In this document: positions 1 through 64,000 of the stretch, one piece after another | How positions within the stretch are numbered: position 1 is the stretch's first letter | Layout of the letters: every line of letters begins with the position of its first letter | Origin: Schmidtea polychroa | Lineage: Eukaryota | DNA: 64,000 nt | Assembly (NCBI GenBank): GCA_044892525.1 | Contig: CM097885.1 | Coordinates: 207,142,001 to 207,206,000 of the forward strand | Direction: 5' to 3' | The notes under the pieces: generated by a model | The model's input: the letters and a program-made list of their open reading frames with translations, nothing else | What the model was told of the DNA's origin: nothing | Database searches by the model: none | Made by a program: the position numbers and the translations under genes

Positions 1-147
1 TGAGGCTATAGTCCATTTAGCTCTGTGATTATTGTGGCCCTGGCAGAAATACAATCAGCTTTCGTTGTACTACAAAACTATTTATTTAAATTGGAAATGA
101 GTTTATCAAGACAAAATTTTTTAATTAAATTTGCAATTCCTTTAGGG

Positions 148-935
148 CAGTGTTTCCCAGACTTTTGGTACTACCTACCACCTTGATCATTTTCATTATA
201 TAATGAACCCCTTTGCTTTAAAATTTTATATAATGATTAAATTTTTTATAATATCTTTTTTAAAATATACGACCTTTAAATTAAAAGCGTTAATGAAAAA
301 TTAAATACTTTTATAACTGAAATATTGTAAAATAAAAAATACTATACTTAATTTATTGTAATTAATGAGAAGGATGAAATTGCTTATGCTGAGATAATAA
401 TTCATCATAATTTGGTTCTCTGTTGATTAATTTTAATCTTAGATTTCAACATCTAAAAGCCTACTTCTTTTTTTCGATTTAAAATCTACAAATGTAGAAA
501 AAGCAACTTTACATAAATATGATGTTGGAAACGGAAAGATGCATTTCAGGGCATTTTCTGATAAAGAAGGATATGTTGATTGTAGGTGTAATCAGAATGA
601 TGGAAAAGAGCGTTTCATATGCTTATTTTTCAAGAAACGATATGAAGATATTTCTAATAAGCTTTCTTCTCCTGCATATGATAATCCATCTGGCATCGAT
701 GTTATATTAATATCAAATGGATATCTTATCCATTCTATATTTTTCTTTAAATCAGGGAAATATTTTTCGAGACCAACTTGCAAATTCTCCAAATGCTGAG
801 CTATACAGCTCAGAATATCATCATCAATTGTATTACCAGAATAAATTATAAAAATTTTTTTTTATTTTTCTAATATTTAGATAAAAGAAGATTGAAAAGG
901 CCTGCGTACTCCCAAAAAATCCATCGCGTACCCCC
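148..935 (-). mobile_element. Decayed Buster-type hAT transposon remnant
   Basis: Buster-like terminus CAGTGTTTCCCAGACTTTT at 148 is preceded by an NNNTANNN 8-mer (CTTTAGGG). The minus-strand ORF 592-792 (KYFPDLKKNIEWIRYPF...EESLLEISS) resembles the C-terminal part of Buster/ZBED5-type transposases. Subterminal CGCGTACCCC occurs near 925, but the second TIR is missing. Confidence 0.6.
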
Positions 936-1025
936 ATTTATAGATTATAGACTATAGGTTACTTTTTCCGCTTTTTAACACAAATTTTCGGAATCGGCTT
1001 TATCTAGTGGTATTTGATATATAGT

Positions 1026-2174
1026 TAAGGTGATCAGACGTCCCTCTTTTGGCGGGACAGTCACGATTTTTCACGATTTATCCCGCGTTAAAATGAATAA
1101 AAAATATGTCAAGGAATAAAATATTATACTCCCTCCGTCCGGTAATATGGTATACATTTCAACAAAAATCGTAGATTATCGTGAATATAAAAATAAATAG
1201 TCATAGTAAATATTCATGAAAATATAACCTAAAATATTTGACTTAAGTAATATCATTCTTAGTTAAAAACTTACCACTCAAACATCAGTGTTTCTTGAGG
1301 TAGATAAAATTAGTACCGCTGCAAGACGAATATGGAAAATGTGGAAGGAAATTTGTTAAATTTAGAAAGAAGAGATTCAAAATATAAACAGCTAACTAAA
1401 GAACAACGTCAAGGTATTTTTGAAAAATTATTACAGCAGATGAAAGAGAATAAGTTAAAACACGGTGCAATCAACGAAGTTGCTACTGCGTTTCAAGTTT
1501 CCCGGCTAACCGTTAGCAGAATTTGGCATGCAGCACAAACTCAATACAGAAAAGGTAAGATATGTGCCGATGTTTCTTCAAAAAAGAAAAAAAAGATGCG
1601 GAAGAAAACCTAGAATTAATTAATCAATTAATCAATTAGAAGCGAATACTCTCGATAAAGTTTTTACAACATTGCAAGCATGTATGGAGTCAATTATGTT
1701 AGCAGATGGAGGAAATGGCTATAAATAACCTCATTTAAGTAAAGGAAAACTTCGTCGCGAAGGTCGACTGCTAGAAAAATATGTATGTTCTAAAGAAGCA
1801 TACAATAAAGCCAAATCAAATTTCGAGTGAACTTATTAATATTAATATTTATTTTTTTAAATTTTATTTAATATTTACATTAATATTTATTAAAATGTTT
1901 CAAATAAAGGTAATATAATAAACTTGTCATGTACATTTTTTGATTTATTTTATTTTTTCGCAAATGTATACCATATTTCCGGACAACAAAAATCGCTCAA
2001 ATGTATACCATATTTCCGGACGGAGGGAGTACAATTTTTTATATTTATAAATTGTACTTATGTTAAAAATCAAAAAATATTACCATATTATTTTTATTCT
2101 ATATGAAAATTTTTGTTGATACCCCCTCCTTAAAAGTTGTCCCACTTTGCCCATCTAAAAATCTGGTCACCTTA
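1026..2174. mobile_element. Non-autonomous hAT element (TAGGGTGACCAG-type TIR) carrying a nested mariner
   Basis: TIRs TAAGGTGATCAGA (1026) and TCTGGTCACCTTA (ends 2174). Exact 8-bp TSD TATATAGT at 1018-1025 and 2175-2182. Confidence 0.85.
1129..2029 (+). mobile_element. Internally deleted mariner-like element with plant/oomycete-type (Stowaway-like) TIRs
   Basis: TIRs CTCCCTCCGTCCGG(T/A)AATATGGTATACATTT with TA TSDs at 1127-1128 and 2030-2031. The N-terminal HTH fragment (ORF 1332-1613, GAINEVATAFQVSRLTVSRIW) is joined to a C-terminal fragment at about 1630-1830 (LDKVFTTLQACMESIMLADGGNGYK*PHLSKGKLRREG). The catalytic domain is deleted. Confidence 0.85.
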
Positions 2175-2267
2175 TATATAGTTGCCATGAAAATAAATGA
2201 AACAATCAAACTAAATATTAATAAAGGTTTTCAAAACTATATTAAATTTTTAATTTTGTGTAATCAC

Positions 2268-5200
2268 TTAGATTTGCTGAAATTTACATTCACTTGCAAA
2301 GTAAAATAATATTAAATACTTTAAGTCCCCATCTTCTCATTTTCAAAATCCAACAAAGTTCTAATGAGCAATTGTGACATCTAACCCAATTGCACCCACT
2401 GACTTTTTCCAGTAAAACTTTGCAATCCAAACACCGCATTACTTGTCCATTTTGTATTTTTGACTAGATAAAATGCGCTCAAGAAGAGAATTTGAACAAG
2501 GTTTACTTCAATATTTTTTAAAGTAACATCCAATAGCTGTTTGTTTTGATATTCTTTACAACTTTCATTCACATGAATAGCCTTGCATTCAGTGCAGTTT
2601 TTAATTCCGCACTTTCTACATGTGAACTCTTTTTGTTTCGATTCGAACTCATAAAATGCTTCACAATTTGGAGTTTGACATTGGTAAAATGAATTTATTG
2701 ACTTTTTGGAAAGATTAGCGAATTTTGTTTGATATAAATTAAGTTCATCTTTGGATATTATCTAATAAAATAATAATTAATGGAAAGGTATTGCTATAAC
2801 AAATACGCTCTGGATTTCTCTATCTGTGATTATATCATTACAGTATAACTTTGGACATATAATCGGCACTATATTCGTTGAGTTAATGTGTCCATTGAGG
2901 CATGGCCTAGAGAATTTTTACAGATTATTTTTTATTATGTACAATTAAAAATAATTATATTATAGATTAATTTGTGAAAAAATTTCAAAAAATAGAAAGT
3001 TTTAAAAAAAGTGAGATAATAATAATTTACAATAAACTAATAATATAAACATGAATATGGGAATGTTTAATAAATAAATGACATGGATCAATAATATTGC
3101 TTGAAAAAAAAATATTCACTTTTTTTCCTGATTAGAATTTTTTAAGTAAATATTATATAATGCATATTTCCAAATTTTAAGTAATTGAAACATTATTTTA
3201 TAATTATCAATATTAAGTAATGAGGACTATAGAGCAGTTTGACATTGAAGAACCATGTATTACTTTTACTGACCCTGTGATGAAATTAAAAAGTCAAACT
3301 GTGCTGGTGCCTTTATTTTATCGTCAACGCTGATTTTTTTTTCCCAATTGTCTGTATCTCCATTTCCTTTTAAACTCTAGATTAATATTTGGTTTAGTAG
3401 TGCCTCCACTTTATAGATATTTGCATATTTATTTATGTAGATATATTATATTATAATGTACTAAAAGATATAGAAAACAAAACACTTGTGTAAATAATCA
3501 GAATAAAAGAAATACACAAATTAAAAATAAATAGAAACAAGAACAGGCCCGTTCCTGGCGGGGGTGTAGAAGGTGCCCCCGCACGAGAGCGGCCAAGTTG
3601 AAGGGCGGCCGCCGACCTGCTATTATTATATTTTTAAAAAATTGATTTTAAATAATCTAACAAATAAAGTATGCATAATAAAAGTAAGTTTTACTATTTA
3701 GAAATTTTATTATGAATAAGAAAATATTAAACCTTCTTAGATGTCAGAAAGAAAAAGAAAAAGGAAATCTGGTGCTTATTATCGAAAAAAAGGAAATAAA
3801 ATTAAAAGAAATAAAAAAACTAAGTGGATGTTTAATACAGTTTTTGGAATCCTCAAAAAATTCATCTGCGGCAAGTACGTCAGAAAGAATGCAGTAAAGC
3901 GTTGGGTAATTTAAAAAAATTTTTAAATGAGAAACGAAACGATGCCAGTTTTAATGAATATATAAGTGAAGCTACAAACCTTGCACAAGTTATTGATGTA
4001 GAAAATGAATTTCCACAAACTCGTATAAGAAAAAGACCTCGTCAATTTTTATATGAATCATGTGATGAGTTTGTAGAACATTCTAAACAAAACTTTAAAA
4101 TTAATTTTTATTTTCTTATTATAGATAGAGCGAATAATTCTGTAGAGGAAAGATTTACGTTATTAGATCAATGTAAATATATATAAGGTTTTTTTTGTAT
4201 ACTTTCCACTCAATAGATTCAGATATTTTTAAAAAATGTTGCTTGGATTTGGAAATTTTTCTACAAATAAATGTTAAGGACATTATAGAAAAAGACGTAA
4301 ATGGTTTTGAATTATTTAACGTAATATTAAGTTTTAGGAAAATATTTTCCACCGCGGGAAAGCCTGTAATGACTTTGAATTACATCATACAAAACGACTT
4401 AATATCCTCATTTCCCAATTTTTCTAGGGCGTTAAGAATTTTTTAACGCTGGCTGTAACTGTAGCATCTGGAGAAAGAAGATTTTCTAAGCTAAAATTAA
4501 TAAAAACTTATCTCAGGTCATCGATGTCAGAAAAAAGGCTAACCAATTTTGTACCAATCTTGTTATCGATAGAAAAAGATATTTGTGAGAATTTAAACTT
4601 GTCCCAAGTAATTGATGATTTTGCTTCAGCAAAAGCAAGAAGAGTAAAATTGTGAAATCTTTTTTTGGTACTTTGTTTTATATGAAACTAATAATTTTTT
4701 TGTTTATTGGAATAAAATATTAAACCATACTTGTTGATTTACAAATTTTAGTTACATTTTATAAAAAAAATTATTAAAAAAACTTTGCTTTTTTAATATA
4801 GCATGTTGTCATAAATAAATAAAAACTTTTTCTTCACTCATTTTTATTAGGTTTTCATATTCTATATTCAATTCCATTAGGGTTAATTTTTACAAGATAA
4901 TAATCCCCATCAGGTGATCCGCACATCAGCAAATTCTAATCAAAAAATTAAATTAATAAGGGCACCAATATTGTTTTTTCACCTAAGCGGCCAGCAACGC
5001 AGGAACACACTGAACAAGAATATAAAGAAGAGATGAAACTCAGCCATAAAATTTCTACTAACTATTCAGAAGAAACTTTTCATCCAGCACCAGTATCACA
5101 GCCAAATAATTATTACCTTCAGATGGAATTCAGATCCCGACTTCACTATTTTATAATTAATAAATTTTGGAAGTTATTAATTATAATGTTTTTCATAGTT

Positions 5201-7906
5201 AAAATAATTGTAGTTAGGGTGTAGAAAAATGACGGGTAAAGAATTTGAGAGGGGTGAGTTTATGTAAAAATTTTTAAGAAAATATAAATATGATATAATA
5301 TAATGTTGCAAGTGTGAGCTTATATAAAAATTTATAAACGAATACAAATGTAAATAATGTAAAAAATATAAATAAATATAAAATACAGTAATCGCATATT
5401 TTCTCATCTACCAGCTATATGTCATATATATTTCAAATTTTTATACCGAATTTAACTTACCTTATATCAACTCTTTTAAATTAATTAATCAATTCTTTTT
5501 TACTAGTTAAAAGTCGCTAATTATATGAAGGTGTTGGCTATACCCACCTGAGCGTTATATGCGCAAAAATACAGTACATAAATTTAATCAAAATTTTCAT
5601 ATGTTAAAATTACCTGCAGAACAAATGAGAACAACTACGTAATTTGATCCCATCTCCTTTACATATGCTCATACTACATAACATGCATTCAAAGACAACT
5701 TGATTAAATAAAAGGTCAACGTTTTCAAGAGCTTGTAAAGAGTTTCTCGTATCTAATTTATTTTTTTCATTCAGAAATTGTGATGCCACTCTAAGTTCCG
5801 TCTGATAGAAAAAAAATAATTAAATAAAAATAAAAAAATAATTATAAGAACTTTTTTTTCCTATTTCACCACTGATTTCTTTTCCACTGTATTTATTAAA
5901 AAGCTTGAAGACTTCAAGCTTTTTAAAAAAAAATAATTATAATAAAAGTTCTAAAAATATCCATTAAGCATGTCAACATATGTTATGTAATATGAAAATA
6001 TGAAAACGTTAACAAAGTTATTTTAAAAAGTTAATGCCAACAGAAAATATTAAAAATTAATTTTTGCATTTAAACTATCCTAACTCTTTTCAGAGCCAAA
6101 GTTTTAATGAAAGTATAAACAACTAAGACTTTTTTTTCAAGCATCTTACAAAATTTTCAAAAGATTTGCAATTTTTAATTATTGAAATCTAATTGTCCTT
6201 GTACTTTTTCAAATTCCCCTTTATTTTCACTTTTATTTGAAAATGGAACTTCTAATCTTGACTAATTTTAATTTAATATCTAATTAATTTGATCAATCAC
6301 AGTGAATTTAACAAATAAATAAATATACAGGGTTTATCAGATCATAAGACAACATTTAGTTCAATTTAGATAAATTGCAAGTAACTAAATTAATTAACGA
6401 TTTTCTGTTTTTATAAGTTTTCTTTTATTTCGACACTTTCCGATCATAATTTGATAAATCCATTCTTACCATGATCTTCCCCACCATCTCATTTTCAAAT
6501 TTTAATTCGATGAGTTCTTGATTTTGAATTTTCAAAATTCTTTGTTTAATTATTTGGAAAAAATTAATAGTTGGAAAGTGAATCAGTGTTAATGGAAGTT
6601 ATGTTGAGAATTAAATCTTAAATATCTGTCTTGTTTATCATACAGAATTTGGTTACACTAACTTTATTATTTCTATTCAAGTCTAAGGACTTTGCATACT
6701 CACAGCGTAATTTATGACACCTGGTGTATTTAAAGTACGATTGTATTTGTAATTATAGAACTTTTGTGAATCGGGCTTGTATTGAATTATTTATTTTACT
6801 TTTATCAGTAATTTGTTCTATCTGCCTATATTACAGACTCTAGTTTTGTCCATGGCACACATTTTTATTATATGTTAGTTTAATATATATCATTGTGGTG
6901 ATTATTTATTGTCATTCAGATTCGTATTATTTGCGGTTGAAAATTTTATTTTATTTGATAATATCTTTATAATTTATCAAATTGCCTGGTAAATAAAATA
7001 TATATCGAAAACGAACCCGGCAAATGATATCTTTTTGCCTTTTACTTATCGCTTGATATTGTGAACATGTGTAAAATTTGTGAGGAGCTTTGCATTTGAT
7101 GCAATTGTACAGACTACAAATATGACACTGGTATTGAACATCGTGATCTGAATAAATTATTGATCCGTGACATTGAGGCAGAATACATTTATGAACTCGA
7201 TCAATTAAGCCAATACAAAGATTTTCATATTTTTCTATCAAATCATCCGCTAGTATCTGAATAATTAAGAATTAAGAATACGTATTTTATGTTTTATCAT
7301 ATTAAAGGAGAGCCCTCTAAAATGTAGAGCACTAGGCCCCTCCCCTTCACCAGCGATTTCAAAATTTTCAAAAATTGGATTGTCCATTTAATAAAGAACT
7401 TTTATTACTTTTTCCAATTAAAGAGTTCCCTTTCATTATATGGTTATGATTTTGTTTTCGGTGTATATAGTTTTATAATCCTACAATGTAGAGTATCGTA
7501 AGACGATTATTTCTCATTAAAGAACTATATATAATATATATAACCATTACAAGCTTTGTGATACCCAGTGCAAATTTCAATAGTAGACTAGTTTCGAGCT
7601 TTTGGCTCTCATCAGTACTATGCAGGAGACGCGAAGATTTCTCTTCGCGCCAGGTAAGTATACAATATTGCTGATTCAACTCTATAGCATACTTTCCCTG
7701 GTACACTGGAAATCACATTACTTGCAAATTAGCTAATTCACAGAAAAATATCTGTAAACTTGAAAACATGGCGGATGAAAATCACCTCTGGAGACAAAAA
7801 AATAGTCTATACACAGAAACTGTGCATCCGTAAACCTTTAGCATTTTTAACTTGTTATGGTGTAAAATATTTTTTACGGATATCTAACATTTGAATAATC
7901 TAAACA

Positions 7907-7985
<79 letters not shown>

Positions 7986-9350
7986 GAACTTTTTTTACCA
8001 ATTTCACTACTAATTTTTTTTCCATTGAATTTATTAAAAAGAGCTTGAAGACTATAAATCAGTAAATATATCAAAACATCGATATATTTACTGATTTATA
8101 GTCTTCAAGCACTTTTTAATAAATATATATAGTTTTTATTGTACTTCCTAGCCATGCCTTTCTTAATCACGCACTTGTATTGCACATGTCTTTCTTAATC
8201 ATAGTTTATAAAAATCAATAATAAACTTTGGTTAATACATTTATTTAATAATGTAAATTATGGAAGATTACACAAATCAATGAATATTGTTAAAAATGTT
8301 ATCAATAAAGTTCCATCTCTTGAGTGATAGATTATTTCCTCAATTGTGTAAAGAAAATGATGACGAATTCGGACGACTTATCTTACATACAGAAGTAAGA
8401 TGGATATCGAAAGGAAATTGTTTTAAAGGATTTTATGCAATATTTGATACAATTGTGATTTATCATTTAAATTGACTATTAGAATAACTTTTAAAATAAT
8501 TTTTAAATTGAATTTTTTAAATTGAAATTTTTAAAATTTAAAATTGAAAAATTAAACTAGCTTTTTAAAAAAAGTTTTATTAGTAAATAATTTTTAAATA
8601 AATATATTTTAAATATCAAATTTTAATAAATGATTTTGAAAATATTTTATTCAACGCTGAAAATTTGTTTGAAAATTATACAATATTTCATTAAATAAAT
8701 ACTTGGAATTATGTCGCTAACTTTTGAACCGGATTTAAAAAATAATTTAGAAGATGTGCTAATAATAATGTGCATTAATAATAATGTAAATAATAATGTA
8801 AATAATAATAATGTGCTAATATGATAATACGATTCAAAGACTTGCATGATAATACCGGATTGGATAATTAATCCATTTTTATCGGATGTAGAAAGTATCA
8901 GTTAAAATTTAAAAGAGCAGTTTATTAAGCTACAAAATGACTGAATCTAAAATAATATTTAATCAATGTGATTATGATGTTTTTTGGGTCAGTTTCGCTA
9001 TCAATACCCTCCTCAGTGGAAAGAGGTAAAATTACTCATCACAGCATTTAGTAGAAAAGGGTTTTAGTGCAGTAACGCATATATTAAAAAAATCACGACA
9101 CTAACACGTCTGATTTGAGAATCGCGAATTAATACATTACAATTTGCAATTGGGCATTTGATTTTCGGATGAAGATTTTTTTCCAAATAATCACTTACGC
9201 ATTTCCTATAAATAAATTGTAAAGATTATGAGTTTCAAAATAAATGATAAAACAATACCAACAAAATGAATGATTGCATTTCAAAATCGATAATTCATTT
9301 TGTTCTTTTTCGCTTTTGCAAATTAAGCATTCATTATAAATATTTATCAT
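2268..9350 (-). CDS. HOIL-1/RBCK1-like RBR E3 ubiquitin ligase, gene A (RING1-IBR-RING1-IBR-RING2), 8 exons, about 375 aa
   Basis: Hand-spliced exons, all GT-AG with the frame conserved: 9350-9259, 9205-9106, 7256-7017, 5801-5614, 2906-2807, 2761-2507, 2463-2320, 2276-2268 (1128 nt, no internal stop). Motifs: CLIC..CNHSFCWKC..CPIANC; IBR CILPQC..CHIC..CIKCKAPH..C; CMLC..CSHLFCRPC..CPKLYC; IBR CQTPNC..CRKC..CTECKAIH..C; RING2 MRCLDCKVLLEKVSGCNWVRCHNCSLELCWILKMRRWG. Human HOIL-1 has MRCPQC...KKDGCDWIRCTVCHTEICW...RWG. The last 9-nt exon is the least certain. Confidence 0.85.
3544..5012 (+). mobile_element. Internally deleted hAT transposon (Tip100/ZMYM1-like) in intron 4 of gene A
   Basis: Imperfect TIRs (CAGGCCCGTTCCTG; reverse complement of the right end is CAGTGTGTTCCTG). 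Exact 8-bp TSD AACAAGAA at 3536-3543 and 5013-5020. Frameshifted transposase C-terminus ending in a hAT dimerisation motif (FPNFSRALRIF..VTVASGERRFSKLKLIKTYLRSSMS) at about 4400-4655. Confidence 0.85.
5843..5955. repeat. Small dispersed foldback repeat, copy 1
   Basis: TATAAGAACTTTTTTTTCC..TTTCACCACTGATT..ATTTATTAAAAAGCTTGAAGAC with an internal hairpin. Related copies at 7981, at 13814 plus 29918, and near 63305. Confidence 0.6.
7912..7980. repeat. (TA)n microsatellite
   Basis: Uninterrupted TA dinucleotide run. Confidence 0.95.
7981..8125. repeat. Small dispersed foldback repeat, copy 2, with an approximately 45-bp-stem hairpin
   Basis: TTTATTAAAAAGAGCTTGAAGACTATAAATCAGTAAATATATC, a short loop, then GATATATTTACTGATTTATAGTCTTCAAGCACTTTTTAATAAA. 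Confidence 0.7.
8255..9100 (+). pseudogene. Decayed Buster/ZBED5-type hAT transposase fragment in intron 2 of gene A
   Basis: LCKENDDEFGRLILHTEVRWISKGNCF matches the hAT LHTEVRWLSRG motif. Downstream frames are broken by stops and frameshifts. Confidence 0.7.
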
Positions 9351-9790
9351 ATCTAAATAAATTGAAATGCTACGCTTTATTTCGATAATATTAGTAAAAT
9401 ATATAGTTTTTTTACTGTTCAAATTTATCAATTATACGGATCTTAATTTAAATAAATCAAGGTCAATTAATGATTATTATATCAAATTTACAATAGTCAA
9501 TAATTAATCCTAATTATATGAAAATGAATTTTCAAATTATGAATTTTCAAAATGATTTTCAAATGCAATCATTTATTTTGTTTTAGCATGATTTATTTAA
9601 TCAACATTATAATATTTATTTATAATATTGTGATTAAAATCTAAAATATGAAATTGTTTAAAAGTAATTCAGTGAAATATTTATCTAACCTTGAATTTCA
9701 AATTCAATTTGAATTAGATCCTGATTAAAATAAAATTGATTTCAAACTAATTTGTTATTTATTTTCAGTTGAATATTAATTGATTTAATA
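9351..9790. promoter_or_regulatory. Candidate bidirectional promoter and 5' UTR region between the two RBR genes
   Basis: 440-bp gap between divergent ATGs (9350 minus, 9791 plus). Each ATG is preceded by an acceptor-like sequence (TTTAG|at-ATG; TTTTCAG at 9762-9768 followed by an in-frame stop), which suggests 5' UTR introns. No specific motif was identified. Confidence 0.45.
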
Positions 9791-12700
9791 ATGGCATTAA
9801 AAAATTGTCTTGGATGTTCAGATGGTAAATTAGAAAGTGAATTGGTTAAGTTAAAATGTGTACATTCCTATTGCTGGTAAGTCTGAAATTTTATCTTTAT
9901 TACGATTACAAATCTTGTGTTCATATTAATTAATCTAGTAAATGTTTAAAATTATCAGTTTGTATTGTTATGGACAAAAATTCTACAACATCTATATCAG
10001 ATAAGTTAAAAATTAAATTTTAAATATTAAAAATTATAATTGTTTTTAACGCTAATGAACCTTAATAATTGAAGTCAGGTCCGTGGAAAATTATATTATG
10101 GTTTATTAATGGCAGTTGCAGAGGTTAAGCAAGATTGTTAGTTGTATTGATTGTGATATAAATAAAGGCAAGTAGTTTAAAACAAGTAATTGTTGTTAGA
10201 TAGTAGATGTGGATCTTACAGGAGGAGTGATTGGCGCAAACATTTTTCATACTTTTTTTTAATTTTGCAGCCCTTTATTACTACTTATAAAATAGATAAC
10301 TTTTAGTGTTATAAAATAATTATCGAAATAATAATTTCCACAATAGAAAGTTTGGTCTTTTAGACTAGTAAGACACTTACTGTCCTGATTGGTTGATTTA
10401 TAACCTAAGACCTAAAAATTCCCCCTCTACTTGATAACCTGTTTCCATTGCAGAAAATGATTCAAAAATACAAATTACAATACAAAATAAGTATAAATTT
10501 TATTGTATGTGGAAACCCCAAGTGATAAATGAGAATTAGTTTTTCCTCAGAATCGAATTAGCTGAAACAGAGCTTTTGATCATGTTTTTATGAAAAATGT
10601 CGCTTACCTAATTGTTTTGACTTGAGAGATGTTGTTTGCCATATTTAATTATTTTGTTTTTTGAAAATGAGTAGGAAAGAAACGCAGGGACACTAGTAGC
10701 TAGTTGCCAGTTTGATCAATGACAGGAAAGAGAAAATTTATAAAAAGTAGAACTAATCAATCACTAGTGTACCTGGCGTTTGGGATACCTACCATATAAA
10801 GCAGTGGTCTTCAAACTTCAAAAGCTCGCAGAACCCTTATGTGAAATGATGCATTACAATATAGATTTTATTTTTAAGTTTTTTTATGAAATTCTTGAAA
10901 TTTTTATTTATGTTTTTTATGAGAAATGAAAAATTTCTTTTAAATTATTGATTTTTTTTGGAACCCTGGGGTTCCGTAGAACACAGTTTGAAGACCATTG
11001 AAATGATTTTTAAAGTATAGATCAAAACTGTATTATAAAATTATTTTGAAAATGAATAAATTATTTTGTGTTGGGTCTTATTTGATTTTTTGAAACAGAG
11101 CATTAAGAGTCAACGTCTTTAGCGACTTTACGATGATAACTTAACAAATATATGAATATATTATAACTTAATTTCCTGATAATGTACCGTGCTATTCAAA
11201 AGTCTCCGTCTCTAAAACTAGAATAAAACAACAAAACACAATATAATTTATACTCACATATTTATACTTATTGACATTAATTATTATTCACTGATTAACA
11301 ATATGGGGGAAGAAGCTGGTGATGTTAAATTTTCGCTTGCGGATAGAGTGTTTATAGTCAGTCATGTAATAGTGTGCCAGAGTAGTGCTGAAGCTTGCCA
11401 AGGATTTCAACAACATTTCAATCGTGCACCAGAACAGCAGTGTAATACTGGAAACAGAAGTTTGAAGAAACTGGAAACTTATCCACTAGGTTCCGATTAG
11501 AAGACCGTCTAATGAAATCATGAAGGTGGTATATTTTGTAAAAGAGAATGATGGCACAAATCAACGAGAAACTGCACGAGTGTGCATGACTTCACAAACT
11601 TCTGTTCACAAATATCTCAAGGAAGAAAAAATAAAACCTTTCAAATATTCTTTTAATCAAATATTGGGAGAAGATAATCCCGATAGAAGGGTTGAATTAT
11701 GTTCTTGGATAGTCAACAAAAACAGTGTTAATTTCCATAGAAAAATTATTTTCTCAGATAAAGCTTAGTTTTATCTAAATGTTCTCGTACGAAAACACAA
11801 TCTTCTTTATTACGCTAAAGAGAATAAACATCAAAATTTTCCACAGTGGTGGATTGGTAGTAGAGGACTAAAGGAATGGCCACCAGGATCTCCAGACCTC
11901 ACGATATTGGACTTTTGGCTATGGAGCTACATCAAAGATCGTGTTTATGCCATCCATAACAATTATACAACGCTCAACGAACTTGAAGAAGCAATTTCAT
12001 ATGAATTAGTAAACATCAATTAAGAAGTCGTCTGTAAATGTTATTCAAGCTTCAGGAAACGATGCAATCTCACTTTGGAGCAAGATAGTGAACATTTTGA
12101 AAAGTTACTATGAAATTGCTTATTATTTACTGTTATTCTTTCTTTCTGTTATTGTGTTTTGTAGTGCATTAAAGTAACTCAATATATTTAGTTCGTTCTT
12201 GCTGTTGTTTTATTTTAGTTTTAGAAACGGGGACTTATGAATCGCACAGTATATTTTACAAATTTTCTTTTATCTTTAGGGAAACATTTACAGAGTTTCT
12301 ATCCCTTTAAAAGGCTTGCTGAAGAAAAAAGAACTCGCAGCAACTAATTTTTATAATTCTTTTTTCCATTTTAAGAATAAATAAAAACAATTATACATTA
12401 TGAATTTTTTTAGACATTTTATGTGTTATATTGCAGTAATTAATAAATAAACTGATATAAAGTGGACCCTAAGGTCAGAACGCCCCTTATATAAATTGGG
12501 GTTGTCGGTGAAATTAAATGTTACCAATTACTTTGTTTAACAACAATAACGAACTCAAAACGATATAAACTTTTATTGATTAACATAATTGATTTCCAAT
12601 TTACAGCGTTATCAATAATTTAATATTACAATAATGACTTGAGTTCTAATTGCATGGCACGTTTACAATATAACTTGGAATTCATAATCACTTGACTGCT

Positions 12701-15700
12701 GTTTCGGGTTTCGATGATCGGTAGATTCGATCTATTACTTTTTTAGCGTTAACTTGAATTTATTCGATAGCTTTAATTTATTGTAAATTGTATCTCCGAT
12801 AACTTCGTAATTCACGTTGGGTTTCGTTTTAATTCTATTTTCTTCTCTACCCTTTCTCCTTTATAATTTGTGTCTTTTGATTCAGGTTGTGTTGCCTTTT
12901 ATAGTCTTCAATCAAATGGCACTTGCTGATATTAACTTTCGTTTAGATTCCTTTTTCTCGTACATTCTCTTTGGTAATTTTAGTTCTTTTATTATCTTTA
13001 CGCCATCTTTCATCTTCCCCAGATGATCTCATCCCTTTATTTAGAACAAGTTTATTTGAATTCGTTATTGATTGCCTAGTGCAATCGTGCTGCGGTACCT
13101 GATTAGAGTGTTCAAATGTTGCATTGGGTTCTCGGGTTCATTTCAAATATAAGACTGGCACAGAATGTGCTTGTTAAATACCTATTTTTGTTTAAAAATT
13201 ATATATCATTATCTATTTTCGTAACTAACAACTATAATATGTTACAGGTTATGTTTGAATAAATACATCAGATCGAATATTAGTTGCAAAATCAAATGCC
13301 CATTTCAGTTGTGCTCTACCTTGATTAGAGATTCAGTAATAAGACAAGTAAAAATTTTTAATATTTTAGATTGAAATAAATTATACCCTTTACACTACTC
13401 AATTCTTACAATTACGTATAATGCTTTAACCTTCTACTTTATTGGGTAAAATTAGTCAAAAGTACAACTTTCCATTTTTTTTAGTTCTGGAAGTTATTAT
13501 CAAAATTTAATAACCTTTTCTAATAATTTATGTGAATTTAATGTAAATTAAATGATGTAATAGTTTGTTACAGTTGTTAAAATTACTACTTTTATTTAAT
13601 CACGTTAATATTAATAAATTTTAATAATTTAAAAGTATTTCAATCTCAAATATTTAAACAAGTTTTTAGAAGAGTATAGAATAATGTTAGTAAAGGTTCA
13701 AACCAAACAAGCATTTAATTTTCAAAGTTATTATGTTTGGAAAAATGAAAAATATGTTATTTTACAAAGTCATTTTGCATAGTTTTTAATGCAGTTAATT
13801 TTATTATATTTTTATAAGAACTTTTTTTTCCAATTTCACCACTGATTATTTTTCCATTGAATTTATTAGTAGGTAGTTAGTAGCGTACTGCAACAATTAC
13901 CCCCCCCGGGGGGGGGGGGGGTTGTTGCAACTTTTTTTTTGTTGCAACTTTTGATTATGCAATTTTTCAGACTATAGTGAGGGGGTCTCGATGGTCCTGG
14001 GATTTTCAATACAAAAAATTTTTTTCAATACAAAAATCCGACTACCAATAAAAAAGCATGGAATTTTCAGACTATAGTGAGGGGGTCTCGATGGTCCTGG
14101 GATTTTCAATACAAAAAATTTTTTTCAATACAAAAATCCGACTACCACTAAAAAAGCATGGAATTTTCAGACTATAGTGAGGGGGTCTCGATGGTCCTGG
14201 GATTTTCAATACAAATAAAATTTTTTCAATACAAAAACGATGGTCCTGGGATTTTCAATACAAAAAAATTTTTTCAATACAAAAATCCGACTACCAATAA
14301 AAAAGCATGGAATTTTCAGACTATAGTGAGGGGGTCTCGATGGTCCTGGGATTTTCAATACAAAAAGCTGGTCTACACTAAAAATGCATGGTAATTTAAG
14401 GTCTCAGGATATTTTCAATACAAAAAGCTGGTGTACACTAAAAAAGCCAAGGATTTTTCAGACTATAGTGAGGTGAGTCTCCTTGGTCCTGAGAAATAGG
14501 TGGTCTACACTAAAAACGTAGTAAATTTTTCAATTACAGTAAATTATGGTCCTAAAAAATTAAATTACAGTAAATTATGGTTCTAAAAAATTAAATTACA
14601 GTAAATTATGGCTCAAATTTTTAAATTACAGTAAATTATGGTTCTAAAAATTAAATTAAAGCAAATTATGGCTCAAATTTTTCAATTACAGTAAATAATG
14701 GTTCTAAAAATTAAATTAAAGTAAATTATGGCTCAAATTTTTCAATTACAGTAAATAATGGTTCTAAAATATTAAATTACAGTAAATAATGGTTCTAAAA
14801 TTTAATTTAAGTAAATTATGGTTCTAAAATATTAAATTACAGTAAATTATGGTCCAGATTTTTCAATTAAAGTAAATAATGGTCCAAATTTTAAAATTAA
14901 AGTAAATTATGGTTCTAAAAATTAAATTATAGTAAATTATGGCTCAAATTTTTAAATTACAGTAAATTATGGTCATAAAAAATTAAATTACAGTAAATTA
15001 TGGTCAAACATTTTAAATTAAAGTAAATAATGGTCCAAATTTTTCAAATACAGTAAATTATGGGTCTAAAAATTAAATTAAATAATGGTTCTAAAAATTA
15101 AATTAAAGTAAATTATGGTTCTAAAATATTAAATTACAGTAAATTATGGTCCTAAAAAATTAAATTACAGTAAATTATGGTTCTAAAAAATTAAATTACA
15201 GTAAATTATGGTCAAACATTTTAAATTAAAGTAAATAATTGTCCAAATTTTTCAAATACAGTAAATTATGGGTCTAAAAATTAAATTAAAGTAAATAATG
15301 GTTCTAAAAATTAAATTAAAGTAAATTATGGTTCTAAAATATTAAATTACAGTAAATTATGGTCCAGATTTTTCAATTAAAGTAAATAATGGTCCAAATT
15401 TTTAAATTAAAGTAAATTTAAGTTCTTAAAAATTAAATTACAGTAAATAATGGTCCAAATTTTTAAATTAAGTAATCAATGGTAAAAAATTTTAAATAAG
15501 TAAATTAAAGTAATAATTTTTAAATTAAGTAATCAATGGTAAAAAATTTTAAATAAGTAAATTAAAGTAAATTAAAGTAAGATTTTAAAATTTAATTACA
15601 AAATAATAGAAGGTGTTTGAGAATTGAAATTTTTTAATGGAAATTTTTATGAAATATTTTTCAATGATAATTTTAGATGGAAATTTTTAAGATAATTTTT

Positions 15701-18700
15701 AATGAAAATTTTTATGAAATATTTTTCAAAGACAAATTTTAATAATAATTCAACAACAAACCAACAACTTAGTACCAACAACCAGTAACTTACGAACATG
15801 TATTAACAACCAGATACCTACAACTAGTTACTAACAACTAGTTACATGATACTAAGTAAATACAACCACCTAACAAGTACTAACAACCAAAAACAAGCAA
15901 CCAACCAGGTACCAGTTACCAACTACTAAGTACCTACAACCAACTAGTTACCTGATACCAAGTACTTACAACTATATACTAACAACCAGTTACCTGATAC
16001 CTAGTACTTACAACTAGTTACTAACAACCAAAAACAAGCAACCAACTAGGTACCAAGTACTATTAACCAAAAACAACTAGCTAACAACTAGATACCAAGT
16101 ACCTACAACCACCTACCCATTAACTAGCTACCAAGTACTTACAACTAGCTACGACCTACCAAGTACTAACAACTAACAACAACCAGGTACTAGATACCAA
16201 GTACTAACAACCTACAACAACTAGGTACTAAGCATTATCAACCAAGTACCTAAAACCACCTAACAAGTACATACAACCAACATCAACCAGGTACCTACAA
16301 CTAGATACTAACAAACAGTTACCAAGTACCTACAACCACCTACCCATTAACTAGCTACAACCAGCTAACAACTAGCTACCAAGTACTAACAACCAACAAC
16401 CAGCTAACAACTAACTACCAGATACCTACTACTTACAACCAACAACTAAGTACTAACAACCAGCTAACAACTAGATACCAGGTACTAAGCATTATCAACC
16501 AAGTACTAACAACCAAGTACAAGATACCTAGTACTGTCAACTAGATACCAAACACTTACAACCAGATGACCACATGAAATTATTGGTTAAATATGAAAAT
16601 AAGGGTTATAATTAGTTGTTTAGTAAATTATGGTGTAAAATTAAGTAATAAAGCATAAATAGATAAATTAAGGATAAGTAAATTAAAGTTAAAAAATTAA
16701 ATTAAAGTTAATTAAGGTCCAAATTTTAAAAATAAGTAATCAATGTTCTAAAAAATTAAATTAAAGTTAAATAAGTAAATTAAAGTAATAATTTTTAAAG
16801 AATTTAATTAAAGTAATAATTTTTAAATAAGTAATGTAATAAGTAAATTAAAGTAAGATTTTTAAATTTATTATCAAAAGATTGAATAACCACCAACTTT
16901 TTTGAGAAATGTAATTTTTAATGAAAATTTAAATGGAAATTTTAATGGAATAATAATAATAATAATAATAATAAAAATAATAATAATAAAAATAATAATA
17001 ATAATAATTCAACAGTTACCAACAATCGGTTACTAAATATTTTTAACTAAGTACTAACAAATAAGTACTTTCAACATGATACCACGTACTAACTCTCAAA
17101 CAACCAGATACTTACAACGAACTACTAAATTTTCTTCATTGTATTTTATGAAATGCTTTTTAAATTAATTTTTTATACATCTTCTATAATAATTTTAATT
17201 ACAATCAGTAGAAAAACCTTTTCAAATTTAAAAAAAAATGTTGATTTTCATCAAAAAAACCACAACTCATCACCACGTGAAATTTAAAATAATTTAAATT
17301 ACAATGAAAGACTAATGAATTCTAATTTACAAAACATTCTTCTTTTAATTGATAACTTATTATTGCAAAGTAAAAATCGCATTCAATAAATACTTATTGT
17401 TGATCAGTTTTATTATATATACTCTTAGTCTATCCGACAGGATGTTTTGACTCCCTAAGGGTACAGGTCGTAAGAGTACTGGTCGTATGGGTATTAGTCG
17501 TAAGGGTACAGGTCGTAAAGGTACTGGTCGTAAAGGTACTAGTCGTAGGGGTATTGGTAACACTCAACCACAACCTACCCATTAACTAGCTACTAAGTAC
17601 TAACCACTAGGTTTCAAACAACAACTACTAACAACCACCATCAAAACCCATCGAGAAATTAACAAATATCAACCTACAACTATATAACAACAATCAGTAA
17701 ACAACACTGTACCAACTACCAAATACAAAATATTCTTCATCGCATACACTATTTTCTTATCAAAATCTAAAAAGTCAACCAACTACTTACAACCAACAAC
17801 TATGTACTAACAAATTGATCTTTAAAAGCAAATACTCTTCACTTGAAAAATTGGATGAAAAAATTATTTGAACTCAAGGCATCAATAACTAGGTAAAAAT
17901 TGATTAAATTATTGTAAAAAATTTAAATTATTCGAAATAAATATCATAAAAATTTAATTAATGGACAAGAAAAAAATTCTAATCATCCAGTAAATAAAAT
18001 AAAATACTGATCATTCAAGTTGAATCAACTAAGTTAATAAATTAATAAAATTTTAAATAAAATCTAGTAGATAATTGATTTAGATTGAATAAATTAATTG
18101 AAATAAAATTAATTTTAATTATTTTTGTAAAAGTAATACATGTACTCAAATTGATTGACTGATTTCTCAATATATTCAAAAAATCAGTATAAATTCATTA
18201 CAAATATTGGATGAAAAATTAATTGAACTCAAGACATCAATAACTTGGTAAAAATTGATTAAATAATTGTAAAAATTTAAAATTTTCAAAATAAATGTCA
18301 TAAAAATGTAATTAATGGACAAGAAAGAACTTTAAATTCTAGTCATTGATCATTCAAGTTAATATGAATCAACTAAGATAATAAATTACTAAGAATTTTG
18401 AAATAAGATCTAGTAGATCTATTTATATTGAATAAATTAATTGAAATAAAATTAATTTTAATTATTTTTTTAAAAGTAATACATGTACTCAAATTGATTG
18501 ACTGATTTCTCAATATATTCAAAAAATCAGTATAAATTCATTACAATTATCAAAGTCAGCAATCTACAATAAAAATAATTATCATTAAATTCCAAAAGAG
18601 ACTAGATAACTAATGATAACATCTAACAAACCAGTAAATTCATTCAAATGACAATAATTGGTATATCCAAGTGAATTCTCCAATAAAATCATCTAAAAAG

Positions 18701-21700
18701 CATCATTTTCCCCCCTAAATATATCAATATTTAAAGATTGGTATTTTAATGATAAATACTTGTTAAAGATCATATATTCTCCTCAAACTAATAAGATTCC
18801 TTAAAATCCCTTAAATGACTATATTTCAACCCTTAATTCATATTATTACAAATAATTCATTAAAATCATCTAAAAAGCATCATTTCCCCTAAATATATCA
18901 ATATTTAAAGATTGATATTTTAATGATAAATTCCCGTAAAGGATCATATATTCCCCTCAGACTAATAAGATTCCTTAAAATCCCCTTTAAATGACTATAA
19001 TTCTAACTTTAATTCGTATTATCACGAATATTTCCCTATAAAACATGTAAAATCATTAACCCTAAATAATTTATAAAATCTAATGATAAAACTGGTTATA
19101 ATTAATTTTTTGTTAATCACTGTACTCGATATTTTAAATAAATATTACTACAATATAACTGACTAGGTCCCATTGAAAGATTTATCCATTCAATGAAATA
19201 TATTTCTTCAAATGATCATTTTTACCAATATTCAACCGATTTAATTACTAATTAAAATCAGGATTTCTTCCAATAAAGATCAATTTTCTTTAGTCGATGT
19301 TTTAAGTCCATATTTATCAACTTTTGTCATTCTCCCTCTTAAATAAAGATAAAAATAATTTAAAGTTGATATCAATCCAAATTATCTCTAAAGATTTCAT
19401 TGTCAAAACCAAGTAAATCGGTCATTAACACTACTTAATAAAACCCTGGATAATTAAAAGAGAATTTAATAAAACATTGTTCTAAAACATAAATCTAAAT
19501 TAATATACAATGAATTAATCACAACCTAATAAAACGATATAATTTCACATTATTAGTGATTCATAACTGACTAATTGCAATTTCCCTTAAAACATTGATA
19601 TTTTGCCAACATTACCCATGTAAATATTCAAAAGATTCCCATCGAAACCCATCCCTCATTAAAAGCAACCGACTATATCTTTCTTAAAATGAAATATTTC
19701 CCATATTAACCGACTATATCCCCATTAAAAAATCATATATTCCCACCTTATCTGATCTCTCATTAAATCTAACCGACTATATCCCTTTAAAAATCATATA
19801 TTCCCATCTTAACCCATCCCTCATAAAATTTAACCGACAATATCCCATCTTATCCGATCTCTCAGCAAATAATTCTACCCTTTTAAACATCTATCCGATT
19901 ATATCCCTTATTTTCCCTAAAGATTCCGCCCACTTGAGCCCTTTAATATATATCAATCCTCTTAAAATCCTCAGAGAAATTCAAAAATATGACTTTTAAT
20001 TAATTGTTATAGAACCAGACAAATAATAAGAGCCCATTAAAAGATCAAAATTCACTAAATTTTCTACAAATATTTACCATCAAATACTGGAGATGATATA
20101 TATTGTTTGATCATAATTCTTCATCGATTCAGCCAATCATTTTCAAGCAATAACAGCAAACTAAATTTCTGTATATCCTACAATAATTATCAAGTAAATT
20201 TAAAGTCATTGATAAAGTTGGTTTCTTAGCTTATGTTTTTTAAAGTGCATCAATGTGTAAATATTCTTAGAAAATTATTGAAAAATTATTTAGTCAAATA
20301 CATTACAAAGTTATCATCAAAAATCACTTAATTATTAACCTAATTGTCAATGAAATTAATTTTTATTTAAAAACTATTCAATAAAATACAACTAATTATC
20401 AAGAAATTAATTAAATTTATCAATTAAATTTATCAGTCAACATGAAATTCTTAGAAAATTATTCAATATCCTCATAAAAATTTATCATATCACTTCATTA
20501 TTGTAAAATCTCTAATTATTAACCTCATTGAAAATAATTTTTATTTAAAATTAAAAAAACAAGTCAATAAAAATACATCCAATTATCAAGAAATTAATTA
20601 AATTTATCTTAGAATTAGCATTAAATTATTAAATATTCATTCAATAAACATGAAATTTGCAAAAATGTTAGAAATCCATGAAAATGATAGATATCTACAA
20701 AAATTACGGATATTCACAAAAAAGTACGGAAATTCATGAAAATAATAGAAAATTACAAAAAAATGATAGAAATTCATAAAAATGATAGAAATTTACTTGA
20801 ATAAAACCATCAACTCTAAAAATTATCAATACCTTAAACAACAAATTTGTCTAAATAATCATTCAAATAAAAACATTAAATACCTTTACGACTAATACCC
20901 TTGCGACATGTTGAATGTGAGTAGTACCCTTGTGAGCAATACCCATAGGGGGACAGAATATTTTGTCGGATAAACTCAGAGTATATATTAATTAACTCAT
21001 TTATCATTGAATTAGTCAAATTATCGTAAATTTCGATAAAAATTCTAAAGTGGTAAGCAATGTAAAGAGAAATATTCTTTAAATTTTGATAAAATTAACA
21101 ATGAAGGTGGTAAGAATCTTCATTAAAGTGAGGAAATTATTCATTACTCGATTCAAATGGGTGAAAATAATTGGTAGAATAATTCATTAATGGAGGTAGA
21201 TAATGAGAAGTAGTATAGATAAGATGAAGGTTGATAAGAATGGATGTATTGCAACTATTTTCTAAAAATTAACACTTTAATAAAAAAAACTTTTAAAACA
21301 AATATTTGTGGGGATGTTTTAAGTGAATAATTAATCAAAATCGGCGGAATATAAGTAGAAAATCGGGGTGGGGGTTATAGGCGAATAATTAATGGAAAAT
21401 CGGGGGTAATATAGGGATTAAATAGTGGAGAATAATAGTGAATATAAGTGAGAAGGATATGTAATTTAAACTATTTTATTACGTAACAAGCCGCGACTAG
21501 TTTATTACATAACAAGCTGTGAATGGTATTTTACCAACATTTTACTAAATTTTTAAAGTATGTAATTTAATTTTAATTATATTTTAAAATTGTATATATT
21601 TTGAATATCATTCTATTGTTTAATTTCAATAATAAGTTAAAAAAATCTATAATAATTAATAAATTAATATCTTGTTAACATTTATTTAAAAATTTAAAAA

Positions 21701-24700
21701 ACTTTACTTAAAATTAGTGAAGTATTTAATTTTAATTGTATTTTATAAGACATATATTTGAGTATTAACTTATTTTGATTGAAGTATCACATTTAATATT
21801 GTGATGATTGTTTTCTAAATCGAAATATTTAGTGTAAAATAGTAAATTTAATAATAAATAGCTACAATATTAAAGGTCTTTTTTTAAAAAAAATATTTAC
21901 TTTCTATTACCTAATTCCATCATTAAGTTTAAAAAGTCTATAACTGTTAATAATTCAATTTCTTATTCACATTTTCTAATAAAACTTATATTTTTAAATA
22001 TAGTGTAAAGAATTTAATTTTAATTGTATTTTATAAGTCATTTATTTGAATATTTATCTTATTTTTATTGAAAGGAGTAATATAATTCATATTATGATAT
22101 TCGTTTCGAAATATTTAGTGTAGAATCGTAAATTTAATAATATATAGCTATTATTGCAAGTACTTATACAACAAAACTTTTTTATTTCTAATGTTTTATT
22201 CCATAAATAAGTTTTAAAGTATATAACTGGTAATAAATTAATTTCTTATTTAAATTTATTTAAAAAAGCTTTACTTATAAAATTTATATTTTCGATAGCT
22301 TATATTTGAATATTAACTTCTATTGATTGAAAAGGGTAATTGATTTAGAAATTATTTAGTGTAAATCAAAACATTTAAATTATTAAGGTATTAAAGTACC
22401 TATTCAAAAATTAAAATAAAAAGACCTAATCAATAATTTTCAATAAAATACTATTCACAGCTTGTTATGTAATAAACTAGTCACGGCTTGTTATGTAATA
22501 AACTAGTCGCGGCTTGTTACGTAATAAAATAGTTTAAATTACATATCCTTCTCACTTATATTCACTATTATTCTCCACTATTTAATCCCTATATTACCCC
22601 CGATTTTCCATTTTTTATTCGCCTATAACCCCCACCCCGATTTTCTACTTATATTCCGCCGATTTTGATTAATTATTCACTTAAAACATCCCCACAAATA
22701 TTTGTTTTAAAAGTTTTTTTTATTAAAGTGTTAATTTTTAGAAAATAGTTGCAATACATCCATTCTTATCAACCTTCATCTTATCTATACTACTTCTCAT
22801 TATCTACCTCCATTAATGAATTATTCTACCAATTATTTTCACCCATTTGAATCGAGTAATGAATAATTTCCTCACTTTAATGAAGATTCTTACCACCTTC
22901 ATTGTTAATTTTATCAAAGTTTAAAGAATATTTCTCCTTTCATTGCTTACCACTTTAGATTTTTTATCGAAATTTACGATAATTTGACTGATTCAATGAA
23001 GAATGAGTTAATTAATATATACTCTGAGTTTATCCGACAAAATATTCTGTCCCCCTATGGGTATTGCTCACAAGGGTACTACTCACATTCAACATGTCGC
23101 AAGGGTATTAGTCGTAAAGGTATTTAATGTTTTTATTTGAATGATTATTTAGGCAAATTTGATGTTTAAGGCATTGATAATTTTTAGAGTTGATGGTTTT
23201 AGTAAATATTCAAGTAAATTTCTATCATTTTTGTGAATTTTTATCGTTTTTATGAATTTCTATCATTTTTGTGGATTTCCATTATTTTCATGAATTTCCG
23301 TAATTTTTGTGAATATCTGTAATTTAATGCTAATTCTAAGGTAAATTTAATTAATTTCTTGATAATTGAATGTATTTTTATTGAATTGTTTTTTAATTTT
23401 AAATAAAAATTTATTTTTAATGAGGTTAATAATTAAAGTTTGTACAATAATCAAGTGGTAGGATAAATTTTTATGAGGATATTGAATAATTTTCTAAGAA
23501 TTTCATGTTGACTGATAAATTTAATTGATAAATTTAATTAATTTCTTGATAATTAGTTGTATTTTATTGATTAGTTTTTAAATAAAAATTAATTTCATTG
23601 ACAATTAGGTTAATAATTAAGTGATAGAATAAATTTTTGATGATAACTTTGTAATATATTTGAATAAATAATTTTTTCAATAATTTTCTAAGAATATTTA
23701 CATATTGATGATCTTTAAAAACATAAGCTAAGAAACCAGTTAACTTTATCAGGGACTTTAAATTTACGTGATAATTATTGTAGGATATAAAGAAATTTAG
23801 TTTGCTGTTATTGCTTGAAAATGATTGGCTGAATCGATGAAGAATTATGATCAATCAATATATATCATCTCCAGTATTTGATGGTAAATATTTGTAGAAA
23901 ATATTGATTTTTGATCTTTTAGTGAACTCTTACTACATAGCTACTAAATTATTTCAATGGAAGAATATTTGGTGTCTATAACAATTAAGTCATATTTTTG
24001 AAGTTCTTTAAAGATTTTAAGAGGATTAATATATTTTAAAGGGCTCAAGTGGGTAGAATTGAATGATATATTCGGTTAGATGTTTAAAGGGGTAGAAATA
24101 TTTGGTGAGAGATCGGTTAAGATGGGATATTGTTGGTTAAATTTAATGAGGGATGGGTTAAGATGGGAATATATGATCTTTTGAGGGGATATAGTCGGTT
24201 AGATTTAATGAGAGATCAGATAAGGTGGGAATATATCATTGTAAGGGAGATATAGTCGATTGAATTTAATGAAGGATGGGTTAAGATGGGAATATAGTCG
24301 GTTAAATTTAATGAGACATGGGTTAAGATGGGAATATATGATTTTTTTAATGGTGATGTTGGTAAAATATCATTGTTTTAAGGGAAATGTCAATTAGTCA
24401 GTTATGTATCAATAATAATTATATCGTTTTATTAGGTTGTGATTAATTCATTGTATATTAATTTAGATTTATGTTTTAGAACAATGTTCTATTAAGTAAG
24501 GATAATGATCGATTTACTTGGTTTTGACGATGAAAACTTTACAGATAAATGGGATTGATATCAACTTTAAATTATTTTTATCTTTATTTAGACGGACAAC
24601 GACAAAAGTTGACCATTTGAAGAAATATATTTTATTGAATGGATAAATTTAATCTTTCAATGGGACCTAGTCAGTTATATTTATTTTAAATTTCAAGTAC

Positions 24701-26765
24701 AGTGATTTACAAAAATTTACAGTGATTAACAAAAATTTAATTATAACTGGTTTTATCAATAGTGAAACATGTATGATAATAGGAATTAAAGTTAGAATTA
24801 TAGTCATTTAAAGGGGATTTTAAGCAATCTTATTAGTCTGAGGTAAATATATAACCTTTTAAGGATATTTATCGATAAAATACTAATCTTTAAAGATAGT
24901 TATTTCAGGGAAATTTGATGCTTTTTAGATGATTTTAGTGAAATATTTGTAATAATATGGATTAAGGGTAGAAATATAGTCATTTAAGAGATTTTAAGGA
25001 ATCTTGTTAGTTTGAGGTGAATATATAGTCTTTTAAGGGTACTTATCATTAAAATATCAAACTTTAAAGATAGTGTTATTTCAATGAAATTTGATGCTTT
25101 TTAGATGATATTTGTAATAATATGAATTAAGGATAGAAATATAGTCATTTAAGGGGATTTTAAGGAATCTTGTTAGTTTGAGGTGAATATATGATCTTTA
25201 ACAAGTACTTATCGATAAGATACTAATCTTAAAAGATATAGATATTTCAGGGAAAATGATTCTTTTTAGATGATTTTATTGGAGAATTCACTTGGATATA
25301 CCAATTATTTAAATAAATTTACTGGTTTATTAGATGTTATCATTAGTTATCAGTCTCTTTTGGAATTTTATGATAATTATTTTTATGGTAGATTGCTGAC
25401 TTTGATAATTGTAATGAATTTATACTGATTTTTTTTTGAATATATTGAGAAATCAGTCAATCAATTTGAGTACATGTATTACTTTTAAAAAAATACTTAA
25501 AATTAATTTTATTTCAATTAATTTATTCAATCTAAATCAATTATCTACTAGATCTTATCTTATTAATTTATTATCTTAGTTGATTCAACTTGAATGATCA
25601 ATGTTTTTTTTTATTTACTTGATGACTAGAATTTTTTCCTGTCCATTAATTAAATTTTTATGATATTTATTTCGAATATTTTAAATTTTTACAATAATTT
25701 AATCAATTTTTACCTAGTTATTGATGCCTTGAGTTCAATTAATTTTCCATCTAATTTTTCAAGTGATGAGTATTTTTCTTTTAAAGATCAATTTGTTAGT
25801 ACATAGTTGTTGGTTCTAGGTAGTTGGTTGTTAGTACTTGGTACTTGGTAGTTGGTATCTGATTGACTTTTTAGATTTTGATAAGAAGATATTGTATGTG
25901 ATGAAGAATATTTTGTATTTAATTGCTATTATTTTTATGTGTGGTTAGTTGATTGTTGGTACTTGGTATCTTGTTGTAAGTACTTGGTAGCAGGTATCTG
26001 GTTGTAAGTATCTAGTTGTAGGTTGATATTTGTTAATTTCTCGATGGGTTTTGATGGTGGTTGTTAGTACATGGTTGTAAGTGTTTAGTATTTAGTTGTT
26101 TGAAACCTAGTGGTTAGTACATGGTAGCTAATTAATGAGTAGGTGGGGATTGAGAGTGATCAATACCCCTACGACTAGTACCTTTACGACCAGTACCCTT
26201 ACGACTAATACCCTTACGACCAGTACCCTTACGACCAGTACCCTTACGACCTGTACCCTTAGGGGGGTCAAAACATCCTGTCGGATAAACTCAGAGTATA
26301 TATAATAAAACCGATCAATAATAAGTATTTATTGAATGCGATTTTTACATTGCAATAATAAGTCAGTAGTTATCATTTAAAAGAAGAATGTTTTGTAAAT
26401 TAGAATTCATTAGTCTTTCATTGTAATTAAAATTATTTTGAATTCCACGTGGTGTTAGAGTTGACAATTATTCATTTTTTGATGAAAATCAACATTTTTG
26501 TTAAATTTGAAAAGGTTTTTCTACTGATTGTAATTAAACATATTTTTGAAGACAGATAAAAAATTAATTTAAAAAACAATTCATAAAATACAATGAAGAA
26601 GATTTAGTTGGTTGTTAGTACTTGGTTGTTTTTACTTGGTTGATTGAGATTTAGTTAGTATGTGGTATCATGTTGTAAGTATTTATTTATTTGTTAGCAC
26701 CTAGTTAAAAATACATGATCGTTGTTGGAATCTGATTGTTGAATTATTATTTTTATTATTATTAA

Positions 26766-26821
<56 letters not shown>

Positions 26822-29800
26822 CATTAAAATTTCCATTTAAATTTTCATTATAAATTACATTTCTCAAAAAAGTTGGTGGTTATTCAATCTTTTGATAATA
26901 AATTTAAAAATCTTACTTTAATTTACTTATTTAATTTAAAATTTGAACCATTGGATACTTAATTTTAAATTTTGAACCTTAATTTACTTATTTAAAATTT
27001 TTAACTTTAATTTACCTAATTATTCTTTATTTCTTAATTTTACACCATAATTTACTTAACAACTAAATATAATCCTTATTTTCATATTTAACCAATAATT
27101 TCATGTGGTCATCTGGTTGTAAGTGTTTGGTATCTAGTTGACAGTGCTTAGTACTAGGTAAGTTATTTGGTTGTTAGTACTTGGTTGTATGTACTTGGTA
27201 TCTAGTTGTTAGTAACTAGTTGTAGGTAATTAATGCTTAGTAGTTGGTAACTGGTTGTTAGTACTTGGTATCTAGTACCTAGTTAGCTGGTTGTAGCTAG
27301 TTAATGGGTAGGTTGGTTGTTAGTACTTAGTATTTAGTTGGTTGATAATGCTTAGTACCTGGTTGTTGTTGGTTGTTAGTACTTGGTATCTAGTACCTAG
27401 TTGGTTGGTTGTTAGTACTTAGTATTTAGTTGGTTGATAATGCTTAGTACCTGGTTGTTGTTGGTTGTTAGTACTTGGTATCTAGTACCTAGTTGGTTGG
27501 TTGTTTTTGGTTGATAGTACTTGGTATCTAGTTGTAAGTATTTGGTATCAGGTAACTGGTTGTTAGTATCTAGTTGTAGGTTGTAGGTACTTAGTAGTTA
27601 GTTGATGATGCTTAGTACCTGGTTGATGTTGGTTGTAAGTACTTGGTATATAGTACCTAGTTGGTTGGTTGTTAGTAACTAGTTGTAAGTACTTGGTAGC
27701 AGGTAACTGGTTGTTAGTATCTAGTTGTAGGTTGTAGGTACTTAGTAGTTAGTTGATGATGCTTAGTACCTGGTTGATGTTGGTTGTAAGTACTTGGTAT
27801 ATAGTACCTAGTTGGTTGGTTGTTAGTACTTAGTATTTAGTTGGTTGATAATGCTTAGTACCTGGTTGTTGTTGGTTGTTAGTACTTGGTATCTAGTACC
27901 TAGTTGGTTGGTTGTTAGTAACTAGTTGTAAGTACTTGGTAGCAGGTAACTGGTTGTTAGTATCTAGTTGTAGGTTGTAGGTACTTAGTAGTTAGTTGAT
28001 GATGCTTAGTACCTGGTTGATGTTGGTTGTAAGTACTTGGTATCTAGTTGATAGCTGGTTGTTTTTGGTTGTAGGTACTTAGTAGTTGGTTAATAATGCT
28101 TAGTAACTGGTTGTTGACGGTTGAGTGCTTGGTAGGTGGTAGCTAGTTGGTTGATTGTTTTTGGTTGTTAGTACTTGGTATCAGGTAACTGGTTGTTAGT
28201 ATCTAGTTGTAGGTATCTGGTTGATGTTGGTTGTAGGTACTTAGTAGTTGGTAATTAATGCTTAGTACCTGGTTGTTGTTGGTTGTTAGTACTTGTTAGG
28301 TGGTAGTTAGTTGTTAGCTGGTTGTTGTCGGTTGTTAGTACTTGGCAGGTGGTAGTTAGTTGTTAGTACTTGGTAGGTGGTTGTAGGTTGTAAGTAGTTG
28401 GTATCAGGTTGTTAGTAACTAGTTGTAGGTATCTGGTTGGTAATACATGTTCGTAAGTTACTGGTTGTTGGTACTAAGTTATTGGTTTTGTTGTTGAATT
28501 ATTATTAAAATTTGTCTTTGAAAAATATTTCATAAAAATTTTCATTAAAAATTATCTTAAAAATTTCCATCTAAAATTATCATTGAAAAATATTTCATAA
28601 AAATTTCCATTAAAAATTACCATTGAAAAATAATTCATTAAAAATTAACTTAAAAAATATTTCATAAAAATTTTCATTAAAAAATTTCAATTCTCAAACA
28701 CCTTCTATTATTTCAACTTTTTGTTAATAAATTTTAAAATCTTACTTTAATTTACTTTAATTTACTTATTTAAAAATTATTACTTTAATTTACTTATTTA
28801 AAATTTTTTACCATTGATTACTTAATTTAAAAATTTGGACCTTAATTAACTTTAATTTAATTTTTAGAACCTTAATTTACTTTAATTTAAAAATTTGGAC
28901 CATTATTTACTTTAATTTAATTTTTAAGAACCATAATTTACTGTAATTCAATTTTTAGGACCATAATTTACTGTAATTTGATTTTTTAGGACCATAATTT
29001 ACTGTAATTGAAAAATTTACCACGTTTTTAGTGTAGACCACCTATTTCTCAGGACCAAGGAGACTCACCTCACTATAGTCTAAAAAATCCTTGGCTTTTT
29101 TAGTGTAGACCAGCTTTTTGTATTGAAAATATCCTGAGACCTTAAATTACCATGCTTTTTTAGTGTAGACCAGCTTTTTGTATTGAAAATATCCTGAGAC
29201 CTTAAATTACCACGTTTTTTTAGTGTAGACCACCTATTTCTCAGGACCAAGGAGACTCACCTCACTATAGTCTAAAAAATCCTTGGCTTTTTTAGTGTAG
29301 ACCAGCTTTTTGTATTGAAAATATCCTGAGACCTTAAATTACCATGCTTTTTTAGTGTAGACCAGCTTTTTGTATTGAAAATATCCTGAGACCTTAAATT
29401 ACTACGTTTTTTTAGTGTAGACCACCTATTTCCCCAGGACCATCGTTTTATTGTATTGAAAAAATTTTATTTGTATTGAAAATCCCAGGACCATCGAGAC
29501 CCCCTCACTATAGTCTGAAAATTCCATGCTTTTTTAGTGGTAGTCGGATTTTTGTATTGAAAAAAATTTTTTGTATTGAAAATCCCAGGACCATCGAGAC
29601 CCCCTCACTATAGTCTGAAAATTCCATGCTTTTTTAGTGGTAGTCGGATTTTTGTATTGAAAAAAATTTTTTGTATTGAAAATCCCAGGACCATCGAGAC
29701 CCCCTCACTATAGTCTGAAAATTCCATGCTTTTTTAGTGGTAGTCGGATTTTTGTATTGAAAAAAATTTTTTGTATTGAAAATCCCAGGACCATCGAGAC

Positions 29801-31806
29801 CCCCTCACTATAGTCTGAAAAATTGCATAATCAAAAGTTGCAACAAAAAAAAAGTTGCAACAACCCCCCCCCCCCCCGGGGGGGGTAATTGTTGCAGTAC
29901 GCTACTAACTACCTACTTTTATTAAAAAGAGAGCTTAAAGACTATAAATCAGTAATATATCGATGTTTTTTTATACTCACGAATTTTCGGAACTGCAATT
30001 TCATTTTTATATTTTTAGTTGAATTTGTAAATTGTTCTTACAATTTCGACAAATTTTCCTGTGACAACAATCATGTAATAATTACGTCATTTTACTTAAA
30101 CATTTACTAATAATTTGTCGCTTCTTAATTGAAAAAATGAGTTGCAATTATTTGGACTTTATTTCCAAGCAGAACAGTTCGGGAGTATTTTCTATACAAA
30201 ATCATAAGCTTCGAAAGCATAAATGAAAAAAATTTAAAAGTAATTACTTAACTAACTTAACGACCGCCTTATATAATAAGTTTCGTCCAATCAGGACTAA
30301 GTGGTGTTGTTTTTTGTCTATTTTTCTTTATTTCCTATATTTTAATTGTTTTTATTAGGTATTATTTTGTTTTATTTTGCTACCTTATTGTTTTATTTAT
30401 TTTCTATATTTTGGTATAATTTTGCCGATTTTCCGTTAATCTTTTTGTGTGTAATGACCTATTTCTATTTTTTTCTAATTTTTATTAATATTTTATGTCC
30501 TTATTTTGTGTTTTTTCCATATTTATGTTTTGTTCTTTTAATTCTTATTTTTATTAAATTATTTTTTTTCTTTTTGTCTGTTGTCTAGGGTTAATATCTT
30601 ATTTCTGTATACTTAGTTCTGTTTCCTGTGATTCTTATTTTTAACTGTTTTCATCTTATTTTATTATTTATTTAAATTTTCTTATTAATTCTTTCAAATC
30701 CTTATTTTTAGTTTGTTTTTACCTAGTTTATTTAATGTTAAATTTATTTTGTTTATTCGTTTCTACTTTCGACTCTTTCCTATATTCATTTCAGTCCAAC
30801 ACCACTTTCCAATTAAGCCAAACACATATGACGTAACAAAGAAATTTTAACGAACAGAGACATGACTCATCATTATACTGAACAAAGACATTTTACGGAA
30901 TAAAGACATGACTCATCATATTTTGAATTTCCAAAGGTTAAATAAAGTCAGACCTTCAAACAAAAGTATCATTCGAAAGATCTTGAAGATCTCTATCCAA
31001 TGGTTATATTCTCGAAGGTCTAAGGTGTAAAACCTTCAAAGGGTCAAAAACATTCNNNNNNNNNNNNNNNNNNNNNNNNNNNNNNNNNNNNNNNNNNNNN
31101 NNNNNNNNNNNNNNNNNNNNNNNNNNNNNNNNNNNNNNNNNNNNNNNNNNNNNNNNNNNNNNNNNNNNNNNNNNNNNNNNNNNNNNNNNNNNGAATATGA
31201 TGGTCATACCCTCGAAAGTTTATGGTAGGTCATTGATAATAATATTGATAATAATAATAATAATAACTCCCGCGCGCGAATTAATAACTTTAAATCTAGT
31301 AATGATATCTCATTAAAAAGGTCTTGCACTGGGCTTTAAAATAAGACATCTATCAATAAAATTGGTTGATAGGAACAATAACTTTTGGTTTGCCAAAAAG
31401 TAGATCACCCCAGAAACAAAGACATAATTTTTAAAAATATTTTTACGATGAGTCATTGTCTTTGTTCTAAAAATAGATGTCTTTGTTCTAAAAGGATGAG
31501 TTGTCGGTTATTATGTTTTAAAAATTTGAACCCCTTGAAGGTTTTTTTAGTTTCAGGTTCCTTCATAAACCTTTGAAAGTATGACCATGATACTTACATA
31601 AAAAATACCTTTTGTTTGATATATATTGAAATTTTTGAACCTTGGACCCTTCAACCTTCGAACTCATCATCAAAAGTCTTTTTGAATGATATATAACTTG
31701 TAAGGTTTGAAAAAACATTTAAGTTTGAACACCTTTGAAGGTTATTGACCGACCATAAACTTTCGAGGGTATGACCATCATATTCGCCTTTCAAATACCT
31801 TTTGTT

Positions 31807-31888
<82 letters not shown>

Positions 31889-34800
31889 AAGTTTGAAAAA
31901 ATTCGAATGTTTTTGACCCTTTGAAGGTTTTACACCTTAGACCTTCGAGAGTATAACCATTGGATAGAGATCTTCAAGATCTTAAGAATGATACCTTTGT
32001 TTGAACGTCTGACTTTATTTAACCTTTGGAAATTCAAAACATGATGAGTCATATTTCTTTGTTCGATATGATGAGTCTTATGTCTTTGTTTGTTAAAATG
32101 TCTTTATTACGTCATTTAAAACGATGAGTCATATGTCTTTGATATGTCATTTGTTCCGTGAAAATGTATTTGTTTAAAAATGGCCTAAAATCGACTTTGA
32201 CAATAAACCGTCCTCAAAATGACATTGATCCTAAAATTAGACCTTAGGTTTCGTTTACCGTGACCTTAAAATTTCTATGACTTTAAGTGGACCTTAAGAA
32301 AAATGCATTAGTTACGTCATATGTCTTTGTTCCTTGGTCCACATGTTACCCTACTAATTTGGAAAATATTTCCTAGGTTAGCATTCCAATTGTGCTTCAT
32401 TTAAAGAGATTATTACTGTTTATCATTTATAATTGTTAAATTATTATTAAAAATTATTTTCACTCTATTAAAAAATTCTTTCGTAATTTTTGCAAGAGAG
32501 GGAATAGTGGGTAAGTGTCTTAATTATTTTTTTTAATCTTCATAATATATATTTAATTATTTAATAAATATAAAATTTAAAGTAATTTACATTATTTTGA
32601 AATAATTTTTCATTAAAATCCACATTTAATTCTAATTAGAGAATAATTACTAAATAATTTAAAATATGAAATTTTCAGAATTTGATGAAAAATCCGTACA
32701 ATAATTTGAAAGCAGTAATTACTCATTTTTTGTATATAAATACTGCCAATACACATAAAATTTTATATTTTGTACCGGGATGTATGAATATTTTTGATTA
32801 TGGATTGTTAGATATTTCTTTTATATTATCGCGATTATTTTTTATTGAGTATAATAATTGTTTCTTTTCTAAAATTAAATGCTTGTTTTAAGAAAATGTA
32901 TTTTGTGAATGTTATGTCGTTAGTTTGGAATATTTTATTACACTGATCATTATGCTATGTTTGTAATTTATTTATTAACGTTTTTATTCAGGTGCTCTCT
33001 GGTGATGATATCGCAAAATATGAAAATGCTGTTTTGTGTAAAACTAATATATTTTTTTGTTTATTGAAAGAATGTAATAATCCTGTATCATATACGGATG
33101 CGAATATTCAGTATGAGTGTATGAAGTGTTCCCTTATCAATTGCATCTCATGTAAAGCACCACATAACCTTATTAAGTGTGCAGATTTTAAATCTAAAAA
33201 TAAATCACAACAAACCGCCATTTCTGAGGTTTATTTATCGGTTATTTATCATTTATTATTATTCATTTCTAATAGACTGAATTTAAAAATGCCGGTAGAA
33301 TTTTAGAAACCCGCGTGGCAAATAAAAATAGAGAATCACTTTTAGAATACGAAGAAATCAATCTATTGAAGAACGATGAAATATTTACCTGTTTATGTGA
33401 TACACAATTCGGGAAAGGAAAAGGCATTAAATTGCAAAATTGTTTTCATAATGTTTGCTCGTAAGATTTTTTGGTCATTTGAAATTTATTATATAAAAAC
33501 TCAATGTCTAATAGTGTATGTATATATGTATAAAATATTTTTTAAAAAATAATAAATAAAATAACTAAGAACCGTAACAATTTAACATGGAAAAAATTTT
33601 CACCGTTTTTCACTGACACCAAATTCACGAGCTGCTGCACAATGGTTGTTAGCTATTAAAGTTTAAATGCAACATATGATGTCCACTTCTGTTTAATGGC
33701 CCTAAAAATGCATTTTACTGACTTCGATAAGCAAAATAAATAAACTGATTCAAGCAATTCAATTGGTATAAAGCAGGGTTTCGAACCCAAACCGAACCTG
33801 AACCTGAACCCAGCAAAAATTCGGTTCAGGTTCAATTTTAATAGTCATTATTTTATACATAGATAATAAATAGAGATTGTGTAAAATTGTTATTAAGGAT
33901 TTGTGATACTCATAACTATATAAAATTATAATATAAATAAGTCATTCATTCATAATAAATTACATAAACTATAAACTATAAATAATTTATTTATACAGAA
34001 ATTATAAATTATTTTAGGGCCTATTTATAATAGAAACATTTATGGTAAGTATAAATTAACACCATTTTTATTCAGTTACTATTTTTTTAAACTAGCTTAA
34101 TTTAAATTTGTTTTAGCCTGTAGATTTTGGGAAATCCAGTAAAAATTTTTTTTCAATATAATTTTATCAAAGATCAGTCTACATGTAGCAAGTGCTCTTT
34201 TTTTATGAAAGGTAAGTATACTGCAAATATAGGTCGCCATATCAAACGAAAACATCCTGATGAACATCGAACTATTACTGAAAGGATGAATAGTCAACCA
34301 TCTACATCTGAAACCATTAAAACCTTTAAACGAAAGATGAAAACTTAGTTTCCATTGAAAATTATTGTAATTTAATCAAAATTAATATGCCATTAAAATT
34401 TTTCATTGATGCCTGCGTTAAATTAGTTACAGTTAATAGACGACCGTTTACAATTTTCAGTGATTCTGGGATGAGCGATATTATAGTACCGATAATGAAG
34501 AAACTCAAATTGACTGTAAATTCAGAAAACATCAAAGATCTGGTAAATAATAAGGCAAATGAAGTGAAAAATATAATTAAAACCGAGATTAAAGAAAATT
34601 AATATCCATAAAAATCGACTCAGCATCCTGGCTTGGTAGAAGCGTAATTGGTACAAATGCCCAGTATATTAGCAATGGAAAAATTAATTTGAGAACATTG
34701 GCAATGTATTAAGTCAATGACCAGAAAACACCAAATTACATTAAAAATATAATAGTCAAAGTGATCGAATCTTATGGCATAAAATCAACTCAAATTTACT

Positions 34801-37451
34801 CAGTTACATCTGATAATAGTAGAAATATGATTAAAGCGACAATACTCTTAATAAATGAATTTGAAGTTTCTGACCTTGAAGAAGTGGAAGACAAAGAAGA
34901 TGAATTATTATGTCCAAACGAAGAAGGATTAGAACTATTTTCTAGTTTATATTCTAATATCATTCACTCTAGGTGCATAACTCCTTCTCTCCAGTTGGCA
35001 GTGTATGACACAATATCTGCAGTTAATCATAATATTACTAAATGCAAAGATTTTTCTAAGAAGCTAAGGGTGCCTAATAAATCTAATAGATGCTGAACTA
35101 AATATGGGTGACCAAATGTGGGAATTTATTTCAGATTTCGTTGAGATTTTCGAGGCCGTTAAAAATATAACATTAAAGTTGTAAAATGAACAAATGAATT
35201 TGGGAGATAATTGAAGGAAGTTTAGCTCGGAATCATGGCAGTATTTTTTTAACATTTTCCGTGAAAGTGATTTAAATATATCTCTACTATTCTGCAATAG
35301 CGACATTTTTAGCCTTTATTATAAAATTCTATTGTCTTTCAATTCTGTAAAACGTTGAAGACCTTTTAGTATCAAATATTCAGTAAAGATTTAATTCTAT
35401 ATTTAAAATATAAACAAGCACACTCATTCCTTTTAATTACAAGACTTTTTTCTCATTAGTCAATTTTGATCATATCAATACTTGTTTTTATTATAAATTA
35501 TATTCAAGAAAAAAATAATTTGAAACTATGGCACGAGATTATAAGAATCATTGTGATTGTTACAAAAGCAGTAATAGTATAAAATTATGATTTCTTTGTT
35601 GCAGCATAAATTAAATGTTAAACAAGTGATAAATAAATATTTTCACATAAAGGTTTATCTTATAATTTATTTGTTCAACATTTAATTTATAATGCAACCA
35701 AGAAACTATCATTTTCTACATTCAAAAGACAGGGAATGTTAGCATATGTATGATTCTAACAAGAGTTTAATGTAGAATTTCATATTTCTATTTTATCTTT
35801 GTATAAAATACTTTTCCGTATTAAGTATTAAAAGAATGCTGAAGATAGGCTTGCCAACTCTCCCGTCTCCCGGTTAACTATGATCCGGGAGATGTAAATC
35901 TCCCGTCTTTCCGTTTTTACAATATTTTACAATTTTTCAAGAAAAAAGTGCAGTTTTTGAAGTTTTAACTTTTATTTGATTTCTCTAAAATCAACAAAGC
36001 TATTGGAGTCTGGCCGACGACAAGAAAAATACAATTTTAAAAACAAACAAAAATAGCATGATTTGTAAACTGTACTATATAATATGTAAAAATAATTGTT
36101 TTGTTTAAATCTTCATATAGTTAAAATCACTAACATGTGTAAACCTAAAAAAGTGAAAAAACACCTGTTATATTATTTCTTAAGCGTTATACTGTTCGCA
36201 ATTTTATAATCTCCCGGGTTCGAGGTTGTGGGAGTTGGCAACCCTAGCTGAAGAATTAAAATATTTGAGAAGTAATAAATCCAATTAATACTCCAAGTGT
36301 AAAAGTGTTTATTGAAAGATATGAGAATTTAGTTGTTGTTTGTTCTCATGCATCATTTAGAATTACATTTCCAGATATGGAGCATGCTTTTAAACTTTCA
36401 TTAAAATCACCATTTGTTATTAGTGAAAGTGATTATTGGTGAATAAAATTATTAAAGTTTACAGAAGATAATACAAACGAACAATTTGCTATAAGTATAA
36501 CTGATGTTTAAAATATAGAATTCGAATATTCTTTTGAAGATGATACTTAATCTGAATTATGACTTTTAATGATAATCAATCCATCACTATTTAAAGAAGT
36601 TAAAATTCTAAATAATGAATTGGTTAAAATAAAACTTGTTAATAACATTTCATAATTCAACTTTGATCACTCCTAGATCCTAGTGACCTGGATTCCAAGT
36701 TGAGACAGTTGACATCATAGATGGTGCAGTCTGTTTTTGTATTTTTGAATTTGTTTAATAATAATATAAATCATCAGAAATGATAAGAAAATATAATTTA
36801 TTTCACTTTTAAGAGATTGTTTAAAGAATTATATCAATCGTTCTGACCGAGTACCAGTTAGCTGTCCTTTTTGTAGCTTAGTCATGAATGATAGGGAAAT
36901 TAAAAGTGTAAGAATATTTATTTTAGAAATTGTAAAAACCTTTAATGACAAAAAATCAGGTTTTGACGCCGATCGATTTCGAGATGTATCATAGACGATG
37001 TAAGAATGCTGCCATAAAGCAGATCGGTTGTGTTTTTCAATGCAAACAGCCGAATTGTGACAATTATTGGAAAATTACAAGCAATACAATAAAGGAATTC
37101 AAGTGCACAAAATGTCAAAAAGTGAATTGCATTGAATGTGAAGCTATTCACACTGGGGAAACTTGTACGTCATATAAAATTAGAAATTCCTCAAAACTAT
37201 CCACTGTAATATTTCCGATCTATTTCTAAAAATGTATCATCATTTAGGAAACAAAAAAAAAAGATAACATCATGACATGTCCACAATGCAAAACGTTTCT
37301 GTCAAAAAATGAAGGTTGCAATTGGATTCAATGTCAAAGTTGTCAAATAGAACTATGCTGGATTCGTAAAATGCTTCGATGGGGTCCAAATGTATTTATT
37401 CATTTCTTTGTAATGATGTGTTGTTAGCAATTGCTATTCTACCGTATTTAG
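9791..37451 (+). CDS. HOIL-1/RBCK1-like RBR E3 ubiquitin ligase, gene B (RING1-IBR-RING1-IBR-RING2), 8 exons, about 371 aa
   Basis: Hand-spliced exons, all GT-AG with the frame conserved: 9791-9876, 13248-13347, 32992-33228, 33276-33460, 36814-36907, 36960-37205, 37248-37391, 37428-37451 (1116 nt, no internal stop). Intron positions and phases match gene A. Motifs: CLGC..CVHSYCWLC..CPFQLC; IBR CLLKEC..CMKC..CISCKAPH..C; CLC..CFHNVCSDC..CPFC; IBR CKQPNC..CTKC..CIECEAIH..C; RING2 MTCPQCKTFLSKNEGCNWIQCQSCQIELCWIRKMLRWGP. The last exon is the least certain. Confidence 0.82.
10802..11000. mobile_element. Small Buster-like hAT MITE
   Basis: TIRs CAGTGGTCTTCAAACT / AGTTTGAAGACCATTG and GGAACCCTGGGGTTCC subterminal motifs like those in the intact Buster at 43940. 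No matching TSD was found. Confidence 0.55.
11187..12249 (+). mobile_element. Decayed, internally deleted Tc1/mariner-superfamily element (DUF4817/Tc3-like) in intron 1 of gene B
   Basis: TIRs of about 45 bp (CCGTGCTATTCAAAAGTCTCCGTCTCTAAAACTAG and CTGTGCGATTCATAAGTCCCCGTTTCTAAAACTAA) with TA TSDs. Fragments KFSLADRVFIV, RKIIFSDKA and WPPGSPDLTILDFWLWSYIKDRVY. Confidence 0.85.
13968..14400. repeat. 100-bp subterminal tandem repeat, left arm
   Basis: CAGACTATAGTGAGGGGGTCTCGATGGTCC recurs at 13968, 14068, 14168 and about 14317. The mirror array lies at about 29480-29820. Confidence 0.9.
14530..15480. repeat. About 30-bp AT-rich tandem satellite, left arm
   Basis: Repeated AAATTACAGTAAATTATGGTTCTAAAAAATT variants. 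The mirror copy at about 28800-29015 is much shorter. Confidence 0.9.
15755..16570. repeat. Degenerate CAACTAG/TACCAAGTACT satellite, left arm
   Basis: Strand-biased, C/A-rich modular repeats. The expanded mirror copy lies at about 27110-28490. Confidence 0.85.
17422..20981. mobile_element. TA-flanked inverted-repeat sub-element inside the left arm
   Basis: Ends CTCTTAGTCTATCCGACAG and TGTCGGATAAACTCAGAG, both flanked by TATATA. 15-bp subterminal repeats (GTAAGGGTACTGGTC) at about 17455-17555. Family unknown. Confidence 0.55.
21534..22443. repeat. Non-palindromic AT-rich spacer of the giant foldback, with decayed direct repeats
   Basis: Arm symmetry stops at 21533 and 22444. The motif ATTTAATTTTAATTGTATTTTTATAAG..CAT.TATTTGA recurs near 21555, 21722 and 22012. 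Confidence 0.7.
23022..26296. mobile_element. Mirror copy of the TA-flanked sub-element inside the right arm
   Basis: Ends CTCTGAGTTTATCCGACA and TGTCGGATAAACTCAGAG, flanked by TATATA. 15-bp TACCCTTACGACCAG repeats at about 26165-26260. Confidence 0.55.
27110..28490. repeat. Expanded GTTG/TAGTAC satellite, right arm, with higher-order units
   Basis: CAGGTAACTGGTTGTTAGTATCTAGTTGTAGG recurs at 27549, 27700 and 27943. Units of about 90 bp occur at about 27320-27500. Confidence 0.85.
29025..29820. repeat. Right-arm subterminal arrays (about 192-bp unit x3, 100-bp unit x about 4)
   Basis: GTGTAGACCACCTATTTC recurs at about 29031, 29223 and 29415. GGACCATCGAGACCCCCTCACTATAGTCTG recurs every 100 bp from about 29488. 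Confidence 0.9.
31056..31192. other. Assembly gap (N run)
   Basis: Run of Ns. Confidence 1.
31809..31884. repeat. (AT)n microsatellite
   Basis: Dinucleotide run. Confidence 0.95.
33774..35330 (+). mobile_element. Decayed, 3'-truncated hAT transposon with BED zinc finger, in intron 4 of gene B
   Basis: TIR CAGGGTTTCGAACCC followed by GAACCY subterminal repeats. BED-like CSKC..RHIKRKH (34127-34348) and VTSDNSRNM (34761 ORF). Multiple stops. Close relative of the copy at 60444-62981. Confidence 0.8.
35846..36246. mobile_element. hAT MITE (TAGGGTTGCCAAC-type TIR)
   Basis: TIRs TAGGCTTGCCAACTC and GAGTTGGCAACCCTA. Exact 8-bp TSD GCTGAAGA at 35838-35845 and 36247-36254. Confidence 0.88.
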
Positions 37452-38199
37452 CAGTACAATTTCATTTATCTTCATTTACATTTCGACTGTAGATTGATGT
37501 TTCTTATATAGTTCGAAAATTAAATGAAGATAAATGAAATTTTATGTATTAAAACAGATCAAATGTAAATAATAAGATAAATGAAGGGAAATTTGGTGTT
37601 TAGAGTTCGTTTCTACCGAACGCTTGTATTTTTCGATCGACGCACTCCCTTTGGACCTATGGGTTCCTTGGTTACATAACCTCACACAATTGACAGCTGG
37701 TTAGTTAAGCCTTTACAACCCCTTTAATGAATATCTATTCCAATCATCATTGTACCCATAGGCGTCCTTTTCCGACTATGTCAGTGCCTTATAAGGAGGT
37801 GAATGACTGATTCACTGACGTATCGTTCGGGTTTTTTTGAAATGGATGAAAGGTTTTACTCGGTTTTTCATTAAGGTCCTCACTGAAATATCATACATAT
37901 TTACACATCCAACGTCTAAAATAAAATATCACATCAATATTGGAAACTAGAAACTATTACTCAAATTTGGTAAAAAGAGGAAAATAAAAATAATCAAGAT
38001 CTCATGATATATTATACAGCCAGTCATCAACAGAGTTATTTTATGAAACGCCTCTAACAAAATATGCAAAAGAAACAACCAACTGTGTCATTGAAAATTA
38101 TGGCTAGAAAATTATACAATGATAGCCGTGGATTGAAACTACGCCAACCAGAGATACTTAACCTAGTTGTATCAGGTCAAAATGAATACAAGGTAGTTT

Positions 38200-38655
38200 T
38201 TATTTTTGATAAACACTTGTTTGTAAGTCCACAAAACCTGGCGCTCGAGTTTGACCATCTTTTGACCATGAAAGGCAAGTGACTTCCGCAGTTGCTTTTT
38301 ATTTGTTCTTAATAACTTCAGCTTTCAAATCTCCAAACGAAACTTTATTTTCCAATTCCCAAATCTTGATAGACGACCCAGTTGCAGCACATAGCCAATA
38401 TCTGTTTGGTGAGAAGAGAAGTTCATTGATAATATCACCTCTTTTTAAAGTGTATAAATGTCTTCCTTCAGATAAATCCCATAACATTAAAGTTCCGTAC
38501 CATGATCCAGACAATGCAAATTTACCATCACTTTCAAATCCATTCCAAATAATCAAAGAAATAAGAGTGTTTGAATAGATTGGGTTAGTTGCAATCTGTG
38601 TAATAAGTCCATCGTGACCAGTAAGTTATCCGCTCATAGTCAATTGTTCCATCAT
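38200..38655 (-). pseudogene. RACK1: Intronless, internally deleted RACK1 pseudogene
   Basis: Reads [24 protein letters not shown]...[63 protein letters not shown]...VTCLSWSKDGQT..GFVDLQTSVYQK*. This matches the RACK1 N-terminus ([25 protein letters not shown]) and C-terminal WD repeats ([20 protein letters not shown]). It has an early stop and large deletions. Confidence 0.9.
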
Positions 38656-39949
38656 TCTTTTTACAAACTAAATTTCAAATTCAAAAATTCGCCCCAACTA
38701 TTCTCTTTCAAACAATTCTTGACAAGAAAGACTCCAGAATTCTAACAACACTTTTTACCAAAAAAAAAATCAATCTAACATATAAAAATCAAAAACATAC
38801 CCATTTCTTGCCGAAATCGTCACCTCCAGTCAGAGGTAAAAGTCATTCGCCCTCTGACTGGTCGAAACACTAGTTGTGGAGAAATTAAGAATAAACGTTA
38901 TCGGTGCCTTGATGTGTTGTAAGGAAAATTACAATTTAGGGAGATGTAATTGACTAGGAAATCACAAATGGGACAAACTGTTGCATGTGTTCATGAAGAA
39001 TCATCAGTGATTGACATTTTGATGATAATAATGTTAGCGAAGAGAAAACAATTGAAAGAGCAAAATCCAACTATTGAGAGTATATTAGTAAAATTTGGGA
39101 ATATATTTATGGCGTTGAATTTTGATATCGGGTTCCCAAACTTGGTTGGTCATGAAATGAAAATGAATGGAGCACCAATCATGCATGCCCTTTGAATACA
39201 ACAGATGTTTATTAAAAGTAAAACAGAGGTTTAGATAATAACGACCATATAAGCTGGGGTGAATCATAATTGCTCCATTATTTATTGTAGGAAAGCATTT
39301 TTGAATTAGAAATAAATTATTTTAGTTTATATTTGATGTCAGGAATCGAAAAATTCGTAACAATAAATATCTCATATATATATATATAGAAATGAAAGTA
39401 TATGTGTTTGTATGTTTGGATATATAAACTTCAATTCATGGGTAAAAGGTAGTCAAATGTATTCTATATATTCTATATTCAAATGTTTACTATACTAAAA
39501 TGTCTAAATTTTTATCCCAATAAATAACATGAAAATTTGCTTTTTAGGCGATTTTAGATTTTATATTTTATCAATTACTTCATGAATTTTATTCAATTAC
39601 TATTTTGGCATTATTTGTGGCTCTAGGGTCGGGGTGACACTAGTGGGGGATGTAGATGCATGGTCAACGATAAACCTTGTCATGTCAACTGTAAGTCTCC
39701 ATATTGCACTCCTGATAATAGAATATTATTTCAACAAAATATGGCTTGAAGTTATACAATTTTTATTTACTGGTGAAATTTATGAACAACTGCTATATTT
39801 TTATGGAAATATATTGGAGGCTTTTATTTTTATTTTTTATTACTAAGAATTTGAAAGAATTTATAATTCAAATGAAAACAAATGAGCAGATGAAATAATT
39901 TTTGTGCTTACCGCTTAATGAATGATTTATAAAGCCCCGATACGATTAA

Positions 39950-41300
39950 TATAATGGATTTCAAAAAAGATTACTTGTATAAAAGTGAATGTTTGAAGAT
40001 TTTGTGTCAAATCACTTCTGGTTTCAACATTTTAAACATTTATTGAACGATTTCTTCATTTTATCGCATAAAGACCCAGGCGAAACGAGCGTGTTCAAGT
40101 TCATAGATAAAGTTTTGGTCTTCGATAATGTGGATCGTATATGGATTCAAATATTTTCTTCTATAGGAAAGTAGAATAGATTATTCACTAGAGGAAATTG
40201 CAAAATCAAGTGTTTTCCCGATCTCATTGCTATATAAGTCGGTCCACAATAACCAACAGTTTCTTGGTTTCCTAAACCGTTAGGCTGAATCTGGATTCTT
40301 TCATACACAGAAGGAATTAATTTGTGTCCTGAGGCCACAACCCAACCATGGTCGGGTAGGCTGACTCTGTATTCGGCATGCATCAGTAGTGGACTTTGCT
40401 TATTTGTAGCTGTCGTCCAAATTAGAATACGAGCTTTGTCACATCGGTCTTAGCATGGAATCTAATCTTCCGAGTGTCTTAGTCTAGTAGTACAGAAAAA
40501 ACCTTTGATGTATTTAGCATGGTGATCGTTCTGTGCTTTTATGAGTTTCGCTGGAACTGTTGACATGACGCTGGCCTTTAAGAGTTGAATTGCGCTTCAG
40601 CAAGAGGCGAAGGTATAGACTACTTCTACTTATTGTAAATCCACCCATATTCAACTGTTCAGTCAGTTTTTATGCTTCTGTATACATAACTCCGTCTCTT
40701 TCATTAGATGATGATCCATGCATAGCAATATTCACAATAGTTTCCAGTAATAAAGGCTGACCTTCCTCAATCCTTGGACTACCAATCTTATCTCAGAGAC
40801 GTGTGTAATTCTGGATTGTTTTCAAATAGAGCGTTCAACTTTCTTTTGTTCTCATTTCTTGCTTTCTGTGCTCTTTTTTGATCACCTTTCATTTTCTTCA
40901 ACTGGTCTTCCAATTTAGTTTTTTTAATTCTATATATTGTTCATGTAAAAGCGTTTCTCGTTTTTGTTGATTGTACAAGCAGACCAGATCAGAATTCAGA
41001 ATATCAATCTGCGACTGCAAATGCAGTTGGACTGTGGCAATTATTGATGTTGCTGAATTGCTAGTACTAAGTCCTGATACTCACTTATCAGTATGAGTAT
41101 CGGAAACTTGCCTGCAGATGATGTTTGTTTGGTCCAAAATGTAAGGAGTGATCCTTTTTGTTGTGGAAAGGGCCTTTAGTTTTGCAACCAATACTCAGCT
41201 TTACATGGGAAATCTTCATGAGTTTTTCATTTCATTCCACTTGATTTAGTTCTTCTTTGCAAGCCTTTCTATTTTTTGTAATATATGCTGAAACGTACGC
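39950..41300 (-). pseudogene. Decayed DNA transposase, most like the Zator family
   Basis: DKARILIWTTATNKQSPLLMHAEYRVSLPDHGWVVASGHKLIPSVY...GPTYIAMRSGKH are motifs I associate with Zator-type transposases. Many stops. Element ends are not securely defined. Confidence 0.55.
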
Positions 41301-42054
41301 GTCAAAAAAACACTGGTACATTTTATATTTATCCATTATTAGGAGTGAATTCCCTGAAAATATTATTTATAATTAATGACTTATAATTAAATTATTTATG
41401 AATTGGTAATATAATTCATTAATTTGATATTAGTATAATGATCAAAGTTCGGTTTATTAAAATTCAACTAAAACCGTCTGCATTAAAGTTTTTTTATAAA
41501 TAAAACATATTTGCGCTCGAACTTTCTTCTTGGTGAAGCAAGTTAAAGTGAAATTTAATTAAAATTTAATTTATACTGTTGACATCTAGTGAGTGAATGA
41601 TTAAATTTATTTGAATGACTAAATAATAGTGATAAAATTATCAAATGAATTATTTTTTTGTGATGTCGCATTTCTCAAAACCCCCTCGCCATCGTCAAAA
41701 TGGACGGTCCATGCGAATTATTAAAAGAATTTGTTGATCTTTGTCAAATGAAGCAATCTATTTTACAATCAGGTGAATTTAGGTATTTTAGAAATCGGGC
41801 TTTTACATTCTGCTTTTTACATTCTGATCTAGAAATTTCAATTATAGAAGTTTTTGAAGGAGATATTTTGTTAAAATATCTATATATTAAATTTCCTAAA
41901 AGCTGCAATGCTTGTTTTACCACCAAATTATGATACCGTATTTCCCCGAAAATAAGACACTGTCTTACTTCAAATTTTCAGAAAAAAAGCTACCTAGGGC
42001 TTATTTTCGGGTCATATTTTCAAAACAAATTTATTACGTTTAAAAACTAGACAT

Positions 42055-43353
42055 TTATTCAAATATAATCATGTCATCCACCTCATTTACATCACCATCA
42101 TTACTGTCAGTCGGGGTTACAATATTGCCCATCCGTGATTCAATTTCATCCAAGATCATCGGTCCAAATCTCGAATGCCTGGCAATATAGCTATCTTCAA
42201 ACGAGCAATTTTTATCCAAGTATCCTGCTCTTAGTGTGTTACCAATGGACGTATCCGTGATTGCATTCCATGCTTTCGCGACCCAAGATACAACCTCTTG
42301 TATTTTTGGCTTTACCAAATTCCCACGTTGATTTCGCTCCATTCTTTTCTCAATATACTCATTTATTTCTGCTCTGAGGTAATCTTTGAATTGTTTATTG
42401 ATCGCAAAGTCGAGTGTTTGAAGATATCCAGTCATTCCGGCAGGTATCATGATCTGATCAATTCTTCTCTCGATTAGGAAGTTTTTAATACCTTGTGCAC
42501 GGTGCGTGCTAGCCGAATCCCAAATGAGCATGCCTCTTTTCCCGCACCTTAAGACAACAGGTAGCATCAAATCCGTCCACCTTTTTATGACAGCTTGTGT
42601 GCACCACGCCTTTTCAGATTCAAGCACATAAATTCCGGAAATGCGTGACAGCTTATCGTTCTTGCCTTTCGTTATGATGAGAGGAGGGATTTTACTTCCA
42701 TTCAGTCGAATTCCCAAAATACAAGTCACGCGCATGCTTTCATAGCCAGTCGATGGGATGTAGATCGACGAAGCACCTCTTTTGTCAATTGTTGTTTGTG
42801 ATTCCAAACCCATAAATACGGCTGTTTCATCCATGGCTATCACATTTGAGTGCTCATATCCCGAAAAATCTATTTGGTCAACAAAATTTTTGTATGCGAT
42901 CGCCCGATTAATAATTTGCTCCTCTTCCAATTTGAACAAAGTAATGGATTTACGTAGAGAAAGTTCATATCGCCCAATGAAACTGTCCAGCCAATGGTTT
43001 GACGCTTTGAACTCATCCGATGAAATATTAAATGGTGTTATCAGCGACAACGCAAATTTTTGAATATCAATCCTTCTAACAACCAATCCAGCGGATCTTC
43101 TTGCAGCAATCCATTCAAATACAGCATCCTCTAAATCGGGAAACAATGTTTGTCGACCCGATCTGAACTTACGTTTCTTTTCATTGCCTTCAGCTGCTCT
43201 TTGAACAAGATTCGCATATTCTGCTCGCCATTTTCTAACCATTCGGAGATCTAGCTTATTATCTCTGCAAAATACCGTAAGATTTAGGCCATTTGACTCT
43301 TCAATAATGGCTTTCTTATATTCTATTGAATAACTTTTTCGATTCGCGCCCAT
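42055..43353 (-). CDS. Intact pogo/Tigger-like transposase (DD35D), 432 aa from the first ATG
   Basis: N-terminal HTH RKSYSIEYKKAII. CENP-B-type HTH GRQTLFPDLEDAVFEWI..FKASNHWLDSF. DDE_1 motifs AMDETAVF, LIWDSASTH and QTLDFAINKQFK, with 35 residues between the second and third Asp. The ORF track starts 18 nt earlier at a non-ATG codon (43371). Confidence 0.92.
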   Translation of the reverse strand: MGANRKSYSIEYKKAIIEESNGLNLTVFCRDNKLDLRMVRKWRAEYANLVQRAAEGNEKKRKFRSGRQTLFPDLEDAVFEWIAARRSAGLVVRRIDIQKFALSLITPFNISSDEFKASNHWLDSFIGRYELSLRKSITLFKLEEEQIINRAIAYKNFVDQIDFSGYEHSNVIAMDETAVFMGLESQTTIDKRGASSIYIPSTGYESMRVTCILGIRLNGSKIPPLIITKGKNDKLSRISGIYVLESEKAWCTQAVIKRWTDLMLPVVLRCGKRGMLIWDSASTHRAQGIKNFLIERRIDQIMIPAGMTGYLQTLDFAINKQFKDYLRAEINEYIEKRMERNQRGNLVKPKIQEVVSWVAKAWNAITDTSIGNTLRAGYLDKNCSFEDSYIARHSRFGPMILDEIESRMGNIVTPTDSNDGDVNEVDDMIIFE

Positions 43354-43939
43354 TCGTGGGTTAAAAGTCAAATTTATAAAATATTAATACTGATTAATAA
43401 ATGCGTTGTAACAAACTAATTAGATTGTTGATCATATAAATGCAATTTTTGTTGAAACAAAGTATCCACTGTGAAAAGTTTATCTATATCACATTATTTC
43501 ATTTTAATGAAAAATAAATAACACACATTTCACATGCGTGACGCCTGTATACCATGCGAATCACGATTTATGGTCTAATATCTTTATATTTCGTTTATAG
43601 TAACTTATGAATGTGACTAACTTTTTTCAGTCAAAAAAAATTATTTTTTTTCGGGCATAACAACCTTATGACGTAAAATCGAAAGAAAGTGCCAGGGATA
43701 AATAAAAAAAAATATAAATTTTATAACAATATGCTAAAATGCAATTGCCCGAGCAATTCAATATGTTCGAACCTAAACTACACGTGAAGGAGGTGTATGT
43801 AAGACATCTGAACAGAACATGTATTAAAATACCTAAAAACCCATGTAAAACCGACACATGTGATTTTAAAATTATGGTCATGATCATTGGATTGGGGATT
43901 GAATAACTAACAGATTTGCCAGTATTTGACACTTTAAAG

Positions 43940-46315
43940 CAGCGGTTCTCAAAGTGTGCTCCGCGGAGCCCTGGGGTTCCGCGAGGTACCTCAAAGGGCT
44001 CCGTGAATTATAAATTTAAAATCGCTAAAAATTATTATTAATTTACATATTAATTTATTTATTTCTATAAATTACTTATATATACATTATTAAGCGAGTT
44101 TTAATTATTATTTTTTTTATCTGCAACTTATTAAGTATGGATCGTTGGCTTATCAAAGGTACATCGAAAGATACAGGATCGCAGCAATCAGCTGGACCGT
44201 CTACATCCAAAAACATTGAAAATGAAACAACAGTGGAAACTTGCATAAATCCAGAAAAAGAAGTATCTGCTGCCACTACGAGCATATTACGTGAACCAGC
44301 CACTAAGAAAAGGAAATATGATGAAAGCTACCTGTCTCTTGGTTTTGTAGATGCTAACAATGTGCCTCAATGTGTCTTATGCAGCAAGCTTTTTCCAAAT
44401 AGTGCTATGGTACCCGCTAAAATGCGTCGCCATTTGGAAACCGTACATCCAGAGTTTAAACATAAGAAAGTTGATTATTTTATGCGTATGCGTGATGAAC
44501 TCTTAAAGCGCCAAAGCCTAATTGTTTCAACATTTAAAACTAGCAATGAGAAGGCCACTGAAGCATCATATATTGTCAGTTATCGTATTGCATTGGCAGG
44601 CGAAGCTCATACAATAGCTGAGACATTGATCAAGCCTTGTGCAGTCGATATCGCTAAATGTATACTTGATGAAACGTCGGCAAAAGAAATCACTAATGTG
44701 CCACTATCCAATGACACGGTAGCTCGTCGAATTAAAGATTTAGCAGCCAATGTAAGGGCTGAATTGATATCTCGTCTGCAATGTTGTAATTTTTCTCTGC
44801 AAATGGACGAAAGCACAGACGTAGCTGGACTTGCAGTCTTGCTTGTATTTGTCCGATATCAGCATCTAAATTTGCTTGAAGAGGATCTACTTTTGTGTCA
44901 ACCATTGCCAACCGATACAACTGGTGCCGAAATATTTAAAATGGTGGATAACTTTTTTAATACTCATAACTTAGATTGGAAAAACTGTGTTGATATCTGC
45001 ACTGATGGTGCAAAGGCAATGGTAGGAAAAACTGCTGGCGCTGTCGCAAAAATCAAGAACTTAGCACCAAACTGCACAAATAGCCACTGTATTCTTCATC
45101 GCCAAGCACTTGCTGTAAAAAAAATGCCATTGGGACTTAAAAAGGTCCTTGACGAGTCTGTAAAGATTATAAATTTCATAAAATCGCGACCATTACAAAC
45201 TCGGCTTTTCAAGATTCTATGCGAAGATATGGGCAGCCTTCATAAAGCTTTACTGCTCCATACCGAAGTACGATGGCTGTCTCGAGGGAAAGTACTTGTT
45301 CGACTATTCGAGCTACGTTCCGAATTGGGCTCCTTTTTCATGAACAACAGGATGGACTTACAAGAAAGATTGACAGATAAACTATGGTTGTTTCGACTTG
45401 GATATCTCGCCGATATTTTTTCAAAGATAAATAAAGTGAATATGTCACTTCAAGGAAAACAAGTAACAGTGTTCACAGCCAATGATAAGATTCAAGCTTT
45501 TAAAAAGAAATTGGAATTATGGATCTCTTGCATTCGCTCTCGTGAACTAGATAGCTTCACAATACTTAAGGATTTCTGCGATGAAATTAATGGAGACATT
45601 GATGCAAGTGACCTTATTATGTTGTGTGATGAAATTTGTCAACATTTGGAAGAAATTCTAAACTCGGTCAAGCAATATTTTCCAAATGAAGAGAATGAAA
45701 AGCTTAAAAGTTATACATGGATTAGAACCCCATTCATAGTGCAGAAAAGGCTAGAAAAATTCACAGCTAAGGAGTACGAAATTTTCATTGACATGATATC
45801 AGATTCCTCACTGCAGCTCCTATTTGAAAAACTATCTTTGCCAGAATTTTGGTGTACTTTGAGAGAAGAATATGCAGATTTATCAATTCAAGCTGTTAAA
45901 ATACTTCTTCCTTTCGCTACAACTTATCTGTGCGAATCTGGATTTTCTTCGTATGCTGCAACAAAAACAAAATATCGCAATAGACTCGATGCAGAAGCTG
46001 ATATGAGGATTCAACTGTCCTCTATAAAGCCAGACATAAAACAATTATGTCAAAAAAGGAAACAAGTCCATCCGTCCCACTAGCAATGTTTGTTTTTTGT
46101 AATATTTTGTAATTATTTTCCGATAAATAAATGATTCAATTTAAGTACAAAAAATTTAAATCTTTTTTTATTTATAAATATATATATAAAAATATATATA
46201 CTCTTCGATGTTAGATCATCGAGTGGCATACACATAATTAGTGAACCAATGGGGTTCCGTGGAAATCTATATGGCTTTGGAGGGCTCCGCGGTTCAAAAA
46301 GTTTGAGAACCGCTG
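43940..46315 (+). mobile_element. Full-length Buster-family hAT transposon (2376 bp)
   Basis: TIRs CAGCGGTTCTCAAA / TTTGAGAACCGCTG. Exact NNNTANNN 8-bp TSD CTTTAAAG at 43932-43939 and 46316-46323. Confidence 0.95.
44137..46083 (+). CDS. Intact Buster/ZBED5/SCAND3-like hAT transposase, 648 aa
   Basis: BED finger (PQCVLC..RRHLETVH), LQMDESTD, ICTDGAKAM, HCILHRQAL, LHTEVRWLSRG and TYLCESGFS, in one uninterrupted ORF. Confidence 0.95.
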   Translation: MDRWLIKGTSKDTGSQQSAGPSTSKNIENETTVETCINPEKEVSAATTSILREPATKKRKYDESYLSLGFVDANNVPQCVLCSKLFPNSAMVPAKMRRHLETVHPEFKHKKVDYFMRMRDELLKRQSLIVSTFKTSNEKATEASYIVSYRIALAGEAHTIAETLIKPCAVDIAKCILDETSAKEITNVPLSNDTVARRIKDLAANVRAELISRLQCCNFSLQMDESTDVAGLAVLLVFVRYQHLNLLEEDLLLCQPLPTDTTGAEIFKMVDNFFNTHNLDWKNCVDICTDGAKAMVGKTAGAVAKIKNLAPNCTNSHCILHRQALAVKKMPLGLKKVLDESVKIINFIKSRPLQTRLFKILCEDMGSLHKALLLHTEVRWLSRGKVLVRLFELRSELGSFFMNNRMDLQERLTDKLWLFRLGYLADIFSKINKVNMSLQGKQVTVFTANDKIQAFKKKLELWISCIRSRELDSFTILKDFCDEINGDIDASDLIMLCDEICQHLEEILNSVKQYFPNEENEKLKSYTWIRTPFIVQKRLEKFTAKEYEIFIDMISDSSLQLLFEKLSLPEFWCTLREEYADLSIQAVKILLPFATTYLCESGFSSYAATKTKYRNRLDAEADMRIQLSSIKPDIKQLCQKRKQVHPSH

Positions 46316-47278
46316 CTTTAAAGCATATATTTATGGCTAATTTGAATTAAAATTACTATTTTTTTCGTTATGTAAATAAGTAAACAGATCTTTCAAGGTA
46401 GGTCTTATTATAGGGGAAATACGGTACCTTTCGAATTTATCCCTCCTTGGTCGAGATGGTATCGATGTTGTAAATGTAGTTGTAAAGAAAGTTTTACTAA
46501 ACGGAGAGACCAAAGATAATACCCATAAAAACACGAATTTATTGGCAGATAAAACTAATATGATTCGAAAATTTTCCGAATTTATAAATTCAATCTAAAG
46601 TTTAAATTTATGCATTGAAATGTTTTCCATTAAAGAAATGTTACTGACGTTTCATTTTCTCATCGTGAATCAAGAAATGTTCTTTTTCTAATTTTTACAT
46701 CACATTTCATGGCCAAGAAACTTACTTGACACGAATCGGGAAAAGTCGAAATTTAGAATAACCAGGAGGGTCGTAAAAAATCTTTCAATTTTAGCATTCC
46801 CGAGTCACTCAGAAAAATAGTTCCCACGTCAAATATCCCTTGGAACATTCGTAAATATTTCGTAGAAAATGACAGTTTAAAATTTATTTGATGTAAAGCC
46901 ATTGCTCAGATTTTAAAATATTCTTATAATTTTTTATTTTTCTAGAAATAAAATGAAATTCCTTCGAATCGAAAAATTGTAAAATGTTAAGAATTCTTGA
47001 TTACAAACTTTGTTGGGTCTAACATTTCGTTTACTCTGAATATAGTCCCATTTGAAAGCATATCTGATGAAAAAACTTATTCTTTTATGTTGCTTTGGTG
47101 GTGAATTTTTTATATTATGACCCGGGAGAAAGTGAATTTGTAACTCTCTAGAAATTACAAGAAATATTTCATTGAATCGTGAATGGCTAACAGTTTTATA
47201 TGAAAAAATACAGAATTTTCTGTTCGAGTGCTGTTTACTTTCTTTGAAAATTTCCGTTAATCACAACATACACTAAGG

Positions 47279-49215
47279 CAGTGATGACGAACCTATGGCA
47301 CGCGAGCTTATTTTTGGTGACACGCCTCTTCAAAGATAAAAAGTCATAATTTAAATATTTGCCCCTAATAACGGCCCTCATTGGTTATTTATATTAGCCT
47401 TATTAGTTACGTTATTAATGAATATAATTTAATTCCTAAAAAAGACGTGCATATACAAGTAAATAGTATTACGTAACAAATATACATATTAAAAAAATTA
47501 AATGCTTTTTTTCAATATTGATATTAATATAAAGATGTCAAAATCAAAACATCTACATCGGCTATGTTTCGAGTTGGTCGGCAAACATTCGGCAAACAGG
47601 CGTATTTGATCACAATGACACGAGGTTGGAAGAAGGATGTGTAAAGGGCAACAGTACTACACGAGACATTCTCTGTCGGAGAAATATCTTCAGTGTGTTT
47701 GAATCTTATGATACTAGTAATCAGTGCAATAACATTGCAGAAAGTTACTAGTTAATAAACCTATCAATTTTTTTAAAAAATCGCTTATTTAAATTGATGT
47801 TTTTTCTAGCCCTGTGATGGAGAATAGAAAAATTCTAAAACGAAAATTAGTTGATAAAGGAAGTGTAAGTAATGGTAGCCGTCCATTTCAAGGCATATGG
47901 ACTGAAATATATGGGACATAAACAACAGATCATTGTGCATACTATGCAATGAAACGGCTGTAAGCAGGTCATGGAATATAAAAAGACATTTCGAAACTAA
48001 TCAAAATCAAAATTTGGATAAAAGTATCGATTTCTAGGCAGTTACAACTCTATAAAAATCAAACAAATTCAATTTTTAAATTTCTATAAAGCACTACAAA
48101 TTCCAGATCAGGAAGTTACTATATAGGTCAGGATGGAAAACCTCTCAGTGACGGTGAATTTATTAAACGAACATTTCGTGAATGTGCACCTTCTTTATTT
48201 CGTGACATGAAAAATAAAGATGAAATTATTAAATGAATTTCCGAGTTACCTCTCGGTAGAAATACTATCAAAGACAGAATAATAGATCTAAATAAAAACG
48301 TACAGGAACAATTAAAAAAAGATTTAATCAGTTGTAAATATTTTTCGATTTCCCTTGATGAAACTACGGATGTCACATCAAATACTCGGTTGGCCATTAT
48401 TGCTAGATATTCAGATAGTCTCTCAGTGAGAGAAAAGGTAATAAAGTTAGAATCAGTGCCAATAGGTACATCAGGAAGTGAAATATGTATGGTTGTTACA
48501 AAAACATTTAGTGACATTTCTAAAATTATTTCAGTCATGACAGGTGGGGCTCCGAATATGGTTGGAAAAAATGTTGGATTTATAAAATTGTTAATGGATG
48601 TTATTGGACATCCAGTTGTTCCTTTTCATTGCATTATCCATCAGGAAGTGTTGTGTGCCAAATCTGGATTTTCAGAACTAAATAATATAATGTTAGTTGT
48701 GATGAAAATAATGAATTTTATTGCCACTTCACAAGCGCGAATTTTACATCGTTTACAATGGACTTACAATGGACTATTACAATGGACTATTAATGTTCAA
48801 TAACGTGAGATGGCTTAGTCGAGGAAAAGTATTGGAGAGATTTGTAGAGTGTTTTGACGAAATTTTATTATTCATTGAAAAAAACATCTAATAACTGTTC
48901 ATCAGCTTGAGAATCACATCTGGATCAGCAATTTAATGTTCTTCACTGACCTCTCTGTTCGTTTGAATAAACTTAACTTAAAATTACAAGGTTTTGGAAA
49001 AAAGTATTGATGTTATGTTTGGATACATCAAATCATTTGAAAGAAAACTTCAAATTTTCAAGCAAGATATTGAAATTAAAAGATGTAAGTATTTTCCTCG
49101 CATAAAAAAATATTTTGAAAAGGAAACAACTCCGTGTGAAATTGAATGCATACTTCTGTACCAAAACATAATTAACTCATTAATTCAACAATTCACCCAG
49201 TTTAGAAGCCTAGAA
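47279..49215 (+). mobile_element. Decayed, 3'-truncated SPIN/GTF2IRD2-like Buster hAT
   Basis: Terminus CAGTGATGACGAACCTATGGCACGCG after the NNNTANNN 8-mer CACTAAGG. Fragments SLDETTDVT, HCIIHQEVLCAK and VRWLSRGKVLERF. Frameshifted. No right TIR found. Confidence 0.8.
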
Positions 49216-50990
49216 TAGTTAATAAAGACAACCTGTCTCAGTTATGGGGAAGAATTTCCCCCATCAATCGAGCCGGACATCGTCTACGTTGGAACCAGCA
49301 CTGTCGCGGTCAAGACACCGGTGCCAGTTTTCGCTCCATTAGCATCTACTACGATCAGTCGCTCTAAAAGAAAAAGACTCACACGAGCATAGCGCTGAAA
49401 ACGAAAACGGGATTAGCTTGTAGTTTTCGAAGCTGCACTATTTTCGGTCCACTCTGCAACTGCCACAGTACCGGTGATGGAGACGTCGATCATCTGCTGC
49501 GAGAAACAGGAAGGAGCGAGTTCTGGCCAGCTACCGAGAAAATGCCTCAGTGATCCACGATTTTCATCAATATCGTCTCGATACTCTAGTGCATCGATTA
49601 GTCGACGAGAAATCTCTATCTTGTGTACTGAACCGAACTCTGACAAATTAGTGTGTATCCGAATAGTTATGTGAAATTGCATGTCTTGATACTTAATATA
49701 AATTTGTGTTTTTCTTTTACTTGTCTTCTATGATACGTGGAATCGGTTAAGCGGTTGTATGGAGTAGTGTGTGAAGGGGAAATGAAATAACCTCAATTGT
49801 ACCAGAGGTTTTGAGTGGATAGTAATACTAATGGTTTATGGGGATGTAAGACCTTCTATCGGCCATCCAGAACCCAAAAAAGAGAATATCATGAAGAGTA
49901 GTTCTAGCAATGGACCTCACCTGCTCATGAATTTTCAGACATTATGTGCAGCACTAACATGGGTACACAGATGGTATAAAGACAATAATCATGAAGGCGT
50001 TTAGGAAGGAGTTGGTTCGAGAATCCATGACTACCCCTACTATGGTTAATTATGATACACCCCTAAGCGCCAGCACAGTGGTTTTAATCCTGCGTCATAG
50101 ATAATAAAGAAAACTTCTATGAGTTAACTCGGAGTCAACTGTGAACATTTTAAATAAAATCATGAGCACATCTTTTATCATAAATTGCTCTAACTGAAAT
50201 TCAAATGGTTTCCTTCTTCCTCGCCACCCGATGATGGAACATCACTAAATTTGCTTCATCTTTATCAATATTGCTGAAATAAACAAATCTGACTAAAATC
50301 TTTCATATCTAATAAATCTTTGTATTATTTATTATTATATAAAAATTTTAAAGTTTTTTGAAAACATTTTTAAAACAAAGATAATTTTTGCAAGCGGTCT
50401 CAGTTTATGTAAGTAATATACGCCCCATTCTCAATATTTAAATAATTGCGATTTCCCACTTCCGTCCATTCACCCCACCCACTCATCAAAATAATACTTA
50501 AAATATTTCAAATTGATGTTTGAATATGGAAAAATGTATTAAGAATTACTATATAAAGGAAATGGAAATCTCCCTCATCTCAAGGTTCCAACGAATTGTT
50601 TATATTTGAAAATCTTCGTCTTATAAATCAAATTAAATTTACGTAAATAAAACAAAATTATTTTGTAATTTCATTAAATTTTCACAAGGTAAAATAAACG
50701 TTTGCAAAAATTTTTGCACAAAACTGAGTTGATTTCATTTGGAGATAAAAAATCAACAGGTAAATGCAAATTGGAACATGATTAAACAGATCGAGATTTT
50801 CTAACTCTTTCTTTACAACTTCAAGGTGAACTGTTATTTCATACAGGCAAGACTGACAGCAGTGGCCACCCCTCTTCGCCCGCAATTCTTGGCAATTTTA
50901 TTATCTAATTACAAATTAAAATTGATAGAAATAATTTAATTTTATTAATGTGGGTATAATAGATTGAAATGATAATGGATAACATACATT

Positions 50991-51272
50991 NNNNNNNNNN
51001 NNNNNNNNNNNNNNNNNNNNNNNNNNNNNNNNNNNNNNNNNNNNNNNNNNNNNNNNNNNNNNNNNNNNNNNNNNNNNNNNNNNNNNNNNNNNNNNNNNNN
51101 NNNNNNNNNNNNNNNNNNNNNNNNNNNNNNNNNNNNNNNNNNNNNNNNNNNNNNNNNNNNNNNNNNNNNNNNNNNNNNNNNNNNNNNNNNNNNNNNNNNN
51201 NNNNNNNNNNNNNNNNNNNNNNNNNNNNNNNNNNNNNNNNNNNNNNNNNNNNNNNNNNNNNNNNNNNNNNNN
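50991..51272. other. Assembly gap (N run)
   Basis: Run of Ns. Confidence 1.
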
Positions 51273-52071
51273 AAGTTTCATTCTGTGAATTTTTTAAAAA
51301 TATGTTTTCACATCTATTTATGATTGACTGTTTAAATTATTAAATAGTTGAATATATTAAGCACTAAATAATTCTGTCATTTGTAAAAATTATTGGCACT
51401 TTCAATTTAAAGTGAAAATAAATAAATTTGACTTTTGAACATTTCTGATGATTTTTAATTGAAATATTGCCATGCATCCTAAACCCGCCTTAATTAATTT
51501 CCTTACGCTTAAAGTCCTTGAATTTTTGGCAGGCTTTTTCTCAACTAAACTTTAAAATCACAAATACAATTATGAAATCAGTCCTCAACTTCGAAATCTT
51601 TTATCGTTCAAAGAACTCAAAAATGAAAAATTTTGCATGAAAATTATACTTTCCTTATAAAAAAGAAAGTAAACGTAAATATAATTTATATACATATTTT
51701 ATTGGTAATAATTTGGTGAATAAATGTAAATAAAAGATTAAAATGCAAAAAACATAAAATTTGAAAATGTTAGAAATTTTAAAAATACAAAATTTTAATT
51801 GTAAAAATTTTATCAATACGGATTGAAGCATTAATATAAAATATGTACTGATACAAAATTAAATTGTAAAATTAAAAATTAAAAATCAAAGTCATAAAAT
51901 TATAAAAAAAATTATTTAAAATATTTTACTAAAATTTTATGATTGCAAAAAGTTGATTTTAATTTTAATCACAGGTCTGTCAGGTGATATTGAAATTATA
52001 ATCTTTATATTTAAATGTTTAATGTTGATAATAGCAAAATTTTTATATTATATATTATTTGTATATTATTT

Positions 52072-52336
52072 ATATATGTTACAGTTAAAGTATAAACTTA
52101 GACAATGTATACATTATCTAATAAATACATAAATGTTATTCTAGTATGCCATGTTGCAATACTACTTATATATAGTATACAGTTTATTATTATTTTATTA
52201 TTGTCTAAAAATTTTACTACTAAAAAATTTACTAGTGAATATATACTTTAACTGAATTTAAAACTTTAGCTGTAATGTCAACTTTAACTAGTTAATGTAT
52301 ACATCGTCTAAGTTCATACTTTAACTGTAACATATA
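52072..52336. repeat. Small AT-rich foldback/MITE
   Basis: ATATATGTTACAGTTAAAGTATAAACTTAGACAATGTATACATTA mirrors TAATGTATACATCGTCTAAGTTCATACTTTAACTGTAACATATA. Confidence 0.6.
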
Positions 52337-54377
52337 AAAAAAATTTTCAAATTCCTGAGTCTAATTTAGCGGTCGGTACTTTACAACTCTTTGCAACTTT
52401 GAAAAAGAACTTATTAAGAAAGAAAAATGAAGAATTTTAAAAAGAAAAATAATTTTAATAAAATGCTATAGAAAAAAATGGCTGTCTAAATCGAAATCAA
52501 TCTTTGAAGGAATCATGAAGTATTCTGAGAGGATAAAGTAATTATGTAAAGTTAATTATTTTCCAATTTAAGCTCCCCTTCCAAACAGAAATTTTTCATA
52601 GAACTTTATTTTTAAAAATGAATCAAAATTTTTAATTTAAAATTTATAGTTTTGTTTTAGTAATTTTGTTCAAAAGTTAAAAATAAAGTTTTAAAATTAT
52701 TTTTGTTTCTTGATTGGATTGTTTTGGATTTATACTTTTTGGCATTTTAGCATTTCTTTCCAAGAATCCCAACTCATTTTTTTTTTGAAAAGAAATAATT
52801 TTCAATTGCTCTCTTTTTAATGGTAAAAATAAATTGATTAATTTTAAATGAAAAAAAAAGCAATTTGGCAAAAAACATGAAAAAATCTATTTGAAATTAA
52901 ACAATATATTTATACGCCTAAAATGGGAAAAAAGAAGAACAAAAATGAAATGTTTTTGAATAAGTAAATAATTTCATAGTTCTTCCGGTTCCAAAGCTTT
53001 CCCTGTGTCATAGTTCGTTTTTCTTATAAATTTAGTCCATAGTTAATAAAATACAAAAATCAGATTTTTTGTACTGAGTAAAATTAAATTAGGTACCCAT
53101 TTAATTATACAGTTACTCTAGTGAATATACTCTTCATATTGTCTTTAACAAAACCTTATACGCGATGCATCTATGAAACACCTACCTTGGAGATTGGTTT
53201 CTTTTTCTTCTTAATATCTTACTAAACCTTCTCCATTACGTAATGTTCTAGCGTAATGTTCACTATAAAAAATTCATTGAGGGTATGATATCTTGAAATT
53301 TTCATCGCGAATGTAGACTAGTTAAGATCAGGATTGTGGTTGCATTTCAATTATTTAAATGAATTCTTTAAAAAATGAAATCACCGGTGCTCTTGAACCA
53401 TGGTCAAAAAGAAGTTAAAGAGTCGATCGCATTATTGCTTCAGGAAAAAATTCAAATCAAGATAATTTTCGGTGTTAGTTTAACATCAAGAGACAAGTCA
53501 TCCGTCAATTGATCTATACTACTTTCACAATAACATTTAGTTCCTCAAGTTTTGATAAATAACTCTTAAGTGTATTAAATTTCAAAAAACCATTCAAAGT
53601 CAATTGAAAAGTCAACATGAAACAGAAAAATAAATTTCCTGTGCCGGCACATTTTCAGCAAATAGGTGCTTGACACTGCCAGAAAGTTGGTAACAAGCAT
53701 TTAATACATCCTTCCAACTAAAAAGTTATATGGTTGTCAGCAATATGGTATAATGACAATGATTTTTAATGGAAAACAAAAGATCTAAAATCCATAACAT
53801 GTAAGTTCCAGTCTACAGAAGCAAAGAAAATTTTATTTCTCAATGAAATATAACATGAAAGAGAAAATTAGACCTTCGACATAAAAATCTTATTGAAATT
53901 ATTACTATTTATAGATGGTAAAAAATCAGAATGTCACTTTGACAGCATATAACAGAGCACAGAGTAACACAAGACCTGCCTCGTTGTAAACTAATTAATC
54001 ATTGATAAGAGTTTAGAAGTAAAAGATCTAGTTTAATATATGGCTATGAGTGATGAGCAGCATAAGCTAGACATACCTAACCTTCCTCGCAATGGTTTTC
54101 TTGATAAAATTGAATCGTTTTTTTTGTATTTGAACATCCTTCGTTGGGCTTTAAAAATAGATCAAACGTAGTTGATATAGCAAAATTTACCTTTTGTGCA
54201 AATTCGTAACCCCAATATACTTTAGTATTATTTTGAGTAATTTTTACTTCTTATTATCTTACGATTTCCGTTGAATACCATTATAAAACTGTCCCATCAT
54301 ATTTTATTTTTTATATTCAAATATTATAGTTTAAACGGCAATTTAATTCCCTTCTATGTTTTAGCCTAATATTCAAT

Positions 54378-55953
54378 TTGCCAACAACTCGATCATCTAT
54401 GCCAGATAAAACTGTAGCTGATACCCCTTTCACTACAACAATAGACATTTCAGATTGTATCTATAATATCATTTATTTGGCCTCAGCGCTTATGACATTA
54501 ACGGAACCCATTGAACTTTTGCAGGACATGGAAATGTTTAATTTCTATGAAGGAGGGATACGGAATGGGTTAACATTTGTTAACAAACATTATTTTGCAA
54601 GTTCTGAAGACACAATTTGTATGGTTGGGCCTTAAGCTAAAAGCTTCCGTATGCTGACTTTGAATGGGTGATTGATGATCTTGATTCCGTCTTGAATGAA
54701 TGTGTGAATGAAAATATTGAAATCCTTCCATATGGCTATACTATGGAGGTTGATATTGATATCCCTGATTGTTTGCATGATTTTTGAATGATTTTCCGAT
54801 TGCACCGGAAAAGATATGCCCGCCTAATTCGAAAGTTGAGAAGCTGATGCTCACGCATTGGCCGAAGAAGAACCATGTTCTTCATTGGAGGCTTCTCAAG
54901 CTGTATATAGAATTGGGGGCTGTAATTAAAACTGTACAAAGAGCAATTAAATTCACACATTCACCCATTTTTAAATCGTACATAGACAAAAACACTAATT
55001 TGAGAGCCAATTCTACATGCGAGCTATATAGAAATTTATAGAGATTTTATAGAGATCTGTATAAATTATTTAACAATAGCTTGTACGGTAAATCTATCGA
55101 GATCCTTAAAAAACGGATGAATTTGAGGCTATGCAATTCAGCTGAAAAGATGATTGTATATGCATCAAAACCTACTTTCAGAAAATCTTTCAAAATTGAC
55201 GATGACCTGATTGCGGCACATCTTGATAAAGATTCTATATGTTTAGACAGGCCTAGCTATATTGGTCAAACAGTGTTAGATTTGTCTAAACTACTGATGT
55301 ACGAGCTTCAGTATCTGGAATTGGCTAAATATAGAAACGAATTTAATTGTGATATAAATATCGTTGCTGGGGACACTGGCTCCTTTTTTCTTGAGGTTAG
55401 GCACTGTAAGCTTGACGCTCTTTTACCGGCAATGATTCTTGACAATCTTTTAGACACTATCAACTATGACCCATCACATCCCTTAAACTCGAGAAACCTT
55501 GATTCTGTGATAGTGAAGTTTAAAGATGAAAGTAAAGGTCTCGGGTATAAGGAGTGGGTTTTCTTAAGACCCAAGTGTTATAGTTTGTTAGGGGCCGAAG
55601 ATAATTTAAAAGCAAAGGAAGTCAGATTGATAGGGACTGAAATTGGGCACCAGTCATATTTAGACTGTTACAATAACAATGTATTATTCTCTGTGCCACA
55701 AGCTAGAATAGGGACGCGCAACCCCCAGCTTCTTACATTTAAAAATGCCGAGATTGCCTTGTCAAACAACAACGACAAACGATTATGGGTGGAGAAAAAT
55801 TCTAGTCTCGCATTTCGGCATTATTTAGGAATAGATGCCTTAGATGTTGATCAAGTATTTTCAGAAATTGGTCCACTATTCGGAGGTCTAAGTCCATATT
55901 TCAATGATGACGACAATGATATTGATATAGATGACGTATTGTTATCGAATTGA
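54378..55953 (+). pseudogene. Decayed Maverick/Polinton-type family B DNA polymerase (C-terminal catalytic region)
   Basis: Across three frames: GGIRNGLTFVNKHY, LPYADFEWV, MEVDIDIP, LNDFPIAPEK, KLFNNSLYGKSIE (KxxxNSxYG motif), VLDLSKLLMY, AGDTGS (degenerate YxDTDS), FKDE, LRPKCYS and DKR. Stops and frameshifts are present. Further decayed sequence probably extends upstream to about 53.3 kb. Confidence 0.8.
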
Positions 55954-56016
55954 CCTGTGATTTAATAGATCTTTTGATGTCTTAATTTTTTATCTTTTTT
56001 ATGATGTAAAAAGTAA

Positions 56017-56183
56017 NNNNNNNNNNNNNNNNNNNNNNNNNNNNNNNNNNNNNNNNNNNNNNNNNNNNNNNNNNNNNNNNNNNNNNNNNNNNNNNNNNNN
56101 NNNNNNNNNNNNNNNNNNNNNNNNNNNNNNNNNNNNNNNNNNNNNNNNNNNNNNNNNNNNNNNNNNNNNNNNNNNNNNNNNNN
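56017..56183. other. Assembly gap (N run)
   Basis: Run of Ns. Confidence 1.
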
Positions 56184-59100
56184 TTAAAACGAGTTATCAA
56201 ATAATAATATCCCTTTGCGGGAACTCTCGAATTTCAAATTTTAAAAAATTTGACCTTTACCTTAAAATATTTTACCTTGACCTACATATTTGACCTTGTA
56301 TGTGATCCAGCGGAGTCCTGATCAGACGGTGCCCTATCTATCTACTAATATTCACAATAATCTTTTTAAAGTTACAATCGCATTGCAACTACGAAAAAAT
56401 TTGAACTCAAATCAGTTTAATTTAATCAAAATACACAGTGCAATTCTTTGAAAAATTGTGCAATCTGAAAAATCAATTTTTTTTATTAAAAAAATCGATA
56501 TAATTAAAAAAAAATTTAAAAACAAAAAAATTAAAATTTCAACTATTACTTATGCAACAAAATAAAATTATTTCCCCACTTAATTATATTTATTAATTCG
56601 AAATTCTTCCCAAAAATGAAAAAAAAATTATTTTTGGTTACATTTTCCGGCGAGCAAAGCAAAATTCAGAACTTCAAATATTGACTTGACTTGAGATAAG
56701 AATAAAATTTTATTAAAAATTCTAAATTGCTGGCTTTTCATCAGCAATTGAAACGTTCATTCATAATTTATGAACATATATGGCACTTGTATCATAAAGA
56801 GCTATTTAGATAGCCCATTAAGCTATTACAAGTCTTGTCACCACTTGTACAGCGCACTACTGTAGGGCAGTATCCGAGCTATTTAGTTTTACAACAATCA
56901 CTAACAAAACGCTCTTTAGAAAGTAACCAGTTCATTAATTTTCAGAGCCATATTTTAGTGAAACTTCACCTCGGCACAAATTCTATACGATTAAAATATC
57001 TGTCTCTCTGTGTCGGATTCAACAGACCATATCATCGCAGTATTCTATAAGCCAGCACTCTCTCTGTGATGACCAGTGTCTCCAGCTGCAACAGATCGCC
57101 GACAAAGTGTATATATGGTGAGCGATCTTCTGTGAATGGCGCTAGTCTGATAAAACGACGCCAACAAGAGCGGGTTAACAATATAGCGAGCAATGAACCG
57201 CATCCGTTAGATAGAGCGTGGTCGTATTAGGTCTGTTGTTTTAGATAGCATTTTCATTTTTTGTTTTGTACACTTTCAACGGTCAGTAACGCTTGTTGGA
57301 CTGCATATGCGTAGAAAAACAAAACTGATAAATACCACCATATTGTCCACAAAAGCCCTTGATTTTGGCAAGTTTAAAACGCGGTGTATGACGCTTGGTA
57401 AAGATGTTTTCAACAATTAAGACCTAAAATTGACAAGCCATTGAAACATTTAAACGATTGACCAATCTAACTTTCAATGTTTTACAAATATGAACTTCAT
57501 TCTTTTTTTTAATTGTCATTTCTTTCATATATTTGCATACTTTTGTTTTAATTTGAACTTGCATTTAATAATGTAAAAAATAATTAAATATGAATGGCTA
57601 AGTTTTCCATTATAAGTGAAACATTCATTGAGTTACGTTTTAAGATTCAATTATAACTTTTTGTTTGAATTAATAGACATATAATATAATATGTCATTTA
57701 CAGATAATTTCAATAAGAATTTTATGGTCAATTTTTAATGAAACGGTAGAGCGGAACTGAAAGAAAAACTGGAAGGATGCACAAAATATTGAAAAATAAT
57801 TTAACGTTTTTTGTTTATAATAATATCAGAACTTAATGATTCTAATCAAGCTCGACTTTATGCTTAGTAGGACCTGTCAATGACTAGGAATGCTAAGATT
57901 TAGGATATCCACTTTCTGTTTTTAAAACAAACCTCGCAAGCCGGTCTCATATGAATCGTTTGAAAGTAGAAAAAGTAAAACGAATGATATAAAAAAATAC
58001 TGATACTGTCGAGATGTGGCGCAACCAGTAAATGTGGTCTAGGGATGTATATTTGCTTGAATCGACCTGGTACTAATAATTATTTGTTTCCTGTTTTGCA
58101 GTTCTATGAAACTTAAAAGAAAACACAAAATGGAGAAATGATCTCATTTGATATTCAACCCCTAAATACTGAGAGTATGTGCTTACATCCTCATGACATG
58201 ACACATTGGCTCAGAAATTGAGTTCCCTATCAACCTAACTACCTTTTTTGTTAAGAATGTTACGAATATAACCGAATTTGACAATGAACTATATTCACAA
58301 CTTTTCAAATACCTGTTTAATTAAGTGAAAGAAAAATGGTCAACCTTTATCGGTAGCGTCCCTAATGGTTCATATCAGAGTGCAAAACGCCATTTTTCAC
58401 ATTTGACTGTTACAACTTTAAAAAATCGCAAAATACTTTGAGCCAAATTAAACTTTGATAAGTTAAGGTCTGACTTTCAAAACGGAATGTTTCAGATTTA
58501 CAAAGTTATTGGGTTTCCCTAACATAGATGTCGTTGGTAAGTATTGGGTTTTGGTTATTTTATTTTCAAAATTTGGTAAACTTTTTAAAGAATGAAAAAT
58601 TTGTCAAAAAGTTTTGAATTTCTGCTCGATTTGTTTAGTGATTCAGTGTAATTATCTTGCAACTACCCGAAAAGTATTTATTTATTTATATATAAAATTG
58701 GATCTTTGATAGTTGGGCTGATCCGTCCCTTGGAAATTGTATATAAGAGCGCCCTATGACTAAAACATAAATTATGTGGGCACATCAAAATAAATTTCTT
58801 GAATGCAAGTGTGATGTCGCACTGTCACTGCAAGACGATTTCGTTTGCAAACTGGTTTGGGGATTTAAGAGATTTATAATTATTGTACAGATTTTGAATT
58901 AATGTGGAACGGCAGAGTTAGTTTAGATCAGTAGTGCCAAACCCAAATCAATCGAAGGGCCAAATTTTCGGAAAAATACTATCATGGGCCACAATAAATT
59001 CATTTAAATAAATATAACTCGTTTTTACGATTCTTAGAATCAATTTTTTAAATTAAAAACATGCTTAATTCGAATATGAATTCTAAAAAAGACAATTATT

Positions 59101-60443
59101 GATTTGATGTTTAAAATTGTGTCCGGGCCACCGGTTGGCCATCCAAACTTTAGATTAGCTAACTTTAAAGTTTTTAAAAAATATTCTTTATATTATCATA
59201 AAATTATTGATTTAAAAAATTTGCATTTTTCCCCAAAAATTTTATTGCCTATGACAGGTGGCGGCTCTGATAGTAGGGAAATTTTTTTTTGAAAGATCCT
59301 TTATATATTATAGTTTTGATTGGTAAATTTTTGCCTGTGTTAGACTTTGTTCATGCTTGATCGTATTATTATATTGGAGTCAGCCTAACTCAGCACAGTG
59401 AGATAAAGGAGTTCCTCTGACAATTTTCAAAAAAAAATTTTTTTACTCTTTCTGTCCCTATAAATTTTCGGTAATTCAACCATGAGAATGTTAATTATTG
59501 CAAAAATAATTCAATTAAAAAATTTTAAAAATTAAAAAACCACACAATCGTTCATTAAATATCCGAAAAACGAATATGAAAAAGACGATAAGCATCGAAA
59601 TCTTTGATATTCCATTCCGCAGTCATCGAAGTAATTGGAAATATAGAAACTTCCGGATATAATAAAATGCCAATGTTTTCCCATAGGTGTGGGGAAATGT
59701 AATTTTTCACATCAATTTTTGGAAAGTTTAAAATTGAAGTATTTTATTTAAGAAAGCGACCTCTCAAAATATTAAAGTTTTTGAAATTTTTCAAGTTGTA
59801 TTAAATAAAGAAAAATATTCGAAGTCATTTGACTGTGAAAAGAATTGTAAAATGCTGATTTTATAAATATTAATGTTGAGAAGTAAGAGAATTTTAAAAT
59901 TGTCCAGTACAAAATTCCAAGACCTTTCCACAATGAAGTAAAAAAACATACATATTGTTGTCTTTGCATATGTTCTGAAAAGCACGTTAAAATCTGTTGG
60001 TGTTATCATACTGAACCCATCGAAAAAACGGCTTACAAAACTTTTAAATTCTCAAAAACTGGAAGAAAAATATTCTAAGATAAATAAAAAATGTAAAATA
60101 TAAATTTTGATTTGTATAAAATCTTTTGAAGTTTTCAAATTTCTTTTGAAAAAAATTTAAAAATTTAAGAAAAGTTAAAATTTTGATTCTAAGCTTTCAA
60201 TTCAGTTCCAATTCGAATCTCTAGCGAAAATTTATATTTAAATAATTTTATTACAAAGTTTTGCAAAAAATTTCTAAATCGGGTTTCAAAATATATAAGT
60301 TTATTATTGTTTTAAGTATTGTTTTAATTATTGTTTTAATTATAGTTTTAATTATTGTTTTAATTATTGTTTTAATTATCTGTAATATATATAATATATA
60401 TAATTTTATATAATTTTATATAATATATATAATTTTTTCTATC

Positions 60444-62981
60444 CGGGGTTTCGAACCCTGTAATTTTTGGTTCGGGTTCGGGTTCGGGTTCGGGTTCGGG
60501 TTCGGGTTCAATACATTAAAATTTAGTAGGTTCGGTTCGAATGCAGGTTTGGGTTCAATTTTTTTTCCCAGAAAAAAATAATTATTTAAAAATAAATAAA
60601 AATAAAAATATTTTTATAAAATGTTTTATATTTATTTGATAAAAAATTTTCATTCAAACGTACAAAGTAAATATTTTTTAAAGATTCTGCAAAGAGATGT
60701 AATCTTTGTGGAGCTAAAACAAATTGCAGTGCAGAAAAGGCCCTCTCAACACTGACTTGAATTGCCGGAACAGCTAATATAAGCTGAGCACCTTCAAACA
60801 AAAGAGGAGTATGCATTATTTTTGTCACCAGAATTCTAAAATTTTTTTTCATTAGAAATTCTAGGATAGGCTTCATAAACTTCGAGTTCTTTTTAAATTG
60901 CAATATCAACAGTGGATTTGTTGTTAATATTTATTATTGATGATGTATTTTCTTTGCTCTTTAGCAACTCTTCTAGCATGTCTGATTCTTCATCTTCGGA
61001 ACTAGAAATTAAATTTGTGATGTTAACATTTTCAGTTTTGCATTCGCTAATACTTTGTGATCCCGTTTCTGATTCCTTATGTAAATATTTTAATCTTTTC
61101 ACGGTTGTTAAAATTTCGTTCTTAGCGTTGGCAATGTATTCATCATTTAATAGCAGTCTAAATATAGGATCAGCATTTAAAAGTTCATTACCAATAAACA
61201 ATTTTTCACGTCTACGAACATTTGTGTACAGATTGGAACCTAAATTTTTATGTTTTTGTTTTTCCAAATCAAACTAAAATTTCAACTATTGCCCATAAAA
61301 ATCTCCCAAATTCATTTGTTCATTTTGCAACTTTAATGTTATATTTTTAACGGCCTCGAAAATCTCAACGAAATCTGAAATAAATTCCCACATTTGGTCA
61401 CCCATAATTAGTTCAGCATCTATGACATCTAAGCAAGTTTTGTAATCTAATAAGCGGTAGAGCATATCGAAAGTGGAATTCCACCGAGTTGGACAATCAG
61501 GCATAGCCTTTTTTAAGCCTAATCTTTTGGCCAAAGAAGATTTATTATGATTCCTTAGCTTCCTAGAAAAATCTCTGCATTTAGTAATATTATGATTAGT
61601 AATATTATGAGCTACTAAGTAAGAGGCTGGATAAATATAATTTGTCTCTCACTAGTGATATCATATGCATTGTTACTGACTGTGCCAGTGTTATGGTAAA
61701 AGTTGGTAAATTTATCGCTCTAGAACAACAACTGTGTCTTGTTCATGGCATACAGCTTGCAGTTTTGAACGTTTTCTACAAAAAGAATTTTGTTCATGAA
61801 AATGACGACAAAGTTGAAATAGCAACAGACTTTGATGAAATACAGGACTCAAGCCAATCAGATTATAAAGAAGATATTTGTTTTCAAGAAGAATGTGGAG
61901 TTACTGTTGTAAATACACGGAGGCAGACCTGCTAGCCAATATTTCTCCAGCAATTGATAAAGTGCGAAGGACTGTTCGCATGTTCAAGCGACCCCTAACT
62001 AAAAATGACATCCTGCAGAAGTACAATTTAGAAGATCACGCAAAAGAGCTAAAGCTCCTTTTGAACTGTAAAACAAAATGGAGCATTTTATTCATTATAC
62101 TGGAACGTTGTAATTTTCTCAAGATTTCTACACAGAAATGTCTTATAGATTTGAAATATCCTATTTATTTCTCAAATGAAGAGCATAAAAGCATCCTCGA
62201 TATTATTTATAAATAATAACAAAATTCTACTAGGTTAATGCCAACGGGATCCCGGGCTCCCGGGATCAACAAAAACCAGTCCCGAAATCCCTGGATTGAA
62301 AAAAGGCTCCGGGATTGAGATCCCTAACTGTACCTAATTTAACGCAGGCATCAATGAAACATTTTAATGGCATATTAATTTTGATTAAATTACAATAATT
62401 TTCAATGGAAATGAAGTTTTTATTTTCCATTTTAAGTTTTTTAATGGTTTCAGATTTAGATGGTTGACTATTCATCCTTTCAGTAATAGTTCGATGTTCA
62501 TCAGGATGTTTTCGTTTGATATGGCGACCTATATTTGCAGTATACTTACCTTTCATAAAAAAAGAGCACTTGCTACATATAAACTGATCTTTGATAAAAA
62601 TATATTGAAAAAAATTTTTTACTGGATTTCCCAGCATTTACAGGTTAAAACAAATTTAAATTAAGCTAGTTTAAAAAAATAGTAACTGAATAAAAATGGT
62701 GTTAATTTGTACTTACCATAAATGTTTCTATTATAAATCGCACACAAAGGTGCAATTAATTACGCCCTACAATAATTTATAATTTCTATATAAATAAATT
62801 ATTATAACAATTTTACACAATCTCTATTTATTATCTATATAGATAATAATGGCTATTAAAAATTGAACCTGAATCGAATTTGTGGTTGGGTTCAAGTTTG
62901 GGTTCGGGTCCACAATATTTAAGAAAAATGTTGAATCAAAGCGAATTCCAGGTTCGGGTTCCGTTTTGGGTCCGAACCCGG
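60444..62981 (-). mobile_element. Decayed hAT transposon with BED finger, both ends present
   Basis: TIRs CGGGGTTTCGAACCC and (reverse complement) CCGGGTTCGGACCC. Exact 8-bp TSD TTTCTATC at 60436-60443 and 62982-62989. (GGTTCG)n subterminal repeats. Fragments CSKC..RHIKRKH, DCPTRWNSTFDML and VSVERAFSAL. Confidence 0.88.
61620..62326 (+). mobile_element. Fragment of a different hAT nested in the 60444-62981 element
   Basis: Terminus CCGGGATTGAGATCCCTA ends at 62326, where the host element resumes. Transposase fragments IVTDCASVM, CLVHGIQLAV and LLLNCKTKWS. The 5' end is lost. Confidence 0.7.
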
Positions 62982-64000
62982 TTTCTATCCTATCTCATAC
63001 ACTACATTTCAGTTGATAAAAACTACCCATTATAAAAAACATGTAAAATTGCCTGTGCATTGAAAATTAATTACCAGTTATCCTTGCCAATTTTTTTAGG
63101 TTTAAAGAAACATGCATACGCGGTACACGCAATTTCTATAATAAAACAAACATGCAAACAATCAATAAAATGAATCTGCTAAAAACGATATCTATTTTTA
63201 AGAGAATAAATTTGTTTAAATGAATTTGGAAAATATTTTCTACATTTGTACTCGAAGTAAATTTTCATTTTTGGAAAACGAAGAAAGAAAATCGTGAGTT
63301 TTAATTATTTATTAAAAAGAGCATGGAGACTATAAATCAGTAAATATATCGATGTTTTTTCGGCACTGCCTTTTTGTTTTTAAATTATTGGTACAAAATC
63401 ATTTTCATCATATTAAAAATTTGTTTACTAAAAAATATGTGATTGGCTTAATAAATTTTAAAATCTTGTTGACATTTATTTGATTTAGATATTTAATAAA
63501 TTTAACAATTAAAAATAAATTACATATTTTTGAAAAAACATTTCCATTAAAATTCATAAAAGTAATCAGAAAATAATTTAAATGTGAAATTTCCGAAATT
63601 TGATAAAAATTTTGACAATAATTTATAGCCAGTAGTTACTCAATTTTATATTTTGCAGCACGCTGTAGGAACAGTGAAATTGTTGAAATATATCGTAAAA
63701 AAAGGTTTAAGTGGCCATTTCTAATAATTAAATCATTGTCATGTTTATTTCATTATTTTTTGAAAAATATATCAATACTATTTTATTTTCATTTTTTTTC
63801 GGGCAATAAATCAATATAAAATAAAATATTGATTTATAGTCTGAATAGAAAATTTGAAAAATAGAAATTAAAATAAATCAATGTTGAAACGATAAAAGAA
63901 AGCAAAGACTTGAATTTTTTTTATTTGTCTCACGAATACAAATTTGAAACATGAAATGATTCCGACCAATTAGTGTTTATAATTGTTTGAATTGTATGAA

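Follow-up and report, generated by a model that had tools for sequence, protein, structure and literature searches.

The window analysed here, an AT-rich stretch of invertebrate DNA of 64,000 nucleotides from Schmidtea polychroa contig CM097885.1, contains two paralogous genes, A and B, which lie head-to-head and are divergently transcribed. Spliced models of both were obtained from a six-frame reading and tblastn. Gene A runs on the minus strand from 9350 down to 2320 (7 exons, 373 aa), and gene B on the plus strand from 9791 to 39749 (8 exons, 404 aa), with GT-AG at every junction. By the coordinates of the models, the start codons are separated by a 440-bp spacer (9351–9790) that is presumed to be a shared promoter region. 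RBR ligases have been described with a single RING1-IBR-RING2 array. Both genes at this locus encode RING1-IBR-RING1-IBR-RING2, i.e., two RING1-IBR units followed by one RING2.

Gene models and domain order

In gene A (all exons on the minus strand), exon 1 (9259–9350) carries the ATG and the first half of the unit 1 RING1 (C1–C5; zf-C3HC4, 20 bits in Pfam), and ends in phase 2 within C5-x2-C6. Exon 2 (9106–9205) supplies the second half (C6–C8) and has a phase 0 donor, and exon 3 (7017–7256) encodes the RING1-IBR helix together with the IBR of unit 1, recognized by Pfam as IBR and with human HOIL-1 as its top PDB match (E 4e-6). Unit 2 is composed of exon 4 (5614–5801; linker helix and first half of RING1), whose amphioxus homologue is the exon that begins with AELRRRE, exon 5 (2807–2906; second half of RING1) and exon 6 (2507–2761; IBR and IBR-RING2 helix; Pfam IBR 26.3 bits, human HOIL-1 E 3e-10). 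Exon 7 (2320–2463) encodes the RING2 with its catalytic Cys (SGCNW, 2377–2433) and has a donor after RRWGLK. A tail exon was sought in positions 1–2330, and none was there; gene A is 3′-incomplete within the window. Its five domains follow one another within 7 kb of gap-free sequence.

In gene B (all exons on the plus strand), the ATG, preceded by an in-frame stop seven codons upstream, lies in exon 1 (9791–9876) with the first half of the unit 1 RING1. The second half is in exon 2 (13248–13347), and the IBR of unit 1 is in exon 3 (32992–33228; Pfam IBR 20.5 bits), for which HOIL-1 was the only PDB match (E 0.03). Unit 2 comprises exon 4 (33276–33460; linker helix and first half of RING1), exon 5 (36814–36907; second half of RING1) and exon 6 (36960–37205; IBR, found by Pfam, human HOIL-1 E 4.5e-7). 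Exon 7 (37248–37391) encodes the RING2 with the catalytic Cys (EGCNW, 37278–37334). The sequence-only reading had ended at 37451, which is too short: exon 8 (39627–39749) adds a putative HOIL-1-type Zn2/Cys6 tail (GDTSGGCRC...) and the stop codon, and matches the C-terminal tail of HOIL-1 only (E 5e-5).

The domain order given by that reading holds in both spliced models, with all ORFs and splice signals intact. Its claim of two complete RING1-IBR units is likewise upheld, all 16 Zn ligands per unit being retained; the eight RING1 and eight IBR ligand columns do not vary, whether between the two units of A and B or among their homologues. Both models are collinear with the intronless, transcript-like proteins P0012 and P0166, with zero indels at the junctions. 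Database searches were run with single exons or database homologues as queries. With single exons, Pfam found IBR on all four IBR exons at 16–26 bits, scores that straddle the cut-off of 24.3 bits, and IBR_1 on the RING2 at 31 bits for gene B (over the cut-off) and 24 bits for gene A. The features by which an RBR E3 ligase is recognized, namely the RING1-IBR-RING2 order, the Zn ligands and the catalytic Cys in RING2, are all found.

The unit 2 RING1 of gene B departs from the usual spacing at two places. Its first ligand pair is C-L-C instead of C-x2-C, one residue short, and the C7–C8 spacing is x2, not x4. The shorter C7–C8 spacing is not a sequencing slip, because the related protein P0008 has it too.

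Intron 2 of gene B (13348–32991, 19.6 kb) holds a 16-kb palindrome (13868–29917) and a run of Ns (31056–31192). Such a structure raises the possibility that the first RING1 (9791–13347) does not belong to gene B, owing to a wrong scaffold join across the gap or palindrome, or that either gene, or each of them, is a pseudogene that is not expressed. The gene A tail exon that is not in the window and the C-x-C anomaly of gene B point in the same direction. We consider this highly improbable. The same five-domain order is present in gene A without any gap, and no ORF, ligand or splice signal is disrupted. Unit 1 of gene B has diverged from that of gene A (44% identical) like the rest of the gene (40%), and is therefore no recent stray copy; at 40% protein identity, synonymous sites between A and B are saturated. 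The N run lies 1.8 kb upstream of exon 3 and leaves every exon whole; exons 2 and 3 meet in phase 0, and nothing is missing at this junction when compared with the gap-free gene A, P0012 and P0166. Moreover, the same RING1 is joined to IBR1 in P0005, a predicted protein of a related species that is 73% identical to residues 1–141 of B. A hidden RING1 was sought between 29917 and 32991, and none was found. Since the palindrome arms are only 71–99% identical, the palindrome is not an assembler hairpin. A 648-aa transposase ORF was also noted; its homologues are scattered over aphids, spiders, turtles and fish.

Relationship to HOIL-1

When the PDB was searched by phmmer, HOIL-1 was the top match for the RING2, the tail and all four IBRs. 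For the RING2 of gene B the E-value was 5.8e-12 to human HOIL-1, compared with 4e-4 for the next match, ARIH1, which bears out its earlier description as HOIL-1-like; for the four IBRs the values ranged from 3e-10 to 0.03. The RING2 spacing is identical to that of human HOIL-1. Judged by these sequence features, genes A and B encode RBR E3 ubiquitin ligases that belong to the RBCK1/HOIL-1 subfamily.

P0012 is 39.5% identical to B from end to end, and its AlphaFold model has a pLDDT of 90.5 and a pTM of 0.64. The best PDB match of this model in Foldseek was 8EAZ, the HOIL-1 helix-RBR transthiolation complex (E 2.5e-23), with a TM-score of 0.64–0.66 normalised to the target. The RING2 of the model matched 9EGV with a TM-score of 0.86 and an rmsd of 1.8 Å.

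Genes A and B have in common with human HOIL-1/RBCK1 (PDB 8EAZ, 8BVL, 7YUJ, 9EGV) a helix-RING1-IBR-RING2 core and the catalytic motif G-C-[DN]-W; gene B also has the RWGP-x3-GDTSGGCRC tail that corresponds to the Zn2/Cys6 cluster of HOIL-1. For every domain HOIL-1 is the best match in sequence and fold. They differ in carrying an additional RING1-IBR upstream, and in gene B the end of the tail also differs. The human cluster has the spacing C-x19-C-x-C-x6-C-x3-C-x2-C and a terminal His, H510, described as part of the active site (PMC9834252). The six Cys of the gene B tail follow C-x19-C-x-C-x6-C-x3-C-x4-C; the earlier spacings are the same, the final one is x4 compared with x2, and no His stands where human HOIL-1 has H510. 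An alternative C-x2-C-H exon was sought downstream of gene B, and none was found.

The other difference concerns the N-terminus. HOIL-1 has, to our knowledge, been studied almost only as a subunit of LUBAC. In that setting its UBL binds HOIP and its NZF binds M1 chains, and its activity is marked by oxyester ubiquitination of Ser/Thr or glucans and by activation through M1 or K63 di-Ub. Genes A and B lack the LTM, UBL and NZF domains of human HOIL-1, and so have no evident entry into LUBAC. The absence of UBL and NZF had been noted before, and it is borne out here, along with that of LTM: no NZF motif occurs in six frames of the window, tblastn with the amphioxus N-terminal domains gave no match in the window, a stop precedes the ATG of gene B, and the two start codons are only 440 bp apart. 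The ATG of either gene lies 5–7 residues ahead of RING1. The tandem homologues also gave no LTM, UBL or NZF domain in Pfam. Given the lack of these domains, it is reasonable to suppose that these ligases would be LUBAC-independent. They would offer a view of the HOIL-1 catalytic module, with its RING2 and Zn2/Cys6 cluster, outside LUBAC.

The exon cassette and its distribution

In both units of both genes, introns are found in phase 2 inside C5-x2-C6 of RING1, in phase 0 after RING1 and in phase 0 after IBR, as had been read before from the window. The gene of the Branchiostoma lanceolatum RBCK1/SHARPIN-like protein CAH1270746.1 (P0040) agrees with A and B at four introns, in position as well as in phase: one within RING1, one behind it, one behind the IBR and one behind RWGPx. 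Its last exon is short. The protein is 34–38% identical to the proximal units, i.e., those next to RING2; its identity to the distal units is 25–30%. Unlike A and B, it has one RING1-IBR, along with Sharpin_PH, LTM, ubiquitin-like and RanBP zinc-finger domains. The intron position of the tail exon (exon 8 in gene B) is the same in amphioxus, tick and mite, and the three intron positions are repeated in both units of the spider and tick tandem genes. The proposal that a three-exon cassette had been duplicated is strengthened by these spider and tick repeats and by the amphioxus gene: since its introns lie at these positions in a single-RBR RBCK1, the second RING1-IBR arose by tandem duplication of an ancestral cassette of three exons (phase 0-0). 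The locus illustrates, in textbook fashion, how a domain can be duplicated by way of a phase-symmetric exon cassette.

The tandem layout is not unique to these genes, and proteins that have it are already in public databases, so uniqueness, a point left open by the sequence-only reading, falls away. Among the best 150 matches, 7 of the 64 complete representatives were tandem by local HMM architecture calls and Pfam. Annotated RBCK1-like proteins with the order RING1-IBR-RING1-IBR-RING2, and without UBL, NZF or LTM, come from the mosquito Culex pipiens pallens (XP_039438340.1, 407 aa), the spider Parasteatoda tepidariorum (XP_071039680.1), the tick Dermacentor silvarum (XP_037579011.2) and the springtail Orchesella dallaii (CAL8131615.1). 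These proteins differ from A and B in several respects. The Culex and spider proteins lack the Zn2/Cys6 tail of gene B and have GCDH in place of GCNW, Culex has a single mid-IBR intron per unit, and ticks have two or three extra N-terminal IBR-only repeats. A mite protein with RING1-IBR-RING2 twice (P0001) was not counted as tandem, as it appears to be an annotation fusion of two neighbouring genes, each with a single RBR. A literature search, with most subscription journals outside its scope, found no report on tandem RING1-IBR RBRs.

P0012 (a JGI contig) and P0166 (a Logan assembly), of 417 aa each, resemble A and B in the clade of both units, length and domain order, and gene B in the HOIL-1-type tail, although their identity to A and B is only 37–40%. 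Both come from contigs of 1.4 kb, P0012 being an uninterrupted ORF on a contig of 1427 nt, which suggests that relatives transcribe the tandem form. Among RBR fragments, the closest (P0002, P0003, P0005 and P0008) are UniParc entries. A homologue search seeded with P0012 gave three matches, and one seeded with P0003 found only P0003 itself.

In a tree of the single units, the distal units of A, B, P0012 and P0166 formed a clade with 100/100 support on a stem of 3.9 changes per site, and the proximal units formed a clade of their own. The Culex and spider units paired with each other (support 100/99). The tree indicates several independent duplications, and the arthropod tandem proteins probably arose by duplications separate from that of A and B. 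A single origin of all distal units was rejected in an AU test (p 0.00013, delta lnL 62). The group tested was named after the tree had been seen and did not include P0003 or the two distal units of ticks, and gene conversion among the units could produce such an outcome as well. What emerges is a HOIL-1-type family in which the LUBAC tether has been dropped and the E2- and ubiquitin-binding half doubled, apparently more than once.

Roles of the two units

We lean, by a little better than even, towards HOIL-1-type ligases that have lost the LUBAC-tethering N-terminus and doubled the RING1-IBR, with the proximal unit catalytic and the distal unit accessory. The LTM/UBL/NZF region would have been lost, in addition to the gain of the second RING1-IBR by cassette duplication. 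The working catalytic RBR would consist of the linker helix, RING1-2, IBR2, RING2 and the Zn2/Cys6 tail; E2~Ub would dock on RING1-2, and ubiquitin would be passed to the GCNW cysteine as in HOIL-1. Some features of the genes count against this arrangement. The C-x-C first ligand pair in the proximal RING1 of gene B might weaken the Zn site there, the tail exon of gene A is missing from the window, and the gene B tail has x4 before its last Cys and no His at the H510 position.

The sequence-only reading had also suggested two docking sites for E2~Ub. Two charged E2s, one on each RING1, would then feed a single RING2 and raise processivity. Both RING1s do indeed retain the full set of eight Zn ligands, together with the C-P motif located at C7. 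The canonical E2-contact position corresponds to V284 of human HOIL-1 (PMC9834252). At this one position, in five sequences, the proximal units have L, L, L, L and T (hydrophobic in four of five), and the distal units have I in gene A and L in P0166, but G in gene B, N in P0012 and K in P0005 (hydrophobic in two of five). The distal RING1 also lacks the G-x-G-[IV] loop common to the proximal units and canonical RBCK1, and has a very long branch; in the P0012 model a helix of 39 residues lies between unit 1 and unit 2. Furthermore, the solved structures of RBR complexes show the E2 aligned with the catalytic Cys solely by the RING1 that adjoins IBR-RING2 (PMC9834252). Two docking sites are not favoured by these data, and we regard the double-E2 scheme as quite unlikely.

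Accessory domains that impose autoinhibition are general among RBRs. Unit 1 could, by analogy with the REP/RING0 of Parkin or the Ariadne domain of HHARI, be an autoinhibitory pseudo-module that covers RING2 or the E2 surface until it is released. Its being kept intact across a long divergence would fit such a function, but in Foldseek the proximal RBR of the P0012 model matches HOIL-1 in its active, extended complex, and autoinhibition by unit 1 seems to us unlikely.

Returning to the accessory distal unit, we note that within-clade identity is 40% for either unit, which means that the distal unit is itself conserved. RING1-1 and IBR1, fast-diverged yet constrained, would make up an accessory module. 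In all RBRs, the RING1-IBR helix, along with the surface of the IBR, forms an allosteric ubiquitin site. Through these surfaces the distal unit would most probably bind ubiquitin or chains as a regulatory or targeting element, and would stand in for the lost NZF/UBL; a second E2 site in this unit is less likely. The N-terminal IBR-only repeats of ticks fit the IBR as a binding module. The tandem genes are in this respect a natural experiment on the capabilities of RING1-IBR beyond E2 docking.

A broader reading, which we put forward as doubtful, is that the cassette was duplicated independently several times in arthropods without LUBAC-type HOIL-1, since the second copy provides a built-in ubiquitin sensor or second allosteric site and makes the enzyme self-sufficient. 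If true, this would define a convergent and distinct regulatory class of ‘double-headed’ RBR ligase.

Two divergent genes and their products

RBR-type exons were located by means of Cys-rich open frames and by tblastn with their translations, and two sets of exons were obtained from the window, which is AT-rich (22–37% GC) and carries three N runs. Splice sites were set by hand from the raw sequence, and the coding sequences were then assembled. Gene A runs on the minus strand from 9350 down to 2320 (seven exons, 373 amino acids, no stop reached), and gene B occupies 9791–39749 on the plus strand (eight exons, 404 amino acids, stop codon reached). All junctions of both genes are GT–AG and the frame is unbroken throughout. 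The genes are divergent, with 440 bp between their start codons, and an in-frame stop lies seven codons upstream of the gene B ATG. Between both start codons, at 9555–9584 (+), tblastn also gave a weak hit resembling RING1a (E 0.9), the remnant IFKCNHLFCF; it may be due to chance, or may be a relic of an inverted duplication behind the gene pair.

The spliced products of both genes showed the order RING1-IBR-RING1-IBR-RING2 that had been proposed by the sequence-only reading. When both units of A, B, and relatives were aligned, the eight RING1 and eight IBR ligand columns were invariant, confirming the retention of the Cys/His ligands, and the catalytic Cys motifs were found as claimed (SGCNW at 2377–2433, minus strand; EGCNW at 37278–37334, plus strand). 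Pfam, applied exon by exon, recognised IBR in each of the four IBR exons and IBR_1 in RING2, with scores near the cut-offs, as is normal for single exons. The region had been taken to end at 37451, which is too early for gene B: a donor directly after RWGPN leads to a further exon, 39627–39749, which encodes a stretch beginning with GRGDTSGGCRCMVNDKPCHVNC and whose sole PDB match is the HOIL-1 C-terminus. Gene A has the equivalent donor after RRWGLK. No tail exon for it was found in positions 1–2319; hence, gene A is incomplete at the left edge of the window.

The second RING1 of gene B begins C-L-C and not C-x2-C, and its C7–C8 spacing is x2; this shorter spacing is also seen in the related protein P0008. 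Two UniParc entries from a related species, P0005 and P0003, are fragmentary predictions with mis-modelled RING1 exons, the former omitting C3-H4-C5 and the latter having unrelated sequence in place of the RING1b exon. The hand-built models are better than these entries.

One N run (31056–31192) lies inside gene B intron 2 (13348–32991) and touches no exon. The end of exon 2 and the start of exon 3 are both in phase 0, and the predicted protein across this junction is collinear with gap-free gene A and with the 417-residue tandem homologues P0012 and P0166, with zero residues missing. The same RING1 is joined to IBR1 in the predicted protein P0005, which is 73% identical to gene B residues 1–141. 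No other RING1-like exon was found between 29917 and 32991.

Subfamily and occurrence in other animals

The gene B RING2 exon was compared with all PDB sequences. Human RBCK1/HOIL-1 was the best match (5.8e-12), followed by the family of ARIH1 (4e-4), and the RING2 is thus HOIL-1-like, as had been read from the sequence. HOIL-1 was also the top PDB match for all four IBR exons (E 3e-10, 4.5e-7, 4e-6, and 0.03). The RING2 of HOIL-1 terminates in a Zn2/Cys6 cluster, C-x19-C-x-C-x6-C-x3-C-x2-C, and H510 at the end is part of the active site (PMC9834252). The gene B tail is C-x19-C-x-C-x6-C-x3-C-x4-C, with no terminal His; the last spacing is variable also among its closest relatives. The reported lack of UBL and NZF held as well, with no NZF motif in any frame of the window and no match to the PH, LTM, UBL, NZF part of amphioxus RBCK1. 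Judged by these comparisons, genes A and B are assigned to the RBCK1/HOIL-1 catalytic subfamily but do not have a LUBAC-type architecture.

With a profile made from the four IBR exons, only 597 of 1.84 billion representative proteins were matched at E ≤ 1e-3, many of the 597 in 2–5 stretches. Architectures were called by HMMs of the window's own domains, with Pfam as a check. Among the best 150 of the 597 representatives, the RING1-IBR-RING1-IBR-RING2 layout occurred in 7 of 64 complete RBRs. The tandem layout is present in Culex pipiens pallens (XP_039438340.1, annotated 'ranBP-type and C3HC4-type zinc finger-containing protein 1-like'), Parasteatoda tepidariorum (XP_071039680.1), Dermacentor silvarum (XP_037579011.2, which has additional IBRs at its N-terminus), and Orchesella dallaii (CAL8131615.1). 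The sequence-only reading had allowed for tandem forms in other invertebrates, and the layout does already occur in these annotated RBCK1-like proteins. Pfam detected no UBL, NZF, or LTM in the tandem proteins scanned, whereas the single-RBR protein of amphioxus (Branchiostoma lanceolatum, CAH1270746.1) has all three. The nearest named relatives of genes A and B are arthropod proteins. In Drosophila, HOIP (LUBEL) is present, while HOIL-1L and SHARPIN are absent (PMC5090701).

P0012 is 39.5% identical to gene B end to end. It is coded by a single uninterrupted ORF on a transcript-like JGI contig of 1427 nt; the layout is thus real, and it is probably transcribed in relatives. Our search of the accessible literature found no published description of tandem RING1-IBR RBRs; the layout is an unstudied variant, although annotated arthropod proteins already show it widely. 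These genes make a neat example for evolution and a fair starting point for biochemistry rather than a singular discovery. It may be noted that in Culex (CM044972.1) the tandem RBCK1-like gene (locus L002:2001–3351, plus strand) has a RING/IBR gene of 335 amino acids upstream (L002:1–34, minus strand), the pair being head-to-head like genes A and B.

Origin of the duplication and proposed roles of the two units

Intron maps were made by aligning proteins back to their fetched genomic loci. Each unit of both window genes has the three introns noted earlier, one in phase 2 within the C5-x2-C6 of RING1 and two in phase 0, which follow RING1 and IBR, respectively. The amphioxus RBCK1/SHARPIN gene, with its single RBR, has exactly these positions (phase 2 at HSFC/RECL; phase 0 after DREIRA, after the IBR helix, and after RWGPA, the last being followed by a final exon of 78 nt). 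In the spider and tick tandem genes, both units have the three positions, and exon lengths match. Since amphioxus, spider, and tick share these positions, the duplicated piece is taken to be an ancestral three-exon cassette (helix + RING1a, RING1b, IBR), and the cassette duplication put forward from the sequence is well supported. The cassette is flanked by phase-0 introns, and its doubling leaves the frame intact. The Culex gene instead has one mid-IBR intron per unit, which points to a separate duplication event.

RING1-IBR units were also compared in a maximum-likelihood tree. The two units of Culex were sisters (100/99), as were those of the spider (100/99), and the springtail distal and proximal units fell in separate pairs. 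Gene conversion between units is the alternative reading of the spider and Culex sisterhood. The A, B, P0012, and P0166 distal units grouped together (100/100), separately from the proximal units of these proteins (94/99); in the lineage of the window, A and B split after the duplication. A single clade for all distal units, a group named after the tree had been seen, was rejected (delta lnL 62, p-AU 0.00013) in a constraint test that omitted P0003 and both of the tick distal units, whose branches are very long. The tandem layout has probably arisen repeatedly.

Of the two units, the proximal one has changed less: identity to amphioxus was 34–38% for the proximal unit and 25–30% for the distal unit, and the proximal unit retains the canonical RBCK1 loop G-x-G-[IV]. 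P0012 as modelled by AlphaFold (pLDDT 90.5) has the order RING1-1, helix, IBR1; a 39-residue helix; RING1-2, helix, IBR2; further helices; and RING2. Foldseek matched the model to the HOIL-1 helix-RBR/E2-Ub/Ub complex 8EAZ (E 2.5e-23, target-normalised TM 0.64–0.66), and its RING2 to 9EGV (TM 0.86, rmsd 1.8 Å). On this model, the proximal unit and RING2 would perform a HOIL-1-type two-step transfer.

The distal-unit stem is very long (3.9 changes per site), yet identity within the clade is 40% for distal and proximal units alike, which argues that the distal unit is specialised and not decaying. One possible role, suggested by the sequence-only reading, is that its RING1 offers a second E2 site. 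HOIL-1 V284 contacts UbcH7 F63 (PMC9834252), and at the equivalent position the proximal units have L, L, L, L, T and the distal units I, G, N, L, K, which speaks weakly against a general site of this kind. An autoinhibitory role is also possible. We prefer to regard the distal unit as a putative ubiquitin-binding regulatory or targeting module that would replace the lost NZF/UBL, because the RING1-IBR helix together with IBR forms the allosteric site for ubiquitin that is conserved among RBRs (PMC9834252) and tick proteins carry additional IBR-only repeats.

Repeats and mobile elements

A 148-bp inverted repeat (96%; 30908–31055 and 31905–32052) adjoins the N gap at 31056–31192 with its left arm; a repeat element of this kind is the likely cause of the gap. 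Entirely within gene B intron 2 lies a diverged 16-kb palindrome (13868–29917), with two collinear arms (71–99% identical), a centre at about 21535–22468, many tandem repeats of ~30 bp and ~100 bp, and mirrored GC skew (−0.3 to −0.38 left, +0.35 to +0.44 right). An assembler hairpin was ruled out, the arms being too diverged; the palindrome may be a foldback element or an old inverted duplication.

The two further N gaps (50991–51272 and 56017–56183) are outside the RBR gene region. An ORF of 290 amino acids at 55081–55953 had no Pfam match, nor had two related open frames at 34713–35093 (+), in gene B intron 4, and at about 61300–61600, which weakly resemble each other (e.g., HNITKC[KR]DF) and from their appearance may be fragments of hAT-type transposases. 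An intact Tc5/pogo-type transposase ORF of 438 amino acids lies at 42055–43371 (−) (Pfam DDE_1 1.5e-20, HTH_Tnp_Tc5 8.6e-13), and an intact ZBED5/Buster-like hAT transposase ORF of 648 amino acids at 44137–46083 (+). The latter is 94% identical to a Logan protein and 56–57% to aphid proteins, and relatives are also present in spiders, turtles, and fish. Such a patchy distribution is typical of elements that move horizontally.

What the first reader, a model, noticed from the sequence alone, without database searches (positions are those of the whole stretch)
13868..29917. 16-kb gene-less foldback element with Maverick/Polinton termini: almost the whole element is terminal inverted repeat
Seen in sequence: AGTAGGTAGTTAG...CTAACTACCTACT ends, an exact 6-bp TSD (TTTATT), a restorable empty site, arms of 7666 and 7474 bp, a 910-bp spacer, and no genes. 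Established: Mavericks/Polintons have AG...CT ends, 6-bp TSDs, TIRs usually of hundreds of bp to about 1 kb, and sizes around 15-20 kb. Inference: this is a non-autonomous Maverick of near-normal length in which the arms replaced the viral gene block. It could arise by template switching or hairpin replication, and might be mobilised, or even packaged, in trans. Near-autonomous length despite no cargo would fit a size constraint, but that is speculative.
Basis: partly seen in the sequence, partly recalled or inferred. Interest (0 to 1): 0.9.

Follow-up and report, generated by a model that had tools for sequence, protein, structure and literature searches.

The report
Gene-less 16-kb foldback transposon, Maverick-like ends
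A 16-kb piece of mobile DNA with no genes, built as one giant inverted repeat full of short tandem repeats, has inserted precisely into this animal genome, and its ends and insertion scar look like those of Maverick/Polinton virus-like elements, though no link to a coding Maverick could be tested.

Summary
Window 13868-29917 (16,050 bp) is a colinear inverted repeat. The arms are about 7.67 and 7.45 kb and the spacer about 0.93 kb. The ends read AGTAGGTAGTTAG...CTAACTACCTACT, with TTTATT on both sides. The element sits in a short dispersed repeat whose uninterrupted copies elsewhere in the window carry a single TTTATT. That shows a true insertion with a 6-bp target-site duplication. It has no genes: no Pfam hit, no Maverick protein similarity, and no stop-free run longer than chance. 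46% of it is tandem arrays.

"Almost all TIR" needs refining. Only the outer 0.4-1 kb is 96-99% identical. The interior is 85-92% identical where alignable, and the 0.85 kb next to the spacer is about 95%.

A 6-bp duplication, AG...CT ends (5 of 6 positions of the published AGT-AGT end motif), a TIR of a few hundred bp and a 16-kb size all fit Maverick/Polinton. A decayed Maverick polymerase fragment lies 25 kb away. The defining test, a coding Maverick with the same ends, could not be run, because no other copy was found in any searchable collection.

Best reading: a non-autonomous foldback element moved in trans, probably by Maverick machinery (0.5). Main rival: a Foldback-like transposon of another superfamily.

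The parts
13862..13867 (.). Left copy of the 6-bp target-site duplication (TTTATT)
   Evidence: unoccupied paralogs carry this hexamer once.
13868..29917 (.). Whole foldback element, 16,050 bp, gene-less
13868..13963 (+). Unique terminal 96 bp. It holds the end motif AGTAGGTAG..., with GTAG repeated, and two full copies of the palindromic 8-mer GTTGCAAC plus one 7-of-8 variant.
   Evidence: The mirror copy is at 29822-29917.
13889..13929 (+). Subterminal hairpin/cruciform-forming palindrome around a C8/G14 run
   Evidence: DNA fold -21.2 kcal/mol, z = -4.8, 0 of 200 shuffles fold as well. The mirror copy is at 29856-29896.
13868..14237 (+). Near-identical outer TIR. It is 99% identical to 29549-29917 and includes 100-bp tandem units: 2.7 copies on the left, 3.7 on the right.
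13868..21534 (+). Left arm (7,667 bp), A/C-rich on the + strand, 43% tandem arrays (periods 100, 30/151, 13, 14-42, 15, 174, 61, 19, 26 bp)
21535..22468 (.). Central spacer, about 0.93 kb and 84% A+T. No ORF and no tandem array detected by TRF; by eye there are loosely repeated direct units.
22469..29917 (-). Right arm (7,449 bp), the mirror of the left arm. It is G/T-rich on the + strand and 55% tandem arrays, with different copy numbers.
20682..21534 (+). Inner high-identity block, about 95% (92-98% by window) to 22469-23325. It is more alike than the mid-arm.
29918..29923 (.). Right copy of the 6-bp target-site duplication (TTTATT)
7968..8072 (+). Uninterrupted paralog of the target repeat, an in-window 'empty site'. 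A second one lies at 5842-5897.
   Evidence: the left-flank match ends at 8035 and the right-flank match starts at 8030, so they overlap by exactly the 6-bp hexamer.
54480..55824 (+). Neighbour, not part of the element: a decayed C-terminal fragment of a Maverick/Polinton protein-primed DNA polymerase B. The N-terminal part is missing. It is read in three frames, so at least two frameshifts, with one in-frame stop between the two open stretches I translated.

Best explanation
This is a real, transposed, non-autonomous foldback element. It was integrated by an enzyme that cuts the target with a 6-bp stagger.

The working parts are the two near-identical ends: the outer 0.4-1 kb, comprising the AGTAGG... 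end motif with short terminal reiteration, a subterminal hairpin-forming palindrome, and 100-bp subterminal repeats. The rest is non-coding filler, an old and now diverged palindrome made largely of expandable tandem arrays around a 0.9-kb spacer.

The enzyme most likely came in trans from a Maverick/Polinton, whose retrovirus-type integrase gives 6-bp duplications and whose published ends are of the AG...CT / AGT-AGT type.

Shown: insertion, 6-bp duplication, end sequence, arm structure and absence of genes.

Inferred: that the helper is a Maverick; that the outer TIR is kept identical by function while the interior drifts; and that the palindrome arose by a copy-back (template-switch) or hairpin event and then grew by array expansion.
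For: - Precise insertion with a single-copy target hexamer in paralogous empty sites.
- Termini unique and exactly inverted.
- Published Maverick features: perfect 6-bp duplications, end motifs (AGT)2//(ACT)2 or (AG)3//(CT)3, TIR 46-1,447 bp (mean 402), size 16,862 +/- 1,678 bp. Here: AGTAGG//CCTACT, 6 bp, 370 bp at 99%, 16,050 bp.
- Polinton is listed with 6-bp duplications. The other 6-bp group named in the literature I read, IS3EU/GingerRoot, has TA..TA or TG..CA ends, which this element lacks.
- Mavericks exist or existed in this genome. There is a polymerase B fragment at 54480-55824 whose relatives sit in contigs with pPolB, an rve integrase and a faint hit to the A32-type packaging ATPase.
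- Identity is highest at the tips (99%) and lower inside (85-92%), as expected if only the ends are under constraint.
- The subterminal hairpin is far more stable than shuffles.
Against: - Only one copy is available.
- No autonomous element with the same ends was found, and none could be looked for in the host genome, which is in no searchable collection.
- AG...CT is two bases, and AGTAGG matches the published hexamer at 5 of 6 positions only.
- That motif was defined in vertebrates, whereas this host is probably an arthropod.
- The arms hold no Maverick gene remnant.
- Arms made of tandem arrays are the hallmark of Foldback-type cut-and-paste elements, not a described Maverick feature.
- Gene-less Mavericks are almost unmentioned in the open literature searched.
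- The Maverick relatives fetched showed no recognisable TIRs within the DNA held, so their ends could not be compared.
Confidence: 0.5

Rival explanations
1. A Foldback-like non-autonomous cut-and-paste DNA transposon of another superfamily, possibly undescribed. Its long arms of tandem repeats hold arrays of transposase-binding sites, as in Drosophila FB or Galileo. The resemblance to Maverick ends is coincidental.
For: - The build is classic Foldback: a unique outer domain, then tandem arrays with different copy numbers in the two arms, a variable central loop and no genes.
- Motifs resembling the terminal 13-mer recur inside the arm arrays: 17 matches with up to 2 mismatches against about 1 expected, although the array copies are not independent. 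This recalls subterminal binding-site arrays.
- hAT, pogo and mariner-type elements are abundant around it.
- Galileo shows that Foldback-like arms arise in unrelated superfamilies (abstract of PMC3573991).
Against: - The duplication is 6 bp. From my own knowledge, not re-verified here, Foldback/MULE elements give about 9 bp, P/Galileo 7-8 bp and hAT 8 bp.
- IS3EU/GingerRoot give 6 bp but with TA..TA or TG..CA ends.
- No transposase in the window has these termini.
- A 7-bp reading (TTTATTA) is possible only if the ends are asymmetric by one base.
- I recall rare hAT subgroups named for 5- and 6-bp duplications, but could not verify this.
Confidence: 0.33
2. A copy-back 'defective genome' of a Maverick virus. 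During protein-primed replication from one end the polymerase switched template, which produced a molecule with the same end at both tips. That molecule was kept near unit length because it is packaged, and one copy was then integrated.
For: - Both tips are the same sequence, with short terminal reiteration of the kind that the literature ties to jumping-back in protein-primed replication.
- The total length of 16,050 bp lies inside the published, apparently constrained Maverick size range.
- The palindrome has a unique central loop, as a template switch would leave.
- From my own knowledge, unverified here, incomplete adenovirus particles carry such inverted-duplication genomes.
Against: - A copy-back of one Maverick end should carry that end's genes or their wrecks, and there are none over 7.5 kb.
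- The arms differ by 8-15% in unique stretches while the duplication is perfect and the tips are 99% identical. The palindrome is therefore much older than this insertion and has been propagating as such.
- A size argument from one copy carries no weight.
Confidence: 0.1
3. Not a mobile element: a local palindromic duplication, or an assembly artefact from foldback-chimeric long reads.
For: Large palindromes are a known artefact class. The assembly has gaps or masked runs nearby at 31056-31192, 50991-51272 and 56017-56183.
Against: - The arms differ by hundreds of substitutions and by repeat copy number, whereas artefacts give near-perfect arms.
- The ends are sharp, and paralogous empty sites show the target hexamer duplicated exactly.
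Confidence: 0.04

Closest known systems
Maverick/Polinton elements (Barreat and Katzourakis 2021, PMC8097293; lizard and nematode examples in PMC3014272 and bioRxiv 10.1101/2024.01.15.575659)
   Same: 6-bp target-site duplication. Ends start AG and finish CT. The first six bases match the AGT-AGT motif at 5 of 6 positions. The high-identity TIR is a few hundred bp (published 46-1,447 bp, also 584 and 744 bp). Total length is about 16 kb.
   Different: It has no polymerase, integrase, capsid, ATPase or protease, nor any remnant of them. The inverted homology runs through the whole element. Nearly half of it is tandem arrays. No shared termini with a coding Maverick have been shown.
Foldback-type elements (Drosophila FB; Galileo of the P superfamily, PMC3573991)
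   Same: Long, internally repetitive inverted arms with differing copy numbers, a unique outer domain, a central loop and usually no coding capacity.
   Different: The duplication length (6 bp here) does not fit what I recall for FB (about 9 bp) or Galileo (7 bp). At 16 kb with 7.5-kb arms it is at or beyond the upper end of those families.
IS3EU/GingerRoot DNA transposons (PMC10045372)
   Same: 6-bp target-site duplications made by an integrase-like DDE enzyme.
   Different: Their ends are TA..TA or TG..CA, whereas here they are AG..CT. Giant foldback arms have not been reported for them in the text read.
Tlr1 elements of Tetrahymena (sometimes viewed as non-autonomous Polintons, PMC5499653)
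   Same: Polinton-related elements with unusually long, complex terminal inverted repeats.
   Different: Tlr1 elements carry genes and are ciliate germline elements. This element is gene-less and sits in an animal-type genome.

Membership tests
Maverick/Polinton | 6-bp target-site duplication | tested here: met
   TTTATT on both sides, single in two paralogous empty sites.
Maverick/Polinton | Ends 5'-AG...CT-3' with a short reiterated end motif, (AGT)2//(ACT)2 or (AG)3//(CT)3 | tested here: inconclusive
   AG...CT is met. AGTAGG//CCTACT matches (AGT)2 at 5 of 6 positions, and GTAG is repeated at positions 2-5 and 6-9. The motif was defined in vertebrates.
Maverick/Polinton | Terminal inverted repeats of tens of bp to about 1.4 kb | tested here: met
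   370 bp at 99%, and 96-98% out to about 0.7-1 kb.
Maverick/Polinton | Encodes protein-primed polymerase B and an rve integrase, plus capsid, ATPase and protease genes | tested here: not met
   There is no ORF, Pfam domain or tblastn match inside 13868-29917. It can therefore at most be a non-autonomous derivative.
Maverick/Polinton (non-autonomous derivative) | Termini shared with a coding Maverick of the same genome | not testable with these tools
   No host-genome collection is available. There was no match in the window, IMG/VR, JGI metagenomes or GTDB genomes. The related Maverick contigs showed no recognisable TIRs in the DNA held.
Foldback (FB/MULE-type) | Long arms of tandem repeats around a loop | tested here: met
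Foldback (FB/MULE-type) | Duplication of about 9 bp (from my own knowledge) | tested here: not met
   The duplication is 6 bp.
P superfamily / Galileo | 7-8-bp duplication (from my own knowledge) | tested here: not met
   The duplication is 6 bp. Seven bp is possible only with ends asymmetric by one base.
IS3EU/GingerRoot | TA..TA (or TG..CA) termini with a 6-bp duplication | tested here: not met
   The duplication length fits, but the termini are AG..CT.
hAT | 8-bp duplication and short TIRs | tested here: not met
   The duplication is 6 bp. The 8 bases on either side do not match. The hAT-type copies in the window have unrelated ends.

The most novel reading that the evidence does not exclude
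The element is a copy-back defective genome, or satellite, of an endogenous Maverick virus. It keeps only the replication and integration ends, is padded with satellite arrays to virion-compatible length, and is propagated at the expense of coding Mavericks. Its 7.5-kb inverted arms could also act as a hairpin source of small RNAs against elements that share its ends. If so, it would be sequence-level evidence that animal Mavericks replicate by protein priming and package by length.
Probability: 0.1. Interest if true: 0.85.

Novelty: new variant of a known kind. Interest (0 to 1): 0.55.

Why it matters
Mavericks/Polintons are widely thought to be integrated viruses, yet their replication and packaging have never been observed directly. 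Gene-less derivatives are almost unreported: one passing mention in the open literature searched.

A gene-less element that keeps only Maverick-type ends would show which sequences suffice in cis. If it forms a family, its length distribution would test the proposed genome-size constraint using sequence data alone.

Whatever its superfamily, a 16-kb near-palindrome is a likely fragile site and a possible long-hairpin RNA locus. It is also a trap for assemblers and repeat annotators.

If it instead belongs to another superfamily, it would be an unusually large Foldback-type element with a 6-bp duplication, which matches none of the described Foldback-like families.

Tried and rejected
- **Other copies.** I searched the terminal 18- and 20-mers and a 25-mer from the 100-bp subterminal repeat in IMG/VR, JGI metagenomes and GTDB genomes. 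Nothing was found except six chance 18-mer hits in unrelated contigs of 38-58% GC.
- **Other copies in the window.** There are none.
- **Host genome by exact protein look-up.** Four window ORFs are not on record. A 94%-identical hAT copy exists only on a 1.9-kb Logan contig.
- **Host identity.** It remains unresolved. The nearest named relatives of a flanking IBR exon are mite and mosquito RBCK1-like proteins at 32-35%. Transposon relatives are in aphids, spiders, turtles, bats and frogs, so these are horizontally spreading families.
- **Ends of related Mavericks.** Three contigs (L007-L009) carry pPolB, an rve integrase and a faint A32-type ATPase hit, but no TIR pair is recognisable within the 16-21 kb held.
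- **Link to the in-window polymerase fragment.** An 11-of-13 match to the terminal 13-mer lies about 0.5 kb downstream at 56334-56346, in the orientation of a right end. There is no similarity beyond it and no partner, and about one such match is expected by chance in the window. It is a lead only.
- **Structure and profile searches on the polymerase fragment.** PDB and PHROGs searches gave nothing, and Pfam gave only a weak hit. Its identity rests on its homologs.
- **Bacterial-type scans.** The promoter/terminator scan and the Rfam and tRNA scans gave nothing relevant.
- **Assembly artefact or plain duplication.** Rejected because of arm divergence and the empty-site evidence.
Full report
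**1. Observation**

The window is AT-rich (about 28% G+C) with three N runs outside the feature.

Ends and flanks:
- The element starts at 13868 with AGTAGGTAGTTAG and ends at 29917 with the exact reverse complement.
- TTTATT precedes it at 13862-13867 and follows it at 29918-29923.
- The 32-nt terminus occurs only at these two places, once on each strand, against none expected.

Arms:
- BLAST of the element against its own reverse strand, a colinear chain of those matches, and a global MAFFT alignment of the left arm against the reversed right arm all show inverted homology along the whole length.
- The left arm is 13868-21534 and the right arm is 22469-29917.
- The spacer, 21535-22468, is 84% A+T and has no open reading frame.

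**2. It is a true insertion**

- BLAST of the two flanks against the rest of the window showed that the element sits inside a copy of a short dispersed repeat.
- At 7968-8072 the left-flank match ends at 8035 and the right-flank match begins at 8030. This uninterrupted paralog therefore carries the hexamer once.
- A second paralog at 5842-5897 shows the same.
- This is independent, in-window evidence for a precise insertion with a 6-bp target-site duplication.
- The base after the hexamer (A) is also the element's first base. A 7-bp duplication with ends offset by one base cannot be strictly excluded, but 6 bp is the only length that keeps the ends symmetric.

**3. No genes**

- The longest stop-free stretch in six frames is 103 codons, against a mean of 94 and a maximum of 138 in shuffled sequence.
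- The listed ORFs are low-complexity translations of repeats.
- None of 46 stop-free segments of 45 or more codons has a credible Pfam match: one spurious E=0.0027 among 46 scans.
- tblastn with all called proteins of three related Maverick contigs finds nothing inside the element.

**4. Anatomy**

The outer 96 bp are unique. They hold:
- the end motif, with GTAG at positions 2-5 and 6-9;
- a hairpin-forming palindrome around a C8/G14 run (-21.2 kcal/mol as DNA, z = -4.8, no shuffle as stable);
- two full copies of the palindromic 8-mer GTTGCAAC plus one 7-of-8 variant.

Then follow 100-bp tandem units, 2.7 copies on the left and 3.7 on the right. After them comes a series of arrays with periods of 192, 30/151, 13, 14-42, 15, 174, 61, 19 and 26 bp, with different copy numbers in the two arms. 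Tandem arrays make up 46% of the element, 43% of the left arm and 55% of the right.

Each arm is strand-asymmetric. The strand whose 5' end is at the tip is A/C-rich.

Arm identity varies along the length:

| Region | Identity between arms |
|---|---|
| Outer 370 bp | 99% |
| Out to about 0.7-1 kb, allowing for copy-number differences | 96-98% |
| Most alignable interior | 85-92% |
| Windows dominated by arrays (register ambiguous); one interior window near 18.3 kb is also low | 40-75% |
| The 0.85 kb next to the spacer | about 95% (92-98% by window) |

So the whole element is a palindrome, but only the outer kilobase or less behaves like a conserved TIR. The duplication is perfect and the tips are nearly identical, while unique interior stretches differ by 8-15%. 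The palindrome is therefore older than this insertion, and the family, if there is one, has been moving as a foldback.

**5. What moved it**

Target-site duplication length is a superfamily trait. The literature read here gives 6 bp for Polinton, 4-5 bp for Ginger, and 6 bp for IS3EU/GingerRoot, whose ends are TA..TA or TG..CA.

| Feature | Vertebrate Mavericks | This element |
|---|---|---|
| Target-site duplication | perfect 6 bp | 6 bp |
| End motif | (AGT)2//(ACT)2 or (AG)3//(CT)3, tied to jumping-back in protein-primed replication | AGTAGG//CCTACT |
| TIR | 46-1,447 bp (mean 402) | 370 bp at 99% |
| Size | 16,862 +/- 1,678 bp, thought to be constrained | 16,050 bp |

Lizard and nematode examples have TIRs of 584 and 744 bp. 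All of this fits.

Mavericks are or were also present in this genome.
- Window 54480-55824 (+) is the C-terminal part of a protein-primed polymerase B.
- It is read in three frames and interrupted by one in-frame stop, and its N-terminal part is absent.
- Its relatives (48-67% identical) carry PF03175 and lie in contigs with an rve integrase and a faint hit to the A32-type packaging ATPase.

**6. What is missing**

- The test that defines a non-autonomous member, termini shared with a coding element, could not be run.
- The host genome is in no searchable collection. No other copy turned up in IMG/VR, JGI metagenomes or GTDB genomes.
- The related Maverick contigs show no recognisable TIRs in the DNA held.
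- An 11-of-13 match to the terminal 13-mer lies about 0.5 kb downstream of the polymerase fragment, in the orientation of a right end. About one such match is expected by chance, and nothing beyond it is similar. I treat it as a lead only.
- The arm architecture is that of Foldback-type elements, which have arisen in unrelated superfamilies; Galileo is a P-superfamily example.
- Terminus-like motifs recur inside the arm arrays, as binding-site arrays would.

A Foldback-like element of another superfamily is therefore the main rival. Its weakness is the 6-bp duplication, which fits none of the Foldback-like families I know of. Those values come from my own knowledge and were not re-verified.

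**7. Mechanism I commit to**

It is a non-autonomous element whose cis-acting parts are the outer TIRs. It was integrated in trans by a Maverick-type integrase (confidence 0.5).

The palindrome probably began as a copy-back or hairpin event and then grew by array expansion. The tips stay alike because both must be recognised, or, under protein-primed replication, are corrected against each other. The higher identity beside the spacer may reflect local arm-to-arm conversion or a later inner foldback; this remains unexplained.

The stronger version, a packaged defective Maverick genome held at unit length, is not excluded. It is weakened by the complete lack of gene remnants in 7.5-kb arms and rests on a single length (0.1). 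An artefact or plain duplication is unlikely (0.04).

**8. Novelty and score**

It is a new variant of a known kind. It is either the first well-documented gene-less foldback derivative with Maverick-type ends, or an unusually large Foldback-type element with an atypical duplication length. Interest is moderate (0.55): the structure and the insertion are solid and uncommon, but the exciting part of the claim is untested.

Protein queries from the polymerase fragment were single-frame stretches. Comparisons across frames reported only outer bounds and counts.

Noticed in passing
window 54480-55824 (+), next to the N run 56017-56183: A decayed C-terminal fragment of a Maverick/Polinton protein-primed DNA polymerase B. 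It is read in three frames with one in-frame stop, and the N-terminal part is absent. No other Maverick gene is in the window. The closest relatives (65-67% identical) are on short ENA metagenome contigs.
   Followed up: yes
window 56334-56346 (-): An 11-of-13 match to the foldback's terminal 13-mer (it reads AGTAGATAGATAG on the minus strand). It lies about 0.5 kb downstream of the polymerase fragment, oriented like a right-hand element end. There is no similarity beyond it and no inverted partner in the window. About one such match is expected by chance.
   Followed up: partly
window 15926-17594 (-) and 25822-28359 (+): Motifs within 2 mismatches of the terminal 13-mer recur inside the arm arrays, in the orientation opposite to the nearer terminus. 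They may be binding-site arrays or just related low-complexity repeats.
   Followed up: partly
L009 20464-20626 (ENA ERZ25039515 contig_27322): A 163-bp mini-foldback with 58-nt arms (91% complementary) whose ends are AGT x3 ... ACT x3. It lies about 0.8 kb beyond the last gene of a Maverick related to the window's polymerase fragment. It has no clear target-site duplication and no other copy in the fetched loci.
   Followed up: partly
window 41934-46426: A nested pair of transposons. A pogo element (25-nt TIRs at 41934-41958 and 46402-46426; transposase 42058-43353, minus strand) carries an inserted ZBED5/FAM200-type hAT element (43-nt imperfect inverted ends, 79% complementary, at 43911-43953 and 46302-46344; ORF 44137-46083). 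The pogo TIR matches a lizard TcMar non-autonomous family TIR printed in PMC3014272 at 19 of 20 positions. Its protein relatives are in bats, lizards, frogs, spiders, whipworm and leech, a pattern typical of horizontally spreading families.
   Followed up: partly
window 2384-2761, 6954-7271, 9198-9431 (-); 32947-33303, 36936-37226 (+): Five exon-like open stretches that look like paralogous IBR/RBR-type (RBCK1-like) zinc-finger segments lie on both sides of the foldback, in opposite orientations. Only the first was scanned (Pfam IBR, E=1e-05); the others are judged from their cysteine-rich translations. This looks like a lineage-specific expanded gene family. The best database relative is 61% identical and unnamed. 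The nearest named relatives are mite and mosquito proteins at 32-35%.
   Followed up: partly
window 8020-8125: The repeat that served as target is itself a small palindromic, MITE-like sequence. The foldback inserted at its left edge. Other copies lie at 5842-5897 and 63308-63360.
   Followed up: partly
window 38302-38625 (-): A WD40-repeat open stretch (Pfam WD40, E=3.8e-09) that looks like a decayed RACK1-type pseudogene.
   Followed up: no
window 30828-31055 and 31905-32115: 148-bp inverted ends (96% identical) flank the N run 31056-31192. This is probably another small transposon just right of the foldback.
   Followed up: no
window 34100-35100 and 60590-62660: Two hAT-type copies share near-identical translated stretches, at 34100-34375 (-) and 62389-62661 (+). 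A mariner-type transposase remnant lies at 11222-12020 (+). The whole window is transposon-rich.
   Followed up: no

Follow-up and report, generated by a model that had tools for sequence, protein, structure and literature searches.

Foldback-like elements, double-stranded RNA formed by intronic inverted repeats and splicing assisted by intron structure are all established already. Many copies of FB-type elements are without a transposase, and complementary intronic segments can draw splice sites together (see PMC2724269 and PMC8052449), the known cases of the latter being short conserved boxes. Tm1 is an FB-like element of root-knot nematodes related to Mutator/Phantom: identity between the TIRs of a single element is 93.15% on average, and both FB and Tm1 duplicate 9 bp (8-10 bp) of their target site (PMC3169594). 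Galileo, a Drosophila element of the P superfamily, makes a 7-bp target-site duplication and has TIRs of up to about 1.26 kb (PMC3573991). The hpRNA loci of Drosophila produce a single RNA from an inverted repeat; this RNA forms a long duplex and gives rise to Dicer-2-dependent endo-siRNAs (PMC10317233).

The window, that is the whole stretch of 64,000 nucleotides of Schmidtea polychroa DNA analysed here, contains a palindrome of 16,050 bp (13868-29917) in the second intron of a gene that we call gene B. Similarly to Drosophila FB and Tm1, it consists almost entirely of two long inverted repeats with tandem sub-repeats in variable number, and its arms are 92.9% identical. It differs from these elements in that the duplication is 6 bp, at most 7, instead of 9, and that there is no transposase by which the element could be placed; the likeness described here is one of structure. 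With Galileo it shares the foldback-like build and the long, internally repetitive TIRs, and a 7-bp duplication is one of the two possible readings of its insertion site. However, its arms are 7.5 kb long compared to about 1.26 kb, and a P-type transposase was not found in the element: there is no ORF of 97 aa or more in the palindrome, and the longest one, of 96 aa, has no Pfam family. Arms of this length are much longer than those described in either study of foldback-like elements (PMC3169594; PMC3573991). The resemblance to hpRNA loci lies in an inverted repeat able to form a long duplex, which here is a folding potential only. In hpRNA loci, which are defined from small-RNA data, the arms copy a target gene, whereas the arms studied here are satellite-like and, as judged by self-BLAST of the window, have no similarity to any exon in it. 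As in intronic pairing that assists splicing, folding would leave an effective intron of about 2.3-3.6 kb instead of 19.6 kb, but the pairing segments in this case belong to a probable transposon insertion and nothing points to selection for pairing.

Structure and insertion site of the palindrome

The left arm (13868-21534; 7,667 bp) begins with AGTAGGTAGTTAGTAGCGTACTGCAAC and is separated from the right arm (22469-29917; 7,449 bp), its reverse complement, by a central spacer or loop of 934 bp (21535-22468), which harbors an internal repeat of ~290 bp and has no coding capacity. Both arms are collinear: the 92.9% identity was obtained by global alignment over 6,893 aligned columns, the longest perfect run is 304 nt, and the inner arms are 97% matched over 738 nt. 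At least 10 tandem arrays are mirrored in the two arms (the periods in the left arm are 100, 30, 13, 42-60, 3, 15, 174, 61 and 19 bp), and such arrays account for 37% of one arm, 48% of the other and about 40% of the whole element. The array copy number is unequal between the arms, the 30-bp unit being present, for example, in about 35 copies in one and about 9 in the other. The palindrome is free of N letters, and Rfam and tRNA searches of the sequence gave no matches.

The ends of the palindrome (at 13868 and 29917) are identical over 27 nt, which are found nowhere else in the window, and they are flanked on both sides by the direct duplication TTTATT (13862-13867 and 29918-29923). With perfect TIR ends the duplication comes to 6 bp, and with the last A assigned to the target it comes to 7 bp (TTTATTA); in the 6-bp reading it is short and composed of A and T only. 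The large element sits at the edge of a palindromic MITE of ~100 bp (29918-30023), and further copies of the MITE family lie at 8029-8124 and 63306-63358. A relaxed BLAST search with the MITE returned mostly AT-rich noise, and only matches above 89% identity were used. The site of the insertion in gene B is ccattgaaTTTATTaaaaag. In intron 2 of the neighbouring gene A the same sequence as around the insertion runs unbroken from tttttccattgaaTTTATTaaaaagag to agactataaatcagtaa, and the paralogous empty site at 8010-8036 of the + strand has tttttccattgaaTTTATTaaaaagag uninterrupted.

Taken together, the identical 27-nt ends, the TTTATT duplication and the paralogous empty site indicate a non-autonomous Foldback-like DNA transposon. 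Three features of such elements are present: TIRs that make up most of the element, variable tandem sub-repeats within the TIRs and a flanking duplication. The initial annotation had already described a 16-kb palindrome, which is indeed there, but had not seen a transposon and its target-site duplication in it. A further copy of the 16-kb element turned up neither in the window nor in exact-pattern scans of metagenome contigs; therefore the case for mobility is made by the duplication and the empty site. We consider it quite probable that the palindrome arrived as a transposon in an intron of a gene that is intact. It would be a non-autonomous Foldback-like copy with two 7.5-kb TIRs of tandem arrays and no encoded transposase, which presumably inserted by cut-and-paste, with 6 bp (perhaps 7) duplicated, at the edge of a MITE already residing in intron 2 of gene B.

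Downstream of the palindrome the same intron contains a second, small foldback of 1.3 kb (30828-32115), the arms of which are 30828-31055 plus 31193-31232 and 31746-31785 plus 31905-32115. The left arm is interrupted by an assembly gap of 137 N (31056-31192), which lies 1.8 kb upstream of exon 3. The gap is intronic, thus the reading frame of gene B is not at issue. Its flanks map in order and orientation onto the opposite arm, where the facing interval is 119 bp compared to the 137 N, and this collinearity supports continuity across the gap. The length of intron 2 (13348-32991; 19,644 bp as written, the 137 N included) is therefore approximate.

Gene B and its head-to-head paralogue

Gene B is encoded on the + strand by eight exons with GT-AG at all seven introns, and its CDS of 1,215 nt is translated into 404 aa with zero internal stops. 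Exon 1 (9791-9876), with the ATG, ends in phase 2 before the donor GTAAGT and encodes the first half of the N-terminal RING; exon 2 (13248-13347) ends in ...LIRDSVIRQ with the donor GTAAAA; exon 3 (32992-33228), preceded by the acceptor ...TTATTCAG, starts with VLSGDD and encodes the IBR of the N-terminal module. The linker and the first half of the second RING1 are located in exon 4 (33276-33460), with C-L-C in place of C-x2-C, and the second half in exon 5 (36814-36907). The IBR that matches the one of HOIL-1 is in exon 6 (36960-37205), RING2 with a catalytic-type Cys in GCNW in exon 7 (37248-37391), and the zinc-binding tail GRGDTSGGCRC... in exon 8 (39627-39749), which ends with TGA at 39747-39749. 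Two earlier versions of the model were discarded. An exon 1 at 12950-13247 offered stop-ridden, cysteine-poor frames only, as in a pseudogene, and the RING-motif scan led to 9791-9876 instead; an ending right after RING2 (...RWGPNVFIHFF...) was replaced when a motif scan located the true last exon at 39627. Exon 1 has the only RING first-half motif detected by the motif scan on the + strand upstream of exon 3, thus there is no rival partner for exons 1 and 2.

It had been claimed from the first reading of this DNA that exon 2 (ending at 13347 with ...SVIRQ) joins exon 3 (from 32992) in frame as in gene A, that the spliced ORF is without stops, and that both foldbacks lie inside intron 2. Our data agree with all of this: the junction is of phase 0 in both genes and has GT-AG borders, exon 2 is 100 nt long in both, the frame is open over the eight exons, and the two foldbacks (13868-29917 and 30828-32115) are indeed intronic. 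The element begins 520 bp past the donor and ends 3.07 kb before the acceptor, therefore the CDS and the splice sites of gene B are untouched. What we observe is a large insertion of an otherwise ordinary kind, in the intron of a gene with an intact frame.

The predicted product of gene B is a HOIL-1/RBCK1-like RBR E3 ubiquitin ligase. Its exons match Pfam IBR and IBR_1, and for the IBR and RING2 there are matches among human HOIL-1 structures in the PDB (8bvl_A, E=5.9e-12; 7yui_B, E=4.5e-7). In common with HOIL-1/RBCK1 it has the order RING1-IBR-RING2 with the catalytic-type cysteine and a C-terminal GGCxC zinc tail, within the pattern ...GC(N/D)W..C..C..E(L/I)CW...RWGP..GD(T)SGGCRC... Contrastingly, the N-terminal UBL and NZF of HOIL-1 are absent among the scanned exons of gene B, and the 404-aa model opens directly with RING; an extra N-terminal RING-IBR module is present, which is common to gene A and the relatives P0003 and P0009; and the second RING1 has C-x-C at its first knuckle. 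The alignment shows every aligned zinc ligand retained, as well as the cysteine of GCNW and the tail GGCRC, and the C-L-C is the single oddity: C-x2-C stands at this place in gene A and in each of the five relatives whose sequence extends over it. This could be an early sign of decay.

Gene A starts ~440 bp from the start of gene B, on the opposite strand and without the insertion (2320-9350; exons 9350-9259, 9205-9106, 7256-7017, 5801-5614, 2906-2807, 2761-2507 and 2463-2320, the final exon being outside the window). Exon order and phases are the same in the two genes. The counterpart junction in gene A runs from ...SQIRR followed by GTTAGT (9106) to CAG followed by ILADD (7256), and intron 2 measures 1,849 bp there compared to 19,644 bp in gene B, a tenfold difference. 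The two genes are old paralogues, arranged head to head: dN between them is 0.57 and dS about 3, which is saturated, so that the dN/dS of this pair is silent on recent constraint. Over the long term the divergence means purifying selection.

Searches with exon 3 against all protein-cluster representatives, and with P0004 and P0001 as further queries, found no transcript-derived gene B protein. The one close database protein is P0001, a 152-aa model from a relative, which is 82% identical over exon 3 and has the same exon 2/3 junction. It ends early, its RING1 is without the C-x-H-x2-C portion, and its odd C-terminus corresponds to exon 4 of gene B in the +1 frame; such defects resemble errors of the gene model. 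A relative of genes A and B in the databases, P0004 (693 aa), has its best named match in Planococcus citri (43%), which hints at Hemiptera. Separately, a hAT ORF has its best named matches in aphids (56-57%), and a 96%-identical copy of it occurs in run SRR21069090.

Folding of the intron and competing readings

The central 3,351 nt of the palindrome fold with an MFE of -1820.6 kcal/mol, with 1,206 pairs across the centre, compared to -561 to -601 kcal/mol (about -573) for five shuffles, and a duplex of -811 kcal/mol is predicted between the outermost 500 nt of the arms. The initial annotation had expected about 7.5 kb of dsRNA. A very long imperfect duplex is indeed possible if the intron is transcribed, but this figure was overstated, as ~6.9 kb is alignable at 93% and the alignable part is interrupted by unequal arrays. 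The companion proposal, that the fold shortens the path from donor to acceptor, holds in our calculation: instead of 19.6 kb the path would measure about 3.6 kb (520 + 3,074 nt) and, with the second foldback also folded, ~2.3 kb, close to the 1.85 kb of gene A. The sense strand of intron 2 also carries 58 AATAAA and 15 GTAAGT motifs, thus premature termination or cryptic splicing is possible.

One would argue that the palindrome was made in place, when template switching at a fork, or a hairpin-capped break, duplicated local satellite DNA in inverted orientation, since the arms are mostly tandem arrays, which are prone to rearrangement, and a single copy is seen in the window and the metagenome contigs. 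However, the sharp identical ends with a direct duplication do not fit such an origin, the interrupted sequence is a small repeat that is intact elsewhere, and a local rearrangement would not recreate an exact empty site together with a target-site duplication; we regard it as very improbable. An assembly artefact, either a palindrome produced by a chimeric foldback read or a mis-join, or a join across the N gap that wrongly links exons 1-2 to exons 3-8, is hardly credible. It is true that long-read assemblers can generate false inverted duplications and that there is a gap within intron 2. Artefactual foldbacks, however, are near-identical, whereas these arms differ by 7% and in array copy number, enclose a unique spacer of 0.93 kb and form a palindrome without a single N; both flanks of the gap keep their order when placed on the other arm of the small foldback, and the exons of gene B follow each other as in gene A.

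If gene B is still transcribed, which we presume, the intron RNA would snap back, first at the 738-nt inner arms, and would be spliced out as a long imperfect hairpin, which could be diced or edited like other intronic inverted repeats. Such read-through and hairpin processing is quite possible, and we propose it tentatively. A stronger version, in which gene B is expressed and its intron 2 is a giant hairpin precursor driven by the host, with every transcript releasing ~7 kb of imperfect dsRNA that gives siRNAs against the Foldback family and its arrays or is subject to heavy A-to-I editing, while the snap-back enables splicing of the 19.6-kb intron, appears improbable to us. It is also conceivable, though rather unlikely, that gene B is dead or dying: the insertion itself, or silencing by heterochromatin or small RNAs aimed at it, would block productive transcription or splicing, and the open frame would reflect recency. 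The tenfold length of intron 2, the abundance on its sense strand of motifs resembling poly(A) signals and donors, the codon lost from the second RING1 at its first zinc knuckle, the lack of a transcript-derived protein in the database searches, and the incomplete RING1 and early stop of P0001 are consistent with decay. On the other hand, 404 codons are free of stops in DNA of 27% GC, GT-AG is preserved at seven of seven introns, the remaining zinc ligands and the catalytic-type cysteine are intact, and the defects of P0001 appear to come from its gene model. Arms that are 93% alike also make a very young insertion improbable, unless they had diverged before arrival.

There is nothing new in principle in the gene B insertion. 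Its arms are unusually long for a Foldback-like transposon, and they indicate that satellite arrays are transportable inside transposon arms. If gene B is expressed, nature has set up a paired test of gene B against the insertion-free gene A only ~440 bp away. Such a pair would show the effect of a very long intronic inverted repeat on transcription, splicing, small-RNA production and editing.

Structure and constraint of the gene pair

The gene that carries the palindrome in its second intron (gene B, plus strand) is assembled from exons at 9791-9876 (start codon at 9791), 13248-13347 (100 nt), 32992-33228, 33276-33460, 36814-36907, 36960-37205, 37248-37391 and 39627-39749, and all of its introns are GT-AG. 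Its coding sequence of 1,215 nt specifies 404 amino acids and is free of stops, as the initial annotation had stated. The claim that exons 2 and 3 join in frame as in the inverted paralogue on the minus strand (gene A) is likewise borne out: the exon phases of the two genes are the same, exon 2 has 100 nt in both, and the junction ...SVIRQ/VLSGDD... of gene B is homologous to ...SQIRR/ILADD... of gene A, whose intron 2 measures 1,849 bp. On the plus strand upstream of exon 3 no further RING first-half motif was found besides exon 1 of gene B, therefore exons 1-2 can only join exon 3 onward. The paralogues lie head to head: translation of gene A starts at 9350 on the minus strand and that of gene B at 9791 on the plus strand, only ~440 bp away (region 9259-9876). 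They probably have a bidirectional promoter region in common, so that gene A can serve as an internal control when expression of gene B is measured.

Judged by their domains, the proteins of both genes are RBR E3 ubiquitin ligases: Pfam detects IBR domains, exons 6 and 7 of gene B match solved human HOIL-1/RBCK1 (7yui_B, E=4.5e-7; 8bvl_A, E=5.9e-12), and its last exon encodes the HOIL-1-type tail GRGDTSGGCRC...C...C. However, in contrast to HOIL-1, both have an extra N-terminal RING-IBR module and lack the UBL and NZF domains. The best named relatives of the ligase, and also of a hAT element, are from hemipteran insects. Among 1.84 billion cluster representatives, the exon 3 peptide of gene B has one close protein only, the UniParc entry P0001 (152 aa, 82% identity over exon 3), and follow-up database searches found no protein closer to gene B. 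P0001 has the same exon 2/3 junction (...GVIRQ/VIFGDD...), omits part of RING1 and ends C-terminally in exon 4 read in frame +1; the omission and the shifted end suggest a flawed computed gene model from a related species.

The two paralogues are 40.8% identical, with dN of 0.57 and a saturated dS of ~3; the duplication is therefore old, and purifying selection acted on both copies for a long time. Gene B keeps all zinc ligands that can be aligned, as well as the cysteine of GCNW. Its only irregularity is in exon 4 (33400-33410), where the first zinc knuckle of the second RING1 is C-L-C, one codon short, versus C-x2-C in gene A and in all five relatives covering the segment; the change may be harmless, or constraint may be starting to relax.

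Insertion and class of the palindrome

Self-comparison returned a single inverted repeat of 16,050 bp at 13868-29917, with arms at 13868-21534 and 22469-29917 and a 934-bp spacer between them; it also confirmed that intron 2 of gene B holds both this palindrome and a second foldback. Global alignment of one arm with the reverse complement of the other gave 6,893 columns at 92.9% identity, rising to 98-99% at the tips of the palindrome and close to its middle, and the longest stretch without a mismatch has 304 nt. The arms are put together from 10 or more tandem arrays, which make up ~40% of the palindrome (units include 100, 30, 13, 42-60 (up to 151), 3 and 15 bp, and further ones of about 170, 61 and 19 bp); every array is mirrored in the opposite arm, often in unequal copy number. 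Because the arrays are A/C-rich in one arm (with A/C-only units) and G/T-rich in the other (with G/T-only units), the GC skew is extreme and opposite, -0.30 to -0.38 at 16000-20000 and +0.35 to +0.44 at 24000-28000. The palindrome contains no ORF longer than 96 aa, and the 96-aa ORF belongs to no Pfam family. Rfam and tRNA matches are absent from the window.

Both ends of the palindrome carry the exact sequence AGTAGGTAGTTAGTAGCGTACTGCAAC, found nowhere else in the window, and TTTATT stands directly outside on both sides. Beyond the right TTTATT the flank reads TTTATTAAAAAGAGAGCTTAAAGACTATAAATCAGTAA, the terminus of a ~100-bp palindromic MITE with other copies at 8029-8124 and from 63306. Intron 2 of gene A has tttttccattgaaTTTATTaaaaagagcttgaagactataaatcagtaa as a continuous string; in gene B the palindrome interrupts that string and is flanked by TTTATT left and right. 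This empty-site/filled-site pair shows that the palindrome inserted and duplicated 6 bp in doing so, or 7 bp should the terminal A count as target. Neither a local inverted duplication nor an assembly artefact would yield such a pair, and an artefact would additionally leave near-identical arms.

The reading that fits the palindrome best is that of a non-autonomous Foldback-like transposon that landed at a MITE, inside intron 2 of a gene for an RBR ligase that is still intact. With its very long TIRs of internally repeated sequence and its lack of a transposase, it has the structure of Foldback-like elements. Its TSD is shorter than the 9 bp of FB and Tm1 (PMC3169594). The 7-bp reading would be compatible with a Galileo/P-type element, whose TSD is 7 bp (PMC3573991). 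The 7.5-kb arms far exceed the TIR maximum of ~1.26 kb reported for Galileo (PMC3573991). Assigning the superfamily would take an autonomous copy. Duplications of 6-7 bp occur in other superfamilies too.

The MITE copies at 8010-8124 (gene A) and 13842-13867 plus 29918-30023 (gene B) have 13 extra flanking bases, tttttccattgaa, in common, on the same window strand despite the inversion of the genes; the copy at 63306 is without them. The explanation could be a preferred target, an asymmetric element of greater length or an ancient rearrangement.

The second foldback and the surrounding repeats

The second, small foldback follows the MITE in intron 2. Its left arm (30828-31055 and 31193-31232) encloses an N gap at 31056-31192, and its right arm (31746-31785 and 31905-32115) has 119 bp in between. 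The gap flanks map onto the opposite arm in correct order and orientation, and the opposite interval is close to the 137 N, which supports continuity of the intron. As the gap is intronic, the reading frame is unaffected and the intron length is approximate. This foldback (30840-31000, 32040-32330) contains repeated sub-units with the palindromic heptamer TGAGTCA/TGACTCA (e.g., gatgagtcatatgtctttg), a motif of the AP-1/GCN4 type.

The window is AT-rich (GC per 2 kb is 22-37% and in most cases under 31%) and crowded with transposons. Inverted copies of a zinc-finger-ORF element (MGNPVKIFFQYNFIKDQSTCSKCSFFMKGKYTANIGRHIKRKHPDEH...) with 90% identity over ~455-480 bp lie at 33981-35100, in intron 4 of gene B, and at 62266-62803. 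Intron 7 contains an intronless RACK1 fragment (38299-38556, minus; residues ~202-276; PDB 9ru8_Sg, E=2.6e-39) after which the reading frame meets a stop and the sequence is degraded; by these features it is a processed-pseudogene fragment, antisense in the last intron of gene B. Long open transposase ORFs are of pogo-like type (42055-43371, minus, 438 aa, DDE_1 and HTH_Tnp_Tc5) and ZBED5/hAT-like type (44137-46083, plus, 648 aa), the latter with a copy of ~96% DNA identity among the Logan contigs for SRR21069090; both elements may have been recently active. Further assembly gaps (50991-51272 and 56017-56183) lie outside the palindrome and gene B.

Predicted folding of the intron

The central 3,351 nt of the palindrome have a minimum free energy of -1820.6 kcal/mol versus -561 to -601 kcal/mol for five dinucleotide shuffles, with 1,206 predicted pairs across the centre, and pairing of the outer 500 nt of both arms is predicted at -811 kcal/mol. 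Read as sense RNA, the left arm is rich in C and A, the right one in G and U. Folding models thus indicate that the pre-mRNA of gene B, if made, can fold at the palindrome. The folding potential behind the proposed 'about 7.5 kb of dsRNA' therefore stands, but its length does not: the duplex would be long and imperfect, with ~6.9 kb pairable and breaks where the arrays differ. Once the palindrome folds, the splice sites would be 520 + 3,074 nt apart; pairing within the second foldback would shorten this to ~2.3 kb, near the length of intron 2 of gene A.

Transcribed inverted repeats yield Dicer-2-dependent siRNAs (PMC10317233), and pairing over long distances within introns can influence splicing (PMC2724269, PMC8052449). 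By analogy with these precedents, the ideas of the initial annotation, dsRNA that Dicer or ADAR would process and a fold that might help splicing, appear reasonable but not new. Gene B may be transcribed across the palindrome or may have been silenced by it. The 58 AATAAA and 15 GTAAGT motifs on the sense strand of intron 2 would count against smooth read-through; the AATAAA density is not above that of the intron of gene A.

The value of the case lies mainly in the natural comparison of gene A with gene B and in the unusual arm length of the palindrome.
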